DNA of 52,318 bases. Source: a virus. Its lineage: Duplodnaviria > Caudoviricetes. Within the stretch, counting starts at the first letter, position 1; every line of letters starts with the position of its first letter. The translations under genes and the position numbers were made by a program. Under the pieces are notes generated by a model. It did not search any database. It was not told the DNA's origin and saw only the letters and a program-made list of their open reading frames with translations. The stretch spans positions 1-52,318 of the IMG/VR virus record IMGVR_UViG_3300020042_002456, one strand, 5' to 3'. Below, in pieces: positions 1 to 52,318 of the stretch.

Positions 1-1
1 T

Positions 2-121
2 GAGTACATGTTTATGACTGACAAACGTACTGTGCTGCAGGAGATGTGTGCATTATTGATAGGGGGTAATGAGATAAAAGAAACATTGGAACAACTTAGC
101 AACTTAGGAGAAAGCAAATGA
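2..121 (+). CDS. Partial hypothetical protein (5' end probably outside window)
   Basis: Open frame EYMFMTDKR...LGESK* ending in an ATGA overlap with the next gene. Confidence 0.6.
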   Translation, partial: EYMFMTDKRTVLQEMCALLIGGNEIKETLEQLSNLGESK

Positions 122-690
122 ATTGGAATATTTTTAAGAGAGTAGCTGAACTAGAGCAGAAGGTAAAAGACCTAACGGACTTTAACAACGATAACAGCCG
201 ATGGATTGCACAGCTGGGAGAGAAGGCACAAAAACTGGAAAGCGCAAATCAGGTTTTAGTGAACTCAAATCAAGCCTTAATTGGGAGGCATGACAACATT
301 GGCAAAAGATTGAAAGATCTGGAGCATCAGGTTTATCTTCAGTCACGCGACCCTCGTATCGCCGCTCTTGAGCAGCAAGTAAAAGAATTGCTTGACTTTA
401 TCAATGATGAAGACCGTAGGATAGAAGATATTGAAGTAAAACTGAAGTTGGTGGATAACGCAACATTTGCACATTCGGTACAGTTAAATTCAAAATACTC
501 AGAAATTCCACCTCCACCTATGCCACTTTTGGTAGATGAAGGGCGCATAAAGAGGCGCCAGTACCAGCGTGATTGGTACGCCAAGAAGGCAGCTATGATA
601 AAGCAGGAAAAGAATGCCCAGGCTGCTCGTGAGAGGAAGAACGCCTACGCAAGAGCCTACTACGCACGCACAAAAGGAGCAAAGAAATGA
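118..690 (+). CDS. Hypothetical coiled-coil protein with basic C-terminus
   Basis: SD AGGAG upstream; internal repeat VAELEQKVKDLTDF / IAALEQQVKELLDF; basic Tyr-rich C-terminal helices. Confidence 0.75.
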   Translation: MNWNIFKRVAELEQKVKDLTDFNNDNSRWIAQLGEKAQKLESANQVLVNSNQALIGRHDNIGKRLKDLEHQVYLQSRDPRIAALEQQVKELLDFINDEDRRIEDIEVKLKLVDNATFAHSVQLNSKYSEIPPPPMPLLVDEGRIKRRQYQRDWYAKKAAMIKQEKNAQAARERKNAYARAYYARTKGAKK

Positions 691-923
691 GAAAAGTACG
701 TTTCATGGAGTTGATGAAGGAGCCGTTCAAAAGACCCAGCCCCTTGGAAATGATTGCTGAGGAACTAGCCGATGCCCACATGGAAAAGCTAAGCGCAGAG
801 ACTGCGGTGGAATATGCCCAGTCGGTAGTGGACTACAACGTAACCCGAATCACGAGACTTAACTCACGATTGGATGAATACCGCAATGATTTTGAAACCA
901 CAAAAATAGGAGGTACAAAATGA
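687..923 (+). CDS. Hypothetical phage protein
   Basis: SD AAGGAG; ATGA coupling at both ends. Confidence 0.75.
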   Translation: MRKVRFMELMKEPFKRPSPLEMIAEELADAHMEKLSAETAVEYAQSVVDYNVTRITRLNSRLDEYRNDFETTKIGGTK

Positions 924-1144
924 AAGACACCCATACGTTAGCAATGGAGCAATTTGCGGAAGCATCTACATGGTTAGAGCGCACTGGCGGTTATGCCCGC
1001 AGCATGACCTTGCGTGACCACTTTGCGGGGTTAGCTATGCAGAGTTTGATTGTTGTTTATAAGGACGACAAGACCATCGTTGCTGAATACTCAGAACGCG
1101 CTTACTTGATAGCAGACGCAATGCTCAAGGAGAGAAACAAATGA
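920..1144 (+). CDS. Small phage protein with 'MTLRDxFAxxAMQ...AYxIADAML' motif
   Basis: Strong SD AGGAGGT; motif familiar from small early phage proteins. Confidence 0.75.
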   Translation: MKDTHTLAMEQFAEASTWLERTGGYARSMTLRDHFAGLAMQSLIVVYKDDKTIVAEYSERAYLIADAMLKERNK

Positions 1145-1359
1145 ACTGCTGTAACGCAAACGGTCAATGCGACCAAGGCAAAGACTGCCCTATACGCAAG
1201 CAACGTATAAAAGAAACCAATGATGCGTACATCAAAGGATTTTTGATGGGGCAGGAAGACCCACTAGATGATATTGCCGACACTTTCAAAGTACTGCTTG
1301 CCATGATAGCTGTAATCGCAACACTCACGCTGCTGGCCTATATGGTGTGGGGGAAGTGA
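1141..1359 (+). CDS. Small Cys-rich protein with C-terminal transmembrane helix
   Basis: CC-x5-C-x5-C N-terminus; hydrophobic C-terminus; ATGA coupling. Confidence 0.7.
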   Translation: MNCCNANGQCDQGKDCPIRKQRIKETNDAYIKGFLMGQEDPLDDIADTFKVLLAMIAVIATLTLLAYMVWGK

Positions 1360-1634
1360 TGACAGGCTATCAATCAAAGAAGGCAGCGGCGCAAGCCAAG
1401 CTGGCACAGCGGAGAACAACAATGGTTGAAGTTGGCGACCTTGTTTACATCCATGAGTCATACGGGCCATTACCTAAAGACTTGTTTGCCGTTGTCACGC
1501 GAGTAGCACACCGCTTACCTGCGCTGGACGACAGATACCCACCTGTAAGCGTGGAGCTATGGGTATTCAAGGGGAAGCCAAAAAGCTGGTATGAACCTGA
1601 ACACTTAACAATTCTGGAGAAAAAATATGGATGA
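1359..1634 (+). CDS. Hypothetical protein (start moved to MTGYQSKK)
   Basis: TGATG coupling with the upstream stop. Confidence 0.6.
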   Translation: MTGYQSKKAAAQAKLAQRRTTMVEVGDLVYIHESYGPLPKDLFAVVTRVAHRLPALDDRYPPVSVELWVFKGKPKSWYEPEHLTILEKKYG

Positions 1635-1812
1635 AGACGACGATATACAAGTTTATGCAGCGGACACGGCAATCGTGAATACGCTGCTGCCCAAGCTGTA
1701 CTCAATCATTGACAGACTATTGGACGGGCAGGACAAGGCGCTGGTTATCGAAGCGCGAAGAGTGCTGCCCAAAGCATATAAGAACTCGTTTGAAAAAGGT
1801 AAAAGCGTATGA
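1627..1812 (+). CDS. Hypothetical protein
   Basis: SD GGAG; overlaps both neighbours. Confidence 0.65.
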   Translation: MDEDDDIQVYAADTAIVNTLLPKLYSIIDRLLDGQDKALVIEARRVLPKAYKNSFEKGKSV

Positions 1813-2021
1813 CTATCGCATGGTACGACCCCACTAACCGCCACGTTAGTACGGACAAGAACGACCCCATGTTTACACCACTTGGTCAGTTGTGGCCTTT
1901 GGTTGTGCAGCGTGAATGGGTAGGGCTGAGTTCGGTTGACTTCAATGATTTCAACCCACTTTTTACAGCCGAAGCGGCGGCACGATGGGCAGAAACCAAA
2001 CTCAAGGAACGCAATGCATAA
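1809..2021 (+). CDS. Hypothetical phage protein with 'REWVGL...KLKERN' C-terminus
   Basis: ATGA coupling; SD AAGGT. Confidence 0.7.
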   Translation: MTIAWYDPTNRHVSTDKNDPMFTPLGQLWPLVVQREWVGLSSVDFNDFNPLFTAEAAARWAETKLKERNA

Positions 2022-2277
2022 GTCCAACCACCACGCCATACGAATGGCCCTGCAAAAGTACCCTGACGGCTTGACCAACTCTGAGATAGCTGAACGGCTA
2101 GAGAAAGATGCGAGTCATATTAAACGTGCGCTATTGGGGATGTCCGATGCGTACATAGACCGATGGACAACCCGCCGAAAACAATGGACTGCTGTATGGT
2201 GCGTAGTAGTGCCACCGCAAAATTGCCCTAAACCAACGGAGAAACCCCTTGACCGAACACGAACAAAACCTACGTGA
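2014..2277 (+). CDS. Putative winged-HTH DNA-binding protein (start moved to MHKSNH)
   Basis: SD AAGGA before ATG 2014; 'GLTNSEIAERLEKDASHIKRAL' HTH-like segment. Confidence 0.65.
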   Translation: MHKSNHHAIRMALQKYPDGLTNSEIAERLEKDASHIKRALLGMSDAYIDRWTTRRKQWTAVWCVVVPPQNCPKPTEKPLDRTRTKPT

Positions 2278-2452
2278 CCTAGCAGCGATGTTTGCTATGA
2301 CAGCGCTGTTGATAAATGAAGGACAAGGTGGGCCTATTGCCGCCACTGCATTTGAACTAGCTGACCAATTTATGCTAGCCCGCAACCCAACCCCCGAAGA
2401 TGGCATAGCCGCACTCAAACCCAAACGAAGGAAACCAAATGAGCAAGACTAA
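2249..2452 (+). CDS. Small phage protein, distant paralogue of 920..1144
   Basis: TTG start with SD GGAG; 'LRDLAAMFAM...AFELADQFML' pattern. Confidence 0.6.
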   Translation: MTEHEQNLRDLAAMFAMTALLINEGQGGPIAATAFELADQFMLARNPTPEDGIAALKPKRRKPNEQD

Positions 2453-2618
2453 AGACATCCCCAACTTTGCAGCTTGGTCAAACAAGAACCTAGCTGACTT
2501 CTGCACCGAGGCGTACATGCGTATGCAGGAAATGCAGGAGGAGAACGAGCACTTGAAGCTGGACGCCAAGGCCGCGCTGGAGGCGGCGCGTAGGGCGATG
2601 GTGGAGGGTAGCAAGTGA
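2439..2618 (+). CDS. Hypothetical 59-aa coiled-coil protein (absent from ORF track)
   Basis: MSKTKDIPNFAAWSNKNLADFC...VEGSK*; SD AAGGA; GTGA overlap with next gene. Confidence 0.7.
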   Translation: MSKTKDIPNFAAWSNKNLADFCTEAYMRMQEMQEENEHLKLDAKAALEAARRAMVEGSK

Positions 2619-2917
2619 CGCCCGAAGCCAAGGTCAAAGCAACAGTGCGCAAACTACTGGCACAGTATGGCGCGTACTACACCATGCCCCTTGGGGCTGG
2701 CTTCGGGGTGGCCGGTGTGCCTGACTTCTTGTGCTGTGTTGAGGGCGTGTTCCTAGCGGTGGAGGCCAAGGCAGGCAGGGGTAAGACGACAGCGCTGCAA
2801 GACCGGCAGCTTGCTGCAATACAAGCGGCGGGGGGCCACGCCTTGGTCATCCGCGAGACAAACATAAACGAACTAGAGGAGAAACTGATATGGATAAAAC
2901 AGAATTCAACCGCATAG
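2615..2917 (+). CDS. VRR-NUC domain nuclease (putative Holliday junction resolvase)
   Basis: E...GVPD...VEAK...Q motif pattern. Confidence 0.85.
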   Translation: MTPEAKVKATVRKLLAQYGAYYTMPLGAGFGVAGVPDFLCCVEGVFLAVEAKAGRGKTTALQDRQLAAIQAAGGHALVIRETNINELEEKLIWIKQNSTA

Positions 2918-3174
2918 CGCAGGTAGTGGAGGAGTGCATCGAAGGCATGTCCGCTGCGCGGGTCACCGCCATGCTGCAAATGTTTGAGCGCGTGGCCTTG
3001 GCGTTTGCCAAACAAAACGGCGGCATGCTTACGCTGGAGGTAGTAGAGGATGGGGTGCTGCTCTCTGCTATTGATCTTGACGAGGCCGAAGTTATGGAGA
3101 TGGTTGGGGTGCTGGCTATCAAGATGCACATGGAAGTTATGGGCGGTGCGCCTGCCAAGGAGATGTTCAATTGA
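2890..3174 (+). CDS. Hypothetical protein
   Basis: SD GAGGA; couples to the polymerase start. Confidence 0.65.
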   Translation: MDKTEFNRIAQVVEECIEGMSAARVTAMLQMFERVALAFAKQNGGMLTLEVVEDGVLLSAIDLDEAEVMEMVGVLAIKMHMEVMGGAPAKEMFN

Positions 3175-5159
3175 GCGCTCCCTACGACCGCATACTGACC
3201 ATTGACTTTGAAACGTACTGGGACAGCAAGAGTTATACCCTATCAAAAATGACAACTGAGGAGTACATACGTGACGACAAGTTCTTGGCTTTCGGAGCCT
3301 GCATACACGAGTTTCGGAGTGACCGACCCACACAGTGGTATCGAGGAGGTGATGAGCTTCATAGAGTCCTATCAACATACGACTGGGGACGAACCGCCGT
3401 GCTTGCACATAACGCCCAATTCGACGTCTCCATCCTCTCTTGGAGGTATAGCGTCAGACCCGCTTTTATCTTCGACACGCTATCAATGGCAAGAGCTTTA
3501 CGAGGCGTGGAGGTTGGCAACAGTCTCGCCCGACTTGCGGGAGATTTTGGTCTTCCCCCAAAAGGAACAGCCGTCTATAGTACCGATGGCCTCACTCACA
3601 TCTCGGCTGATACGGAAAAAGAACTCGCTGATTACTGTGCGCATGACGTATTCCTGTGTGAAGAAATCTTCCAACGCCTCGTTGCGGGCTACCCTTCGTC
3701 GGAACTACGCCTCATCGACATGACGCTGAAGATGTACACCGAGCCAGTGTTGCAGCTTGACAAGCTCATGCTAGTTAACGCCATCGAGGAGGAGCGTGAG
3801 ATGCGCGAGGAGTTGTTGGCAAGGCTGAACGTGACGGACGCTATGCTGGCAAGCAACGGCCAGTTTGCAGAACTGCTGCGCACCCTTGGTGTGGAGCCGC
3901 CGACCAAGAAGAAAAAGCCCACGGTAAAAACCCCTCACCCCAAGGGTGTCAACTTTGCATTCGCCAAGACGGACGCTATGTTCCAAGCCATGCTCAACGG
4001 GAGCAACGAGGATGTGGCCTCACTGTGCGAGGCTCGGCTCAAGGTCAAGTCCACGACTGAGCGCACACGGGCGCAGCGGTTCCTAGAGATTTCTCAGCGT
4101 GGCCCGCTGCCTGTGCCGCTTAGTTATTACGGAGCCCTGTCGGGGCGCTGGACTGCCAGCAAGGGCAGCGCTATCAACATGCAGAACTTAAAGCGTGGCT
4201 CGTTCCTGCGCAAAGCGATCATGGCCCCCGAGGGGCATCAGTTGGTGGTGGGTGACCTGTCGCAGATCGAGCCGCGTGTACTGGCGTGGCTGTCGGACTA
4301 CGAGGAGATGCTGGATATCTTCCGATCAGGCGCTGACCCGTACGCTGCCTTCGGTTCGCAGATGTTTAACATCCCCGGCATGACCAAGGACAGCCACCCC
4401 GACCTGCGTCAGAGCGCCAAGAGCGCGTTGCTGGGTGCGGGGTATGGGCTAGGCTGGGCATCGTTCGCGCAGCAGCTTCTGACGGGTTTCCTTGGTGCTC
4501 CGCCTGTGCGCTACAACAAGGACTTCGCCCGCAAGCTGGGGGTGGATGCTGCATACGTGGACAGGTTCCTTGACTGGGAGGACAACACCAAACAGATGGC
4601 GGAGATTTCCCACACCTGCACGGACAAAGAGTTGCTCATCCACTGCGTAGCGGCTAAGAAGATCATCGACATCTACCGCAGCACGGCGCATCCGGTGGTA
4701 TCCTTTTGGGACATGTGCCGCGACCTTATTGGTTCCTCTCTTGCTAACGGGCGGGAGTTCAGGTATAAATGCATTGTGTTCAGGAAGGGCGAGATTGAGT
4801 TGCCCAACGGCATGAAGCTCCTGTACCCTGACCTGCGCCAAGTCAAGGACGATAAGGGGCGGATGCAGTGGGTGTACGGGCAGGATGCCACCAAGCTGTA
4901 TGCTGGTAAAATAACGAATAATGTGGTGCAGGCAACTGCCCGGATTGTGATGACCGATGGGATGCTCCGCGTAGCAAAAAGCTATCCCGTCAAAGGCACA
5001 GTGCATGATGAGCTTATAGCCGTTGTGCCCGATGCCGAAGTAGAAAACGCTAAGACTTGGGTCTTGGCGCAAATGACTATGGAGCCACGGTATATGCCGG
5101 GGATTCCGTTGAACGCTGACGGTGGTGCGCACCGTAGATATGGACTAGCAAAAGGATAG
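3171..5159 (+). CDS. polA: Family A DNA polymerase with 3'-5' exonuclease domain
   Basis: Exo I IDFET, Exo II HNAQFD, Exo III YCAHD; motif A DLSQIE, motif B RQSAKSALLGAGYG, motif C VHDE. Confidence 0.95.
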   Translation: MSAPYDRILTIDFETYWDSKSYTLSKMTTEEYIRDDKFLAFGACIHEFRSDRPTQWYRGGDELHRVLSTYDWGRTAVLAHNAQFDVSILSWRYSVRPAFIFDTLSMARALRGVEVGNSLARLAGDFGLPPKGTAVYSTDGLTHISADTEKELADYCAHDVFLCEEIFQRLVAGYPSSELRLIDMTLKMYTEPVLQLDKLMLVNAIEEEREMREELLARLNVTDAMLASNGQFAELLRTLGVEPPTKKKKPTVKTPHPKGVNFAFAKTDAMFQAMLNGSNEDVASLCEARLKVKSTTERTRAQRFLEISQRGPLPVPLSYYGALSGRWTASKGSAINMQNLKRGSFLRKAIMAPEGHQLVVGDLSQIEPRVLAWLSDYEEMLDIFRSGADPYAAFGSQMFNIPGMTKDSHPDLRQSAKSALLGAGYGLGWASFAQQLLTGFLGAPPVRYNKDFARKLGVDAAYVDRFLDWEDNTKQMAEISHTCTDKELLIHCVAAKKIIDIYRSTAHPVVSFWDMCRDLIGSSLANGREFRYKCIVFRKGEIELPNGMKLLYPDLRQVKDDKGRMQWVYGQDATKLYAGKITNNVVQATARIVMTDGMLRVAKSYPVKGTVHDELIAVVPDAEVENAKTWVLAQMTMEPRYMPGIPLNADGGAHRRYGLAKG

Positions 5160-5168
5160 GAGAAATAA

Positions 5169-5486
5169 ATGGCAACAACAGAAAGAACCCCAATCCCACG
5201 GCGTATGCGTGTGGGCAAGCGGATGTACTCGGTAGAGGTGGTCGAGGCTTTGATCGACAAGAACTGCATGGGCCAAGTCAACTACCAGAACCGCAACATA
5301 CGGATTGCAACGCATCACTCCCCCGGACGTAAGATTGCAGGCGCTGACGTACGCGATTCGTTTTGGCACGAGACTATTCATGCCATCTTGCACGACATGG
5401 GCAGGAACAACCTAAATCGTGACGAGGCGTTTGTACGTGGGTTTGCATCACGGCTTTCCCATGCAATTGACACAGCGAGGTTCTAA
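5169..5486 (+). CDS. Small zincin-like (HExxH) metallopeptidase-domain protein
   Basis: FWHETIHAILH motif; SD AGGAG. Confidence 0.7.
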   Translation: MATTERTPIPRRMRVGKRMYSVEVVEALIDKNCMGQVNYQNRNIRIATHHSPGRKIAGADVRDSFWHETIHAILHDMGRNNLNRDEAFVRGFASRLSHAIDTARF

Positions 5487-6152
5487 ATGAAAGTAGTGTC
5501 GTGGAGTCATAGCGCTCTCAAGGATTACGAGGGATGCCCCAAGCGGTATCAAGAGATCAAGGTCTTAAAGAACTACCCGTTCACTGAGACTGAGGCCACA
5601 AGGTACGGCAATCAAGTCCATGAAGCCATCGAGCTATACATCCGCGACAACAAGCCAGTGCCTGCTGCCTATGCGCAGTTTGTACCGGTGGTTGATGAGC
5701 TACTCAAGAAGCCCGGACGCAAGCTAGCGGAGCAGCAGATGGCGCTGACCAAGGAACTAAAGCCCTGTGATTGGAAAGCAAAAGATGTGTGGGTGCGCGG
5801 CATCGCGGACTTGCTTATCATTGACGATGACAACATGACTGCATGGGTGGTGGACTGGAAGACGGGCTCGGATAAATACCCTGACCGCGACCAGCTAAAG
5901 CTCATGTCGATCATGGTGTTCGCGCACTACCCGCACATCCGCAAGGTCAACTCAGCGCTGCTATTCATCGTCAAGAACAGCATGACTAAGCACAGTATGA
6001 CTTTCGATCAAGCCGAGTCCCACTGGTGGGACTATCGTGAGCGTGCCGCCCGCATTGAGCAAGCCCATGAGACAGGCGTGTGGAACGCCAAGCCTTCGCC
6101 GTTATGCCCGTGGTGTCCGGCCACCACTTGTGTACATCACCCTAAACATTGA
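5487..6152 (+). CDS. PD-(D/E)XK (RecB/Cas4-like) exonuclease
   Basis: N-terminal CP, G-xx-H, GIAD, VDWKTG, Q, C-terminal CxxC-x5-C. Confidence 0.85.
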   Translation: MKVVSWSHSALKDYEGCPKRYQEIKVLKNYPFTETEATRYGNQVHEAIELYIRDNKPVPAAYAQFVPVVDELLKKPGRKLAEQQMALTKELKPCDWKAKDVWVRGIADLLIIDDDNMTAWVVDWKTGSDKYPDRDQLKLMSIMVFAHYPHIRKVNSALLFIVKNSMTKHSMTFDQAESHWWDYRERAARIEQAHETGVWNAKPSPLCPWCPATTCVHHPKH

Positions 6153-6163
6153 AAGGAATGGAC

Positions 6164-6448
6164 ATGTCTTTATACACCCCGAACAACTTTTTGATGCGCC
6201 CCTGCAAATGCCACATTTGCTACAAAGATATTACTGAACAGCAGTACGCCATTGAGCACTCAGGTAACGGGCAAACGGCGCAAGGAGAAATTTTGGAAAG
6301 TTACGTTACGATTTGGATGCATCCCGAGTGCGCGACTGTTATGGTGTTGCGCTTGGCACACGATGTCATGAGAGTAGAAAATAAGCCAAACCAGCCACGG
6401 CGCGTTGTTGACACACTGCAAGATACAGCCAAACGCAATAACCCTTAA
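6164..6448 (+). CDS. Putative Zn-binding hypothetical protein
   Basis: SD AAAGGA 6 nt before ATG 6164; CHIC...HPEC. Confidence 0.6.
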   Translation: MSLYTPNNFLMRPCKCHICYKDITEQQYAIEHSGNGQTAQGEILESYVTIWMHPECATVMVLRLAHDVMRVENKPNQPRRVVDTLQDTAKRNNP

Positions 6449-6457
6449 GGAACATTA

Positions 6458-6718
6458 ATGCCTTACAAAGACCCCAAAGATCGCAGCACGTACCCCGCGT
6501 ATGCGCAAAAACCAGACGTTATAAAAAAGCGTGCTGTACGTAACAAAGCGCGGGCCATCATGGAGAAAGAAGGACTGGTGCATAAAGGTGACGGCAAAGA
6601 CGTTGACCACAAAAAGCCCGTCAGTAAAGGCGGCAGTACTGTGCGAAGTAATCTGCGCGTCAAGTCGGCCTCGGCCAATAGATCGTTTGCTCGTAACAGC
6701 GATCACACAATCAAATAA
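6458..6718 (+). CDS. HNH endonuclease
   Basis: DVDHKKPVSKGG...NLR...NRS. Confidence 0.85.
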   Translation: MPYKDPKDRSTYPAYAQKPDVIKKRAVRNKARAIMEKEGLVHKGDGKDVDHKKPVSKGGSTVRSNLRVKSASANRSFARNSDHTIK

Positions 6719-6733
6719 TTACATGAGAAGCAA

Positions 6734-8293
6734 ATGCAAATCGTTGAAGACAAAGCAATACTCCTAAAGACTAGAAACCCCGATAAATACGCCATCATCC
6801 CCAAGCACAAAGTCATTAGCGAAAGCAATGGCACGTACGAGGTATTGGTGTACTGGGGGCTGGAGGAGGTTAAGGTACTACGCAACTTGGGCGTGAAGGA
6901 TGCGCCCTCACCAATCGTCAAGCGCTATAGCTGGCCCGGACGATACAAGCCAATGGATCACCAGCGGGTAACCTCTGAGTTCCTGACGCTCCACCGCAAA
7001 GCCTTCGTGTTCTCTGAGCCGGGTACGGGCAAGACACTATCGGCGCTGTGGGCTGCGGACTACCTCATGAGTATCGGTAAGGTACGCCGCGTGCTTATCC
7101 TGTGCCCGCTCTCGATCATGCAGTCAGCTTGGCTGGGGGACTTGAGCAACAGCATCATCCACCGATCTGCCGTTGTAGCGCACCATGCGCAATCTAGCCG
7201 CCGTATCGAGATGGTGCAGCAGAACTACGAGTTCGTCATCACCAACTACGATGGGCTGAACCTGATCGCTGACGAAGTGCGCAAGGACGGGCGCTTTGAC
7301 TTGGTGATCGTGGACGAGGCCAACGCGTACAAGACGCAGACTACAAGGCGCTGGAAGGCGCTAGCGTCCATCCTGACCCCGGACACCCACCTGTGGATGA
7401 TGACAGGCACACCGGCCTCGCAGTCCCCCGCAGATGCGTACGGGCTGGCTAAGCTGGTCAACCCCAACAACGTGCCCAAGTTCTACACCGCTTGGCGCGA
7501 TATGGTCATGAACAAAGTCACCATGTTCAAGTGGGCCGCTAAGCCCAACGCCGTTGACACCGTGCACACAGCGCTACAACCCGCCATCCGGTTCACTAAG
7601 GCGCAGTGCCTGGACTTACCTGATGTGCTGACCACCACCCGCCTTGTGCCCCTGACCCCGCAACAGGCCAAGTACTACAACTTGCTCAAAGAGCGCATGA
7701 CCGCCATTGCCGCAGGCGAGACAATCACAGCAGTCAACGCTGCTGCCAACCTTAGTAAGCTGTTGCAAATCTCGTGCGGCGCGGTGTACACCGATGACAA
7801 AGACGTTGTGCAGTTCGATGCTGCCCCGCGCCTGTCGGTGCTGGAAGAAATACTGGAGGAGACGGACAGGAAGGTCATCATCTTTGCGCTGTTTCGTTCC
7901 AGCATCGACACCATTCACCAGTACCTGCTCAAGAAAGGCGTAGCGGTGGAGTGCATCCACGGCGGGGTTACACCCAACAAACGGGCGGACATCATCCGCC
8001 GATTCCAAAACGAGAAAGACCCACGGGTCTTGGTGCTGCAACCGCAAGCATCGGCCCACGGGATAACCCTAACAGCCGCTGACACCGTGGTGTTCTTTGG
8101 CCCCTTGATGAGCGTGGAGCAGTACATCCAGTGCATTGCCCGTGCTGACCGCAAGGGGCAGAACTCCGATAAGGTCACAGTTATCCACATAGAAGGTAGC
8201 CCGGTGGAGAAGAAGATGTTCACAGCTTTGGCCTCCAAGGTTGTGGATAACTCGCTGCTCACCCGTATGTTTGAAAGTGAAATAAATTCTTAA
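6734..8293 (+). CDS. SNF2-family (SF2) helicase
   Basis: Walker A GTGKT, DEAN, TGTP, HGITL, QCIARADR. Confidence 0.92.
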   Translation: MQIVEDKAILLKTRNPDKYAIIPKHKVISESNGTYEVLVYWGLEEVKVLRNLGVKDAPSPIVKRYSWPGRYKPMDHQRVTSEFLTLHRKAFVFSEPGTGKTLSALWAADYLMSIGKVRRVLILCPLSIMQSAWLGDLSNSIIHRSAVVAHHAQSSRRIEMVQQNYEFVITNYDGLNLIADEVRKDGRFDLVIVDEANAYKTQTTRRWKALASILTPDTHLWMMTGTPASQSPADAYGLAKLVNPNNVPKFYTAWRDMVMNKVTMFKWAAKPNAVDTVHTALQPAIRFTKAQCLDLPDVLTTTRLVPLTPQQAKYYNLLKERMTAIAAGETITAVNAAANLSKLLQISCGAVYTDDKDVVQFDAAPRLSVLEEILEETDRKVIIFALFRSSIDTIHQYLLKKGVAVECIHGGVTPNKRADIIRRFQNEKDPRVLVLQPQASAHGITLTAADTVVFFGPLMSVEQYIQCIARADRKGQNSDKVTVIHIEGSPVEKKMFTALASKVVDNSLLTRMFESEINS

Positions 8294-8320
8294 GAAAGGA
8301 GGTACAGGCCCGGAAAATTC

Positions 8321-8344
8321 GTGTAGACTGTCAAGTCTTAGACA
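8321..8344 (+). promoter_or_regulatory. Putative -10 element (GTG-TAGACT) overlapped by the imperfect palindrome TGTCAA-N4-TAGACA
   Basis: One of the largest intergenic gaps in the early arm; 5/6 inverted repeat at 8329-8344. Confidence 0.45.
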
Positions 8345-8362
8345 AAACAACAGGAGAAGTAA

Positions 8363-8767
8363 ATGACTGAAATCACCGTCCCTATGGACAAGCTAGCCCG
8401 GATTTATCGTAAGATAAAAACCGAAATTGACACGCTAACGCAGGAGTACGACAACAAGTTGGAAACTTTGAAAGCGCAACAAGACGAACTCAAGTTCGCT
8501 ATGAAAGATCAGATGCAGGCGCTTGGCGTCAAGTCTGTGCAGACTACCTTTGGAACCGTAGCCATGATCCACAAGACGCGCTACTCCACACAGGACTGGG
8601 ACTCGTTCAAGAAATTTATTGTTGAACATGATGTCGTAGACCTGTTGGAGAAGCGTATCGCGCAGACCAACATGGCTAGGTTTTTGGAGGAGAACCCCGG
8701 TTCAGTGCCACCCGGCCTGAATTCGTTTTCGGATTTTGAAATCCGCGTAACTAAACCAAGTAAGTAA
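8363..8767 (+). CDS. Conserved phage replication-module protein (coiled coil; possibly Gam/Gp157-like)
   Basis: SD AGGAG; N-terminal coiled coil followed by 'DWDSF...LLEKRI'. Confidence 0.7.
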   Translation: MTEITVPMDKLARIYRKIKTEIDTLTQEYDNKLETLKAQQDELKFAMKDQMQALGVKSVQTTFGTVAMIHKTRYSTQDWDSFKKFIVEHDVVDLLEKRIAQTNMARFLEENPGSVPPGLNSFSDFEIRVTKPSK

Positions 8768-8777
8768 GGTATTAATC

Positions 8778-9767
8778 ATGAGTAATGTTTCTATTTTTTC
8801 CGCTTCGAAAGTCCCCGCTTTCGCCCGCAACAATGCGTTGTCTGCCACGGCCCGTGCCCTGACCGGCGGCGGTGCAGCCGGTGCTACCGGCAAGCGCATC
8901 TCCATCAAGGGTGGTGTGTTTCGTTTGATCGACGGCGGCAAAGAGATTGCCACAATTGACGAGCGTCATTTGGATGTTGTCATCATCAAGGCAGCGCCCG
9001 AGGTGAGCCGCCAGTTCTACGCCGCAGCGTACAACGCCGATACTGTGTCCGCGCCTGACTGCACCAGCAACGATGGTAAGACCCCGGATGCTTCGTCTAA
9101 AAACAAGCAAGCCGAGACATGCATGGCCTGTGCGCAAAACCAAGCTGGCTCGGGTCAAGGCAACAGCCGCGCTTGCCGTTACTTGCAGCGTATGGCTGTG
9201 GTGCTGGCTAACGACATCGAGGGCTCGGTGATGCAGTTGACGCTACCCGCTACGTCGATCTTTGGTAAGGAGCAAGGTGACAAGCGTGCCCTGCAAGCCT
9301 ACGCCCGCTACTTGGCAGCGCAGAACCCGCCGGTTAACCCCGAGCAGATTGTGACCCGCATGAAGTTTGATACGACTTCGGAAGCGCCCAAGCTGTTGTT
9401 CGCTGCAACCCGTTGGCTGACCGATGACGAGTACGATACTGTGCAGACGCAGGCTGAGACAGACGATGCCAAGAAAGCCATTGCGGCTTCTAGCGCTAGC
9501 GCACCAGCGGCGGCTCCGCTGCAACTGGCGGGGGCAAAGCCGATGGGCCAACTCATGAATGAGGAACATGCTGCCGCCTATGAGCCCATCGCTGCAAAGG
9601 CTGCAAAGGCTGCAAAGGCCAAGCCAGCCCCTGTGGTGGTCGAGGAAGATGAGGAGGACACAGCGCCTGAGCCCGAGGTGCGCAAGGCCGCTGCCAAGCC
9701 TACCGCCGTGCCTGCTTCCAAAGGCAAGCTGGCTGACATCGTGTCCGCTTGGGACGACGAGGAGTAA
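8778..9767 (+). CDS. Putative single-stranded DNA-binding/annealing protein
   Basis: Position in module; four Cys; Ala/Lys/Pro linker; acidic C-terminus WDDEE. Confidence 0.65.
   Translation: MSNVSIFSASKVPAFARNNALSATARALTGGGAAGATGKRISIKGGVFRLIDGGKEIATIDERHLDVVIIKAAPEVSRQFYAAAYNADTVSAPDCTSNDGKTPDASSKNKQAETCMACAQNQAGSGQGNSRACRYLQRMAVVLANDIEGSVMQLTLPATSIFGKEQGDKRALQAYARYLAAQNPPVNPEQIVTRMKFDTTSEAPKLLFAATRWLTDDEYDTVQTQAETDDAKKAIAASSASAPAAAPLQLAGAKPMGQLMNEEHAAAYEPIAAKAAKAAKAKPAPVVVEEDEEDTAPEPEVRKAAAKPTAVPASKGKLADIVSAWDDEE
9591..9617 (+). repeat. 9-bp tandem repeat GCTGCAAAG x3 (AAK x3)
   Basis: Read directly from sequence. Confidence 0.9.
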
Positions 9768-9774
9768 TTAAATC

Positions 9775-9852
9775 GGGGGGAAAGCGGATGCTGGTGAAGT
9801 GTTACTGCAATACGGCGGTCAACCAGACGCAGCGAGTACCCCCACCTTTTTA
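9775..9852 (+). ncRNA. Putative structured RNA: long hairpin with loop-E-like GAA/AGUA motif, followed by a U-tract
   Basis: GGGGG/CCCCC outer stem, GAAA opposite GAGUA, CUGG-UGA/UCA-A-CCAG inner stem; intergenic. Confidence 0.55.
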
Positions 9853-9860
9853 GAAATGCT

Positions 9861-10139
9861 ATGGCCTACTCACAAAAAATTATTGACTTGGTGGCATCCT
9901 CGCCTAAGACGCCGGGCAACCAGCTTGGGCGTTGGGCTGTGCACCTTGACTTCCCCGTTACGAAAATTGCCTACGCGCTAGGTGTCACCCGTCAGACTGT
10001 GTACAACTGGTTTGCCGGTAAGGACATTTTTGTTGCATACCAAACTCGTGTCGAATTCCTTTTAAAAATAATGTCTACGTCCGCAACTGCTGATGTGGCT
10101 TGGAGAACAATATGCAAAGAATACAACCTCGAACCCTGA
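9861..10139 (+). CDS. Cro/XRE-like HTH transcriptional regulator
   Basis: 'VTKIAYALGVTRQTVYNWF' HTH. Confidence 0.85.
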   Translation: MAYSQKIIDLVASSPKTPGNQLGRWAVHLDFPVTKIAYALGVTRQTVYNWFAGKDIFVAYQTRVEFLLKIMSTSATADVAWRTICKEYNLEP

Positions 10140-10288
10140 CAAACGACGAACTTGAGCGCCTGATCTATATCACCAAACCGAGCGAACTATCCGCTGAGTG
10201 GGTAGCGGAGTTGTTGCGCCGCACAGACAAGGACTGGAGTGAAACTGAACCCAAAGACCCCGCGCAGTTAGAACTCGACCTGTCTTAA
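10112..10288 (+). CDS. Hypothetical protein (start moved to MQRIQPR)
   Basis: SD GGAG 6 nt upstream; C-terminal QLELDL resembles a beta-clamp-binding motif. Confidence 0.65.
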   Translation: MQRIQPRTLTNDELERLIYITKPSELSAEWVAELLRRTDKDWSETEPKDPAQLELDLS

Positions 10289-10308
10289 ACCATTTCCCAA
10301 GGATACCT

Positions 10309-13260
10309 ATGGAACCGCTTGAGTTTCTAGCGGAGGTACTGCCACCCCCCGGAAATGGTAAGTACTGTGTTGTTGAACTATCAAAGAACAAGGAGCATTT
10401 TTATGTAGACACATTGGAGCAAGCGCTGCCAAAGATAGATGCGTGGAAACAGCGTGGGTTGGATGTCTACTTTGCGCTGGGCACTTTCGGGGATTTGAAG
10501 CGCCGTATTGCAACCAATGTGCGGATGGTGCGCTGCATCGCAGTCGATGTGGACTGCAACCACCCCAAGGATTTGCCGGATGCGGATGGCGTAATTAAGT
10601 CCAAGGCGTACCCGTCAGCGCAGGCTGCGGCACGGGCCATCATGCAGTTTGCCGAAGAGGTCGGACTGTCCGGGCTGGGTAGCCCTTGGCTGGTGGCATC
10701 GGGCGGTGGTGTGCACGCATACTGGCCGTTCAAAGAGGCTGTGGACATCAACGAGTGGAAGCCCGTGGCCGAGGGGTTTAAGCGCCTGTGCTTTCAAAAG
10801 AAGCTGGACATTGACCAAACGATTACGGCTGACGCATCAAGGGTGCTGCGTGTCTTTGACACGATCAATACCGGCATCAAGAACGACAAGCGTGTGCGGG
10901 AAGTCACCAATGTCAAGTTTAAAAATGCGGGCGATCACTTTGACTTTGCGGACATCCGGGCGCTGGTTGAGCGCAACCTGATTGGCACCGCCTATGCAGT
11001 TAAGACAGTTGCGCCGAGCAACGCGCTGGTACTACCGGGGCAGCGCCCTACCAAGGAGGGTAAACCCTTAGCGGTACAGCTTTACGCCAACAGCGTGACT
11101 AAGTTTGGCAATATCTTTAAGGCTACCAAGGCTGGGCAGGGTTGCGATCAGCTTCGGTACTACGCTGAGCACGCTGATGAGGACGGCATGGAGCCGCTGT
11201 GGCGGGCGCATTTGAGCATTGCCAAGAAGTGCGTGGACGGGGAGAAGGCGGCGGCATGGCTCAGTGGACTGCACCCGTACGACGAAGACCGGATGCACAG
11301 GAAGCTGGCTGAGATCAAAGGCCCATACCCCTGTACCAAATTTGATTCAGAGAACCCCGGCGTGTGCATCAACTGCAAGCACTGGGGCAAGATCACCAAC
11401 CCCCTAGCCCTTGGTCGGGATGTGGCGTTGTCCAACGAGGCCAAGCAGGTAGAAATTGCTGGGCCTGCGGTGTCCGACGCGGTGCGGCAGGTGCTGCGCC
11501 CAGAACCGCCAAGGGGTTACTCCTACGGCGCAAACGGTGGTGTGTTCGTTGTCAAGGATGACGAGGACGCCAACGGCAATAAGATGCAGCGCAAGATCAT
11601 GCTGCTGGCGTATGACTTGTTTCCTGTGGACATTTTGGTCACGAACAAGGAGCACACCATCCACATGATAGCCCTGCGCCCCGAAGGTGGGCAGACAGTC
11701 ACGCTGCCCCAAAAGTCTGTTGTCAGTAAAGAGGAAACGCTAAAGAGTCTTGCCAACCAAAATATTTTGGCTACCTTTGGTGCTCTGAATGACGTTAATT
11801 TATTCCATTACATACGAGCGAGTGTTGAAAAAATGAGCAATGAAAAATCCCCTGTACGTGTTCCTGAAAGCTATGGCTGGCAAAACGATGACACCTTTGT
11901 CTTTGCTGGACGTATCTACTCCAAGGGTACGCCAATTGAAGTACCTATGGCGGGGCTGGAGAACATCGTCAACAACACCAAACCTACCGGCACGCTGGAG
12001 GGGTGGCAGGCGTGTATCAACATGCTGATACGCCGCGAGATGTATGACATCTTGGCAGTTTTCCTTGCCGGTGCTGGCTCCCCGCTGATGCGTTTTACAG
12101 GTCTGTACGGTATGACGTACCACTGCGCAGCACGGGCTTCGGGTACTGGCAAGTCGCTGGCGCTTGAGGCGGCGGCATCTATTTGGGGGCATCCAGCGCA
12201 TTACCGCACCGGCAAGAGTACCTCGATGGTCGCCATGCAGCAACGCCTTGGCCTGCTGCACAGCCTGCCCTTGGTGACCGACGAGATCACTTCCAAAAAT
12301 CGTGAAGCGCCTGAGTGGTTCTCCGAGTTCCTGCTGGATATGACTGAGGGGCGCGGCAAGGAGCGCATGGAGTCTGGCGCTAACAAGGAGCGTCTGAACA
12401 ACTCGACATGGGCTGGGCATGCACTCATGTCCTCAAACACCTACGTGGTGGACAGCCTGACCGGGGCACGCAAGGTGGGCGCAGAGGGTGAGCTTCGCCG
12501 CTTGATCGAGTTCCGCATGAACGAAATCCTGACATGGAGCCCCGAGGAAATTGAGACCATCAAGTCCTTGTCCCATAACTACGCCGTAGCGGGTGAGGTG
12601 CTGGCTGACTTCTTTGCTAAGAACGTGCCCCTCCTAAAAGAGCTTGTGCCCGATATTGTGCGCAAGATGCACGTTGAGTACGGCGCTACCAACGACGAGC
12701 GTTATTGGATAGGGAGTGTTGGCTGCAACATAGCCGCTGGCATCATTATGGGTGACGCGCACACGGGGCTTGTCAACCTGCCTTTGGACAAGATCATTGA
12801 TGCATATCGCAAGCGCATTGAGTACCAGCGCATAGCTATACGGGGCAACAAACGCAGCACCGAGGATGTGCTTAACGAGTTCATCCGTGAAAGCTGGGGC
12901 CAGTTTGTGGTGGTCAACTACGGCACTTCCGGCGGCGTCTTGGCGCAGATGGGGGACGGCGGTAGCATCGACAAGAGCACCACCCGCAAGGAGGTCAAGG
13001 GCCGGGTGGAGAACGGCGCTATGGAGGGGTACACGGACTTTTACATTGAGGAGCGCGTGCTGCGCTCGTTCTGCGCCACCATGAACTTTGGTTACGCTGA
13101 GTTCAAGGAGGAACTGGAGAAGCTGTTTGCCGTGAAGTACATGCCCCGCAAAGACCTGATGTCTAAGACAGGTGGCCCACCGCTGCGTACGGCAGTTATG
13201 CGGATAACGAGGCCGATAAATGAAGAACTTGAAAATCATTTATCCGTGGAAAAAGACTGA
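10309..13260 (+). CDS. AEP primase (RepB-like) + PriCT/Zn domain + DUF927-like/NTPase helicase fusion
   Basis: DVD and SGGGVHAYW AEP motifs; PCxxF...CxxC; Walker A SGTGKS, Walker B LVTDE. Confidence 0.88.
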   Translation: MEPLEFLAEVLPPPGNGKYCVVELSKNKEHFYVDTLEQALPKIDAWKQRGLDVYFALGTFGDLKRRIATNVRMVRCIAVDVDCNHPKDLPDADGVIKSKAYPSAQAAARAIMQFAEEVGLSGLGSPWLVASGGGVHAYWPFKEAVDINEWKPVAEGFKRLCFQKKLDIDQTITADASRVLRVFDTINTGIKNDKRVREVTNVKFKNAGDHFDFADIRALVERNLIGTAYAVKTVAPSNALVLPGQRPTKEGKPLAVQLYANSVTKFGNIFKATKAGQGCDQLRYYAEHADEDGMEPLWRAHLSIAKKCVDGEKAAAWLSGLHPYDEDRMHRKLAEIKGPYPCTKFDSENPGVCINCKHWGKITNPLALGRDVALSNEAKQVEIAGPAVSDAVRQVLRPEPPRGYSYGANGGVFVVKDDEDANGNKMQRKIMLLAYDLFPVDILVTNKEHTIHMIALRPEGGQTVTLPQKSVVSKEETLKSLANQNILATFGALNDVNLFHYIRASVEKMSNEKSPVRVPESYGWQNDDTFVFAGRIYSKGTPIEVPMAGLENIVNNTKPTGTLEGWQACINMLIRREMYDILAVFLAGAGSPLMRFTGLYGMTYHCAARASGTGKSLALEAAASIWGHPAHYRTGKSTSMVAMQQRLGLLHSLPLVTDEITSKNREAPEWFSEFLLDMTEGRGKERMESGANKERLNNSTWAGHALMSSNTYVVDSLTGARKVGAEGELRRLIEFRMNEILTWSPEEIETIKSLSHNYAVAGEVLADFFAKNVPLLKELVPDIVRKMHVEYGATNDERYWIGSVGCNIAAGIIMGDAHTGLVNLPLDKIIDAYRKRIEYQRIAIRGNKRSTEDVLNEFIRESWGQFVVVNYGTSGGVLAQMGDGGSIDKSTTRKEVKGRVENGAMEGYTDFYIEERVLRSFCATMNFGYAEFKEELEKLFAVKYMPRKDLMSKTGGPPLRTAVMRITRPINEELENHLSVEKD

Positions 13261-13426
13261 GCGGGGGCAGGGGTTTTTTGTCCCCTGCCTCGACCCCGAA
13301 CTTATCCGCACACAAGGACTGAAACGGGCGCTTGACCTGCGCCTGTTTGATGCCCGAGCCCAACCCGCCATCCGTAAGGGGTTTACTGGGGTGTGGTTCT
13401 ACCGCCTGCCGCTTCAGCCCGCCTGA
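13220..13426 (+). CDS. Small phage protein (PW...G.GFFVP), possibly DNA-binding
   Basis: Overlaps the primase end and the convergent gene end. Confidence 0.6.
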   Translation: MKNLKIIYPWKKTERGQGFFVPCLDPELIRTQGLKRALDLRLFDARAQPAIRKGFTGVWFYRLPLQPA

Positions 13427-15137
13427 TGGCTTTTAAGTAACGCTCGGACTGTAGCTGGCGTTGTGCATTCAAGGCATCAATTCGTTTTTCCTTGGCGTCA
13501 GGTGAAGCGTTGGAGTTACGGATGATGTCCTCTTGCGTACGCAGCGCTCCCATGATCTTCTGGTACTGCGCTGCCAACGGTGCAACCATAATCTCGGCAC
13601 GGTTGTCGGCAAGGAACTCCTTGGCATCTTCGCGCTTGCCCTTCTTTCGATAGTCATCGAAAGTACGCTTGGCTTCCATTGCATCGTTGGCTAGCTTGTA
13701 CACCACATCGGCATCCTCACCGCCGTACTTGCGCTGGAAAGAACTGCCAATTAGCGGCATCTCTGATAGCTTGCGGGTGGGCTCTTCCTTGTCTTCGCGG
13801 AACATCTCATTGGTTGATGCAAGCACCATCAAAGGTATTTGACCTAAGTACCCCGACACGATGTGCTCGATCTGGATAGGCGAGAGCCCCGGAACCACCG
13901 TAGCCATCCATTTAGCAACTTCTGTTGTGTGGGCGTTGTACCGCGCTTCGGGTTTTAGTTTTTCAAGTCGTGCAGACTCCAGCGGTGTGCCGCTGAAGAA
14001 GCTCTTGTTGGCATACACCTCGGCCAGCGGCTTGACAAGCTGGGGTACAAAGTAGCTGCTAGCGCCGGGGATAGCGCCCACAAACATATCCTTGATTGCA
14101 CGTAGCTGTTGGGGTGTGTCCACCTCGCCCTTGATAGCGTCCGCCATAGCCACGCCAGCGGAGAAGAAGAAACCGAACTCGTACGGGATTGGCAGCTTCA
14201 GCGGCTCATCCACACCCGGCAGGGGTATAAAGAAGTTGCTGTACCTGTCTCTTGGCTTGGCGTTTTTGTAGTACTCATCGTCATCCATTGCCATCGCGTA
14301 TGCAAGACCGAAGCCAGTAAGCATCATGGCGTTGTTGGCAAACTTGCGCTTAATCTTCAACACATCTTCGGCAGGCATGTTGCCCGTGGCTGCTTTGACC
14401 AGCACGCTCAAGCCTTGTATCTGCGCGTTGAAGAACGGTATCATGCGGCTGGCGTACTGCACAGTGGGCGACAACCCGCGCTTGGAGAAGTTCATCGACT
14501 CCCGCACCGCATAGTCAGCCTCTGCTTCGGACAGGCCGTTTTTGATGGCGTTGTCGTAGATCAACGTACGGGTAGCTGCATCGGCTTGCAGTGCCAGTCT
14601 GTCGGCTCCGGCAAGTAGGCGGTCTATGGTGCTTTGCGATTTGCCGCTTGCCAACTGCAAGGCAATCTTGGACATGTTTGCAACATCGCCCTCAAACAGC
14701 CCGCTTTGCAGCAAACCCTTTTCGATCATCTTAGCGCCGGTCTTGCTTTTGCCTGCGGCTATTTTCAAAAACTCTTTGTTGGCCTTGAAGATGGCGGTGA
14801 TGGGGCCGTAGTCCAAGCCGGAAGTAGCGGTAGCTGCAAACGGGTCACGGAACAACTGACGGGCTAGGTAGATTGGCGTACGGGTAATGCCCGAACGCAA
14901 CAAGTCGCCAGCAATGCCGCCCCACTTGAGGAACGCAGGCAGTGTCAGGTGAGCGCCGTCCAGTGACTTAATAATCAGTTCGGCGGGGATGCCACCAAAC
15001 AAGGTGTCATTGGTCTCCACACGCAGATAGCGATCCCCTTTGTCGTTTTCACGGTTGGGGTCTGGTTCTTGCGTCCAGCGGATTACGTTGGCTTGGTCTG
15101 GGCCTTTGCCAAATTGATAGGCATCAAGTTTGTTGGC
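13383..15137 (-). CDS. C-terminal part of the giant polyvalent virion protein (LPD38-like); continues 15083..23218 in the -1 frame
   Basis: Frame open upstream of the annotated GTG to 15137 (…QFGKGPDQANVIRW…LRVETNDTL); 'NF.KRG…IPFFNAQIQG…LKLPIPYEFG…NKSFFSGTP' motifs. Confidence 0.75.
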   Translation of the reverse strand, partial: ANKLDAYQFGKGPDQANVIRWTQEPDPNRENDKGDRYLRVETNDTLFGGIPAELIIKSLDGAHLTLPAFLKWGGIAGDLLRSGITRTPIYLARQLFRDPFAATATSGLDYGPITAIFKANKEFLKIAAGKSKTGAKMIEKGLLQSGLFEGDVANMSKIALQLASGKSQSTIDRLLAGADRLALQADAATRTLIYDNAIKNGLSEAEADYAVRESMNFSKRGLSPTVQYASRMIPFFNAQIQGLSVLVKAATGNMPAEDVLKIKRKFANNAMMLTGFGLAYAMAMDDDEYYKNAKPRDRYSNFFIPLPGVDEPLKLPIPYEFGFFFSAGVAMADAIKGEVDTPQQLRAIKDMFVGAIPGASSYFVPQLVKPLAEVYANKSFFSGTPLESARLEKLKPEARYNAHTTEVAKWMATVVPGLSPIQIEHIVSGYLGQIPLMVLASTNEMFREDKEEPTRKLSEMPLIGSSFQRKYGGEDADVVYKLANDAMEAKRTFDDYRKKGKREDAKEFLADNRAEIMVAPLAAQYQKIMGALRTQEDIIRNSNASPDAKEKRIDALNAQRQLQSERYLKAIRRAEAAGGRTTPQ

Positions 15138-18100
15138 TTACCATTCTTACCTATGGGGCCGAGGCCATCACCGGCAGCTTGCATGGCGTAGCCTACGTTC
15201 TTCATCGCCATGTTGTTCATGCCCTTGGTCACCAGCAGCATGGTGTTGCGCATGATGGACTTGTCCAACGGCATGATCTTGGCCTCGCCACCTTTTAGCT
15301 CGGCAAGGTATGGCTGGTGGCGGATGTCGCCAATGGTCAGCGTCTTCTCGCCACCAAAGACCAACTCAGCCGTGCCGTCAGCACGCACGCGGTAGTACGG
15401 AACGTAGTCCTCATCCTTTAAGTAGGCCTTGGCATCAGCCTGCGAAATAGCCGCTACCTGTGGAGAGGACAACCACTCAATCATGCCCCGGTTGTACGCG
15501 TTGTATTTCTTGCGCACATTCTCCAGCGCTGCTTTAAGTTTGGGGTCAGCGTTTGCTGCCGCCATTGCGTCTATAAGTTCTTGCTCGGTCTCAATCCCCA
15601 GAGCGCCAATGTCTAGCTTCTTCAACCCTTTGTTTAAAGCTCGCTGCGCAATCATGTACACCGAGGCCAAGCCCATCTTGGCTTGTGCGTCCCCATAGCT
15701 ATCTGGTATGTCCTGCACGGCATCAAACACTTGGCCCGCATCATTTTCCATGCTGCTGTTGACCGAGTAGTACCCCTTGGCATCCTTAACCATTTTGGGT
15801 GGGCCAACGGACAACGACATTTGCGTAGTTGACATAGCCTGATCGGCTGCGGTAATGCTAAAGATAGCTTGGCGGAACAGCTTGGTGCTGCCCATAGTTT
15901 TTGGGTCTTTAATCGCGTTGTTAAGCGCCTTGATTACACCGGCCCGCATATCCGCCGCTGCCATTTCAATCTGAAGCCCAATGTGTGACCCGGCTTGTTC
16001 TTTATATGTTTTATCTTGCGCAACAGCTTTCTTTGCTAGTTTTGTCAGCGCATCGTCAGACTTGTAGTCGGCCTTGCGAGACAACATTATTTCGTTGGTT
16101 GTCCCAACGGGTTTAAGGTTAACCGCAAGAATTTCAGGCGCGTTGTCTATGTATGCACGTTCAATATACTTACGATCGTTTTTTTGCTCAAGCGCTTCAA
16201 TACCTGCGTCTTTTAGTAATGCGTTTGCTTTTTCAACGCCAAGTTTTTCGCGCATGCCGTAGTACAAAGAATTTAGGTAATAAGTACCCGTATCCTCAAA
16301 CTTAATTAAGTTATATTTGTCGCCATATTTTTTAAGCAACACGTCAATCTGTGGGCGTTCCCCGGCTCTGGCGGTAGAGTTAATACTAAAAATCTTTTCG
16401 CTTGGAATATCATCAAGCGCCCGGTACAAATTTCCTGCGGCAGGTCGTTTTGTCAGGCCATTGATTTTTGTGGCATCTAAAGTGTTTATTGCTTTTAGTT
16501 CCCTGCGGAGAGTTGTTAACTCGTCTCGAGCTTCTTCCAAGCTACTTTCTCTAGCTTTTCTTTTTTCCCGGCTGGCAAGTGCTTTTTCCCAGTCACTAAC
16601 GCTTTTAGTTAGCCGATCACGCGATGCGCTTATGTACTGTTGCGCGGTTTTGTTTTCTACAGGGTTTAATGCGCCCCCAGAAGAAACACTTGATAAATAA
16701 CGGCTCAACAAAACAGATTCGTATTTGCTTTGCAATTCCGCAACAGACAACTTACTGTTATCGGCTGTCATAAACTTTTCGTCCATACTGCGGTAATCTT
16801 CGTACGTTTTGTTGCCGTACCCTGTTTCGTTTGCAGCTTTACCAAACGGTATGGCGTGCTGGTAGTACTCCCCGTACTCTTTGTCTGGGGTTGTGTATGG
16901 GCCAGCGCCTAAAGAGTTATCGGCATCAAAGCGTCTGTCAAATACACCTTCCCCCGCACCGGCTTTACGTACATCAAACTTTGTAAAAGTTGCATCGCTT
17001 CCGTGCCATGTGCCTTTAAGTTCCAACTGCGCGCAGCCGTAGGCAAAGTTAACCAAGTCGCCTGCTTGCAAGTTGGTTGGGTTGATACCAAAAGCGTTGA
17101 GCGCTTTCTTGAACGCCGCAATAACCATGTTCAACCAGTTGCGCAACGCTGAACCGCCTTTAACACCTTGTGGGTTGACGCCCATTTTTACGGCTTCTTC
17201 TACGGCATAAGCCAACAACTCGTCGTCTATATGGGACTTTTGCGTGTTGGCAGCTTCTACGCGGCGCATTGCAGCCGCGCCAATCTTTGCTTCAATAGAA
17301 CCATCGGTGCGCTTCGCCCATTGCCTGATTTGATTAACCAGTGCTTTGTACTGGCCTTCGTTAAAGAAGTTGCGAAAGCCTATGTGAACGCCAACCTCGT
17401 GGAGCAATACACCGAGCCCTTCGTTTTTACCAATATTCTCAGCAAACAAAACCGCCTTGTTGGCTTGCGCAAAACCTTTGGCATCTGACGGAATTTGTTT
17501 GCGTAGCTCATCTTGTAAGTCAGCGTCTTGCTGCCCGATGTATTCTTCTACGTTGTCGTAGATTTCTACGTTACCCCGGCTGGTGACATCACCACCCATA
17601 ACTTTACGAAGTTCTTCTTTGAGGGATTCAACGGTTTGACCTTTAACGGGCGTGCCACGTGACAGCATTGGGCGTGCGCCTGTTGCAGCAACAAACTCTT
17701 GGGTGGACTCGGATACTGGCCCCAGTTTTTCCCGTTGCGCTTTTGTAATGTCTTCGGCTTCAAGCAGCGCTTTTGCTGCATCCAAATTGCCACGGCTGGT
17801 TTCCAGCCGGTTGTCTGCTGCTTCGTACGCAGCCTTTGCGTCTTCTCTAACTTGCGCAGGCTGGCCTTTTGAAGCTTCATACACCTCGGTTGCTTTTTTC
17901 AAGTTAGTTGCGGCTTCATTGGCTTTTATTTGCGCTGCATCTATGTTGGCTTGCAACCGTTCCAGTTGTTGCTGCCTGTCGCTTATTGGTCTGCCTGAGC
18001 GCTTGCTTTCGGTCAGTTTAGCCACGTTGCTGGTTACACCGCGTGTCACGGGGCCAGTGCGTGTCACATTTGATGGGGCTACGTTAGCGCGTTCGGATGC

Positions 18101-21100
18101 CCTGCGTTGGGGTTCTTTTGTTTGCGTTTCTTCAGCCGTTTTACCTTGGCGCTCCAAGGCTTCCACTTGCTCTATCCGCTGCGCAACTGAGTCGCGTTTG
18201 AGCCGGAGTATTTCCGTTTGCCGAAAAGCAGCGCCCTGCCCTTTAAAAGCAAAGACGGGACTGGAGCGTGCGCCCCCCGGTGTTTTGTTACGTTCACTTG
18301 GTATCAACTGCGATACTTTTACTTTGCTGACTTCAGGGTACTTGCCCGGTGGTAAGCTGGCAAACGTAACTAACCCCGCTTCTTTGGCTTTTTGTTTTTC
18401 AAAGTAAGACAAAGACTTTGCCCGCGCCACTTTAATTTTGTCTTCCAACGCATTGACTCGGTTTTCCAGTGTGCCCAGTTCTAGCTTTAGTTTCTTTAAG
18501 GGCCACGCAAGAATTTGTTTTGCGTACTCTTTGTTGGACTTGGCAATGCCTTCAGTCTTTAGCTGCTCGTTGTAAAACTCGTTGGCTTCTTGCAGCGCAG
18601 ATTCCAAACGCGTAATTTGCATTTGCTGCGGCTTGCCGGGAAGACCTTCTTTTTGTTTGTCTTCCAGTTCTTGTTTTAATTCGTTAATTTCTTTTTCAAT
18701 CGCGTCAATGTTATCCATTGCCGCATTGGTAATTTGGTTTTGTACTTTGCCTGCATACGTTGTTGATGTTATTGGTGTTACAGAAATACCACCCGGTAAA
18801 GTTATTTTTTGCTTTGCCCCATATAGCCGGACGTTTTCTTCTTTTATACGTTGTGCCCGTGCTTGGTCACGCAACTTAACAAGTTCAGCATCAATGCTGG
18901 GACGGCGTTTTTTAAACGCCGCAGAAGCTTGTTCGTACGCTTTGGTAGAAGGGCTTTTGGCGGCTTCTTTACTTGCTGCGTCTGCTTCCTCTTTGGCAAC
19001 AATGGCGTTACGTAAGTCAACTTGCGCCTGCGCAATTTCTGTTCTTAGCACTGCGGGGTCTTTGCCGTTGTGTTCTAAATCCCACAAGGTCTTTTGTGCG
19101 TCCATGACCGCAGGTATCTTGTCGATGTTGTCTTGTGCTTTGGACACGCTCTTTAGCGTGCTGCTCAAGTCTGCCAGCATTGCCTGTGTGTTTTCTGCCG
19201 TGGTACGCAGCTTACTAAACTGCGATAGCTCTTGCCGTAGTTTTTTGTTTTGCCGTTGAAGCGTGTCTACCAAGACGCGGTTCTCTTTAATCTTTTTAAG
19301 CGCTGCCTCAAACATCATCATTGTTTGGGCGTCTTCTTGCCCAAAAACAAAAGCGGGCGCTTCATACCCAATCTCACCAAACCCAAGTTTGGACTCTATC
19401 TGGCGCTTGAGACTTGCAATTTCGTTTTTGTATTCTTGCGTTTTTTCTGGTGCGGGTGTGGCTCCTTCTTTTTTAAGTTCTTTCTGAAGTTCCCTCAGTT
19501 GTGCTGTTGCAGCTTCCAACTTTGTTTCTAGCGGGGCAATGCCCGACAACACTCTGTTTAACTTTTCAATCTGCTCTCTACGCAAAGCAACCGATTGTTT
19601 TGCGGCATTGCTTTGTTTGTCCAGTTCAGTTAAAGTTTTTGTGTATACCGCTACATCTTGCTCAAGGGCTTTAATTTCTTTTTCATTGTTTACCGATGTC
19701 ATAGCAAGTATGGTTCTAAACATCGGGTCGGTTTTAAATTTGCCGTACTGCTGGAGCAAGGCTACAACGTCATCGTTGTCTTTGAGGATGCTCTTGGCTG
19801 TGCCGCGCAAGTCAGATTCTGTAACCAATGCGTTGAGCTTGGCTTCCAGTTCATTGATTAAGCCAAAGTAGTACGTGACTTTTGGCGCTTGCTGTTTACG
19901 TACTTTGGTGCGTGCTTCAGCCTCGCGCATTTCTTTAACAATTTTGCTGTCAAGAAAACGGCGGAACATGCCGGGGGTAGCGCGGCCCAGTGCGGTTGCG
20001 GGTACTTCTTTCTCAGGAAAAAGGGACATCTGGTCAATGTCTTTTTCTGACTGCGCCAGTTCTTCTTTGACCCGCAGGTGCGTTTCCAATTCCCGTGGTA
20101 GAGACAGCGGCTTGGCTTTGGCCCTTTCTCCGCGCATTGTTCCGCGATTTTCAAGCTGTCTTGCTGCTCTTTGGACATTAGCTTGCTGTGCGGCTTTAGG
20201 GTTTGCTGCTATGGCTGCTTTAAGTGCTTGGTCAGCGTTCATTGTGGGGGCAGCTTCGGCACGACCCCGCACGCTAATAGCTGTAGGCCCAGTACTGGTC
20301 ATGAAACCTTGTTCAACTTCTTCTGGCTTAATTAAACTTGCCAGACGCGCCGCCTCTGCCCTAGATTTACCTTTTTGAAACACGCCGTTTTTATCAGTCC
20401 AAAGCTCAACAAGGTAGTCATACTTTTCTTTTTTAACTTTAGCAAGTGCTTTGGCTCTTTCGCTATCGCTAAGTTTGTAGGTTTTATCCGCAAAATCAGA
20501 TTCAACTTTTTCCGCAGCCGTTGGCATTGTTACGCTACCGGGAAGTCCCGTAACCGTAGAAGGCAAAGCTGCGCCCGACTCGCGCAAGGCTCGGGCCATA
20601 GCGCCCGTACCTTCTCCACCACGAGGCGTAATTTCAAGGCGTTTAGTTAGAGCCCCCTCGCCGTATACCCCTTCCTCACCGCGCTCAATCTTGCCAAGTT
20701 GCTCGTCGAGCATAGTAAAAAGAGAAGCCCCGCCAGCCGTTTCAGTTTCTTCATTGTTTGGCTCAAACGTGTATTTAGCAACTTGATCTAGCGGAACATC
20801 GCGTGTTTCCGTTCCTGTTGCAGAAGCTTTACTGGTTACTTTTGCACTAATATTTTTACCTTGTGCATCTTTAACAAACGCAACACCTACGGGACGACCT
20901 TGCGTATCCCGGTAATTTAACGGCACGCGCTCTGTAGTAATTGCTAAATCGTTTTCACCGATGTTGGCGTCTGCTCGGCGCAGGAATGCGTAAGCCTCAT
21001 CACTCAAGTCTTCACGCAATTGAAGTTGGTTAACCCGATCACGCAGCGCTGCTGCTGTCACTGGCTCTGCCGTACCTTCTTGGCGGGGGCGCAGTTTGAA

Positions 21101-23218
21101 TGGGGCTGCCCCGCCGCGTTGGGGCTGGGGTTGCTCTACGGGTTGTGTTTCTTCCGCAGTAGGTAATTCTTCGCCTTGCGTCAAAACTTTTTTAACTTGG
21201 TTTAATGCAGCGGACGAACCCGTGTCTGGGTAAGGCTGCTCAAATATATCAAACTGCTGCATTGACGAGACACCGCCTACTGGGCGCTCACCAATACGTT
21301 GGAGCCCTTTTGCCTCCATCCCCACTTTAATTGCCCGGTCTTGCTCTCTGCCCTGAGCCCGGTACTGTTCTTCAGCCTGCGCCTGCTGCGCGGCAATGTC
21401 GGCTTCCTGCTCCTCAACACCAAGGTTAAGATTGGCTGCGTACTGTGGACGAATGGCTAACTGCCTGTCACCTGTAACCGTTGACTGGAACGGCTGCATT
21501 TCAAACTGCTGCTGGGGGCTGGGGGCTGAGGGTGCTGTTTCTAGCTGTTTTTGCAGTTCTTTGATTTGAGCTGCATATCTAGCGCTTATATCTACATCGC
21601 CGTTTGTGTCAGCCTTGGCAATCTTCTTTGTTAAATCCGTAATTTTTGTACTGATTGCGTTTACGTCTACTTCTGGAGGAACAATTTTTTGAACCTCAGT
21701 CAGCATTTTTTTAATTGAGCTGTACTTTTCGCCAATTGCTATTTTGGCGTCTGTATCTGTAGCGGGGATTTTTGCGTTCTCGTCCCGCAGCCGATTAAGA
21801 TAATCCGAAAGCCCGCGTATTTGTAGTTGCAAATCACCTTGGTCTTCAGCCTGCGGCTCGGGCGCTGCACGCTCCACGGGCTTGCCCTGCATGTCCAGTT
21901 CAGGCGTCTTGGGGGTTGGCAGGTTGCCAAACATATCCCGCTGTTGAAGCTGGGTTGTGTCCTGCCCAAGCGGTGGGGCTGGCTCTTTTGGTAGGAACTG
22001 GCGGTACTGGCGGTATTCTTTGTTAGTATCTTTGAGCACCGTAGCGTGCTCGGCAAGCGCCTGCTGCGTCTCGCGGTTGTCCTGCTTCTGATCTTCAGTG
22101 AGCTTGTTGCCCTTGCTGGCCTTGTGAATCTGGCCTTCCAGTTCTTTTTGTCTTTGCTCGGCAGCAACGTAGTCGGCCTGTGCTTTTTGGGCGTACTCCG
22201 GCGTTTGTTTTGTGGCTAGGGTGGTTGCATCCAGCTTGTCCTGCTCGACTCGGGCTGCGTCAGCTTGCGCTTTCTGTTCTTCGCGTTGCTGCGTGTCAAA
22301 CCGGCTTTGCTCACCACCGCGCTCCACGTACCGGCCAGCCGGAGCAATGACACCACCAAGCACCGCACCGCCAACAAAACTGTCAAAGTACTCTTTACGG
22401 GCTGCTTCATTAGTGATGCTTAACCCCGCCTGCATACGCTCAAACACCTGCTGGCCTGCCTCAGTCAGACCCTCTCTTCCCATTGTCTTACCGGTAGCTA
22501 AAAAGTAATCCGCAGCGGTTTTCTTCAAGGCTTCTTTGGTGTAGTTAGCTACCACTTGCTCGGATGCATTAATACCCGCGCTTTGCAAAATCTTGCCTAC
22601 GCCGGGGAACATACGTAAGCTAAGGATGTCTAGCGCAGCCATAGGAATGGCAGCTAGGGCGGCATTGGTGAGGTCGGTGTCTTTTAACGCTGTCTTAGGC
22701 CTGCCTTCTTCGGGTTGCATTTGCCGAATTAAGTTTGAGCCTGCAAACTGCCCCGCAGATGCAAGCCCCGCAGCGCCAACCCCTGCGGCTGTTGCCGCCA
22801 AACCGGTTAGAGGAAGCGCAGCAGCAGCGCCCCCCGCGATCAAAGGAGCCACTATATAGGGTATGGAGCCGCCCGCCAACTCACTAATCTTAGCCAGTGG
22901 GTCTTCTGTCCAACCTGCTTGGGTTGGAACAACTGTTTTCTTTTTGTAGGCTTCTTGCTCGGCTATGTACTTCTCAGCAGCGGGCAAGTCCATGATACCG
23001 GTACGCCCTGCAAGGGCAGCGCCTGCGCCTTTAATATCTGCGACTGCGCCTTTGAGCGACGGCATGAACCCAGACTTTGGGCTTTCTTCTGGGGCTTTCT
23101 GCGTTAACCCAAAAGCTTGAGGATATAGTTTTTCTGCTGCGCTTAACGCCGATGCGGGGTCTTCGCCCTCTTTTAGCGGAAACAAATTACCATCAGGAAG
23201 TCTCACGTATTGGGGCAT
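15083..23218 (-). CDS. Giant polyvalent (probably ejected) virion protein, N-terminal 2711 aa, with zincin-like and ART-like domains
   Basis: Hydrophobic Gly/Ala N-terminal segments, long coiled coils, LLHEVGVH (17384-17401), WHGS…FD…GAGEG…GAGPYTT (~16890-17010). Confidence 0.8.
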   Translation of the reverse strand: MPQYVRLPDGNLFPLKEGEDPASALSAAEKLYPQAFGLTQKAPEESPKSGFMPSLKGAVADIKGAGAALAGRTGIMDLPAAEKYIAEQEAYKKKTVVPTQAGWTEDPLAKISELAGGSIPYIVAPLIAGGAAAALPLTGLAATAAGVGAAGLASAGQFAGSNLIRQMQPEEGRPKTALKDTDLTNAALAAIPMAALDILSLRMFPGVGKILQSAGINASEQVVANYTKEALKKTAADYFLATGKTMGREGLTEAGQQVFERMQAGLSITNEAARKEYFDSFVGGAVLGGVIAPAGRYVERGGEQSRFDTQQREEQKAQADAARVEQDKLDATTLATKQTPEYAQKAQADYVAAEQRQKELEGQIHKASKGNKLTEDQKQDNRETQQALAEHATVLKDTNKEYRQYRQFLPKEPAPPLGQDTTQLQQRDMFGNLPTPKTPELDMQGKPVERAAPEPQAEDQGDLQLQIRGLSDYLNRLRDENAKIPATDTDAKIAIGEKYSSIKKMLTEVQKIVPPEVDVNAISTKITDLTKKIAKADTNGDVDISARYAAQIKELQKQLETAPSAPSPQQQFEMQPFQSTVTGDRQLAIRPQYAANLNLGVEEQEADIAAQQAQAEEQYRAQGREQDRAIKVGMEAKGLQRIGERPVGGVSSMQQFDIFEQPYPDTGSSAALNQVKKVLTQGEELPTAEETQPVEQPQPQRGGAAPFKLRPRQEGTAEPVTAAALRDRVNQLQLREDLSDEAYAFLRRADANIGENDLAITTERVPLNYRDTQGRPVGVAFVKDAQGKNISAKVTSKASATGTETRDVPLDQVAKYTFEPNNEETETAGGASLFTMLDEQLGKIERGEEGVYGEGALTKRLEITPRGGEGTGAMARALRESGAALPSTVTGLPGSVTMPTAAEKVESDFADKTYKLSDSERAKALAKVKKEKYDYLVELWTDKNGVFQKGKSRAEAARLASLIKPEEVEQGFMTSTGPTAISVRGRAEAAPTMNADQALKAAIAANPKAAQQANVQRAARQLENRGTMRGERAKAKPLSLPRELETHLRVKEELAQSEKDIDQMSLFPEKEVPATALGRATPGMFRRFLDSKIVKEMREAEARTKVRKQQAPKVTYYFGLINELEAKLNALVTESDLRGTAKSILKDNDDVVALLQQYGKFKTDPMFRTILAMTSVNNEKEIKALEQDVAVYTKTLTELDKQSNAAKQSVALRREQIEKLNRVLSGIAPLETKLEAATAQLRELQKELKKEGATPAPEKTQEYKNEIASLKRQIESKLGFGEIGYEAPAFVFGQEDAQTMMMFEAALKKIKENRVLVDTLQRQNKKLRQELSQFSKLRTTAENTQAMLADLSSTLKSVSKAQDNIDKIPAVMDAQKTLWDLEHNGKDPAVLRTEIAQAQVDLRNAIVAKEEADAASKEAAKSPSTKAYEQASAAFKKRRPSIDAELVKLRDQARAQRIKEENVRLYGAKQKITLPGGISVTPITSTTYAGKVQNQITNAAMDNIDAIEKEINELKQELEDKQKEGLPGKPQQMQITRLESALQEANEFYNEQLKTEGIAKSNKEYAKQILAWPLKKLKLELGTLENRVNALEDKIKVARAKSLSYFEKQKAKEAGLVTFASLPPGKYPEVSKVKVSQLIPSERNKTPGGARSSPVFAFKGQGAAFRQTEILRLKRDSVAQRIEQVEALERQGKTAEETQTKEPQRRASERANVAPSNVTRTGPVTRGVTSNVAKLTESKRSGRPISDRQQQLERLQANIDAAQIKANEAATNLKKATEVYEASKGQPAQVREDAKAAYEAADNRLETSRGNLDAAKALLEAEDITKAQREKLGPVSESTQEFVAATGARPMLSRGTPVKGQTVESLKEELRKVMGGDVTSRGNVEIYDNVEEYIGQQDADLQDELRKQIPSDAKGFAQANKAVLFAENIGKNEGLGVLLHEVGVHIGFRNFFNEGQYKALVNQIRQWAKRTDGSIEAKIGAAAMRRVEAANTQKSHIDDELLAYAVEEAVKMGVNPQGVKGGSALRNWLNMVIAAFKKALNAFGINPTNLQAGDLVNFAYGCAQLELKGTWHGSDATFTKFDVRKAGAGEGVFDRRFDADNSLGAGPYTTPDKEYGEYYQHAIPFGKAANETGYGNKTYEDYRSMDEKFMTADNSKLSVAELQSKYESVLLSRYLSSVSSGGALNPVENKTAQQYISASRDRLTKSVSDWEKALASREKRKARESSLEEARDELTTLRRELKAINTLDATKINGLTKRPAAGNLYRALDDIPSEKIFSINSTARAGERPQIDVLLKKYGDKYNLIKFEDTGTYYLNSLYYGMREKLGVEKANALLKDAGIEALEQKNDRKYIERAYIDNAPEILAVNLKPVGTTNEIMLSRKADYKSDDALTKLAKKAVAQDKTYKEQAGSHIGLQIEMAAADMRAGVIKALNNAIKDPKTMGSTKLFRQAIFSITAADQAMSTTQMSLSVGPPKMVKDAKGYYSVNSSMENDAGQVFDAVQDIPDSYGDAQAKMGLASVYMIAQRALNKGLKKLDIGALGIETEQELIDAMAAANADPKLKAALENVRKKYNAYNRGMIEWLSSPQVAAISQADAKAYLKDEDYVPYYRVRADGTAELVFGGEKTLTIGDIRHQPYLAELKGGEAKIMPLDKSIMRNTMLLVTKGMNNMAMKNVGYAMQAAGDGLGPIGKNGKPTNLMPINLAKAQTKPT

Positions 23219-23274
23219 ATATCACTCAACAGAAAGTGCGGCAGCGACCCGCGTTACGCTAAAAACATTATGCC

Positions 23275-25035
23275 TTATTGGGGCCGTGCCAGAACTCCGG
23301 TTGTAATAGGCTCTTTGGTTGTAACCACAGACGCGCCCTGCGGAGCCATTGCCGCCATAACCCCTCGAACTTGTTTTGCAAAATCTGTAGGAGAAAGGGC
23401 GTCAACACCAGTTTTACGTGCATCTGCAACGTGTTCAATATACATCTTGGCGTACACCTGACCAGTCTTGTCTGCGGTAATTTCTTGCATTTTTCTAAGA
23501 CCTGTTTCGTAATTGCCGCCGCCTAACAGGTTTGTAATTGCTCGAACTTCTGGCGGCATCGCATTTGCTTGATACAGCGCTCGGGCATTTGCTCCAGCTT
23601 GTTCTATGGCCGTACGATTGTTTGCCTGCGTTTGCTCGTAGACAGCTTTACGGTTAGACGCCATCGTGGTAAACCCAATTTCGGCTTCTTTGCGCCCAAG
23701 TTCTCCGTCTTTAATAAGCGCATTGAGGCCCAACTCTCTGGCTTTAACTTTGGTCTGCGCAATATCTTTAGTTGCTTGCCGTATTTCTTTATCGTTGAGC
23801 ATGCCTTCTGAGCGGCGCAATTCTTCGATTTTGGCAAAAGACTCGTCCAACTTGTCCCGCGCTTCGGCTAGTTTTTCCAAGCCAGCTTTGTAGGATTTGA
23901 CCCCAGACTGCGCACCCGCACCAATATTGGTCAACGCGTGTGGGGATGTGCCTGCCATCATTGCCAAGCCCGCCTCCATGATAGACATACCCGACAAATC
24001 AGACTCTTGTTTGGACAGGCGTTCTTCCCGTCCTTTTAGGCGTGTCTCATAGCCTGCCATTGCGGGGCCACGTTTCTCAATGTCCGCTAGTAATTGTTTT
24101 TTGTTTTGTTCAAGCATTGCCGCTTCGGCATCAGTCATTTCGCCAATCTCTTTACTGAAGCGGTTTACGGGTGTATATGCATCTCGAATTTTTGCGTACT
24201 CCGCAGCTATTTTGGTCGGGTCTGTTTCAGGAGCCCCAGCTTGGCTAATGCGCGTGTCAGTTTTCAAAAGGCTTTGCAAGCCTGAGTCTGCTTTTGCCGT
24301 ATCGGCTCCAGCCCTTGCCTTGCCTGTTGCAATCAATTCTTTTTCCGATGGGCCACCGCTCTTACCACGCCCTTGGTCTGCGCCTGTGGACGCCAGTGCT
24401 GCGGGTTTTACGGCGGGTGCGGGTTTTACTACGGGTGTTTGGGGGGTGTCCCGAGAAGCCCCTAAATATGCTTGACCCGCTTCAATAGCTTTGGCTTCAG
24501 TGCTTGCTATTTTTTCAGGTGTCGTTTGTTCAAACAAGCCGGGGCGATCCCGCTCAGCCTTCATCATGGCTTCGTTTTTTCGCTTTGACTCTTCAAACAA
24601 CTTCCTTCTAGCAATAGCTTCTGGGCTATCTTTAAAGAATTCTGAAAACCTAGACGTTGTACCGCCTTCATCAAAACCCACAATCCCGCCGTCAGCCATA
24701 CCCTGCATATTGGGTGCAGGTAGCTGCGCGATGCCTTGGTCTTCAGGTAGTTGCATCTGCGCTTGGGGCATGGCCTGCTGAGGCGGCATTGCCTGTGGCG
24801 GTGGTGCTGGGGGCGGGTTGATGGACGCAATTGCCTGATCGACCACTTTGGGGGCGGGCATCTGCCCAGCCTGTCCCTGCTGCGCGGCGCGAAGTTTTTG
24901 GCGGCGGTTGTTCTCGCTCATAGCCAAGGACATGATGTACGGATCGTCCTTGTTCATCATTGCATATTTCTGCAATGCTGCGTCCGGCATCAGCGCTAGG
25001 CTGTCCGTTACGTCTTGTATTTGACCGATGTCCAT
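23275..25035 (-). CDS. Putative internal virion/ejection protein
   Basis: Position before the giant protein; Q/P/A-rich; MADGG and FDEGG motifs; 'EAGLAMMAG…NIG.GA' segment. Confidence 0.65.
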   Translation of the reverse strand: MDIGQIQDVTDSLALMPDAALQKYAMMNKDDPYIMSLAMSENNRRQKLRAAQQGQAGQMPAPKVVDQAIASINPPPAPPPQAMPPQQAMPQAQMQLPEDQGIAQLPAPNMQGMADGGIVGFDEGGTTSRFSEFFKDSPEAIARRKLFEESKRKNEAMMKAERDRPGLFEQTTPEKIASTEAKAIEAGQAYLGASRDTPQTPVVKPAPAVKPAALASTGADQGRGKSGGPSEKELIATGKARAGADTAKADSGLQSLLKTDTRISQAGAPETDPTKIAAEYAKIRDAYTPVNRFSKEIGEMTDAEAAMLEQNKKQLLADIEKRGPAMAGYETRLKGREERLSKQESDLSGMSIMEAGLAMMAGTSPHALTNIGAGAQSGVKSYKAGLEKLAEARDKLDESFAKIEELRRSEGMLNDKEIRQATKDIAQTKVKARELGLNALIKDGELGRKEAEIGFTTMASNRKAVYEQTQANNRTAIEQAGANARALYQANAMPPEVRAITNLLGGGNYETGLRKMQEITADKTGQVYAKMYIEHVADARKTGVDALSPTDFAKQVRGVMAAMAPQGASVVTTKEPITTGVLARPQ

Positions 25036-25038
25036 GTT

Positions 25039-25986
25039 TTACCCCCGGCTCATTTGATACATTGCCAAGTCACTCAGGCCCGCGCCGGGTTGCTCATAGA
25101 TAGCTCCCCCCGCTGCGTATGTTTTTTTGCCCATTTGCGATGCCCCGTACAGCGCAGTGCCTGCGCCTGCCAACTGACTTAGTAGCGAGGGGGCGGGCTG
25201 CGTAACGGTGCTGCCAAGATTACCAACGGGTTGTCGGTTAACTACGTCAGACATAAACCCAAGCTGTTTGTACGGGTAGTTTTGCTCCGCAGCATAGTTT
25301 TGCTGGGAAACGTCCAACATGTTCTGGCCTTGCTGTTGTTGTTGTGTGCCAAACAGGTTTTGCATGTTTAAATTGCCTGTTGTCTGCCCATACAGATTCT
25401 GGCCTTGTGAACCCAGCGTTGCGTAGCTCTGCCCCATACGGTTTCGGTCAGCGTTGTACTGTTGTTGTGCTTGCTGAAAGGCTGCTTGGCTACCCATAGA
25501 CTGGATGTCACCCATCTGCTGCCCAAGATTGCGCTCCCGTTCAGCCCGCATGATGGCATCCCTACCCCCGCCAAATGCTCCGGCTTGCGCAGCTTGGGCT
25601 TGTTGCTGTGTGCCTTGAATACCGGATTGGCGCTGTGCTTCACGCTTTTGAATGTCCACCACGCTTTGCATGTAGGGCGACATGTACTGGTCAGCTTGCG
25701 CCTGATCAAAACGCGACCCCGCCAAGCTTTGCAACCCCTGTGCTGCTGCTACTGAGTACGGGTCTTGCCCAATATCTCCAACGCCTGTAAACGCCTTGTT
25801 CTGCAACCCTGTAAATTGGGCAACTTGGTCGCCTGTTAAACCCCGCGCCCTTGCGTAGTCTGCATAGCTTTGGTAATTTCTACCGGCAAGTTCCGCCGCA
25901 CGACCCATCGCGCTTTCGGAATAGTTTTGTATTACATCCGTCGGATACCCTTGGATATTTGTCGTTGTTAGCGTGTCATTAGCCAT
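25039..25986 (-). CDS. Putative internal virion/ejection (pilot-like) protein
   Basis: Q/A/G-rich; 'YMSPY…GAFGG.R'; hydrophobic C-terminal segment. Confidence 0.65.
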   Translation of the reverse strand: MANDTLTTTNIQGYPTDVIQNYSESAMGRAAELAGRNYQSYADYARARGLTGDQVAQFTGLQNKAFTGVGDIGQDPYSVAAAQGLQSLAGSRFDQAQADQYMSPYMQSVVDIQKREAQRQSGIQGTQQQAQAAQAGAFGGGRDAIMRAERERNLGQQMGDIQSMGSQAAFQQAQQQYNADRNRMGQSYATLGSQGQNLYGQTTGNLNMQNLFGTQQQQQGQNMLDVSQQNYAAEQNYPYKQLGFMSDVVNRQPVGNLGSTVTQPAPSLLSQLAGAGTALYGASQMGKKTYAAGGAIYEQPGAGLSDLAMYQMSRG

Positions 25987-25996
25987 GATCTATTCC

Positions 25997-28246
25997 TTAG
26001 ACGGGAAGATATTTATCTGCGCGGCTGTTTGCCGCTACTTTGTTTTTGCCCACGGTTTTGGAGCGGGCCTTCTGTACCCTGTCCATCATGGCGTAGAGCT
26101 TACGCGCACCAGCTTCTGTGGAGCCATTACCTAGTTCTGAAACAATCCGTGCGGGAACCACAAATTCACCGTCTGCGAGTCGGGCAGGTTGGTTGCGTCC
26201 AATAGTAGCGGGGATGTCATCAGATACCCCATCACCGGGGCCACGCAGCAGCCTGCCGCCATCAGAGTAGGAGCCGAGGTTATACATGCCGCCCTGCGCC
26301 AGTGCAGTGATGCCGCCGCCGTAGGCGTAACGGGAATCAAGTAAGCCACCATCGTTAGCGTGTTGTCCTTGGCTTCCAAACCCAGCACTAAAGGATCCAG
26401 TATTTGTACTAGCATTACTACTTCCGCCACCAGCATCGCCACCACCGCGCCCTCCACCGCTAGTTCCAGATATTTCATTAGCAAGAGCACGTTCTACTGC
26501 GGCTTGCTTTTCACCTTGCAGTGCGGCTCTGTCTGCGGCATCTTGTTGGGCTTGTGCAGCTACAGCATTTACTGCTGCATCTTGTTTTTTTTCTGTATAA
26601 CCGCTTTCTCGATCCATTTTTTCTTGTCGAGCAGCAAGTATTTTCCCAAACGCTAAGTTTTCGGCATCTCTTTTAGCATTTATTTCTGGAAGCGTTTGTC
26701 CTACTGGCGATGATGCTGCTGGTGGTGCTCGTCCATCTTGACCGGTTAACGTTTGGCCCTGCGCTCTAGCAGGATCAATACTCATTGGGTTGGCAGGTAT
26801 TCCTGCGCCGGTTTCAGATGTAACTCCATAACCCCCTTCAGATACAGGTGTTCCATAGCCCGCGCCTGCAAAAGTTTTAAAATTACTTGGGGGTGCGCCA
26901 AACATGGTTCCTTCGGCATACCCTTGTATTGCTCTTGCTTTAGCCGCCGCTGCATTAATTCCTGCTTGTCTTAATTCCCCGGTCAACATATCTTGCGATT
27001 TTAATTTTGCCAGAGATGAAAGCGGTAAAATTGGAATGTTTCCGTATGCGTCTAAAAATCTAAACCCAAGGCTTCCTTCCTCTGGAGAGGCTAATGGGCT
27101 TACGGGGACATATTTAGGCTCTGACCTCTCCTCACCACCACGAGTGCCGCCCGGCCCTGCAAACTCTGGTGTAAGCGCAGAAATACCTGCTGTGCTTAAA
27201 GCTGCTTTTGCATCTGCGGCTGCTTTTGCGTCTGCGGCTGCTTTTGCATCTGCTGCTATTTCTTCCATTGTGCGGGTTTTAGAATAGAACAAAAATGGAT
27301 TAACAGCTCCGGGTTTGCCAAGCAAATAGTCCTGCGCTCTTTGGGAGTCGCTGATTGTTGTTTGTGTGGCAGGAGTAATTGGTTTACCGCTTGCGTCAAC
27401 TGCTTCTATAACATCACCAAACTTAACTGGCTCTAACTTTTTCTTTTCCACTGTCCCACCCGCGTCATAGTGCTGCATAAGGCCGCCACCAGCATTACCA
27501 AAACGAACTGGCGGTGCATTTTTTACTTCGTCTCCAGAGTAGGTTTCATACGCATACGACTGTCCTGTTGCTGGGTCTTTCCTGTACATGTACAGATTCC
27601 CTGACTGTCGTTTAGGCGCAGGCGTTTCTTCTTCTGTTTTACCAAAAGAATCCATAAATACCGGTGCGGAAGCAAGCCCAATGTTTACTGCATTGTTTTT
27701 AAGCGCATCAAAAGGAGCGCTCATAGCGGTATTAGCGCCTGCCTGTAAACGAGCGGCTGTGGCAGCGGGGCTTGCTTGTGCTGCTGCGCTCATACCCGCA
27801 TCTCTTGCTCCTGATGCAGCATCCATAGCCACGCTGGGGGAACCTGCTCCAACCAAAGAAGCACCCAATCCTGCACCACCATAACCGCCCAGTCCAGCCA
27901 TCAAACCCTTTTCCAAACTGCCGGAAGCCAGTCCCGTAACGCCGCCAACAATAAGGCCTGTGCCAACCGCAGATGCCATACCGCCTGTAAGCCCTAAAGC
28001 TGAACCCACCGCGCCGCCAATACCGGGGGCAAATGCGTTCAAAGCAAAGCCCGCAATGGCGGGTAGCAGATTTTCCAAAATACCCGCTTCAGGTAGTCCG
28101 GTCTGGGGGTTAATAGTAAGAGAGCCACCATGCCGCATAGCAAGTGCTTGTAGTCCCTGCACCTCACGGGGAGACATATGGACAAGGGTTGAGTCGGGGC
28201 CGCGTCCATGCGCGGACATGTGATTGGCAAGGGTGTGAAGGCTCAT
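25997..28246 (-). CDS. Putative internal virion/ejection protein with Gly-zipper TM region and C-terminal 'GPGDG.SD.IPA…L.DGEFV' domain
   Basis: Motifs read from translation. Confidence 0.7.
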   Translation of the reverse strand: MSLHTLANHMSAHGRGPDSTLVHMSPREVQGLQALAMRHGGSLTINPQTGLPEAGILENLLPAIAGFALNAFAPGIGGAVGSALGLTGGMASAVGTGLIVGGVTGLASGSLEKGLMAGLGGYGGAGLGASLVGAGSPSVAMDAASGARDAGMSAAAQASPAATAARLQAGANTAMSAPFDALKNNAVNIGLASAPVFMDSFGKTEEETPAPKRQSGNLYMYRKDPATGQSYAYETYSGDEVKNAPPVRFGNAGGGLMQHYDAGGTVEKKKLEPVKFGDVIEAVDASGKPITPATQTTISDSQRAQDYLLGKPGAVNPFLFYSKTRTMEEIAADAKAAADAKAAADAKAALSTAGISALTPEFAGPGGTRGGEERSEPKYVPVSPLASPEEGSLGFRFLDAYGNIPILPLSSLAKLKSQDMLTGELRQAGINAAAAKARAIQGYAEGTMFGAPPSNFKTFAGAGYGTPVSEGGYGVTSETGAGIPANPMSIDPARAQGQTLTGQDGRAPPAASSPVGQTLPEINAKRDAENLAFGKILAARQEKMDRESGYTEKKQDAAVNAVAAQAQQDAADRAALQGEKQAAVERALANEISGTSGGGRGGGDAGGGSSNASTNTGSFSAGFGSQGQHANDGGLLDSRYAYGGGITALAQGGMYNLGSYSDGGRLLRGPGDGVSDDIPATIGRNQPARLADGEFVVPARIVSELGNGSTEAGARKLYAMMDRVQKARSKTVGKNKVAANSRADKYLPV
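27201..27254. repeat. 18-bp tandem repeat x3 (encodes ADAKAA x3)
   Basis: GCTGCTTTTGC(A/G)TCTGC(G/T) x3. Confidence 0.9.
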
Positions 28247-28545
28247 GTTTTTACTTTCAAAACGTTACTAGCCGTGGTGTCATAGTATATATCGCCCACC
28301 CGCAAATTGGCTAAATCTGCTTGAGTTGGAAGGCTTGGTGTTGTTGACGTTCCTGTTGGGAAAAAGCTAAGTCCAGCAATGATATCTGTACCGTTTGTTT
28401 GTGTACTAGCCGTCATTGGGCCAGCGTTATCTAGCTGGTTAAAGTACAACCTTAGTACGTTTGTTAGCTGATTTATAAGCGCAGGGTCATACACATTACC
28501 TATTGCAGCAGGCATTCTGGGGGCGACTACATTTTTTTGTGCCAT
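28243..28545 (-). CDS. Structural protein (nozzle-associated, hypothetical)
   Basis: Directly follows the nozzle gene; ATGA coupling. Confidence 0.65.
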   Translation of the reverse strand: MAQKNVVAPRMPAAIGNVYDPALINQLTNVLRLYFNQLDNAGPMTASTQTNGTDIIAGLSFFPTGTSTTPSLPTQADLANLRVGDIYYDTTASNVLKVKT

Positions 28546-28547
28546 AT

Positions 28548-30890
28548 CTATCTTCTGCCGTCAGGACGCAAATCTATTCTAGGAGCGCCAAGCTGCCACT
28601 GCGTACCAAGGGTGTTGGAGGTGATCTTCATCTGCATCTGCCGCCCACGGACACGGATGTAAAGCTGACCCGTGAACTCATCTACGTTAATTACAGAAGG
28701 TGCAGGCCCGCCGTTCACCACATTGGCGTTGCCCGTCTGAGTAATGCCAGAGCCTGAGTTGTTTAAACCCTGTAGGTACATGGTGACTTGCGGGGTTGTT
28801 CCCGAAGTTGATCCACGAAACGTCAGGTCAGGGATCATGCGGTACACAAAGGCAAAGTTATGACCGTCCCCAATGTCGTACTGGGAAGAGGTAATGGACG
28901 CTTCAATAGCTACAGGTGTTCCAGATACGTTGTCATCTACACCATCTTCATGATTAACAATGTTATAGCTGTAAGTAGCCGCAAGTGGAAAGTTTCTTAA
29001 CCCGGTATCCAGCCAAGCTGTACGAGCCATTGAGCCGTACTGCCAGATGTCTTCTGTGTAGTTATAAACAGCGTACCTATCAATAGTTTGGCTGGAGGAT
29101 GAGCAATAGAACCACCAGACTTCGTTAAAACCCTCATTGGTACTGCCAAATATCTGGTCATACTGCGAGGCGTTAATATCGCTGTAGATGTATCGGAGTA
29201 AATCGCAGCGCAGGGTCTGCACCCGCCCATCATATTTATAGAACTTTTCTACACCCATCCAATAGGTAACGCCAGAAGCTATAGCCGCTGCGTTGGGGCC
29301 AGCAATAGATATATTGTCGGCAAGGAGTTGCGTACCCCACACATAAGGTGGGCCAAGGTACTGTAGCGAATACAGTGCTGAGTCTGTCCACACCAAAATC
29401 TCTTGGCGGCTTTGCAGGGTAGTAATAATTTCAGAGCCGTGCGAAAGACGAACACTGCCAGCTTGGTTGGTTACTGCTGGATACCATGTGGTCAAAGACT
29501 CCTGATCTGACCAGCGGATAAGCATTGGGTCAAGTACCACACTGCCGTAGTCATTTGTACCAAACACAAGCAGAAACCGGCTGGCATCTGATATGGTAAA
29601 TGTGTTTTGATATAAAGGCGTGTACCCATCTGCCCCTGATAGAGAAGACAACAACATACCGCGCACAGAAATGGCGTGTGTTCCTGACTGTGTTCCAGAA
29701 GTAATAACTGCTGTTGATAGGGTATAGGTAAGACCTGTGGGCGTTCCTGCGGTGGTTGTGACTCCAGAACCACCTACAGTAGTAGATAAAGTAAATGTTG
29801 TAGAACCATTGGTGGCAACAATGTAATACGTTGTAGGGTTGGTATATCCCGTAATAGAGCCTGTGCCTCCGTAAGTTCCACTGATTACTAACGCCTGATT
29901 AATCACCAAAGTAACGCTTGCGGCGGTGCAACTAAATTGCCCTGCTATGCCCGTAATAACTACACCCGATAACGTTGCACTTGAAGTAGCAGATGTTGCT
30001 AAATTAAAAGTAGAACTGCTGAAATTGGTAACGTAGTACGTTACCCCCGGTATTAAGCCAGTTGGTAAAGCTCCAGTTGTGGTTAAGGTAAGGGGAGTAC
30101 CATTTGCTAACGTAACCCCAAGTACAGTAGCTACGCAAGGGGACGCTATGGTTAACGTAACACTGGGTTCGCGGTATCCAATAGCTGCGTCCCAGTAATA
30201 CAACGGCGATCCACGGGGGCCATAAACTAAATCTTCCCCCCAGTTAAGCTGGTTCCAGATACGCATGGTATCTGTAGAGGAAGTGCCAATACCCCATGTA
30301 CCCGAACCCCAAGTGCCTGCACCCCAGCCGTTCAGAGGTATGGAGTATGAAGGGCCGGTATTGATTTGATAGACGGCGAAAACTGTGCCGCCGCCAGTAG
30401 CCGCAGTAGCTGCTGCGGAGATTGTGATGGTGTATGAGTTGGAAATAACATTGGTAATCTGGTATTCACCGGTAATAAGCTGCCCACCCACGGCAGTGCC
30501 GCCGTAAAAGATTACATAGTCGCCACTGATAAACCCGCCCGTTGCATCCGCGACAGTGACTGTGGTTGTGCCGTTTGTGGTGAACGGGTTGGTCAGAGTG
30601 TGTTCTGCGCTAATTGGGGTAATGTCGTAGTACGCCCCACCGTTCTCAATGTAGAACTTTAAGTTTGTACCAATCCCAAGCAGATTCTGTGATCCCAGCG
30701 TTATCCAGTTCCACAAGGAACGACATACCCCAAAGAATGTATTAGCTGAAATACGCGACCAGCCGCCTATCTTCTCTGGCGTGCCTTGGCGAAACCGCAC
30801 CTTGTCGGACTCATACCAGCCACCTTCATTGGTGTAGCGCGTATTTTCTCTATTCACGCCGCTTTTTAGTTGAAGTTTTTGTAGTGGCAT
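28548..30890 (-). CDS. Podovirus tail nozzle / tubular protein B-like (beta-propeller) with Thr-rich insertions
   Basis: 'G.NRE.T.Y..EG.W…KVRFR.G.PEKIGGW' N-terminus; 'IRWSDQE' motif; size and position. Confidence 0.7.
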   Translation of the reverse strand: MPLQKLQLKSGVNRENTRYTNEGGWYESDKVRFRQGTPEKIGGWSRISANTFFGVCRSLWNWITLGSQNLLGIGTNLKFYIENGGAYYDITPISAEHTLTNPFTTNGTTTVTVADATGGFISGDYVIFYGGTAVGGQLITGEYQITNVISNSYTITISAAATAATGGGTVFAVYQINTGPSYSIPLNGWGAGTWGSGTWGIGTSSTDTMRIWNQLNWGEDLVYGPRGSPLYYWDAAIGYREPSVTLTIASPCVATVLGVTLANGTPLTLTTTGALPTGLIPGVTYYVTNFSSSTFNLATSATSSATLSGVVITGIAGQFSCTAASVTLVINQALVISGTYGGTGSITGYTNPTTYYIVATNGSTTFTLSTTVGGSGVTTTAGTPTGLTYTLSTAVITSGTQSGTHAISVRGMLLSSLSGADGYTPLYQNTFTISDASRFLLVFGTNDYGSVVLDPMLIRWSDQESLTTWYPAVTNQAGSVRLSHGSEIITTLQSRQEILVWTDSALYSLQYLGPPYVWGTQLLADNISIAGPNAAAIASGVTYWMGVEKFYKYDGRVQTLRCDLLRYIYSDINASQYDQIFGSTNEGFNEVWWFYCSSSSQTIDRYAVYNYTEDIWQYGSMARTAWLDTGLRNFPLAATYSYNIVNHEDGVDDNVSGTPVAIEASITSSQYDIGDGHNFAFVYRMIPDLTFRGSTSGTTPQVTMYLQGLNNSGSGITQTGNANVVNGGPAPSVINVDEFTGQLYIRVRGRQMQMKITSNTLGTQWQLGAPRIDLRPDGRR

Positions 30891-30893
30891 ACG

Positions 30894-31337
30894 TTAATCC
30901 AGTAATCGACATTCCGCAGTTCTGCGTTTAACCAGCCCCGGCAAGACTCGTCCACCACCTTTTGTCCAGAGCAAAAGCTGCTCCTTCGCCTCTTCCCAAC
31001 TACCTGCGTTTATCTTGCGCTTGAGGGTGCTGGTTTGCAAACGCCCAGTGCCTAAATTGTAGGCGAAATCCACGATTGCATTACATTTTTTCTCATCGGT
31101 CAGTAAGACCGGGCAGTGCCGCAAAACGCCGGGAAGGTAGGTGTGGTGGAGTTCTTGTAACAACAGCGTAGATGCATCGGGTTCAGACATGGGCGGGTCT
31201 GTCAACGCCACCTTGCGTCCATCGGCGTAGTAAGTACTGCCGTAACCAATCGTTGGGACACCGGCAGGACAGAGGTAGGGTTTACCCCTAAACCCCTCAA
31301 ACTGTTTACACAGTGCTGCGGCAATGTCTAGCTTCAT
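30894..31337 (-). CDS. Endolysin, GH24 phage lysozyme
   Basis: FEGF…YLCPAGVPTIGYG (E-x8-C-x5-T triad), FAYNLG, LPGLVKRR..E. Confidence 0.93.
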   Translation of the reverse strand: MKLDIAAALCKQFEGFRGKPYLCPAGVPTIGYGSTYYADGRKVALTDPPMSEPDASTLLLQELHHTYLPGVLRHCPVLLTDEKKCNAIVDFAYNLGTGRLQTSTLKRKINAGSWEEAKEQLLLWTKGGGRVLPGLVKRRTAECRLLD

Positions 31338-31828
31338 AGCCCACGCTTTGCCAATGTTCTGTCGAGGAACCAGTAGTTCAAAGTGCCCGATACCAGCGCG
31401 GCAAAGTCGGCGGACATGATAAGTTTAAACACCGCCTCTGGTGGCGCACCCGTAGACCAAGCAGTCCATGCAAACCAGACATGGGCAAAGCTCCACAGAA
31501 CCAAAATCCAGTACGTTGCCACCGGACGAACAGATGCGGACAGGCTTGCGGCCCAGCCGCCTGCTTCCTTGACCATCTCCGTCTGTTGCTCAACGGCAGA
31601 GTTAAACGCATCCATTACGCCAGCGTCTACCGTGGCCTCGCGCTGCGCCCCAATTTCAGCTAGTTTCTGATTTCCCCGCAAAGTTTCCAGTTGGCATTGC
31701 TGCTCAAACATCTTTAACTCATGGCTTCGCTCGTTCTTCTTGTCCATCCATTTCAAGACTTCAGGAGCAAGTCGGAATAAGCCCCCAAGCAGGGAGCCAA
31801 AAATACCACCACCTAGTAAATCTAACAT
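31334..31828 (-). CDS. Putative holin (3-TM type)
   Basis: Adjacent to lysozyme; hydrophobic segments; 'SVRP..TY', 'YWF.DR' motifs. Confidence 0.65.
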   Translation of the reverse strand: MLDLLGGGIFGSLLGGLFRLAPEVLKWMDKKNERSHELKMFEQQCQLETLRGNQKLAEIGAQREATVDAGVMDAFNSAVEQQTEMVKEAGGWAASLSASVRPVATYWILVLWSFAHVWFAWTAWSTGAPPEAVFKLIMSADFAALVSGTLNYWFLDRTLAKRGL

Positions 31829-31829
31829 A

Positions 31830-32327
31830 TCAACCCCTCTTAATCAAGAATTCCCAAGCCAGACTACCTATCGGCACAATCATCGCAATAGCAGCAATAA
31901 AAAGCAAGAAGTTCATAAAGGCATCTCCCGCCGCTTCCTTGTCCTTTTGTTTCTGCTCTGCCATTACCCTTTCCATTTCAGAACGCTCCTTGTGCATTCG
32001 CACCCGCTCTGCCATCATCTCTTCCCAAACTGGCGCATTGCCGGTCATAAACAACAAGTCCTTTATGTACCGCTCATCATCTCGTAGTGCCTTAGACGCA
32101 AAGGCTATCTTTAGGGCTTCTGCGTTTATCTGCGAATCGTTCTTCTGAATACTTGCTATTCGTGCCTTGGCGGAGGCGGTGTGAACCTGATCTGCCGCCG
32201 AGTAAAAGCTGCTGAACTGACCATACAAAGACTTTACATCCTTGCCTAGCGCAACTGCTTTCTTGATCTGATCCACCACGGCTTGAGCCGTAGCTATCGC
32301 CACCGTAATAGAAATCGGATCGAGCAT
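31830..32327 (-). CDS. Membrane-anchored coiled-coil protein (lysis region)
   Basis: 'DPIS' N-terminus, coiled coil, C-terminal TM helix. Confidence 0.7.
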   Translation of the reverse strand: MLDPISITVAIATAQAVVDQIKKAVALGKDVKSLYGQFSSFYSAADQVHTASAKARIASIQKNDSQINAEALKIAFASKALRDDERYIKDLLFMTGNAPVWEEMMAERVRMHKERSEMERVMAEQKQKDKEAAGDAFMNFLLFIAAIAMIVPIGSLAWEFLIKRG

Positions 32328-32465
32328 TCACTTGTCCACCTTTTTCCACTCTAAGCAGTAAACCTTACGTTCAAATACGTCCCCCGTCCAGTACCACCTG
32401 ACGCATATATACTTAACTGGCGCTGGTGGTGTGACCAGCATCAATGCAAGCACGATCCAGCGCAT
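32328..32465 (-). CDS. 45-aa peptide with hydrophobic N-terminus and a Cys pair (absent from ORF track)
   Basis: MRWIVLALMLVTPPAPVKYICVRWYWTGDVFERKVYCLEWKKVDK*; stop abuts next ATG. Confidence 0.65.
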   Translation of the reverse strand: MRWIVLALMLVTPPAPVKYICVRWYWTGDVFERKVYCLEWKKVDK

Positions 32466-32474
32466 ACATAGGGG

Positions 32475-32534
32475 TTACCTAGCTTCCAGCGCCGCAATGC
32501 GGTCAGTGAGGGATGTGATTAGGGCTTGCTGTTC
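32475..32534 (-). pseudogene. Start-less remnant resembling the C-terminal coiled coil of a peptidase-S74 tail-fibre chaperone
   Basis: EQQALITSLTDRIAALEAR*, with an in-frame TGA two codons upstream. Confidence 0.55.
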
Positions 32535-32542
32535 GGTTCATA

Positions 32543-32695
32543 TTACCAGCCCATTGCAGTTACATCAGCAGCACGGTCAGGGTAGTCAGACAAGTATTGC
32601 TCTTTGTCTGCTTGTGTGTACTCTTTGGTTGTCTCGTCAACGAGCGTAACGGTAATTTTGTTATCGTCTGTGTTAAATGTAATTGATTCAACCAT
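32543..32695 (-). CDS. 50-aa acidic protein, putative fibre chaperone (absent from ORF track)
   Basis: MVESITFNTDDNKIT…TAMGW*; starts 2 nt after the fibre stop. Confidence 0.65.
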   Translation of the reverse strand: MVESITFNTDDNKITVTLVDETTKEYTQADKEQYLSDYPDRAADVTAMGW

Positions 32696-32697
32696 GA

Positions 32698-33243
32698 TTA
32701 GATCACCTGATAAGTTACATTGAACGCATAAATTGCGCTTGCCACGTTAACAGCAGTAAATCTAAATTCAAACTGATCGCCAGTTGCATCACCAATAATT
32801 GCACCTTGATCCGCTTGACCGCTTGTGACGGTTGCAAATGTTCCCCCTGCTTGTCTGCTTGATCCAAAATTGCTTGCTACAGGTAAAGTCATTTTCATAT
32901 TGCAAGCACCCGCAGTAGTCGGATCAATAGTTACTTGACCCGATACCGTCACTACATCTCCAACTCTCAAGTATTGACAAGCTGAAGGAGTCGATGACGC
33001 AATATTTGTAGTATTTGTCAGTGTAGGCGTATAAGTCCCGCTAAACACATTGCCGTCACCAGCAGCAGGGGATGTTACAGATGTTCTAACAATAGACACA
33101 CCACCCGCAGTCGATAGAGTTAATACTGTTGTGCCTGCGCTTTGTAGCGTTAAGTCTGTGGCTGCTTCGGATGTAACTATGTTGGTGTTTGTGAGCGTAT
33201 TCGCCCCTGTAATAGTTCCTGAGCCGTTGATCGTGATGGTCAT
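32698..33243 (-). CDS. Short tail-fibre/adhesin-like protein
   Basis: T/S/G-rich; 'GTYTPTL…YLRVGDVVTV…LPV' fibre-tip pattern. Confidence 0.75.
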   Translation of the reverse strand: MTITINGSGTITGANTLTNTNIVTSEAATDLTLQSAGTTVLTLSTAGGVSIVRTSVTSPAAGDGNVFSGTYTPTLTNTTNIASSTPSACQYLRVGDVVTVSGQVTIDPTTAGACNMKMTLPVASNFGSSRQAGGTFATVTSGQADQGAIIGDATGDQFEFRFTAVNVASAIYAFNVTYQVI

Positions 33244-33351
33244 GATTTATTCCTCTGCGGGTGTGTTGCCAAGGCCACCAGCGGGGAAGGTTACGCCAGT
33301 AGTTCCACTAATTGATGTTGCCATGATTTATTCCTCTGCGGGTGTGTTGCC
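33241..33351. repeat. Perfect 30-bp direct repeat (33241-33270 and 33322-33351)
   Basis: CATGATTTATTCCTCTGCGGGTGTGTTGCC occurs twice. Confidence 0.95.
33247..33324 (-). pseudogene. 25-aa collapsed fibre/chaperone chimera
   Basis: MATSISGTTGVTFPAGGL-GNTPAEE*: fibre-type N-terminus fused to chaperone-type C-terminus. Confidence 0.65.
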
Positions 33352-33480
33352 TTCAGCAAGCCACTCAAGGTACTGCTGGTAGTCGGTGTTGGCGGGGTCA
33401 AGGGGGATAGATGCGCCGTCTGCTATTTTTAAAACAGAAACAACTTTATTGTCTAGCTTATCTTTTTGCAGTTGGTACAT
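33328..33480 (-). CDS. 50-aa putative fibre chaperone (start moved to MYQLQK)
   Basis: 'IPLDPANTDYQQYLEWLAEGNTP' motif typical of small genes following fibres. Confidence 0.75.
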   Translation of the reverse strand: MYQLQKDKLDNKVVSVLKIADGASIPLDPANTDYQQYLEWLAEGNTPAEE

Positions 33481-33481
33481 T

Positions 33482-34495
33482 TTATAACTCCGAAGAATAA
33501 GTAATAAATGAAGCTGTTCCATCTATAATAGTTGCAGCGCGGCCAACAGTTAACCCGCCAGTACTTGCAGTTAATCCCAAAGAAGCACCAAAAGAAGATG
33601 AAAGATTTACTGAAATTGATGTTATAAATGGTGCGGCTGTACCATCATAAATTCTTGGATTTGTTGTGCCACCTATTGCCGCAGTTGGGGTTGTACGCAT
33701 ACTTACAGGAAAACGCATACCACATCTGTCTGCAACTGTTGCTGCACCAATAACCCCAATCAAAAAGGTTGCCTGATTGCCGTCTTGCAAATCTTTTACA
33801 AAATACCGCTGGCACAGCGCCAACTCCGTTCCAAAAGGCCGGTAGTCAAAGGATGTGGCTGTTGAGCCTTTCTCAAACTGCACATTGCCAATTGTCCAAG
33901 TCAGTCCCGCAGTCAATGCGCCCACCGTAAACACAATCTGTATGCCGGTTGTAGCGGCAGCAGGGACGCTGATGTTTGTCGAGAAGTTGGTAACTGTTGC
34001 GCTGACGGTGAATGTGCCAGTAGCAATCTGGGTCACAGTAGGGCTTGCCAATGTGCCAAACGTGTCCGCTGTTGTCGTTGCATAGCTTGCTGTCCAAGTC
34101 ACAGTCGTGAGCGTTGCCGATATAGCCAAGTCTGCGGACAGAGTACAAGTAGAACCCGCCAAATCGTAAGAGTTTTTCTGCTCAATACGTTGACCAAAAC
34201 CTACTGTAGCGACTGATGCTGCACCTGTGAACCTGTACCTAAACTGAGTAACAGATGGTGTAGTTGAGCCAGCCACTTGCTGACCCGTGACGTTTGCGCC
34301 TGTGCAAAACCCATACCAGCGGTCAACGGAATATGCTAGAGCCGCCGCAGCGGTAAATGTTTGCGAGGCTGCTGCATTACGCTGGTCAATAGCCATCAAG
34401 CCATTAATGATTCTGTTCTTAAACCCAAAGGTGCTGGCAGAGTCAAACTGCCCAGCTAGGGTGATGCCTGTTGTGCCGGAGATTGAGATGGTCAT
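33482..34495 (-). CDS. Tail-fibre-like protein with carbohydrate-binding-type domain
   Basis: 'FKNRIING…IDQR…DRW…VQFEKG..AT.F..RP…ELALCQRY' pattern. Confidence 0.8.
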   Translation of the reverse strand: MTISISGTTGITLAGQFDSASTFGFKNRIINGLMAIDQRNAAASQTFTAAAALAYSVDRWYGFCTGANVTGQQVAGSTTPSVTQFRYRFTGAASVATVGFGQRIEQKNSYDLAGSTCTLSADLAISATLTTVTWTASYATTTADTFGTLASPTVTQIATGTFTVSATVTNFSTNISVPAAATTGIQIVFTVGALTAGLTWTIGNVQFEKGSTATSFDYRPFGTELALCQRYFVKDLQDGNQATFLIGVIGAATVADRCGMRFPVSMRTTPTAAIGGTTNPRIYDGTAAPFITSISVNLSSSFGASLGLTASTGGLTVGRAATIIDGTASFITYSSEL

Positions 34496-34617
34496 TGTGG
34501 TTGTCCTTCAGCGGCCTGTGCAGCCAATGATGCCTCGTATGCAGCGAGTTCCTCGCCTTCCAACTCAATCTCTTTGACTTCGCCGGTTTCGCAATTGACT
34601 TCGATTCGTGTAGGCAT
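34492..34617 (-). CDS. 41-aa acidic protein, putative fibre chaperone (absent from ORF track)
   Basis: MPTRIEVNCETGEVKEIELEGEE…GQPQ*; ATGA coupling. Confidence 0.7.
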   Translation of the reverse strand: MPTRIEVNCETGEVKEIELEGEELAAYEASLAAQAAEGQPQ

Positions 34618-34619
34618 GA

Positions 34620-35258
34620 TTAACCCTCGTACAAAATGTTGATTGAACCGGCATCAAAGGTATCTGTGCCGTTGACTGTGGTGATGCGTACGCGGTCAAG
34701 TGTGCCGCCAAGCGTTTTAGCGCCAGTCAAAAAATACATAAAGTTTTGAGCCGCACCAATGTTGTAAGAGCCTGTCAATGTCCATGTATTTGAGCCGAGC
34801 AAAGAAAAAATAAGCGCCCCGTTTCTAGAAAACGTTGCATTGTTATCTCCATTACTGTCAAAACCAGATGTTGATGCCGCAGCACTTACAGTAGCACCCA
34901 ATTGTCCAGCCGTTCCTAAATAACTAGTTGTTTCTACACCTGTTGAGATACCTAATTGAAACCGCATTAAAGATGTACCGCTTGTGCTTACGCCACTTAA
35001 CATCACAGTAATCCGCTTAACCCATGATGGTATGCTTGTAAAGTCAATTGACGTACCGCTAGTAGAAGCTACCGCCGTACCCGAGGTAATTGCCCCGCCT
35101 TGGATGGTCTTATTGGTCAATGTCTGCGTTGCATCCGTACCCACAAAGGTGGTGGTTGCATCAGGCAGCGTCAGCGTCCTGTTGGTGTTTGTATTAGGTG
35201 CGGCAATGGTCAGCGTACCCGTGCCGCTTGCGTTGCCTTGGATTTGTACTAAGCTCAT
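34620..35258 (-). CDS. Short tail-fibre-like protein
   Basis: 'TLTLPDATTT…TQTLTNKT' and 'IDFTSIPSWVKRIT…FDAGSINILYE' motifs. Confidence 0.75.
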   Translation of the reverse strand: MSLVQIQGNASGTGTLTIAAPNTNTNRTLTLPDATTTFVGTDATQTLTNKTIQGGAITSGTAVASTSGTSIDFTSIPSWVKRITVMLSGVSTSGTSLMRFQLGISTGVETTSYLGTAGQLGATVSAAASTSGFDSNGDNNATFSRNGALIFSLLGSNTWTLTGSYNIGAAQNFMYFLTGAKTLGGTLDRVRITTVNGTDTFDAGSINILYEG

Positions 35259-35267
35259 AGATGATCC

Positions 35268-35864
35268 TTAAATAACATACCAGTTAGAGCCGGTGGGAAC
35301 CGTTACCGTAATTCCACTGTTGATAGAAATAGGCCCAAACGAACCAGCGTTGTAGCCAGTGCTGATGGTGTAGTTTACTGTTACGGTCTGTCCGTTTTGG
35401 ATAAAAATCTGATCTGATCCACCGCCTGTTGCGCCGCCACTTGTAGTCGCCTTAACGTAGTCAGTGCCGCTCCAGAACAATACGGATTTTTCTCCGTTAA
35501 TCATGGTAACGCCTGTAGTGGCTGCGCCCTTAACCGTTAGGAGAAATCCACCTGTACAGTTATTGTTGATGATATACGACTTGCTGCTGCTAGGGAGGAT
35601 TAGGTTTCTGGCTGCGGTCATTGCCCCGCTAAGGTTCAGGATAGCGTACTGCCCCGAAAGTGTGGTTATGCCTGTACCTGCGCTAGTTCCTTGCGTGTTA
35701 GCTAAAGTAACGTCTGCCGTGGTTATTGTGACAGCCAAGCCGCCCGCAATGGCAATGTCCAAGTAAGCGGTGAGGGCGTTGTTTACATCATCGCCCCAAG
35801 TGCCTGATTCCGTCCCGGTGACCGGCAGGCCAAGGGATAGATTAGTAGTGTAATTGACTGTCAT
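35268..35864 (-). CDS. Proximal tail-fibre/adaptor protein
   Basis: 'GTESGTWG' N-terminus; C-terminal 'GPISINSGITVTVPTGS.W' module. Confidence 0.75.
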   Translation of the reverse strand: MTVNYTTNLSLGLPVTGTESGTWGDDVNNALTAYLDIAIAGGLAVTITTADVTLANTQGTSAGTGITTLSGQYAILNLSGAMTAARNLILPSSSKSYIINNNCTGGFLLTVKGAATTGVTMINGEKSVLFWSGTDYVKATTSGGATGGGSDQIFIQNGQTVTVNYTISTGYNAGSFGPISINSGITVTVPTGSNWYVI

Positions 35865-35877
35865 GTTGTAACCTTTA

Positions 35878-36336
35878 CTAAACGACTGTCCAGACCGAAC
35901 CAGTAGGTACTGTTACAGTTATTCCACTAGCCACCGATATTGGGCCTGCACTAAAGGCATTTCTACCCGTACTAATAGTTGAACTTACATCAATTGAGGC
36001 ATCATTTTCTACATACCCTTCACCGCCAGTAATAGCTCGTCCTGACGGATAAGTAACAAAAACATCCTTTGTACCAGAAGAAAATGTAACAAGCGACCCG
36101 CCGTTGCTGGAGGATAAGACTGTATCACGGGATAAAGTTGTGCCAGAGGATGTATACGTCCCAATGCCAACTTCCCACTCAGAGCCAGACTGGCCTGCAA
36201 TTGTGTAATACGTTGTATTGGCATTACCCACCGCAGAAAACGACTGAAACCCCGTTGAGGCTCCAAGAAGCGTGACAGTACCCGTACCCGTTGTAGCGGT
36301 AGTTTCTTTAACCCGATCTGCTAGTACAAGAGCCAT
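35878..36336 (-). CDS. Fibre/adaptor structural protein
   Basis: 'LADRVKETT..TGTG…WEVG.G'; same C-terminal module as 35268..35864. Confidence 0.75.
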   Translation of the reverse strand: MALVLADRVKETTATTGTGTVTLLGASTGFQSFSAVGNANTTYYTIAGQSGSEWEVGIGTYTSSGTTLSRDTVLSSSNGGSLVTFSSGTKDVFVTYPSGRAITGGEGYVENDASIDVSSTISTGRNAFSAGPISVASGITVTVPTGSVWTVV

Positions 36337-36344
36337 TTATGCCT

Positions 36345-36776
36345 CTATGGTGGAGTGTCAATCAACACCCAACTTGTGGTCTGATTGTTTGGGATTGTAG
36401 ACCAACTGGGGGATTGCACATTAGCTATATTTTGCCAGTTTGCTGTTTGATTGTTGTCTATTATGACCCAACTTACCGGAATAATTATCCCCACAGCACC
36501 CACTGCCTGCACCCCAGACAGCGCCAACGATATATCTATACCTACACTGCCAACTCCGCCTGTTGCTTCAAGCCCGGTAAGGGCAATAGAAACTGCTTGG
36601 GATGTAGTAATTGTTCCAACTAATCCAACCGCCTGAACTCCAGTCAGCGCAAGGGATATATCTACACTTACAGTACCCGCATTCCCCGTTGCCTGAACTC
36701 CCGTTAACGCCAATGTGACGTTAGTTCCCCCCAACGCTGAGAACGGCGCTCCAGAGAAAGGGGTTATACCAAACAT
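36345..36776 (-). CDS. Structural protein with four ~20-aa repeats ((L/I)AL(T/S)GxxAxGxxG)
   Basis: Repeats visible in translation. Confidence 0.7.
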   Translation of the reverse strand: MFGITPFSGAPFSALGGTNVTLALTGVQATGNAGTVSVDISLALTGVQAVGLVGTITTSQAVSIALTGLEATGGVGSVGIDISLALSGVQAVGAVGIIIPVSWVIIDNNQTANWQNIANVQSPSWSTIPNNQTTSWVLIDTPP

Positions 36777-36801
36777 GGCCTACGGCCTTCGCCGCCTCCG
36801 C

Positions 36802-37293
36802 TTAGGTTGTTGCCAAACGCAACAAAGCAGTCGTAGTGGTACTGGAAGGCATGGTTAACGTCAGCGTACCAGAAGTGATGGTCTGCGCGGTAAAGGTGTA
36901 AACACTGATAGCCTTATCACTCTGCGTTGAGTTGTAGAGCAACACACAGTCAAACGAGGTAGTTAGTGTTACGCTTGTGTACACAATGCTTGCCGAAGGA
37001 GTCCAATATCCTACGCCCGCCGTTGCAGATGCATTGGTAAAGGTTGGGGCTGTGGCATTAGTTACTGTTACCCCACCTGCGCTATAGTTTGCACCAGACA
37101 CTTCACCAGTAGCTGAATAAATGGTTGTAGAAGCATTGATCGTAGCGGAGGCCAAGTACAAAGCAGCCTTTAGAGTATCCGTAGTAGGAGCGGTCAAGCT
37201 ACCGCGAGAAACGATAGTAGAAACGCCAAGTTGGTGTTGGCCCAGCATCAGTTCGCTGAGGAACGATGTAGCCATTGATTGCGTGTTTGCCAT
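36802..37293 (-). CDS. Structural protein, paralogue of 37491..37913
   Basis: TSF..EL…H, TDT.K.ALY, EVSG..Y.AGG, DK.I.V motifs shared. Confidence 0.75.
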   Translation of the reverse strand: MANTQSMATSFLSELMLGQHQLGVSTIVSRGSLTAPTTDTLKAALYLASATINASTTIYSATGEVSGANYSAGGVTVTNATAPTFTNASATAGVGYWTPSASIVYTSVTLTTSFDCVLLYNSTQSDKAISVYTFTAQTITSGTLTLTMPSSTTTTALLRLATT

Positions 37294-37302
37294 TTTAGTT
37301 CC

Positions 37303-37494
37303 TTAAAAAGAAGCAGTAACGCCAACAGCAAAATTAGGTATTTTCTTCAACGTCACATGTGCCGAGCGGTGAACCAACTCACCATCCAACCAGTACTCTA
37401 CCCATGTTGTTAGCTCATTGTCATTCTCAATTTCCCCGGCGCGGTGTTCCAGCAAGGAATCATCCATGTCGCCTTTGGTAGTAGTAACGATCAA
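37303..37494 (-). CDS. Hypothetical structural-region protein
   Basis: TTG start with SD AGGAG; coupled to upstream stop. Confidence 0.65.
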   Translation of the reverse strand: MIVTTTKGDMDDSLLEHRAGEIENDNELTTWVEYWLDGELVHRSAHVTLKKIPNFAVGVTASF

Positions 37495-37913
37495 TTTGAA
37501 CTCCTGATAAGTGCCGTAGTTGAGGTGTTAGCGGGCATGGTAATTGTAAACGTGGTGGTCGATGTTTTGTCAGACCCAAAGTCCAGTACCGCAATTGACT
37601 TATCACCCTGCGTGACGTTGTAAATCAAAGCACACCGGGCAGTCAAAGCCGCTGTCCAAGACACGTTATCCCAGTTTACATAAGCTACATAGCCAGATGA
37701 ACTAATCTGAACCCCAGTCATAGTCTCCCCGCCAGCCGTGTAGCCTGTACCTGAGACTTCATAAGGATTGGTATTGCTGTAAACGGTAGTATCTGCGTTT
37801 AAATCCGCATTGGCGGTGTACAGAGCAATCTTGATTGTGTCTGTAGCCAAGTTGTGGACAGCCGTGTACAGCTCCTTCTTGAAGCTGGTAGTCTGGGTCT
37901 GAACAATGCTCAT
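37491..37913 (-). CDS. Structural protein, paralogue of 36802..37293
   Basis: Shared motifs as above; ATGA coupling. Confidence 0.75.
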   Translation of the reverse strand: MSIVQTQTTSFKKELYTAVHNLATDTIKIALYTANADLNADTTVYSNTNPYEVSGTGYTAGGETMTGVQISSSGYVAYVNWDNVSWTAALTARCALIYNVTQGDKSIAVLDFGSDKTSTTTFTITMPANTSTTALIRSSN

Positions 37914-38611
37914 GTAACCGCCTGCCTATATTGACCACTACGATAGGCATCCTGACGCTCCATCCCATCACCCAGACGTTTAGCCAGCATAAGTGCTTCC
38001 TTGTACTTGCCGTCATACAGGGCTATCAAATCTGCCTCACCCTTCATAAAGGTGTAGGCTTCTACCAACGAACCGTAAAGTAAAACCGTGTCAAAGTTAT
38101 CCCCTAACCACGTTTGACCGCTAGAAGCCACAGTGATTGACTCAGGATAGTAGTAGTAATGAAGTTCTGCGGAATAAGTGGCATCCGGGGTTGGGCCAAG
38201 GATAAAACTTAGCTCATTAGTGACTACGGAACTAGCAATCGTAGGCCCAAACAAAGCGTAGTACTTTGGTGTTCCCGTATCCGTTGGTGTGGGATATGCC
38301 TCACGCATGAAGTTCACATCTTTGTTAAGCAGAAATGTGTACGGGCCAGAGCCGGAGAAAACAGCCAACGAGTAAGGGGCTAAGAAGTCATCTGGGCAGG
38401 ACAGGTATTTGTTGCTGGCAGTAATGGTTCCCGTCACGTTCTTACGCAACGAGGGGAACTGCACCGTGTTATAGATGCGCTGCTCCGCCTGCTGGATGAA
38501 GCGGTTGATCTGAGTCGTAGACGATACAGTAGACGAGTTCGCAAGGGTAATCGTCGGAAAGGTATTTTCCGTATAAGTCTGTATCGCCGCCGAAAGCTCA
38601 GTGTATGTCAT
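37910..38611 (-). CDS. Head-tail adaptor / tail tubular protein A-like
   Basis: 'TYTEL..AI…FI.QAE.RI…G.PKYY…GPTPD…LLYG.L.EA' pattern. Confidence 0.75.
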   Translation of the reverse strand: MTYTELSAAIQTYTENTFPTITLANSSTVSSTTQINRFIQQAEQRIYNTVQFPSLRKNVTGTITASNKYLSCPDDFLAPYSLAVFSGSGPYTFLLNKDVNFMREAYPTPTDTGTPKYYALFGPTIASSVVTNELSFILGPTPDATYSAELHYYYYPESITVASSGQTWLGDNFDTVLLYGSLVEAYTFMKGEADLIALYDGKYKEALMLAKRLGDGMERQDAYRSGQYRQAVT

Positions 38612-38868
38612 GCCATCGGGCCTCTTGCCATCACGCCCTTGGTAGCTGCACCAGTTCCTCGGACTTTAATTCCGTCGGTCTTGGTAGTCTTGTCGGGGCC
38701 GTTGTTATACATGCCAACACTCATGCGCATGTCGCTGGTGCTAGATAGTTCAGAATCCTTGCCGGGGTTTGAAGAAATCTTCAAAGCCTTGCCGTTCATC
38801 TTATGCGGCGGTGCATAAACAGCAGCAGAGCCAATTTCTTTGCCGCCTTTTTTCATACTGTAAGCCAT
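38608..38868 (-). CDS. Small basic protein (MKKGG; RGTGAATKG)
   Basis: ATGA coupling; motif cluster member. Confidence 0.75.
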   Translation of the reverse strand: MAYSMKKGGKEIGSAAVYAPPHKMNGKALKISSNPGKDSELSSTSDMRMSVGMYNNGPDKTTKTDGIKVRGTGAATKGVMARGPMA

Positions 38869-38871
38869 GAT

Positions 38872-39042
38872 TTACCCCGTTTTTTGGTTAGCTGCACGAG
38901 ACAGGTTACGCCCTACGCGCATGCGGTCTTCACTGGTAGGGCCACCCTTTTTCATGCCTTTGGCATGCATGCGGCTTTCGTGACCCTTGACCATTTTCTT
39001 GGCCTCGGTATCCGCAATTTGCTTTACTTTTTTCGTGTCCAT
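38872..39042 (-). CDS. 56-aa basic protein with MKKGG (absent from ORF track)
   Basis: MDTKKVKQIADTEAKKMVKGHESRMHAKGMKKGGPTSEDRMRVGRNLSRAANQKTG*; SD GGAG 6 nt upstream. Confidence 0.75.
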   Translation of the reverse strand: MDTKKVKQIADTEAKKMVKGHESRMHAKGMKKGGPTSEDRMRVGRNLSRAANQKTG

Positions 39043-39051
39043 CATTGACTC

Positions 39052-39441
39052 CTATGAAACCGTTACCGTTACTGTACCAACACTTGTAACTCCAACCAAA
39101 TAATTGGGAGTTAACGCTACATCAAACTGACTTGCTCCACCAACCGGATACCAGCCCCACTGGATGTCCCTTGAGCCTCCCGTGAGGTTACCCGAACTGT
39201 TAACCCCTGCCGTTATATATGTGCTGTCGTGACGAGGATTACGCACCGCTTGCGGATCATCCACTGGGTACATACCAAGCTGCAACTGCGGTTGATCTGG
39301 ATCCCAGCAAGACCGGCATACAAGCAAATTGTACGTCTTTGTCTTAATAATTTCTTTACGTAATTCGGTTAATTTAAAACTAGCGCCACACCTATCGCAC
39401 ATGGCAATACTGTTCTTGCCTGATGCAAACCTATTACCCAT
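39052..39441 (-). CDS. Zn-ribbon protein (CDRC…CRSC)
   Basis: Two CxxC motifs. Confidence 0.75.
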   Translation of the reverse strand: MGNRFASGKNSIAMCDRCGASFKLTELRKEIIKTKTYNLLVCRSCWDPDQPQLQLGMYPVDDPQAVRNPRHDSTYITAGVNSSGNLTGGSRDIQWGWYPVGGASQFDVALTPNYLVGVTSVGTVTVTVS

Positions 39442-39442
39442 T

Positions 39443-40372
39443 TCAAGCTCCGCCCCCTATATAGGCCTGACGCGGCACAAACCGCACGGATGCCTTCTCG
39501 CGGTCTTCGTCTGACGCTAACTGCCAAGCCTCATCATATTGAGCTTTTAATATATCTAACCGTTGCGCACCATTGGGGACTTTAAGCGCCAAGTAGTAGG
39601 CCAGCCCCGCCACCATGCACGGCAAGAACCGAAACGGTACGTCCATAGTGTTCACGCCACCACCAGCATCATTAACACGGCGCAACCGCCAATAAATAAA
39701 CTGGTACGTCTGGGAGTTATCGGGGGTAGGCCACACCGTGATAGCGGGCAGGCTTTGTACGTACGCACCGTCTCCCGCAGTGTGTGCCGCAGCAGTCGTG
39801 TTGTTCTGGCCCCGGACGCAGTTACTTAGGGTATTCCCTGATATGTAGCCATACCCAATGGTTTCCGAACCAATCAAGATAAAACCGGTAGAGGGTAAGC
39901 TTGCGGCAGAAGTCACCGCAATTGTCGTAGCGGTGGATGTAATTGTTGCACTAATTGTGGTTCCCACCGCCGAAGTCTGCCCGTCTAAACGTTGAATCCA
40001 AACCTGAATAGGGCGTGCTTGTTGCAGCTTGTTGGGGATGGTGGCGTAGGTAGAAACACTAATGCGCGTTATGGTCAGGTCAGCTTGGGTGGACGCACTG
40101 CCTGCGCCTGTACGTATTACGTGTTCAAGCAAGTCCACTGTGTCAGTTGGTAGTGGGTAGGTGTTCTGACCCGGAACTAAATTAATAGTCCCTTGATCGA
40201 ACGTCCACATGTTGACGCCACGGTTGGCCCAGTCTGCAAAGAGTAGGTTCAATGACCGGCGGGCGGTGCGCAAATCATAACCCGTACGCATTTCGGAACC
40301 AGCACGTTCAAACGCTTCCTCCACGATCTCCGTGAGGTCAAGGTTGAAAGTAGCAATTCCCGAAGTAGACAT
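39443..40372 (-). CDS. Head-tail adaptor-like protein with Thr/Ala-rich insertion
   Basis: 'EEAFER.G…ARRSLNL…W.NRG…WPTPD…P.RF.P…GLAYY' pattern. Confidence 0.7.
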   Translation of the reverse strand: MSTSGIATFNLDLTEIVEEAFERAGSEMRTGYDLRTARRSLNLLFADWANRGVNMWTFDQGTINLVPGQNTYPLPTDTVDLLEHVIRTGAGSASTQADLTITRISVSTYATIPNKLQQARPIQVWIQRLDGQTSAVGTTISATITSTATTIAVTSAASLPSTGFILIGSETIGYGYISGNTLSNCVRGQNNTTAAAHTAGDGAYVQSLPAITVWPTPDNSQTYQFIYWRLRRVNDAGGGVNTMDVPFRFLPCMVAGLAYYLALKVPNGAQRLDILKAQYDEAWQLASDEDREKASVRFVPRQAYIGGGA

Positions 40373-40605
40373 TATCTAAAACCTGCTGTTTTCTTTGCTA
40401 TGGTTTTGGGTTGCGCCACAAACTGTTTGCCCGCTGCCTTACCTGCACGTTTTGCTCTAGTGGTAGCTGCGTACTCAGTTGATGACAAAGATTTTATAGC
40501 AGCTTCAGGTAAGTACCGCTCACCTGTTTTTGACGACGGCTTTCCCGATTTGGTGCGCCATTTCTGGTCACCCCAAGCTTTAAGGGATTGCTGCGGTGCT
40601 TTCAA
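40372..40605 (-). CDS. Small basic protein (DUF5872-like C-terminal half)
   Basis: 'Q.SL..W..QKW.TK.G…ERYLP'. Confidence 0.65.
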   Translation of the reverse strand: MKAPQQSLKAWGDQKWRTKSGKPSSKTGERYLPEAAIKSLSSTEYAATTRAKRAGKAAGKQFVAQPKTIAKKTAGFR

Positions 40606-40889
40606 TCTCTGTACCCTCCGCCTGCGGCCTTATAGCGTTTAGCCATAACTTGTGCTTTTCTGGCTGACCACTGACCAGCGCCCGTACCTACGATTGCCGC
40701 AGCTTTAACGCTGTTGAAAATACGCTTGCGTAGCTCAGGCTTGGTGTAGTTGCCAGCTTCATTTACCTTGGACTTTACTTTACCGCCTTCAGCGTATTGC
40801 GTGAAGTCAGTGTCATCCCTACGGGCTTTTTTCTTGCCCTTTGGCATTTTGGACGGGTCAATATTGCCCATACCGCGTGAAGCTCTCAT
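40602..40889 (-). CDS. Small basic protein (DUF5872-like N-terminal half, preceded by YAEGG)
   Basis: 'NYTKPELRKRI…GQWSARKAQ..AKRYK..GGGY'. Confidence 0.7.
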   Translation of the reverse strand: MRASRGMGNIDPSKMPKGKKKARRDDTDFTQYAEGGKVKSKVNEAGNYTKPELRKRIFNSVKAAAIVGTGAGQWSARKAQVMAKRYKAAGGGYRD

Positions 40890-40892
40890 GGT

Positions 40893-41279
40893 TCAGCACA
40901 TCTTTCCACGGGTCTTACCCCGCTGGGCGATACCATCTGCGCGAGAAGAAGCTGAACCACCCGAAGCCATTTTTTTAACTGCGCCGCCATGTTTCATATC
41001 ATTGCCCGCTTCGTCTTTCATGTACGGCCTTGTGCGTTTTGCCATGCGGTCAATAGTTGCCTGATCCGCAGCCGTATTAGCGGCTACTTTAGCCTCTGCA
41101 TCTTGTCTATCTACAGTAGCTTTACCACTACTGGTGTATAAATCTCGCGGTTTATTTACACCAAACTTAGTATCCGCATCTGGCTTACGCGTCAATCCCC
41201 GCTCTTTATTTAAAAAATCACGCAAACTTAAACCGGAATCTTCCAGTTCTTTTTTGGAAACAATGCGTTTTGTAGTCAT
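40893..41279 (-). CDS. Small basic protein with C-terminal RADGIAQRGKTRG tag
   Basis: SD AGGAG; MKHGG and MASGG motifs. Confidence 0.75.
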   Translation of the reverse strand: MTTKRIVSKKELEDSGLSLRDFLNKERGLTRKPDADTKFGVNKPRDLYTSSGKATVDRQDAEAKVAANTAADQATIDRMAKRTRPYMKDEAGNDMKHGGAVKKMASGGSASSRADGIAQRGKTRGKMC

Positions 41280-41289
41280 AACTTACTCC

Positions 41290-41868
41290 TTAGCAGGCTT
41301 TGCCGCCATTTTTCATACTAACCATCGTACCTTTGGTCTTGCCTTTGGTGGCAATACCGTCTGCACGTTTGGAAGCTGAACCCACAGCGCCGCCAGACTT
41401 CATGCCAAAACTTTTGCCAAGTGCCGCACCCGCACCAGCCATTTTGTTCATGCCCATTGCTGTGCCAATACCCGTTTTTGGTCCAGACATTGCTGCGCCA
41501 AGACCTTGCAATGGCCCGCCTCCGGGCATTGGCTTTGCGTTTGTGCCTGATTTGGGCGTTCCAGAATTTGTTGAATTCATAGCAGATTTAGCGGCTGCGG
41601 CGTATGTTTTTGCAGCATCAGACATGCCGCCTGCTGGCCTTGGGCCAACACTACCCATCATCGCGGTGCCAAGCCCTGTTTTAGGTCCAGACATTGCTGC
41701 GCCAAGACCCATTGGTGACCCAGATGCCCCACCGCGCAACTGGTCGGACATAAATTGCAACTGCTTTTGGATACCGCCTTGCCTTGGGCCGCCACTCATT
41801 GGCTTAGGACCACCCGGACGCGGTTTATTATCAATAGCAGGGGGGGCCCCGCGTACAAAACTAGTCAT
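41290..41868 (-). CDS. Low-complexity G/M/P/K protein with C-terminal RADGIATKGKTKG tag
   Basis: SD AGGAG; MKSGG and MKNGG motifs; internal duplication. Confidence 0.75.
   Translation of the reverse strand: MTSFVRGAPPAIDNKPRPGGPKPMSGGPRQGGIQKQLQFMSDQLRGGASGSPMGLGAAMSGPKTGLGTAMMGSVGPRPAGGMSDAAKTYAAAAKSAMNSTNSGTPKSGTNAKPMPGGGPLQGLGAAMSGPKTGIGTAMGMNKMAGAGAALGKSFGMKSGGAVGSASKRADGIATKGKTKGTMVSMKNGGKAC
41480..41709. repeat. 26-bp perfect direct repeat (41480-41505 and 41684-41709), encoding GLGAAMSGP
   Basis: GGTCCAGACATTGCTGCGCCAAGACC occurs twice. Confidence 0.9.
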
Positions 41869-41879
41869 AACTATCTCCT

Positions 41880-42164
41880 TTAGACGAAACGGCCTTTTGT
41901 GCGGCCACGTTGAGCGATACCGTCGCCCCGGCTTGCTTTGACAGCCCCACCCTTTTTCATCTGGACGGGGGTTGCTGTTGCGGGATTCATCTGTGCGGCG
42001 TCTGCTTCGCCTGTGTTGACTTGAACCAAAGGCGAAGTGTTTCCTAAACCACCAGCATCCTGTGCGGGGGCTTGCATTTGACTTTGGCCTTGACCAAACG
42101 GGTAGTTGGAATTTCCAACCATGCCGCCATCGTCAAAGCGTTTCATGCGTTTTTTAGTTGCCAT
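41880..42164 (-). CDS. Small protein with C-terminal RGDGIAQRGRTKG tag (start moved to MATKK)
   Basis: TAATG coupling; FDDGG and MKKGG motifs. Confidence 0.75.
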   Translation of the reverse strand: MATKKRMKRFDDGGMVGNSNYPFGQGQSQMQAPAQDAGGLGNTSPLVQVNTGEADAAQMNPATATPVQMKKGGAVKASRGDGIAQRGRTKGRFV

Positions 42165-42553
42165 TAGCACTGCCCACCTTTCTTCATTACAACTTGTTTA
42201 GCCTTGGTCAAGCCTTTTTTGGCTACACCATCAGGCTTGGAGTTGGTTTTAACAGAGCCCATCTTGGTCATACCACCGGCTTTGAGGCCAGCGTGAGCTT
42301 TGGAAGCAGGTTTAGCTGCGTGTTTTGCTAGTGCGCTGCCTTTGTCGCCGTCTTTTTTCTTAGCAATCATTGCCATAAAGCCGGGGTTCATTTTAGAAGC
42401 CATAGTATCACCACCTTTAGAGAATTTACGGCCCTTGTCCGCAGTTGAAAAATCTTGCCCCACGGACTGTGGAACGCCTGCCTTCTTGGCAAACGATGGA
42501 TTATGAGCCACCGCTTCCATGAACTTGTGTTGCTTTTTACTTGTCGTCGGCAT
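42164..42553 (-). CDS. Lys-rich protein with KPDGVAKKGLTK tag
   Basis: FSKGG, LKAGG and MKKGG motifs. Confidence 0.75.
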   Translation of the reverse strand: MPTTSKKQHKFMEAVAHNPSFAKKAGVPQSVGQDFSTADKGRKFSKGGDTMASKMNPGFMAMIAKKKDGDKGSALAKHAAKPASKAHAGLKAGGMTKMGSVKTNSKPDGVAKKGLTKAKQVVMKKGGQC

Positions 42554-42731
42554 CGTCTTTAAACCACCGCTGCACGGTATCAGTTTCCCAGATGCGAATA
42601 ACCATCCACACGATGGTCAACACGCCGCCAATGAGCGCTACGACGGGAGTCATCCATCCTAAGAAACCGCCAAGGCCCATTACTACGGCAGCGCCATCAG
42701 TCATTGCTTTTACATTGCTTGTATCGGTCAT
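42537..42731 (-). CDS. Small membrane protein (holin-like hydrophobicity)
   Basis: Long hydrophobic stretch, charged C-terminus. Confidence 0.65.
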   Translation of the reverse strand: MTDTSNVKAMTDGAAVVMGLGGFLGWMTPVVALIGGVLTIVWMVIRIWETDTVQRWFKDDADDK

Positions 42732-42732
42732 A

Positions 42733-42990
42733 TCAGCACTTCCATCTGGCTAAGGAAGCCGCCTTGCGGGTAGGCTTACCTTTTTCATCTTTCATCGGCC
42801 CCGGCATACCCGACATCCGCGCACAGAATGAATTCTTGCGTGCGCCACCTTGAGGCTGGGGAGCTTTCAGATTACTGCCGGTTGCTGCGTTGTACTTGGC
42901 TCTACCTTTGGCAGTCAGTCCAGCCCCTTTAGAGACGGGTAGCTTCTCGCCCCGGCCTACAGAGAGAACCGGGCCTTTTTTCTTAGCCAT
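42733..42990 (-). CDS. Small basic phage protein (DUF6321-like)
   Basis: 'GL.AKGRA.YN…G.NLK.P…SFCARM…SL.RW.C'. Confidence 0.7.
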   Translation of the reverse strand: MAKKKGPVLSVGRGEKLPVSKGAGLTAKGRAKYNAATGSNLKAPQPQGGARKNSFCARMSGMPGPMKDEKGKPTRKAASLARWKC

Positions 42991-43288
42991 AGAAAATTGT
43001 GACTGAACCTATGCTCGTCACATCCGCATAAATATTGGTGCTAAACAACACACCTTCACCCGGAAATAGCAAGTATGTAGGCTGCGTAACAGAGCCTACC
43101 GTATTCAAGGTCATGATAGTTGTGCCGGACGTACCGCCATCTTTAAACACAACACTACCTGCCGTTGCCGCCGGAACAATGTAGACAGATTTAATCCTTG
43201 CGCGGCCTATGGTAGCGCTTGCTTGGTTTGTAAATTGTCCGTCAGCAGTAAGTACCTGACTTGCTAGTACATCAGTTTGCATACCCAT
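42983..43288 (-). CDS. Small beta-rich structural protein
   Basis: SD AGGAG 7 nt before ATG 43288. Confidence 0.7.
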   Translation of the reverse strand: MGMQTDVLASQVLTADGQFTNQASATIGRARIKSVYIVPAATAGSVVFKDGGTSGTTIMTLNTVGSVTQPTYLLFPGEGVLFSTNIYADVTSIGSVTIFYG

Positions 43289-43307
43289 AATCAATCTCCT
43301 GTTATGA

Positions 43308-43323
43308 GGGGGCCGAAGCCCCC
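43308..43323 (-). other. Extra-stable C(UUCG)G tetraloop hairpin, no U-tract
   Basis: GGGGGC-TTCG-GCCCCC on the minus strand, intergenic. Confidence 0.75.
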
Positions 43324-43331
43324 AAGATTAA

Positions 43332-43823
43332 TTACTGCTCAGTAGCTGTTGGGTTAGCAACGCCATCGCTACCTTTTACAACATACGTCAGAGTCAATGT
43401 GCCAGCACCAGAGGTGGCAGTGACGTTAGCCTGTGTAAACGTAATGATTGCGTCTGTCGTGCCTACGTTATTACACAACACAGCGGCGGCGGCGCTGTTA
43501 TTGCCAAGCAGAATATTTACGATGCCAGTGTTTGCAAACACGCTTCCGTTTGCTGCTGTATTGATTGCAACAGCATTAGAGAAAAGTGCGTATGTAGGAG
43601 TCGTCGTTGCATAGGCGACGGTAGTATTAAACTGAGCGGTCAGAATCTGTGAGCCTGCCGGAATTGTAAAAGCAACCGTAGCTGCCGTAATATCCGTGTA
43701 CAAAATGGCTTTGGACTGCGACACAACAGTAGCGCCCAAATTGCGGAGGGTTCCAGAAGTTGTGCCGGTAGTGTTTTTGACCGTGCCAAGCAGCCAAGGG
43801 CCGAGATGAGTTGCGAATCCCAT
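43332..43823 (-). CDS. Structural protein following the major capsid gene (possible head decoration/fibre)
   Basis: SD AAGGA; T/A-rich beta protein. Confidence 0.7.
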   Translation of the reverse strand: MGFATHLGPWLLGTVKNTTGTTSGTLRNLGATVVSQSKAILYTDITAATVAFTIPAGSQILTAQFNTTVAYATTTPTYALFSNAVAINTAANGSVFANTGIVNILLGNNSAAAAVLCNNVGTTDAIITFTQANVTATSGAGTLTLTYVVKGSDGVANPTATEQ

Positions 43824-43834
43824 GATAATTCCTT

Positions 43835-43905
43835 ACATACAAGTGAAGTGCATCAATCGGTATGTCGTCTGCCGGGACAGTTTGATGCACCGGAAAGCCC
43901 GGAAT
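43835..43905 (-). ncRNA. Putative doubly pseudoknotted 5' leader RNA
   Basis: Three perfect interleaved helices: P1 43898-43902/43872-43876, P2 43882-43890/43848-43856, P3 43860-43865/43835-43840. Confidence 0.6.
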
Positions 43906-43911
43906 GGCTGC

Positions 43912-43940
43912 AATATACACTAAAAAGAAAAGGGGCACAA
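43912..43940 (-). promoter_or_regulatory. Sigma70-like promoter TTGTGC-N17-TATATT
   Basis: -35 at 43935-43940 (within the terminator hairpin), -10 at 43912-43917, 17-nt spacer. Confidence 0.55.
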
Positions 43941-43953
43941 GGCCCCTTTTCTT
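43921..43953 (-). terminator. Rho-independent terminator after the major capsid gene (potentially bidirectional)
   Basis: AAGAAAAGGGGC-CTTGT-GCCCCTTTTCTT followed by TTTA. Confidence 0.85.
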
Positions 43954-43960
43954 AGTCTTT

Positions 43961-44872
43961 TTAGGACGAACCGGGCGATCCAAAGATACCCAGAGGGTCA
44001 GACCAGCCGAAGCTGTAACGCTCACGAGCCTTGTAACGGACATTTCCGGTGTCAAAATCACCGTCCATTGAGTTAGCCAGAGGCGAACGCACAAAGTGCT
44101 TCAGACCGTTAGGCACATCAGTGGTCAGATACCAGCCATTGGTGTCGGTCAAGAAGTGGTTAACACAGTAACCTTCAGGGATCGAACCGTTGTTCTTCAA
44201 CGCGTTGATATCGTTATCGGTAGTACCAACACGCAGGCTGGTCTCCAACAGACGAGTAGCAACGAACATCAGAGCAGGCGGAATAACCAACTTCTTAGGC
44301 TTAGCTGCAATCAGCAGGCCACGCTCATCAGTCCAAGCTGCGATCTGAATAACGGCGGCTTCCAAGGAAGTCTCGTTAAGGTCAGCGCCAGTTGCAGGAC
44401 GGTTTGAGTTAGTGCCACCGTTAACCAGCGGATGGGCAGTGCTAAACAGTGCAACGCCATCACCACCAGCATAAGCCGAGGAGAAACCGTTGTTGATAAC
44501 AGCAGCGCCTTTAACCTGCTTGGTATATGCCATAGCACGAGCCAAACCTTTGGTGTAACGAGCAGACAGGCTGTCGTACAGGTTATCCTCAATCGCCTCT
44601 TCAGTGATTGAGAAACCCAAAGCAATGGTTTCGTGGTTGTAGCGAGCAGTCCATGCTTCCTGAGCATTGTCATAAGCGATGGCAGAGCCTTCGTTCTTGA
44701 CAGGTGCGGCAGAAAAGCCAGAAAGCTTGGTTTCTTCTTCAAAAGAACGCTCAGAGGTTTCGGTTTCATAAATTTCTTTATGTTCCTCACCATAACGGGC
44801 GTACTCAAGACCAAACAATGCATTCAGGCCAGGGAGCAGTTCTTTGAGTAGTTGGGCACGGGAAATAGCCAT
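43961..44872 (-). CDS. Major capsid protein (HK97 fold inferred)
   Basis: 'AISRAQL.KEL.PGLNALFG.EY…EG…DG..LF...HP…DFDTGN.RYKARERYSFG.SD'; strong SD; followed by terminator. Confidence 0.88.
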   Translation of the reverse strand: MAISRAQLLKELLPGLNALFGLEYARYGEEHKEIYETETSERSFEEETKLSGFSAAPVKNEGSAIAYDNAQEAWTARYNHETIALGFSITEEAIEDNLYDSLSARYTKGLARAMAYTKQVKGAAVINNGFSSAYAGGDGVALFSTAHPLVNGGTNSNRPATGADLNETSLEAAVIQIAAWTDERGLLIAAKPKKLVIPPALMFVATRLLETSLRVGTTDNDINALKNNGSIPEGYCVNHFLTDTNGWYLTTDVPNGLKHFVRSPLANSMDGDFDTGNVRYKARERYSFGWSDPLGIFGSPGSS

Positions 44873-44884
44873 GATTTATGCTCC

Positions 44885-45727
44885 TTATGCGCCAGTGGCA
44901 GAGTAGTAACCGTGCAGTGCTTGGTTAAATTTAACCAATACTTCAGGAAACTGGGTGAACACTATAGTGGAAGAAGCAGGAATTGCTACAACACTACCCG
45001 GCACGGCAATCGCAGAGTTAATCGTAACTGATGTCGCAGCGGCTGAAGCTGCGGCGGTTACAAAAGAACCCGTTTGAATGATTTGCCCGTTTGCTGCAAC
45101 GTAGGCTACATCTGTTCCAACAGGGATTGCACTAGGCAAGCCCGAACCAGTTAAGGTAATAGTTGTAGAAGATGAAGAGCCAGTAGCAGATGTACTGATA
45201 GAACTTTCAGAAACAAGACCAATCAAACGCAGAGGCAGAGTAGTTGTTACAGGAGTTGCTGAAGGAGCCAAAACTGCGTTAGCAGAGTTGCCAGTGGTGG
45301 TGCTACCCGTGTTGTTAATGGCTGACAGGTTAGTGCCAATCATAGCCATAGCAGCAGAAGCAACAGCAGTAGTAGCGGAACATACAACAGCCTTAAACAC
45401 AGCATCGGGATCATCCAATACATAGGCTTCACAGTCACCAGCGAGGGTGCTTGCGGGCCAGTATTGAGCAAACTGTTTTTGCTTGTTTAGCGGGTTTGTA
45501 TAAGTACATCCCAAGAAAATACCAACCGTTTGGTTTAAACCAGTGCCAGTAGAAACTGAGGCACGGGTTATAGAACCACGGGATAGTACGACGAAATCAC
45601 CATAGAAAATGTCTGTCGCATAACCGTACTGAATGGGGTAATGACGGACTGAACCCGCAAATACTTGACCACCAATTAAGTTCTGCGGCAACAACCCATA
45701 TGGGGCTGATACAGCGGGATAAGCCAT
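44885..45727 (-). CDS. Capsid-associated protein
   Basis: Directly upstream of the capsid gene; 'IFYGD.V…GIF.GC.YT…DDPD..F'; S/T-rich insertion. Confidence 0.65.
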   Translation of the reverse strand: MAYPAVSAPYGLLPQNLIGGQVFAGSVRHYPIQYGYATDIFYGDFVVLSRGSITRASVSTGTGLNQTVGIFLGCTYTNPLNKQKQFAQYWPASTLAGDCEAYVLDDPDAVFKAVVCSATTAVASAAMAMIGTNLSAINNTGSTTTGNSANAVLAPSATPVTTTLPLRLIGLVSESSISTSATGSSSSTTITLTGSGLPSAIPVGTDVAYVAANGQIIQTGSFVTAAASAAATSVTINSAIAVPGSVVAIPASSTIVFTQFPEVLVKFNQALHGYYSATGA

Positions 45728-45744
45728 TTAAGACTCCTAAAAAG

Positions 45745-46197
45745 TTAAATACTCTTACCGATAGTGACCTTGGAGCTACGTTCTTTGAACATGGGCATCC
45801 GAGGATCGCTATCACGCATGTAGTTGTTGTCCACGGATTGCATCTGAGTATCAGCCACTTGCTGGTAATACTCATCACGCTGAACCGTAAACTCAACCGG
45901 GGTTTTGCAAAGCAACAATCCACCGACCTCAATACCATCTGGGAAGCGTCCGTTAGGGTTGCTTACCAAGCGCAGTTGTGGCTGGGAGACGGCCTTTACA
46001 GGTTCCCATCCCTCACGGAGCTTTGAAGAAATATTCGTGGGATCAGGGTTGTTTAAGGTGCTCAAACGGATCCATCGGAAGGCATAGCCTTCTTCTTTTT
46101 CGGGATCGGGCAACAGAGTAGGCGGCATCCAACGCTTGGGACGCATATCTGCTTCACGACTTTCAAGGGCACGCTTTTCACGTTTCTGCTCATCCAT
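45745..46197 (-). CDS. Conserved head-module protein (start moved to MDEQKR)
   Basis: SD AGGAG; 'W.PP..LP…RWIR…REGWEPV…GGLLLCK'. Confidence 0.7.
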   Translation of the reverse strand: MDEQKREKRALESREADMRPKRWMPPTLLPDPEKEEGYAFRWIRLSTLNNPDPTNISSKLREGWEPVKAVSQPQLRLVSNPNGRFPDGIEVGGLLLCKTPVEFTVQRDEYYQQVADTQMQSVDNNYMRDSDPRMPMFKERSSKVTIGKSI

Positions 46198-47146
46198 TTG
46201 TACTTCTCCTAATTTCCAGAACCTTGCGAGCATAGAGTTCCAAAGGAATTCCAAGCCGTTTGGCGATGTTGACCTCAGAGGCCGTCAGTGTGATCTTTTT
46301 AGGAGCAGTACTGCGACTTGCCGAAGCAACTACATTTGACTTTGGGCGGCGATTCGCATCACCGGGTTCCGCAGACTCAAACTTATCTGGGAACACTTGG
46401 CGCAACCTACCGTTTAAACGCTGGTAGTATTCGTCACTCTTTGGGTCTACACCGTCCTCGTTGATGAGCTTGTTATGCACTGCTAGTGCAAAGCCCGTCA
46501 TCTCAGTATCTGGCCCAAACCAAGGGTTGGCACGCTGCCAATCTTCGGCCTTGTGGTCAGGCGGTGGAGCACTTGGACTCGTTTGTACAACATTTTCCTG
46601 GGCCTGTAAAGGCTTCGGCTTAAAATTGTTTACACGATCTGCCTTGATTTTGGCATTGGTAAGCTCTTCTTGGGCATCGACCAGGGCTTCTGAGTCTCCG
46701 TCCTCGTAGGCTTTCTTGTATTTGACCTTTGCCTGATCAATTTCTTGGGCAATTGTGCGCTTTACTTGGTCAAGCATGATGTTCTGATTTGAATCAACCG
46801 TGCCTTTAAGGCGTTGATTTTCCTCATAAACCTGCTGTGCAATGCGAATGGCCTCCTCTTTTTCACGCAGTGCGGCCTCTTTTGCCCTGCGCTCATCGTG
46901 GTAAGCCTTGTGGAATTCACGGGTTTTGGTTCGATCCCGCTTGGAATACGTTGCCAATTCCTCGTCTGTAGGGTCTTCGGGCGGGGTTTTCATTGGCTCC
47001 CGGCCACGATCTTCCTCTGGGGTATCGTCAATGACCTCTATTTCCGGTTCATCGGACTCAGGCTCAACGATCTTGCCCCCAGCTTTGGATAGTTTTTCTT
47101 CCACCTCATGTGGAAACTCAAACTCAGTTTTTTCAATTTCAGCCAT
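46190..47146 (-). CDS. Putative capsid scaffolding protein
   Basis: Acidic N-terminus, coiled coil, 'NPWFG', C-terminal 'IAKRLG.PLE.YA'. Confidence 0.7.
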   Translation of the reverse strand: MAEIEKTEFEFPHEVEEKLSKAGGKIVEPESDEPEIEVIDDTPEEDRGREPMKTPPEDPTDEELATYSKRDRTKTREFHKAYHDERRAKEAALREKEEAIRIAQQVYEENQRLKGTVDSNQNIMLDQVKRTIAQEIDQAKVKYKKAYEDGDSEALVDAQEELTNAKIKADRVNNFKPKPLQAQENVVQTSPSAPPPDHKAEDWQRANPWFGPDTEMTGFALAVHNKLINEDGVDPKSDEYYQRLNGRLRQVFPDKFESAEPGDANRRPKSNVVASASRSTAPKKITLTASEVNIAKRLGIPLELYARKVLEIRRSTNG

Positions 47147-47154
47147 GTTTTCCC

Positions 47155-47556
47155 CTACGCACGGGTTATTCCACGGGGATCTTGGACAACACCTTCGACA
47201 GAGTCATCGTTGATCAACCGGAATTCTTTGCCATGAATCTTGATCCGTGTCCCGGTGTTGGGACGGACAAGAACGAAATCTCCCACCTTGCACGAAGGCC
47301 CGGACGGGAAACGCTTGGTGTCCTTAAAAGCATCAGGCCCCATCTTCACCACGAAGAGTACCGGCGACAGTATTTCCTCATAATGTATGGTTTGCCCAGC
47401 CTTTATCAGACCGCTTTCATACTCCTCCTCAATGTCCGGGAGGACACACAGAAGGTAGAACGTAGCTGGATCAGGCACTTGTTTTGCCTTCTCCTCTGCC
47501 GTGGTATTCAAAATACCCGACAAATTTACCGCCGCAACATCAAATTCACTCATCAT
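47155..47556 (-). CDS. groES: GroES/Cpn10-like co-chaperonin
   Basis: P…LL.LP, SGLI mobile loop, V.KMGP, KVGD.V, 'G.EFRLINDD.V.GVV'; SD GGAG 7 nt before 47556. Confidence 0.8.
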   Translation of the reverse strand: MMSEFDVAAVNLSGILNTTAEEKAKQVPDPATFYLLCVLPDIEEEYESGLIKAGQTIHYEEILSPVLFVVKMGPDAFKDTKRFPSGPSCKVGDFVLVRPNTGTRIKIHGKEFRLINDDSVEGVVQDPRGITRA

Positions 47557-47746
47557 CAAAGTTCTCCATTTTTTTCGCAAGGTCGGAGATTAAAGTTTGT
47601 GCAAACAGCAGACCCCGAATGTTGCCGCACACTTCCCGGTAGGCGGCGTAGTCTTGTGCTGCGCCCCCGCCAAGACTTTCAAGCAGGCTCGATTCCCGCT
47701 CTTTAAGTTCTTTGATGAGGTAATTGATTGCTTGATCTAGCATCAT
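47546..47746 (-). CDS. Small conserved protein between portal and GroES
   Basis: ATGA coupling; 'DY..Y…G.I.GL'. Confidence 0.7.
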   Translation of the reverse strand: MMLDQAINYLIKELKERESSLLESLGGGAAQDYAAYREVCGNIRGLLFAQTLISDLAKKMENFDDE

Positions 47747-50118
47747 TGATTCCGTTTAAATATGTCCACTTGAACTTTCTGGTTGGCCTGCTTCTCCTGC
47801 GAAGCAATCCGGGCCATGTCCATTTCCTTCTGGTTCGCAATTCGCTGCGACTCAATGTTTAAACGGGCCTGGGCGATCTGGGCATCAGACTGATACTTCT
47901 GGGCTTTTGCCTGGGCATCCATCTGTTTGATTTGCAGTTCCTGCTGTTGCATTTGAACCATGGGATCCTGTGCCTGTTGCTGGGCCTGGGCCTGTTGGGC
48001 CTGGGCCTGATTTGCCTGGAGGAGTTGCTTCGCACCCTCTGCCACCAACCGGGACACTTGGATTTCAATGTCCTCTGGCAGTTTCTGGTCAGGGGGAGGC
48101 AAGGGCACTCCGATCTGCTCTTCGATCTTTCTTCGATACTGAAACGCCAAATGCTCTGCAATGTGGGACATTGCCGCCGCCTGGATCTTCTGGGCCATCG
48201 GGTTTTGTCCGATAGTCTGGGCGATCATTGGATCCTGCATGAAGGATGTATGAGCGGCGATGTGGGCATCGTGGTCTTGGTAGATGAATGCCTGAGTGGG
48301 CTTTCCGTTGAGGAACGCCATGTTCTCGCTGACAGGATCCCGTGGTGTTTGGTCATCGTCCACTGGAACCAGCTTTTCTGCGTTCTGAATCCCCAGAACC
48401 TCAATCATCTGGCGGTGCAGATTGGGCAGGTTATATATCTGGGGGGCCTGTGCGGCCAACTGAATCACCGCCTGATACTGCATGATCCGCTGGGCCATCG
48501 TGCTGGAGTTTGGATCAGAGACGGGAATTACCTCAACGATGTCGTAGTCAGACTGTTTTGCCTTGGGGTTCCCACCATGGGGCATGTACTCATACTCAGT
48601 GGGCGCATAGTCCCGGATGATTCCCTTGAGCAGTTTAAATTCCTGCTTCATGGAGTAGTGGACACGGGCCTGAACGGCCCCCATGGTCTTCAGGGTTCTC
48701 TCCAGAATTGCCAGGGTTGTCCCTACGGGGGCCTGGGAACTCATGTCACTGATTTTCATGTCAGAGATGGAACCCAATCTGCGTCCTTCTTCTGTGATCC
48801 TATCGAGCAGAGTTAGGAGGGTTGGGCTAGGCTCCTTATAGGGGAGGGCCATGACGTTGTCTTTGATCGCCCCGCTGGGAACGTCTACATCCCGGAATTC
48901 ACCTGGAGCGATTGGCGTGTCGTCTCCTTTGATCCGCATGCCACGGGACTTCAGTCCACCGGGCAGATTGGACAGGGTTCCCGAATCCACCAACTGGCGA
49001 ATCAGGGAAGTACCCGCACGGGCATAACCACCAATCACATGGATCAGTCCCATTCCGTAGAAGCCAAACCCTGGGATATAACAGTAATCCACAAAATGCT
49101 GGCGCTTGGCTTTCTTGTCATCATCTTCCAGCCAGTTACGATAAACCGCCAGGACATCCCCGGTTCCCCGGTCAATGGTCACCACATAGGGCAGGGCAAT
49201 GCCGGTAGGCTCTCCGTCTTTGTCCACATCCTCAAACCCTTCAATATCCAAGTCTGTGTGGATCTCAAGGATCTGGTAGCGGTTGTCATCGGAAGCTTTA
49301 TAGCCTTGCTGTTCGGCCTTCTTCTTTTCAATGTCCGTCATTATGTTGACGGGGTCTCCCATGTCCACATCCCGGTAAAACCCGCTGACCTGAAGCTTCT
49401 TGATCTCATTCTTGGTCTTACGCATCACATGGGTGACCCGTTCTGCGTTGTTTAAATTCGATGCCCCGTAAGGGACGATAACGTCCTCTGCCGGGATATA
49501 CAGGGCTACCTGCCGTCCCATGGCTGGGTCGTAGTAGACCTTTTTAAACGCAGAACCTGAAAGTCCCAGGGAGTAGAGCATCCGCTCATGCTCCGGGCGG
49601 TACTCAGGCATTTCTTCCGTCAGCTTGAAGTTCATGTCATCCCGGACACGTTGGGCTGCGTCTTCCTTCATCTTGTCAATCGCACCAATGATCTCGGTCT
49701 TAACCGGCCCTTGGGCTGGGAAAGTCTCCATGATGGACTCGGCCTGGAACTTGATGGCCGCTTCTGTCAGGATGGTCGAGAAAACCCCGCATGCCCCGTT
49801 CCAGGGCTGCGTTCTTTCTTCATAGTTCATCCCCAACACTTCCAGGCCCTTGACAAAGGTTTCTGCCCAATCCTTGCGTGAGGATATGTCAGCGTCCACT
49901 AACTCCATGAGGTCAGATGAAATGGTGGCAAGCTCACCCTCGTCCAGGATTTCTGCGAGGTTTGAATCAAAGTCCCCGCCGTAATCATTCTCTGGCTCAA
50001 GGGTGATCTCGACCTCTCCGGTGTCAATCGTTACAGACTCCGGGTCTTCAATCTCAATACTCACGCCTTGATCCATACCTGTGGGCGCTGGGTAAAGTGC
50101 TTTGTCAAAGTTAGCCAT
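47743..50118 (-). CDS. Portal protein
   Basis: Follows terminase; 'SR..W…G..FKKVY…G.YG.G'; Q-rich C-terminal barrel as in P22-type portals. Confidence 0.85.
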   Translation of the reverse strand: MANFDKALYPAPTGMDQGVSIEIEDPESVTIDTGEVEITLEPENDYGGDFDSNLAEILDEGELATISSDLMELVDADISSRKDWAETFVKGLEVLGMNYEERTQPWNGACGVFSTILTEAAIKFQAESIMETFPAQGPVKTEIIGAIDKMKEDAAQRVRDDMNFKLTEEMPEYRPEHERMLYSLGLSGSAFKKVYYDPAMGRQVALYIPAEDVIVPYGASNLNNAERVTHVMRKTKNEIKKLQVSGFYRDVDMGDPVNIMTDIEKKKAEQQGYKASDDNRYQILEIHTDLDIEGFEDVDKDGEPTGIALPYVVTIDRGTGDVLAVYRNWLEDDDKKAKRQHFVDYCYIPGFGFYGMGLIHVIGGYARAGTSLIRQLVDSGTLSNLPGGLKSRGMRIKGDDTPIAPGEFRDVDVPSGAIKDNVMALPYKEPSPTLLTLLDRITEEGRRLGSISDMKISDMSSQAPVGTTLAILERTLKTMGAVQARVHYSMKQEFKLLKGIIRDYAPTEYEYMPHGGNPKAKQSDYDIVEVIPVSDPNSSTMAQRIMQYQAVIQLAAQAPQIYNLPNLHRQMIEVLGIQNAEKLVPVDDDQTPRDPVSENMAFLNGKPTQAFIYQDHDAHIAAHTSFMQDPMIAQTIGQNPMAQKIQAAAMSHIAEHLAFQYRRKIEEQIGVPLPPPDQKLPEDIEIQVSRLVAEGAKQLLQANQAQAQQAQAQQQAQDPMVQMQQQELQIKQMDAQAKAQKYQSDAQIAQARLNIESQRIANQKEMDMARIASQEKQANQKVQVDIFKRNQ

Positions 50119-50126
50119 AATGATCC

Positions 50127-51623
50127 TTAGTAGTACTCCGCTTTCCTGCGATAAATGGGTTCATCTGGCTCATCAGAATCGATGGAAATAAACCCGCCTT
50201 GGCGAAACCGCATCAAAGCTTGGCTACTTGAGTCCACAAGGTCATCGTTGTCGCCGTTGGGGAACGAAGCCATTTCTTCCACGACTTCCTCTGCCCATCG
50301 GTGATCTGGACACCAAACCATCCCGGACGCAAACAGGTCAGCAATAGCGTTTACACGGGCGATCTTATCGTTTCCTTTGCCCGGTGTATATTCCGACACC
50401 GGAATTCCTGTCCTACGCATCTCATAGATCAAGGGAGCGCCTGCCGCTCTCTTCTCCACGATCAATGTGTCTGGGTTCCATTCCTGATACATCTCATATG
50501 CCTTCTTCTTTAGCTCCGGGAACTCAAGACGTTGTTTAAACGCATCCAGAAGAATGATGTTCGGACGTAAGTTACCCTTCCCATCGGAGTGATCAAAGAT
50601 TCCCCAGGTGGTACAGGCTGAATAGTCGGCCCTGTTGTTGGTTTCAAAGGCCGTATCCCAGGATTGGATGATGTAATCACAAGCGGGAGGGTCTTCTTTA
50701 TCCCAAAGCCGCCACATATCCCGCTTTATGATGGCCCCTTCCTCTGATGTGGGGTTCTGTTGGTACTGGGCCTCCCATTTGGACACTGGAAGTTCAGCTT
50801 TGAGGGCCTCAAGCTCCTCTTTTTTCCAAAATGCAGGCCACAACGGGGTTCCAGAGGGCAAAATTGCCGGGAAATCAATCACTTCCCACTCATTTACCCC
50901 GTCTTTCTCCGAATTCTTGAGGATCTGGCCCGTCAGATCCCTCTTTGACCACCTTGTCATCACAATGATGATGGCCCCACCCGGCTGTAAACGCTGTCGA
51001 GGGCCAGATGTGTACCACTCATAGACATTGTCAAACACCGCAGGGTTGCCCTGCTTGGCCTCCTGCTCAGAATGCGGGTCATCAATGATCAATACATCTG
51101 CGCCTTTTCCGGTAACGGCTCCCCCGACACCAATAGCAAAGTAGTCACCGCCTTTGTCCGTGTTCCACCGGCCAGCGGCCTTTGAATCTGAAGACAACTG
51201 CGTATTGAAGATCTTCCTGTAATCCTCCGACTGAACAAGATTGCGGACTTTACGTCCAAACCCCACGGCCAACTCGGCAGTGTGGGCGGTCTGGATGATC
51301 TTCTTCTCCGGGTGCTTACCCAAGAACCAAGCTGGAAGCAAAAAGGAAGCAAACTCTGACTTGGTATGCCTGGGAGGCATGTTGATGATCAGACGCTTCA
51401 AATCCCCATTGACAACACGCTCAAAGGCATTTGCCATGATCTGGTGGTGTTTGCCCGATATGAATATCGGCCACATCTGCTGGACAAAGAACAGGTAGGA
51501 CTCCCGACACCGTTCTACCCTGTCCATCTCCAGCAGGGCAAAGATCTTCTTACGCTCCGCATCAGGAACCCTGTCCACCATCTGGATGTAGCCGTCCACT
51601 TCCTTGCGGGTTAGCAGGCTCAT
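50127..51623 (-). CDS. terL: Terminase large subunit
   Basis: Walker A PPRHTKS, Walker B IIDDP, TRW, YQQ.P, SWDTA, E, DD.VD nuclease motifs. Confidence 0.95.
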   Translation of the reverse strand: MSLLTRKEVDGYIQMVDRVPDAERKKIFALLEMDRVERCRESYLFFVQQMWPIFISGKHHQIMANAFERVVNGDLKRLIINMPPRHTKSEFASFLLPAWFLGKHPEKKIIQTAHTAELAVGFGRKVRNLVQSEDYRKIFNTQLSSDSKAAGRWNTDKGGDYFAIGVGGAVTGKGADVLIIDDPHSEQEAKQGNPAVFDNVYEWYTSGPRQRLQPGGAIIIVMTRWSKRDLTGQILKNSEKDGVNEWEVIDFPAILPSGTPLWPAFWKKEELEALKAELPVSKWEAQYQQNPTSEEGAIIKRDMWRLWDKEDPPACDYIIQSWDTAFETNNRADYSACTTWGIFDHSDGKGNLRPNIILLDAFKQRLEFPELKKKAYEMYQEWNPDTLIVEKRAAGAPLIYEMRRTGIPVSEYTPGKGNDKIARVNAIADLFASGMVWCPDHRWAEEVVEEMASFPNGDNDDLVDSSSQALMRFRQGGFISIDSDEPDEPIYRRKAEYY

Positions 51624-51844
51624 AGGGACAACATCTTCTCAACAGATTTATCAACCAACCGGACACCGTAGAACTTCCTGGGCTTGACAGTGATGAACCC
51701 ATCGGACTTCAGCCTGTGGACAATCCTGTGGATATTGGAACGGGACTTCAACCCAAGCCCACGGGCTATCACATCGTAGCTCGGAGGGATGCCGTGTAAA
51801 CGCACATAGGCCCGGATGAAGTCCAGGACAAGCTTTCTGCGTTT
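51620..51844 (-). CDS. LexA-type DNA-binding-domain protein, 5' end lost at the junction
   Basis: KRRKLVLDFIRAYVRLHGIPPSYDVIARGLGLKSRSNIHRIVHRLKSDGFI matches the LexA wHTH pattern; no peptidase domain. Confidence 0.75.
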   Translation of the reverse strand, partial: KRRKLVLDFIRAYVRLHGIPPSYDVIARGLGLKSRSNIHRIVHRLKSDGFITVKPRKFYGVRLVDKSVEKMLSL

Positions 51845-52318
51845 AAAAAGGTCTACTACGACCCGGCCATGGGACGGCAGGTAGCTTTGTATATCCCGGC
51901 AGAGGACGTTATCGTGCCTTACGGGGCATCAAATTTAAACAACGCAGAACGGGTCACCCATGTGATGCGTAAGACCAAGAATGAGATCAAGAAGCTCCAG
52001 GTCAGCGGGTTTTACCGGGATATAGACATGGGCGACCCCGTCAACATAATGACGGACATTGAGAAGAAGAAGGCCGAACAGCAAGGCTATAAAGCTTCCG
52101 ATGACAACCGCTACCAGATCCTTGAGATCCACACAGACCTGGACATTGAAGGGTTTGAGGATGTGGACAAAGACGGGGAGCCTACCGGCATTGCCCTGCC
52201 CTATGTGGTGACCATTGACCGGGGAACCGGGGATGTCCTGGCGGTTTACCGCAACTGGCTGGAAGACGATGACATCAAGGCCAAGCGCCAACATTTTGTG
52301 GACTACTGTTATATCCCA
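51835..52318 (+). repeat. Inverted ~95%-identical copy of portal gene segment 49072..49555
   Basis: 484 bp, about 23 substitutions by manual alignment, no indels. Confidence 0.9.

Follow-up and report, generated by a model that had tools for sequence, protein, structure and literature searches.

Encapsulin cargo-loading peptides are short C-terminal peptides of glycine and hydrophobic residues that are carried by diverse cargo proteins and dock on the inside of an HK97-fold shell, and the double-glycine leader peptides of bacteriocins are substrates of C39 peptidases. In bacteriophage T4, the gp21 prohead protease cleaves off the capsid targeting sequence (CTS) at an L/I-x-E site. The CTS is a short conserved tag on small, basic and highly diverse internal proteins, which it directs into the prohead (available text of PMC3012670). 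Adenovirus protease (AVP) cuts at Met-Arg-Gly-Gly and frees pVIc, a basic peptide that bears a Cys (available text of PMC4246237). The crAss001 protein gp45 (cargo protein 1) is long, of ejection type, mostly unresolved and has an N-terminal membrane segment; short segments of it are docked, 214-245 to the tail barrel and 425-552 to the portal wing (available text of PMC10172136). For polyvalent proteins, embedded metallopeptidases have been proposed to process packaged multi-domain proteins (Iyer et al. 2017; available text of PMC5512222), and the word 'Glycine' does not occur in the main text of that paper.

The locus analyzed here belongs to an abundant, uncultured freshwater phage of the Pam1/HTVC023P-like podophage lineage, of which we analyzed a stretch of 52,318 nucleotides (the window). 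A sequence-only reading had proposed that a recurring [MFYL]xxGG pattern links putative ejection proteins and small basic proteins as a maturation-cleavage or packaging signal. As in T4, a short conserved tag is common to otherwise diverse small basic proteins. However, the CTS is N-terminal, whereas the main tag of this phage is C-terminal and of unrelated sequence; family searches found no classical prohead protease in the window, as had been stated, and packaging is something we infer. The adenovirus system shares basic, small, DNA-associated proteins in which a bulky residue precedes Gly-Gly, as well as a basic C-terminal peptide with a Cys (available text of PMC4246237). However, M-R-G-G of AVP has one intervening residue where the phage motif has two, the searches made here gave no C5 or other CE-clan protease, and the phage Cys is the very last residue. 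In encapsulin cargo, too, a conserved C-terminal tag follows a variable body, but the sequences are unrelated, the phage is a tailed virus rather than a nanocompartment, and binding of the tag to the capsid protein is here one candidate.

Results

Enrichment and refinement of the motif

Genes are named by their first coordinate, and all genes given below with both coordinates lie on the minus strand. All 20 copies listed earlier were found in the genes to which they had been assigned, along with three more matches (LLGGG in 23275, LIVGG in 25997 and MPGGG in 41290). The pattern is indeed common to both protein classes. The ten proteins hold 23 matches to [MFYL]xxGG against a mean of 6.37 (sd 2.45) in pooled composition-preserving shuffles, none of 20,000 of which reached 23; for [MFY]xxGG the same test gave 19 against 4.07 expected (0/20,000). 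Since the proteins are rich in glycine, we also conditioned the test on GG sites. M, F, Y or L stands at position -3 of 21 of 44 GG sites in the ten proteins (6.7 expected, p 3e-7) and of 14/90 in the remaining window proteins (12/72 in 33 late proteins, 2/18 in 19 early proteins). The enrichment held in both forms of the test. Each class is enriched by itself: the three ejection-type proteins at 7/24 sites (2.2 expected, p 0.004) and the seven small proteins at 11/20 (2.1 expected, p 1e-6). When 181 position-residue pairs around GG were scanned without bias, the strongest signal came from Met at -3 (10/44) and the next from Val two residues past GG (8/44).

Relatives show the same preference, with 215 of 502 GG sites against 75 expected across 304 small-region ORFs from 25 loci. 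The enrichment at -3 is 3.3-4.7x for M, Y and F and absent for Leu (1.2x). Two residues past GG, a hydrophobic residue is found in 58% of cases versus 38% at 880 other GG sites, with V, T and I preferred, which refines the motif to [MFY]-x-x-G-G-x-[V/T/I]. The x residues track local charge: Lys in the small proteins, Asp, Glu or Ala in the ejection proteins. Because the ten proteins and the residue class had been picked post hoc, a replication set matters: in the non-module parts of 150 representative proteins, found solely through their C-terminal module (the best 150 of 8,959 clusters), M, F or Y stands at -3 in 61 of 159 GG sites, where 14.1 are expected.

Most copies are kept in orthologues. 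Among the small proteins, conservation was 28/31 for FSKGG, 27/28 for the C-terminal MKKGG of 42164, 21/28 for LKAGG, 23/24 for YAEGG, 33/37 for MASGG, 15/38 for MKHGG and 10/17 for MKSGG; MKKGG of 38872 is kept as [MFYL]xxGG in 19/24. Among homologues of 25997, the values were 120/120 for YSDGG, 119/120 for LAQGG, 107/119 for YAYGG, 68/104 for YDAGG and 63/103 for MRHGG. Glycine and x codons differ among copies, and orthologues vary at the x residues but retain the bulky residue and GG; the motif is thus selected at the peptide level, not the DNA level. Distant relatives with the motif share adaptors that are about 30-35% identical. HTVC027P carries FKKGG, YKVGG, YKKGG, YSEGG, FKNGG, YADGG and FNEGG, the motif is also present in DSL-LC04 and Pag-Yong1, and Caulobacter phage RW has MARGG ahead of the C-terminal domain and YMDGGRV at its extreme end.

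Small basic proteins and their portable module

The small proteins carry net charges of +7 to +20, and several end in a module of about 40 residues (consensus [MFY]KKGGxV..SASSRADG[IC]AxRGKT[RK]Gxx[C/V]-end) that sits on hypervariable N-terminal parts. Conservation starts exactly at xKGG. The module was found in 74 ORFs in 38 of 80 loci, on N-terminal parts that make up proteins of 58-453 aa in all, and exactly three residues follow GKT+G in 49 of the 74. Its family comprises 8,959 representative clusters; among the best 150 of these it is the extreme C-terminus in nearly all. In the 150, the motif lies at fixed distances of 23 and 32 residues from the C-terminal end (9 residues apart in 65 cases), and 57 proteins finish in C and 56 in V. 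Tandem arrays with the motif between modules occur in P0121, P0122, P0123 and P0254.

The 128-aa protein 40893..41279 consists of a variable N-terminal part and the module (40896-41018), in which MKHGG (40983-40997) and MASGG (40956-40970) lie; it ends in GKTRGKMC, and its sole Cys is the last residue. The 192-aa Gly/Met/Pro-rich protein 41290..41868 had been left out when the module model was built and matched it at E 1.3e-15. Its module (41320-41439) holds MKSGG (41389-41403), and an additional MKNGG (41302-41316) stands past the module, before the terminal Cys. In the 96-aa protein 41880..42170, an N-terminal KRFDDGGMVG (42123-42137) precedes a module (41883-42005; MKKGG at 41946-41960) ending in GRFV. 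The 129-aa protein 42164..42553 opens with a conserved 44-residue domain, which matches phrog_16759 and the N-termini of phrog_22033 and phrog_25121, the latter two annotated as virion structural proteins. FSKGG (42410-42424) closes this domain, followed by a degenerate module (42203-42319) with LKAGG (42272-42286) and by a C-terminal MKKGGQC (42173-42187). Five copies (MKHGG, MASGG, MKSGG, MKKGG of 41880 and LKAGG) are not independent, as they belong to one paralogous module. Several copies stand 2-4 residues from a C-terminus: MKKGGQC, MKNGGKAC, YMDGGRV of RW and FKNGGKK of HTVC027P.

The 95-aa protein 40602..40889 (YAEGG at 40782-40796; phrog_17747 on its C-terminal part) has, by alignment, a conserved N-terminal part (MxxSRGMG...YAEGG) to which relatives attach any of three different C-terminal parts. 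Such a layout, with about 36 conserved residues up to GG and alternative sequences behind them, resembles a double-glycine leader. However, [LIV]xGG is not enriched here (5 vs 5.2 expected), neither a C39 domain nor a transporter turned up in the window or among the 83 ORFs of a complete relative, and the 'leader' also occurs alone with just a short basic tail. From orthologue alignments, the 57-aa ORF 38872..39045 has a central MKKGG (38941-38955) and the 86-aa protein 38608..38868 an N-terminal one (38842-38856). The latter is kept in just 4 of 26 orthologues and is probably a chance copy. In the same cluster, a DUF6321 protein of 85 aa (42733..42990; PF19846, E 6.5e-23) lacks the motif and ends in Cys (..RWKC).

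Ejection-type proteins

The 586-aa protein 23275..25035 carries MADGG (24685-24699) and FDEGG (24661-24675) 8 residues apart, directly past a Pro/Gln/Met-rich low-complexity stretch, and a relative (G002) has the equivalent FNEGG..FDEGG; LLGGG (23515-23529) is probably an incidental match. The 315-aa protein 25039..25986 matches phrog_4287, annotated as a DNA ejection protein (E 1e-6), and has YAAGG (25105-25119) 22 residues from its C-terminus. The 749-aa protein 25997..28246 is laid out as a conserved N-terminal part (28076-28246, containing MRHGG), a Gly-rich hydrophobic stretch, a long variable region with YDAGG (27455-27469) and a conserved C-terminal domain of about 105 residues (26000..26338), and its complete ESM Atlas model is of low confidence (mean pLDDT 0.47). 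By homologue alignment, conservation of the C-terminal domain starts at RYAxGGG. YAYGG (26315-26329), LAQGG (26288-26302) and YSDGG (26255-26269) stand at its head, followed by GPGDGxSDxIPA...GEFVVPA and a helix. The earlier placement of the motif at boundaries was borne out in the small-protein module, in this domain and in the 40602 family, where conservation starts or switches at the motif.

The domain has at least 8000 candidate homologues at E <= 0.001, none of them named, and no Pfam match at E <= 1. In an ESM feature search, the closest cluster bearing a name was crAss_CARG1 (score 0.82), which we treat as a lead only. In crAss001 gp45, FAEGG (260) and FAYGG (559) lie directly past the two docked segments, although the motif is not significantly enriched in that protein (3/20 GG sites vs 1.85 expected). 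Self-processing HINT-type domains (PF07591 or PF05203) occur in 5 of the 120 listed homologues of 25997.

Head genes and the giant protein

The major capsid protein (43961..44872, by family match) is HK97-like and has no delta domain. Its identity among relatives is 87-95% in one comparison and 88-91% in another, against 27-87% for the other proteins compared, which places it far above every other protein of the phage in conservation; it may be a receptor for the motif. A scaffold-like protein (46190..47146; phrog_28737) looks acidic by eye and is probably helical, and its C-terminal end is, in a sequence comparison by eye, conserved in DSL-LC04 and Pag-Yong1. Family searches found no prohead protease gene adjoining it. 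By analogy with crAss001, the C-terminal domain of 25997 may dock on the portal protein (47743..50118; phrog_1216).

A giant polyvalent-type protein (13383..23218), split into parts of 2711 aa and 545 aa (LPD38, E 7e-30; both phrog_18222), adjoins the ejection genes. It is probably virion cargo, and its homologue in phi24B has been detected in virions. The motif is absent from its 16 GG sites, and other giant proteins gave 0/15, 0/9, 2/6 and 0/9, which sets the motif apart from the polyvalent-protein system. Its 'zincin' reads HEVGVH, that is HExxxH and not HExxH; of the four giant proteins detected among the relatives, three have HExxH, which is missing from that of G001.

Discussion

The disordered ejection-type proteins and the small basic proteins of this lineage share a genuine short linear motif, [MFY]-x-x-G-G-x-[V/T/I], which is conserved, stands at the starts of conserved modules, and belongs to an architecture in which a variable body carries a conserved tag. 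Gly contents of 8-22%, a short pattern with two free positions, and a protein set and residue class chosen afterwards could all point to chance or composition, or else to a DNA-level signal such as module recombination junctions. We consider this very improbable, and already largely refuted, since the shuffles never reached the observed count, the enrichment persists conditional on GG and recurs in independent non-homologous sequence and distant relatives, and codons vary between copies. Maturation cleavage at or after GG, by an unrecognized phage or host protease, is a more serious alternative. Processing proteases of viruses and bacteria commonly have Gly-Gly at P2-P1, and the trimming of the P22 gp7 leader by a host protease also counts for cleavage, as do the HINT-type domains, the motif at module junctions and between tandem modules, the strongly basic small proteins, and the lone Cys that closes the module, loosely like pVIc. 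An adenovirus-like cut would free conserved basic peptides (the C-terminal module, about 20-30 residues) and split the modules of the ejection proteins. However, no C5, C48, C39, S77, S78 or ClpP family member was found in the window or among the 83 ORFs of the relative, which is 100% complete. The claimed adenovirus (M/I/L)xGG analogy fails in register, the bulky residue lying one position further from GG here than in adenain or double-glycine-leader sites, whose registers are not enriched ([MIL]xGG 7 vs 5.7 expected, [MIL]xGxG 10 vs 5.7). Cuts at copies 2-4 residues from a C-terminus would free trivial fragments, and the motif is absent from the giant multi-domain cargo protein. The four proposed readers gained no support, with neither a protease fold nor catalytic Cys/His residues showing up: the C-terminal domain of 25997 shows no confident fold alone (pLDDT 51) and no invariant Cys or His among the homologues aligned, 45745 folds (pLDDT 77) without a solved-fold match or a His among its conserved residues, 39052 resembles a four-cysteine zinc ribbon, and the zincin is HExxxH in a protein without the motif. 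Cleavage has no positive support in this analysis, and we regard both the cut itself and the adenovirus-like release of peptides as unlikely.

The motif might also need no dedicated reader, being a hydrophobic 'sticker' beside a glycine hinge that aids self-association, coats or condenses DNA or the acidic scaffold, or forms turns, its conservation then reflecting a bulk property and the paralogous spread of a few mini-modules. The Gly-rich disordered context with its low-confidence models, the basic charge next to a scaffold-like protein of acidic appearance, the multiplicity and tandem repetition of copies, the origin of 5 of the 20 listed copies in one module, and x positions that follow local charge are all consistent with such an element. 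We find it possible but doubtful, given the positional precision (23 and 32 residues from the C-terminus, the spacing of 9, the three residues past GKT+G) and the same core kept in acidic and basic contexts; moreover, the preference for M/F/Y but not L, and for V/T/I two past GG, suggests a defined binding geometry. We tentatively favor an uncleaved docking or loading motif heading portable end-modules, because the enrichment is replicated, selected at the peptide level and conserved in distant relatives, a fixed module ends variable bodies like a tag, and maturation cuts would hardly make sense at copies that close (2-4 residues) to a C-terminus. The lack of a protease match, the scaffold-like gene and the capsid protein without a delta domain point the same way, as do the precedents of the T4 CTS and crAss001 cargo protein 1 (available text of PMC3012670 and PMC10172136). 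Counting against docking, the tandem arrays look like polyprotein precursors, and a cleavage site would account just as well for the position at junctions. To see these proteins simply as 'tag plus cargo' may also be wrong, as the variable N-terminal parts are mostly low-complexity and not obvious payloads, and the motif does not label all cargo for loading, since the giant polyvalent protein, probably cargo too, lacks it. The sequence-only reading is thus upheld in a motif that is real, selected as peptide, common to both protein classes and at module boundaries, and not in cleavage, the adenovirus register or the four readers.

A cargo role for the motif proteins is plausible from their position in the head module, basic charge and predicted disorder; a literature search found no virion proteomics for the relatives. 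If docking is correct, the motif would be a recognition element made of a hydrophobic anchor, a hinge formed by the glycines and a beta-branched residue, and it would be bound rather than cut, on the inner face of the capsid, the scaffold or the portal. The motif heads the small-protein module and the C-terminal domain of 25997, as well as N-terminal KRFDxGG tags and module junctions. These end-modules may act as address labels for hypervariable, low-complexity proteins, gathering them in one place while the procapsid assembles; they would thereby be packaged and later exit with the DNA.

Gene order and lineage of the phage

The IMG/VR record is linear, 52.3 kb long and 82% complete by CheckV. 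Its late genes, named here by their start coordinates, all lie on the minus strand and are listed in descending order between 51805 and 13383. The series begins with the terminase, the portal, a 66-aa gene, a GroES-like gene and an acidic scaffold-like gene, and continues through two unknowns (45745 and 44885), the HK97-type major capsid protein and a cement-like protein to a cluster of small basic proteins (42990-40372). These are followed by two SU10/Pam1-type adaptors, with a zinc-ribbon protein and two further small proteins between them, then by fibres, lysis genes and a nozzle-like protein, by three ejection-type proteins (28246-23275), and lastly by a giant polyvalent-type protein split into parts of 2711 aa and 545 aa, the latter bearing LPD38. 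This giant protein (13383..23218) is a single 2461-aa protein in G001, a 100%-complete relative with terminal repeats, where LPD38 occupies residues 2169-2347; both of its parts in the window match phrog_18222. The GroES-like gene (47155..47580; Cpn10, E 0.0025; phrog_3188, co-chaperonin) is conserved in all relatives examined. In the window it separates the portal gene from the scaffold gene, a position at which many phages carry the prohead protease gene. At the window end, an open-ended ORF on the plus strand (51869..52318) has a weak Pfam match to SU10_portal (E 0.001, below the family cut-off); with the true portal gene located at 47743..50118, this match is probably spurious.

Cultured relatives include Phage DSL-LC04, Planktothrix phage Pag-Yong1, Pelagibacter phages HTVC027P and HTVC023P, Roseobacter phages CRP-901 and CRP-902, and Caulobacter phage RW. 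Relatives of the capsid protein are encoded on more than 601 viral contig stretches, the best 80 being 87-95% identical. The lineage is very abundant and is among the most abundant freshwater phage groups.

A di-glycine motif is enriched in ejection-type and small basic proteins

The sequence-only reading had listed copies of an [MFYL]xxGG motif in ten late proteins, comprising the three ejection-type proteins (23275, 25039 and 25997) and seven small basic ones. All 20 listed copies are present, and three further matches to the pattern occur in these proteins. The proposed enrichment was borne out by composition-preserving shuffles of the ten proteins, in which 6.37 ± 2.45 copies were expected against 23 seen, a number reached in 0 of 20,000 shuffles. 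Among the 44 GG sites of these proteins, M, F, Y or L occupied position -3, three residues before GG, in 21 (6.7 expected); the corresponding fractions were 12/72 in other late proteins and 2/18 in early proteins. Conditioning on GG dipeptides in this way removes the objection that the proteins are simply rich in glycine. Both classes showed enrichment separately (7/24 GG sites in ejection-type and 11/20 in small proteins), and in an unbiased scan of 181 position-residue pairs around GG the strongest signal was Met at -3, followed by Val at the second residue after GG.

We then extended the count to 25 loci spanning the capsid-to-adaptor interval, where M/F/Y/L preceded GG at -3 in 215 of 502 sites in 304 small-region ORFs (75 expected) and in 115 of 420 sites in 377 other ORFs (74 expected), counts that are not independent because the loci are related to one another. 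The preference was 3.3-4.7-fold for M, Y and F; Leu, at 1.2-fold, was not enriched. The consensus extended to [K/G]-[MYF]-[K/A]-x-G-G-x-[V/T/I]-[K/S], with a hydrophobic second residue after GG in 58% of motif sites versus 38% of 880 other GG sites. Codons for the motif glycines and for the x positions differ from copy to copy, which indicates selection on the peptide and led us to reject a DNA-level junction signal as the motif's origin. Mimicry of the GroES mobile loop was also rejected: the relatives' GroES-like proteins have KTxGGI(V/I)L, with no bulky residue at -3, and the window's own copy reads SGLIK.

Conservation of the motif among relatives

In alignments of orthologues from 80 related loci and of 120 homologues of 25997, most copies retained GG and the bulky residue, with substitutions falling at the x positions. 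Among the small proteins, FSKGG was kept in 28/31, YAEGG in 23/24, MASGG in 33/37 and the C-terminal MKKGG in 27/28 orthologues; in the 25997 homologues, the figures were 120/120 for YSDGG, 119/120 for LAQGG and 107/119 for YAYGG. The MKKGG of 38608 (4/26) and the MPGGG of 41290 (2/15) were not conserved. More distantly, small basic proteins of HTVC027P, encoded between the portal and the GroES-like gene, carry FKKGG, YKVGG, YKKGG, YSEGG and a terminal FKNGGKK, and its ejection-region proteins carry YADGG, FNEGG and FRKGG. The motif is also found in DSL-LC04 and Pag-Yong1, in the ejection-type proteins of the related viral records G001-G005 (four of the five 99-100% complete by CheckV), and in Caulobacter phage RW, where MARGG heads the conserved ejection-protein domain and YMDGGRV forms the last seven residues of that protein. 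A check of generality in crAss001 gave a weak signal (3/20 GG sites in gp45, 1.85 expected; 4/9 in gp47, 0.9 expected).

The motif heads a C-terminal module on variable proteins

Proteins 40893, 41290 and 41880 share a paralogous C-terminal module, present in degenerate form in 42164, with the sequence [MFY]KKGGxVKK[MY]AxGG(x)SAS[SK]RADG[IC]Ax[RK]GKT[RK]G[KR][MIF][C/V]-end. Related loci supplied 74 ORFs from 38 loci that carry it, in proteins of 58-453 aa with hypervariable, low-complexity N-terminal parts; exactly three residues follow GKT+G in 49 of the 74. Conservation starts exactly at the motif: the 19 positions that precede xKGG have no defined consensus, and from xKGG onward there is one. 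When the module profile was searched against 1.84 billion representatives, it matched 8,959 representative clusters with E <= 0.001, of which 2,544 also passed E <= 1e-10. In nearly all of the best 150 representatives the module is the extreme C-terminus, with 2-5 tandem copies in a few; the two motifs lie 23 and 32 residues from the end (spacing 9 in 65 cases), and 57 of the proteins terminate in Cys and 56 in Val. When the final 45 residues of these 150 proteins are set aside, M/F/Y stands at -3 in 61 of 159 GG sites (14.1 expected), which is an independent replication because the proteins were retrieved through the module alone. By sequence comparison, the module is a short tag shared by diverse bodies, as in the T4 capsid targeting sequence (CTS). 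An actual T4-type CTS, with N-terminal position and removal by a prohead protease, was rejected, since the module is C-terminal and Pfam scans of the window and of G001 found no S77 or S78 family.

A tblastn search of cultured phages with the 45-aa module gave no match, for which low-complexity filtering is possibly responsible. A degenerate DNA pattern of the module matched 19 contigs, all MAG or uncultured. The head module is shared by all eight of the long contigs that matched, which means that a receptor cannot be picked out by co-occurrence. Contigs of this phage lineage (L111-L129), whose head module is shared and whose capsid proteins are 84-89% identical, are binned under differing MAG labels (Chitinophagales, Microbacteriaceae, Methylopumilus, Nanopelagicales, Cyanobium, Bacteroidota and others), probably through mis-binning, and the host therefore cannot be read from them.

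Four small proteins within 40893..42990 (40893, 41290, 42164 and 42733) end in Cys, which in the first three is the only Cys of the protein; among relatives, 49 of 304 small-region ORFs do so. This pattern suggests a role for a free thiol or carboxylate at the C-terminus, such as forming a disulfide, binding metal or fitting a pocket.

The motif at other junctions

The motif also lies at several other junctions: besides the module, it heads the C-terminal domain of 25997 and closes conserved N-terminal parts in 42164 and 40602. This bears out the earlier remark that low-complexity segments meet conserved ones where the copies are placed. Three copies stand at the head of the 25997 domain (YAxGG..LAQGG..YSDGGRLLxGPGDGxSDxIPA...GEFVVPA...helix), for which all 8,000 candidates scored were significant (at least 8,000 matches) and none was named. 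In G004 the domain is internal and is followed by YAGGG/FQAGG and then by a homologue of 25039. F[SK]xGG closes the 44-residue N-terminal domain of 42164, for which the N-terminal parts of two PHROGs with a virion-structural annotation are matches, and the conserved N-terminal part of the 40602 family ends in YAEGG, followed by one of three C-terminal parts or a short basic tail. Double motifs 8-9 residues apart occur as MADGGIVGFDEGG in 23275, as FNEGGIAHFDEGG in G002 and as MKKGGxVKKMAxGG in the module. For the 25997 domain, crAss_CARG1 (PF25725) gave no Pfam match at E <= 1; an ESM feature score of 0.82 to that family is a lead only, and the domain's model is too poor for fold comparison.

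Several other features of these proteins were observed. Protein 42164 and related ORFs appear to be strings of tiny reusable modules combined differently among relatives, including the 44-residue N-terminal domain, DUF6321, a QWSARKAQ-type unit (phrog_17747) and GRPYPN-, NIHAKR- and MSEFKSGKLKS-type units. An N-terminal tag, M-x-(A)-S/G-R-G-M-G, is found in 40602 (40602..40889), in most of its orthologues, and in two DSL-LC04 proteins (locus L001, 1315-1542 and 2468-2752). The N-terminal ~57 residues of 25997 (28076..28246), GRGPDxxLVHMxPxEVxxLQxLAxxxGGSLTINPxTGLPEAGF, are conserved in most full-length homologues and precede a glycine-rich hydrophobic stretch; they are probably the membrane-active end of the ejection protein. 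Among the 120 listed homologues of 25997, four have DUF4214 and five (P0071, P0078, P0083, P0101 and P0097) have pretoxin-HINT (PF07591) or Hom_end-associated Hint (PF05203) domains, which may be inteins or self-processing inserts.

Possible cleavage or docking at the motif

The motif had been proposed as a possible maturation-cleavage site, which would call for a protease of unfamiliar fold or from the host. Its placement at module junctions, the tandem module arrays, the strong basicity of the small proteins, a lone terminal Cys reminiscent of pVIc and the HINT-type domains in those five homologues are all compatible with such processing; however, sequence, Pfam and register tests provided no positive evidence for it. 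Several copies lie 2-4 residues from the C-terminus, where cutting would release almost nothing. As had been stated from the sequence, no classical prohead protease is recognisable in the window (no S77 or S78 Pfam family), and across its 62 proteins and the 83 ORFs of G001, Pfam found no C5, C48, C39, S77, S78 or ClpP family; the only peptidase-type matches were an M20-like early gene, the fibre S74 chaperone and an M15 lysin (in G001, M20-like, S74 and M15_4). The analogy with adenovirus protease (AVP) did not carry over either. PMC4246237 gives Met-Arg-Gly-Gly as the AVP substrate and IVGL|G as the other AVP consensus. The register (M/I/L)-x-G-G-x occurred 7 times (5.67 expected; reached in 1684/5000 shuffles) and (M/I/L)-x-G-x-G 10 times (5.69 expected; reached in 281/5000), whereas the bulky residue enriched here lies one position further from GG. 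In C39 double-glycine leaders the hydrophobic residue lies two before GG, a position that is not enriched here ([LIV]xGG, 5 versus 5.18 expected), and no C39 family was found in the searched proteins.

None of the proteins suggested as readers of the motif gained support. The C-terminal domain of 25997 (25997..28246) reached an AlphaFold2 pLDDT of 51 alone and has no invariant Cys or His. The model of 45745 (45745..46197; pLDDT 77) is a small alpha/beta unit with a long helix and has no His among its conserved residues; it matched no solved structure (0 PDB matches at E <= 0.001 among 321 rows), and its twelve BFVD matches are all uncharacterised viral proteins. Protein 39052 (39052..39441) looks like a four-cysteine zinc ribbon. 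As for the zincin suggestion, the giant protein's metal motif, HEVGVH, is HExxxH and not HExxH; HExxH occurs in three of the four giant proteins found in relatives and not in that of G001. Pfam at E <= 10 found nothing in the HExxxH region, which in PHROGs matched only phrog_18222, of unknown function. PDB sequence searches returned nothing meaningful for 25039, the 25997 C-terminal domain, 45745, 47155, the module profile, 44885 or the capsid protein. In the scheme proposed by Iyer et al. (PMC5512222), packaged polyvalent proteins are processed. The 2711-aa giant protein, which would need processing most under that scheme, has the motif at 0 of 16 GG sites (0/15, 0/9, 2/6 and 0/9 in the four relatives), which argues against cleavage. 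With this and its HExxxH, the motif as a domain-boundary mark of a polyvalent protein (Iyer 2017) was rejected.

A hypervariable body joined to a short, position-fixed end-module that starts with the motif has the architecture of a portable address tag. Given this architecture and the lack of positive evidence for cleavage, we tentatively read the motif as what may be an uncleaved recognition element of such tags. The conserved end-module would then act as an address label that brings hypervariable bodies to a common site. Like the T4 CTS, encapsulin cargo peptides are tags on variable cargo. As described in PMC10172136, crAss001 gp45 is ejection-type cargo held by short docked segments on portal and tail, and two of its three F-x-x-GG copies (260 and 559) fall just after docked segments 214-245 and 425-552, a placement that is an anecdote because the motif is not significantly enriched in gp45. 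We infer that the small proteins are located in the virion. A preprint (10.64898/2026.04.10.717836) reports that a phi24B homologue of the giant protein was detected in virions.

Complex prediction between the portal (791 aa, 39-row alignment) and the 25997 C-terminal domain (134 aa, 55 rows) scored 0.00 in both runs, which had no controls and carry no weight for or against a contact. The major capsid protein (43961..44872) is 84-95% identical across relatives. In five relatives its identity is 88-91%, while the terminase, portal, adaptors, scaffold and further proteins included in the comparison reach only 27-87%, a mark of unusually strong purifying selection; we infer only that such conservation would suit a hub bound by many tags. 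A broader scheme, which we consider rather unlikely, is a portable "glycine-hinge" address system comprising the [MFY]xxGGx[VTI] motif and the ~40-residue C-terminal module with its free terminal Cys or Val. Through this system, ejection proteins and a large set of fast-evolving, disordered basic proteins would enter the capsid, with the tags docking to the HK97-fold capsid protein, which is exceptionally conserved, or to its scaffold. The phage would thereby have its own equivalent of encapsulin cargo-loading peptides; some of the sites might be cut by a protease of unfamiliar fold.

Novelty and implications

In the limited set of literature searched, neither the motif nor the module nor DUF6321 is described, and there is nothing on small basic, glycine-rich internal virion proteins of podoviruses; given that limit, this is weak evidence of absence. 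The CRP-901 paper contains no virion mass spectrometry. The motif, the C-terminal module family and the motif's sharing between ejection and small basic proteins appear to be new, while portable signals for virion incorporation or processing are a known kind of thing. To our knowledge, how proteins are selected for packaging and co-injection in short-tailed phages is understood for a few model phages only. The motif offers a sequence-defined candidate signal common to ejection proteins and to small basic proteins, whose uncharacterised family is very large at 8,959 representative clusters. Docking and cleavage can be told apart directly in the cultured relatives. Should the motif encode cleavage sites, a new virion protease, or else a dependency on a host protease, would be there to be discovered. 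If it is a loading tag, it would account for the recruitment of hypervariable internal proteins and, like the T4 CTS, could be used to direct foreign proteins into the capsid.

What the first reader, a model, noticed from the sequence alone, without database searches (positions are those of the whole stretch)
43821..43953. Promoter hidden in the capsid terminator drives a compact, doubly pseudoknotted leader RNA that abuts the next RBS
Seen (minus strand): the terminator hairpin contains TTGTGC, followed 17 nt later by TATATT, with a predicted start near 43905. The RNA reads AUU CCGGG cuuuccg GUGCAUCAA ACUGU CCCGG CAGACG ACAUAC CGA UUGAUGCAC uucacuu GUAUGU AAGGA auuauc AUG. Three perfect helices (5, 9 and 6 bp) interleave as a-b-a'-c-b'-c', with short linkers, and c' ends directly at the SD. 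This is unusual for a ~70-nt spacer in a genome with almost no intergenic DNA, and I do not recognise the topology as a known riboswitch or ribozyme class. Inference: a riboswitch-like or protein-sensing switch, ribozyme or structural RNA gating the downstream cargo/tail/lysis operon separately from capsid synthesis.
Basis: partly seen in the sequence, partly recalled or inferred. Interest (0 to 1): 0.82.

Follow-up and report, generated by a model that had tools for sequence, protein, structure and literature searches.

The report
Pseudoknotted leader RNA of phage cement gene
A compact RNA with four interlocking helices sits between a promoter and the ribosome-binding site of a capsid "cement" protein gene in a widespread group of lake and ocean phages; it is clearly a conserved structured RNA that no RNA-family library lists, but what it senses or does has not been shown.

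Summary
On the minus strand, a terminator (43953-43925) follows the capsid gene. It overlaps a promoter-like TTGTGC-17-TATATT. An ~80-nt leader then ends at the SD of the next gene. The three helices exist.

About 100 homologous leaders were found downstream of the same capsid lineage. They occur in lake viral contigs, in the uncultured phage genome DSL-LC04, and in cultured Pelagibacter phages HTVC023P (strong match) and HTVC027P (weaker match). All four helices covary: 94.5% of cells pair against 71.7% in shuffles, and 21 of 23 pairs show double changes. Helix a pairs in 98 of 98 sequences, in nine sequence variants.

Rfam 15 has no match. The downstream gene is not tail or lysis cargo. It is a small hypervariable protein with a conserved N-terminal arm, and its predicted fold is closest to phage cement proteins.

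Helix c' lies within 0-2 nt of the SD in 96 of 97 sequences and overlaps it in some subgroups. The best reading is therefore a cis-acting gate on translation initiation. The trigger is unknown. Ribozyme and antitermination readings have little support.

The parts
43961..44872 (-). Major capsid protein gene (303 aa, P0001)
   Evidence: ORF. Pfam Phage_capsid_4 E 2.3e-13 and Mu-like_gpT. Relatives of 78-95% aa identity lie upstream of the motif in 94 of 98 loci; the other 4 have under 400 nt upstream.
43925..43953 (-). Intrinsic terminator-like hairpin after the capsid gene. It is flagged on both strands. Its loop and 3' stem carry the -35-like TTGTGC.
   Evidence: 12 pairs, 6 G-C, loop 5, T run. 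Comparable G+C hairpins with T runs stand after the capsid gene in the homologues printed.
43935..43940 (-). -35-like hexamer TTGTGC
   Evidence: Read. TTGnnn lies 16-18 nt before the -10-like box in 58 of 95 distinct upstream contexts, including perfect TTGACA where a homing-endonuclease gene replaces the terminator context.
43912..43917 (-). -10-like hexamer TATATT
   Evidence: Columns T 88%, A 94%, T 86%, A 86% over 97 distinct sequences. In the printout, a higher-G+C subgroup instead has TGnTAnAAT further upstream plus an extra 5' hairpin.
43905..43905 (-). Predicted transcription start (A). Inferred, not shown.
   Evidence: It lies 7 nt after the -10 box. The column is A in 87% of sequences. 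No raw-read or 5'-end data were available (laid contigs only).
43898..43902 (-).
   Evidence: Pairs with 43876-43872. 98 of 98 distinct sequences are fully paired, in 9 sequence variants. All 5 pairs show double changes on A4. On A2, which was not fitted to this helix, 98.1% pair and 4 of 5 pairs show double changes.
43882..43890 (-). P2 5' strand (helix b), GUGCAUCAA
   Evidence: Pairs with 43856-43848. 9 of 9 pairs show double changes, 97.7% of cells pair, and there are 63 sequence variants.
43869..43880 (-). P3 hairpin (new helix d): CUG 43880-43878 with CAG 43871-43869. Its loop U+CCCGG (43877-43872) is the P1 3' strand.
   Evidence: 97 of 97 sequences pair, in 7 variants: CAG/CUG, CUG/CAG, CGG/CCG, CCG/CGG, CCC/GGG, CCA/UGG, CUA/UAG. 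The closing pair C43880-G43869 is invariant.
43860..43865 (-). P4 5' strand (helix c), ACAUAC
   Evidence: Pairs with 43840-43835. 6 of 6 pairs show double changes and 97.8% of cells pair on A4. There are 24 variants.
43848..43856 (-). P2 3' strand, UUGAUGCAC
43835..43840 (-). P4 3' strand, GUAUGU, abutting the SD
43857..43881 (-). Junction core. Its conserved unpaired nucleotides are A43881 (97%), A43868 (96%), C43867 (97%), G43858 (96%) and A43857 (100%).
   Evidence: Column frequencies over 97 distinct sequences.
43830..43834 (-). Shine-Dalgarno AAGGA
   Evidence: The AGGA-type core starts -2 to +2 nt from the end of P4 in 96 of 97 sequences (an automated count; 5 rows had an unaligned P4 3' strand).
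43332..43823 (-). Gene for a small cement/decoration-like capsid protein (163 aa, P0002), with a conserved N-terminal arm and a variable body
   Evidence: AF2 model pLDDT 75.3. Best Foldseek matches are the Pam1 capsid chain 7eel_H (E 5.8e-4), GP4 capsid 8h89_J, KHP30 7dn2_1 and the KHP40 cement protein 7dou_4. The syntenic gene of DSL-LC04 is annotated 'cement protein'.

Best explanation
A promoter-proximal, cis-acting leader RNA controls expression of the capsid cement-protein gene, most likely at translation initiation.

The ~75-nt leader folds into two interlocked pseudoknots:
- P1 pairs the first nucleotides of the transcript with the loop of the small hairpin P3. P3 and P1 would stack into one 8-bp rod.
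- P2 closes the domain.
- P4 pairs the P3/P2 junction with the 3' tail that runs straight into the SD.

Five unpaired junction nucleotides (A, AC, GA) are almost invariant. They would form the core of the fold or a binding pocket.

Because P4 abuts the SD, and contains it in some subgroups, the folded RNA sets how well the 30S subunit can engage. I propose that a trans factor stabilises or loosens the fold. The most likely factor is a phage protein, such as unassembled cement protein acting through its conserved N-arm, or a capsid-related protein. Cement-protein synthesis would then be tuned apart from capsid-protein synthesis, whose mRNA ends at the terminator just upstream.

Shown: the structure, its conservation, its fixed place before the SD, and the nature of the downstream gene.
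Inferred: the transcription start, the action on translation, and the existence and identity of any trans factor.
For: Structure:
- 30-sequence MAFFT alignment: 98.4% of cells paired against 84.8% in shuffles; 16 of 23 pairs with double changes; 0 of 500 shuffles as high; slid controls 22-40% paired.
- 97 distinct sequences: 94.5% against 71.7%; 21 of 23 pairs with double changes; slid controls 24-40%.
- P1 and P4, which were not part of the model that made that alignment, still pair at 98.1% and 82.5%. After refitting they pair at 100% and 97.8%, with 11 of 11 pairs showing double changes.
- G-U pairs are frequent and C-A mismatches rare, which fits the gene strand.

Distribution:
- R1 matched 65 of 80 capsid-selected loci. 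R2 added 3 of the other 15.
- R1 matched 73 of 80 loci found by a DNA pattern alone.
- There is one copy in the window.
- It is always downstream of the same capsid lineage: 94 of 98 loci, and the other 4 lack upstream sequence.
- It is present in DSL-LC04 (R2 E 1.6e-7), HTVC023P (E 4.8e-15) and HTVC027P (E 9.4e-5).

Link to translation:
- The SD core starts -2 to +2 nt from P4 in 96 of 97 sequences.
- By reading the alignment, P4's 3' strand includes part of the SD in about 18 of 98 sequences (CUGCAAG-GA, CUGCGAG-GA, UUGAGG).
- In 36 of 94 loci, 588-1280 nt are inserted between capsid gene and leader; in examples checked this is a homing-endonuclease gene. The promoter-leader-gene unit stays intact.
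- All 99 leaders precede a gene with a homologous N-arm.

No terminator/antiterminator alternative fits, because the AUG follows 6-10 nt after the SD.
Against: - No experiment or read-level data show the transcript start, the fold in solution, or any effect on translation.
- In most members (about 80 of 98), including the window, the SD itself is outside P4. The fold need not block the ribosome and could even help it, for example by stacking on the SD-antiSD helix.
- No conserved mutually exclusive structure was found. The only candidate (P1 5' strand with the second CCGG) pairs in 82.0% of cells against 79.6% in shuffles, and is absent from about a quarter of members.
- Only five unpaired nucleotides are strongly conserved, which is few for a ligand pocket.
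- The nested MFE is not unusual (z 0.03).
- The promoter is a weak match in the window itself.
- The protein partner is pure inference.
Confidence: 0.5

Rival explanations
1. A constitutive 5' UTR module with no sensing. The compact fold buries the 5' end (P1 starts about 3 nt after the predicted start). This protects a very highly expressed late mRNA from 5'-end-dependent decay, and holds the SD in a defined, open position for strong translation.
For: - P1 begins 2-4 nt after the conserved A at the predicted start.
- The higher-G+C subgroup adds another hairpin at the very 5' end.
- The SD is outside P4 in most members.
- Solved cement proteins are made in capsid-like amounts, for example 540 copies each in phage GP4 (abstract of PMC9698820 as listed).
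- No convincing alternative structure was found.
- That 5'-terminal stem-loops stabilise bacterial mRNAs (ompA type) is recalled knowledge.
Against: - A single hairpin would do this job. Here four helices and five junction nucleotides are kept across capsid divergence down to 78% and in A+T-rich pelagiphages.
- P4 includes part of the SD in about 18 of 98 members, which is odd for an enhancer.
- The P4-SD distance is far more constrained than a stabiliser needs.
Confidence: 0.28
2. A new small-molecule or ion riboswitch, in which ligand binding in the junction core stabilises P4 and P1 and lowers (or raises) translation of the cement gene.
For: - Its architecture resembles SD-sequestering pseudoknot riboswitches (SAM-II, preQ1-II; recalled).
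- The junction purines are near-invariant.
- There is no match to any known class.
- It occurs in phages of SAR11, a host known (recalled) for heavy use of riboswitches.
Against: - The regulated gene is a virion structural protein with no link to any metabolite. Riboswitch classes are normally tied to genes for their ligand.
- Few unpaired positions are conserved.
- The motif is confined to one phage capsid lineage. None of 80 bacterial or archaeal loci that matched the core pattern passed the model.
Confidence: 0.1
3. It acts otherwise than on its own translation, as one of three things: a processive antitermination RNA acting on RNA polymerase (HK022 put type), a self-cleaving ribozyme, or a processed trans-acting small RNA.
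For: It is promoter-proximal in all members, as put RNAs are (recalled). It has a compact pseudoknotted fold, as many ribozymes do.
Against: - No ribozyme family of Rfam matched. The only ribozyme row is a 13.6-bit partial match on the opposite strand, against a gathering score of 210.
- The fixed 0-2 nt junction with the SD is unexplained by these roles.
- Only weak terminator-like sites lie downstream in the same strand.
- The put-type two-hairpin architecture (recalled) is not present.
Confidence: 0.05

Closest known systems
Protein-bound translational operator pseudoknots: phage T4 gene 32 leader, E. coli rpsO (S15) and alpha-operon (S4) leaders (recalled; the T4 case is also cited in PMC10690425, passage seen)
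   Same: A pseudoknotted 5' leader of a bacterial or phage mRNA, next to or overlapping the ribosome-binding site. The alpha-operon leader is also a double pseudoknot. In these cases the encoded protein binds when in excess and lowers its own translation, which would suit a structural protein made for assembly.
   Different: There is no sequence or model similarity, and Rfam holds Alpha_RBS but no match appeared. No protein binding has been shown here. In T4 gene 32 the pseudoknot lies tens of nucleotides upstream of the SD, whereas here it touches the SD. The topology also differs: here the 5' end pairs into a hairpin loop.
SD-sequestering pseudoknot riboswitches (SAM-II, SAM-V, preQ1-II, guanidine-III; recalled)
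   Same: Small pseudoknotted aptamers whose 3' strand carries or abuts the SD, with no separate expression platform.
   Different: No Rfam match. Four helices and two interlocked pseudoknots instead of one. The regulated gene is a virion protein. No ligand is known.
DUF2815 RNA (Rfam RF03084), a phage-associated leader motif
   Same: A weak local likeness (GGCAGACGA and the SD-AUG end), and a position just upstream of a phage gene start.
   Different: 15.9 bits against a gathering score of 41.2, E 0.76. The model's hairpin is not matched by pairs here. Not a member.
Anonymous candidate structured RNAs of IMG/VR (Fremin et al. 2023, PMC10690425)
   Same: That study clustered IMG/VR intergenic regions and kept 8,890 DNA-virus motifs with covariation (passages seen). 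This motif is abundant in IMG/VR and covaries strongly, so it may be one of them.
   Different: The main text passages I saw do not describe it. Its 879 motifs linked to downstream domains would not include it, because the downstream protein has no Pfam domain. The supplementary tables were closed, so presence or absence could not be checked.
Exoribonuclease-resistant RNAs of flaviviruses (xrRNA; recalled)
   Same: The overall topology: the 5' end pairs into the interior of a fold closed by a long-range helix, and a second pseudoknot uses the 3' tail.
   Different: It lies in a bacterial phage mRNA leader next to an SD. There is no sequence similarity. Resistance to any nuclease is untested. 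This is an analogy of shape only.

Membership tests
Any Rfam 15 family | Score at or above the family's gathering threshold | tested here: not met
   (E-value mode, window) gave only sub-threshold noise and terminator look-alikes. One search (gathering mode, 10 homologous loci) gave 0 matches.
DUF2815 RNA (RF03084) | Covariance-model score of at least 41.2 bits, with the model hairpin formed | tested here: not met
   15.9 bits, E 0.76, with non-standard pairs marked in the hairpin.
Self-cleaving ribozymes (hammerhead, twister, twister-sister, pistol, hatchet, HDV-like, hairpin) | Match to the catalytic-core covariance model | tested here: not met
   No such family appears. One search lists Hairpin-meta2 at 13.6 bits against 210, on the opposite strand and partial.
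Self-cleaving ribozymes | Site-specific self-cleavage | not testable with these tools
   Needs an in vitro assay.
Riboswitch (general) | Conserved structured aptamer with covariation | tested here: met
Riboswitch (general) | Direct binding of a small ligand | not testable with these tools
Riboswitch (general) | Association with genes for metabolism or transport of the ligand | tested here: not met
   All 99 downstream genes are small cement-like virion proteins.
Riboswitch (general) | Expression platform or alternative structure | tested here: inconclusive
   P4 abuts or overlaps the SD. The only candidate competitor hairpin is weakly supported.
Autogenous translational operator (T4 gene 32 / S15 / S4 type) | Structured leader at the ribosome-binding site of the regulated gene | tested here: met
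Autogenous translational operator (T4 gene 32 / S15 / S4 type) | Binding by the encoded (or a partner) protein, with repression | not testable with these tools
   Needs gel shift, toeprinting or reporters.
HK022 put-type antitermination RNA | Two adjacent stem-loops just downstream of a promoter, acting on terminators downstream (features recalled) | tested here: not met
   The promoter-proximal position is met. The architecture is a double pseudoknot, not two hairpins. No strong terminators lie downstream.
Sigma-70-type promoter | -35 and -10 hexamers at 16-18 nt spacing, and a mapped start | tested here: inconclusive
   The window's hexamers (3 of 6 and 5 of 6) fall below the scan threshold. 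TTGnnn at 16-18 nt occurs in 58 of 95 contexts, and the -10 columns are 86-94% conserved. No start has been mapped.
Intrinsic terminator | G+C-rich hairpin followed by a U run at the end of a gene | tested here: met
   Function not assayed.
Phage capsid cement/decoration protein (downstream gene) | Fold and gene position like solved cement proteins | tested here: inconclusive
   Best Foldseek matches are cement chains of Pam1, GP4, KHP30 and KHP40, but TM is only 0.43-0.55 and pLDDT 75. The gene follows the capsid gene, and DSL-LC04's syntenic gene is annotated 'cement protein'. No Pfam, PHROG or PDB sequence match.

The most novel reading that the evidence does not exclude
A new class of RNA sensor that couples synthesis of a capsid cement protein to the state of the infection. 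The double pseudoknot would bind either unassembled cement or capsid protein (assembly feedback, as recalled for the P22 scaffolding protein but with a defined RNA operator) or a small molecule. This would switch the ribosome-binding site of a late structural gene in the HTVC023P-type phages of SAR11 and their lake relatives.
Probability: 0.3. Interest if true: 0.85.

Novelty: new variant of a known kind. Interest (0 to 1): 0.72.

Why it matters
- Structured leader RNAs of phage late genes are little known, and complex folds with two interlocked pseudoknots in about 75 nt are rare.
- This one has unusually clean comparative support.
- It belongs to a phage lineage that includes the HTVC023P type. 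[quoted passage not shown]
- It comes with cultured members (HTVC023P, HTVC027P) and an existing infection RNA-seq series for HTVC027P, so its transcript and function can be tested directly.
- If it senses a protein or ligand, it would be a new regulatory RNA class for virion assembly. If it is a stabiliser or enhancer, it is a compact natural 5' UTR part.
- It also marks the start of a hypervariable cement-protein gene. It defines a site where homing endonuclease genes insert without breaking the unit.

Tried and rejected
Nested folding of the leader (z 0.03) and of five homologous or syntenic leaders gave no useful signal. The program cannot model pseudoknots, and only P2 appears.

Coding explanation: a mechanical 155-aa ORF (44094..43627, minus) and a 49-aa ORF on the plus strand (43806..43955) cross the leader. 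I rejected both. Close homologues differ by 1-2-nt insertions in linkers, and the variation is compensatory.

tRNA/tmRNA: none found.

Bacterial genomes: the core pattern hit 120 or more stretches of genome contigs, mostly high-G+C actinobacteria. Of the 80 loci held, 0 passed model R2 at E <= 0.01; one had E 0.86. These are chance matches.

Seven of 80 pattern-derived viral loci matched neither model.

Twelve of 80 capsid loci matched neither model. At least three of these (L047, L056, L064) end within about 100 nt of the capsid gene, so absence there means little.

Metatranscriptomes: four lake-water RNA libraries, kept as contigs, hold related sequence over the leader and both genes. The bin 43894-43947 (terminator and promoter) has the lowest depth in all four, and some contigs stop matching at 43891-43895. 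Contigs cannot show starts, DNA may be present, and the contigs run on with unlike letters. This is no evidence for a start site.

Roseobacter phages CRP-901 and CRP-902 and Planktothrix phage Pag-Yong1 have syntenic genes with the same N-arm, read for Pag-Yong1 and CRP-901. They gave no significant model match. Their leaders look structured by eye, but I did not test this.

The alternative hairpin (P1 5' strand with the second CCGG) was counted and found weak.

PHROGs, Pfam and a PDB sequence search gave nothing for the downstream proteins.

Literature searches returned 0 papers for 'rna motif + major capsid + covariation + phage + pseudoknot' and for 'cement protein + pseudoknot + phage'. 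A looser search led to PMC10690425. No search found a description of this motif. Subscription journals and supplements were not searchable.

Full report
What is in the window.

Read on the minus strand, the major capsid gene is 44872..43961. It matches Pfam Phage_capsid_4 at E 2.3e-13. It ends in a terminator-like hairpin at 43953..43925, with 12 pairs, 6 of them G-C, and a T run. TTGTGC (43940-43935) lies in the loop and 3' stem of that hairpin. Seventeen nt later comes TATATT (43917-43912), and A43905 lies 7 nt after it.

- a: 43902-43898 with 43876-43872.
- b: 43890-43882 with 43856-43848.
- c: 43865-43860 with 43840-43835.

They are followed at once by AAGGA (43834-43830) and AUG (43823). 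The coordinates and sequences in the finding are correct.

The nested MFE is ordinary (z 0.03). Even so, none of 20,000 mononucleotide shuffles of the leader reproduced the interleaved 5/9/6-bp arrangement, and 121 had a perfect helix of 9 bp or more.

Homologues.

A search of IMG/VR with the capsid protein returned 80 loci out of at least 600 matches. BLASTN of the intergenic region showed the leader in many of them. A MAFFT alignment showed compensatory changes in all three helices.

CAGAC linkers' covary as a fourth helix. CNG (43880-43878) pairs with CNG (43871-43869), forming a hairpin whose 6-nt loop contains the 3' strand of helix a. I call the helices P1 (a), P2 (b), P3 (the new one) and P4 (c).

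A covariance model of the nested part, P2+P3 (R1), found:
- 65 of the 80 capsid loci, and a single copy in the window.
- 73 of 80 loci collected with a degenerate DNA pattern alone.

A second model built on P1+P4 (R2) added 3 of the 15 capsid loci that R1 had missed.

Covariation.

- On the 30-sequence MAFFT alignment, 98.4% of cells form standard pairs against 84.8% in shuffles. Sixteen of 23 pairs show changes on both sides. No shuffle of 500 reached any measure, and sliding the 3' partners drops pairing to 22-40%.
- On 97 distinct sequences aligned by R1, the figures are 94.5% against 71.7%, 21 of 23 pairs, and a covariation score of 0.628 against 0.200.
- That alignment was fitted to P2 and P3 only, so the support for P1 (98.1% paired, 4 of 5 pairs with double changes) is independent of the fit.
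- After alignment with R2, which leans towards P1 and P4, P1 pairs in 100% and P4 in 97.8% of cells. All 11 pairs show double changes.
- By variant count, P1 occurs in 9 sequence forms, all fully complementary in 98 of 98 sequences. P3 occurs in 7 forms, paired in 97 of 97. P4 has 24 forms and P2 has 63.
- G-U pairs are common and non-pairs rare, which fits transcription of the gene strand.
- The sequences are related, so the shuffle counts are not probabilities. The slid controls and the many independent pair types make a chance or purely phylogenetic explanation very unlikely.

Conserved unpaired positions are few: A43881, A43868, C43867, G43858 and A43857, each at 96-100%. They cluster at the P2/P3/P4 junction.

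Geometry (inference).

The P3 5' strand plus the P1 5' strand together complement the continuous strand a'+P3 3' (CCCGGCAG). P3 and P1 can therefore stack into one 8-bp rod, with a single bridging nucleotide, as in loop-loop 'kissing' helices. P2 and P4 form an H-type pseudoknot with a 7-9-nt loop.

Context.

Every motif with enough upstream sequence follows a capsid gene of the same lineage (78-95% aa identity). This holds for 94 of 98 loci; the other 4 have under 400 nt upstream.
- In 58 of the 94, the gap from capsid gene to motif is 22-102 nt.
- In 36 of the 94, it is 588-1280 nt.

I looked at 29 of these longer gaps. Several hold an ORF that looks like a homing endonuclease. Pfam confirmed GIY-YIG+NUMOD3 in L106 and Endonuclease_7 in L060, with a weak GIY-YIG match in L046. 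Three of the 6 tested had no match. These insertions lie upstream of the -35 region and leave promoter, leader and gene together.

Promoter.

Upstream of the motif, 58 of 95 distinct contexts have TTGnnn 16-18 nt before a TAnnn(T/A/G) box. Many have TTGACA where the neighbouring sequence is unrelated to the window's terminator. In that printout, a higher-G+C subgroup has TGnTAnAAT a little further upstream, followed by an extra small hairpin. The promoter reading is thus supported by conservation. No transcript start has been measured.

The passage of PMC12753301 seen lists an RNA polymerase gene as specific to the other phage studied. That fits use of the host enzyme by HTVC027P. I also found no polymerase among ten large ORFs of the window.

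The gene behind the leader.

All 99 leaders precede an ORF of 64-240 aa, some cut by locus ends. Its first 10-15 residues are alike (MGFATHLGPW, MA[RN]TTFSGPV, MAVSTTQSIWRSGGG) and the rest is highly variable. None of eight representatives matches Pfam or PHROGs.

An AlphaFold model of the window's protein, built from 19 sequences, has pLDDT 75.3. It is a beta sandwich with a disordered N-arm. Its best Foldseek matches in the PDB are:
- chain H of the cyanophage Pam1 capsid (E 5.8e-4, TM 0.43/0.49),
- the capsid of Ralstonia phage GP4 (8h89_J),
- Helicobacter phage KHP30 (7dn2_1),
- the KHP40 cement protein (7dou_4).

The scores are modest, so this is a likeness, not proof. The syntenic gene of phage DSL-LC04 is annotated 'cement protein', and that of Pag-Yong1 'minor capsid protein'.

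Named phages.

- DSL-LC04, a lake metagenome-assembled genome (search listing of PMC10611076), has the motif (R1 E 8.7e-4; R2 E 1.6e-7). All four helices are readable: CUAGG/CCUAG, CUCGUAUCU/AGAUACGAG, CUG/CAG, UAGUAG/CUACUA.
- Cultured Pelagibacter phage HTVC023P has a clear copy (63.9 bits, E 4.8e-15). It lies between a terminator, TGTATAAT, and gp41, whose product starts MANTTFQGPV.
- HTVC027P has a weaker copy before gp62, whose product starts MANTTFSGPV (E 9.4e-5).
- Roseobacter phages CRP-901 and CRP-902 and Planktothrix phage Pag-Yong1 gave no significant match.

Relation to the SD.

By an automated count, the AGGA-type core begins -2 to +2 nt from the end of P4 in 96 of 97 sequences. 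In 68 of these it begins exactly 1 nt after (in 5 rows the P4 3' strand was left unaligned). Reading the alignments, about 18 of 98 members place part or all of the SD inside P4: CUUGCAG/CUGCAAG-GA, CUCGCAG/CUGCGAG-GA and CCUCAA/UUGAGG. In the window the SD is just outside P4.

What it is not.

- Rfam 15 gave nothing above noise for the window, and nothing at gathering thresholds for ten homologous loci. The best row is DUF2815 RNA at 15.9 bits against 41.2, without its hairpin.
- No tRNA or tmRNA was found.
- The pattern's hits in bacterial genomes are chance: 0 of 80 passed the model.
- A coding explanation is excluded by frame-breaking indels and compensatory variation.

Mechanism.

The fixed junction with the SD points to action on the expression of this gene, most simply on translation initiation. 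So do the overlap with the SD in some members, the constant partnership with one gene family even after insertions upstream, and the lack of any terminator alternative. I give this 0.5 as stated, with a trans factor that is probably a protein.

A constitutive stabiliser/enhancer role is the main rival (0.28). It fits the buried 5' end and the exposed SD of most members, but not the elaborate conserved fold. A metabolite riboswitch gets 0.1, and other roles (antitermination, ribozyme, small RNA) get 0.05. The candidate competitor hairpin (P1 5' strand with the second CCGG) is only marginally above its composition control (82.0% against 79.6%). A 'switch' is therefore not shown.

Novelty.

No description was found in the searchable literature. 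However, Fremin et al. 2023 (PMC10690425; passages seen) mined IMG/VR intergenic regions and report 8,890 unnamed DNA-virus candidates. This abundant, strongly covarying motif may well be among them. The supplements were closed, so I could not check. I rate it a new variant of a known kind (a structured cis-regulatory leader), with high confidence that the RNA is real and moderate confidence in how it acts.

Noticed in passing
L046:3556-4329, L106:2481-3188, L060:3464-4321 and other loci with a 588-1280 nt gap between capsid gene and leader: In 36 of 94 loci an extra stretch sits between the capsid terminator and the leader's promoter. Examples encode GIY-YIG+NUMOD3 or Endonuclease VII-type proteins, which look like free-standing homing endonucleases using this intergenic site. 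Three of six tested inserts had no Pfam match.
   Followed up: partly
window 43332-43823 (-) and the ORFs after each leader in L001-L161: The downstream protein family keeps a 10-15-residue N-terminal arm. It varies from 64 to about 240 aa with unrelated-looking bodies, which suggests a hot spot of diversification on the capsid surface.
   Followed up: partly
window 43925-43953, both strands: The terminator hairpin has an A run before it and a T run after it, and the scan flags it on both strands. It could stop transcription from either direction.
   Followed up: no
window 43890-43893 (-): A second CCGG just before P2 can pair with the P1 5' strand in about three quarters of members. It changes along with P1 in L008/L044 and L013, but it is absent from the CUGGG and CUAGG subgroups. 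It is a possible competitor hairpin, not established.
   Followed up: partly
L288:3940-4012 (Planktothrix phage Pag-Yong1): The leader of the syntenic 'minor capsid protein' gene is a different, G+C-rich hairpin (z -2.73). By eye, its interior CCGUCUCC is complementary to the GGAGACGG at the SD. This may be an unrelated SD-pairing pseudoknot at the same gene position.
   Followed up: no
window 43821-43875 (-): There is a weak local likeness to Rfam DUF2815 RNA, another phage leader motif (15.9 bits, E 0.76). It is probably chance.
   Followed up: partly
window 42733-42990 (-): An 85-aa ORF matches the C-terminal ends of eight PHROG families of very different lengths (best phrog_10346, E 4.2e-26). 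It appears to be a shared C-terminal module of unknown function.
   Followed up: no
window 15083-23218 (-) and 13383-15020 (-): A 2711-aa ORF lies next to a protein with an LPD38 'large polyvalent protein' domain. The giant ORF itself was not examined.
   Followed up: no
L287, L288, L289, L290, L291, L292 (GenBank relatives): All six named relatives carry a GroES-like co-chaperonin gene a few genes upstream of the capsid gene, in the same order.
   Followed up: no
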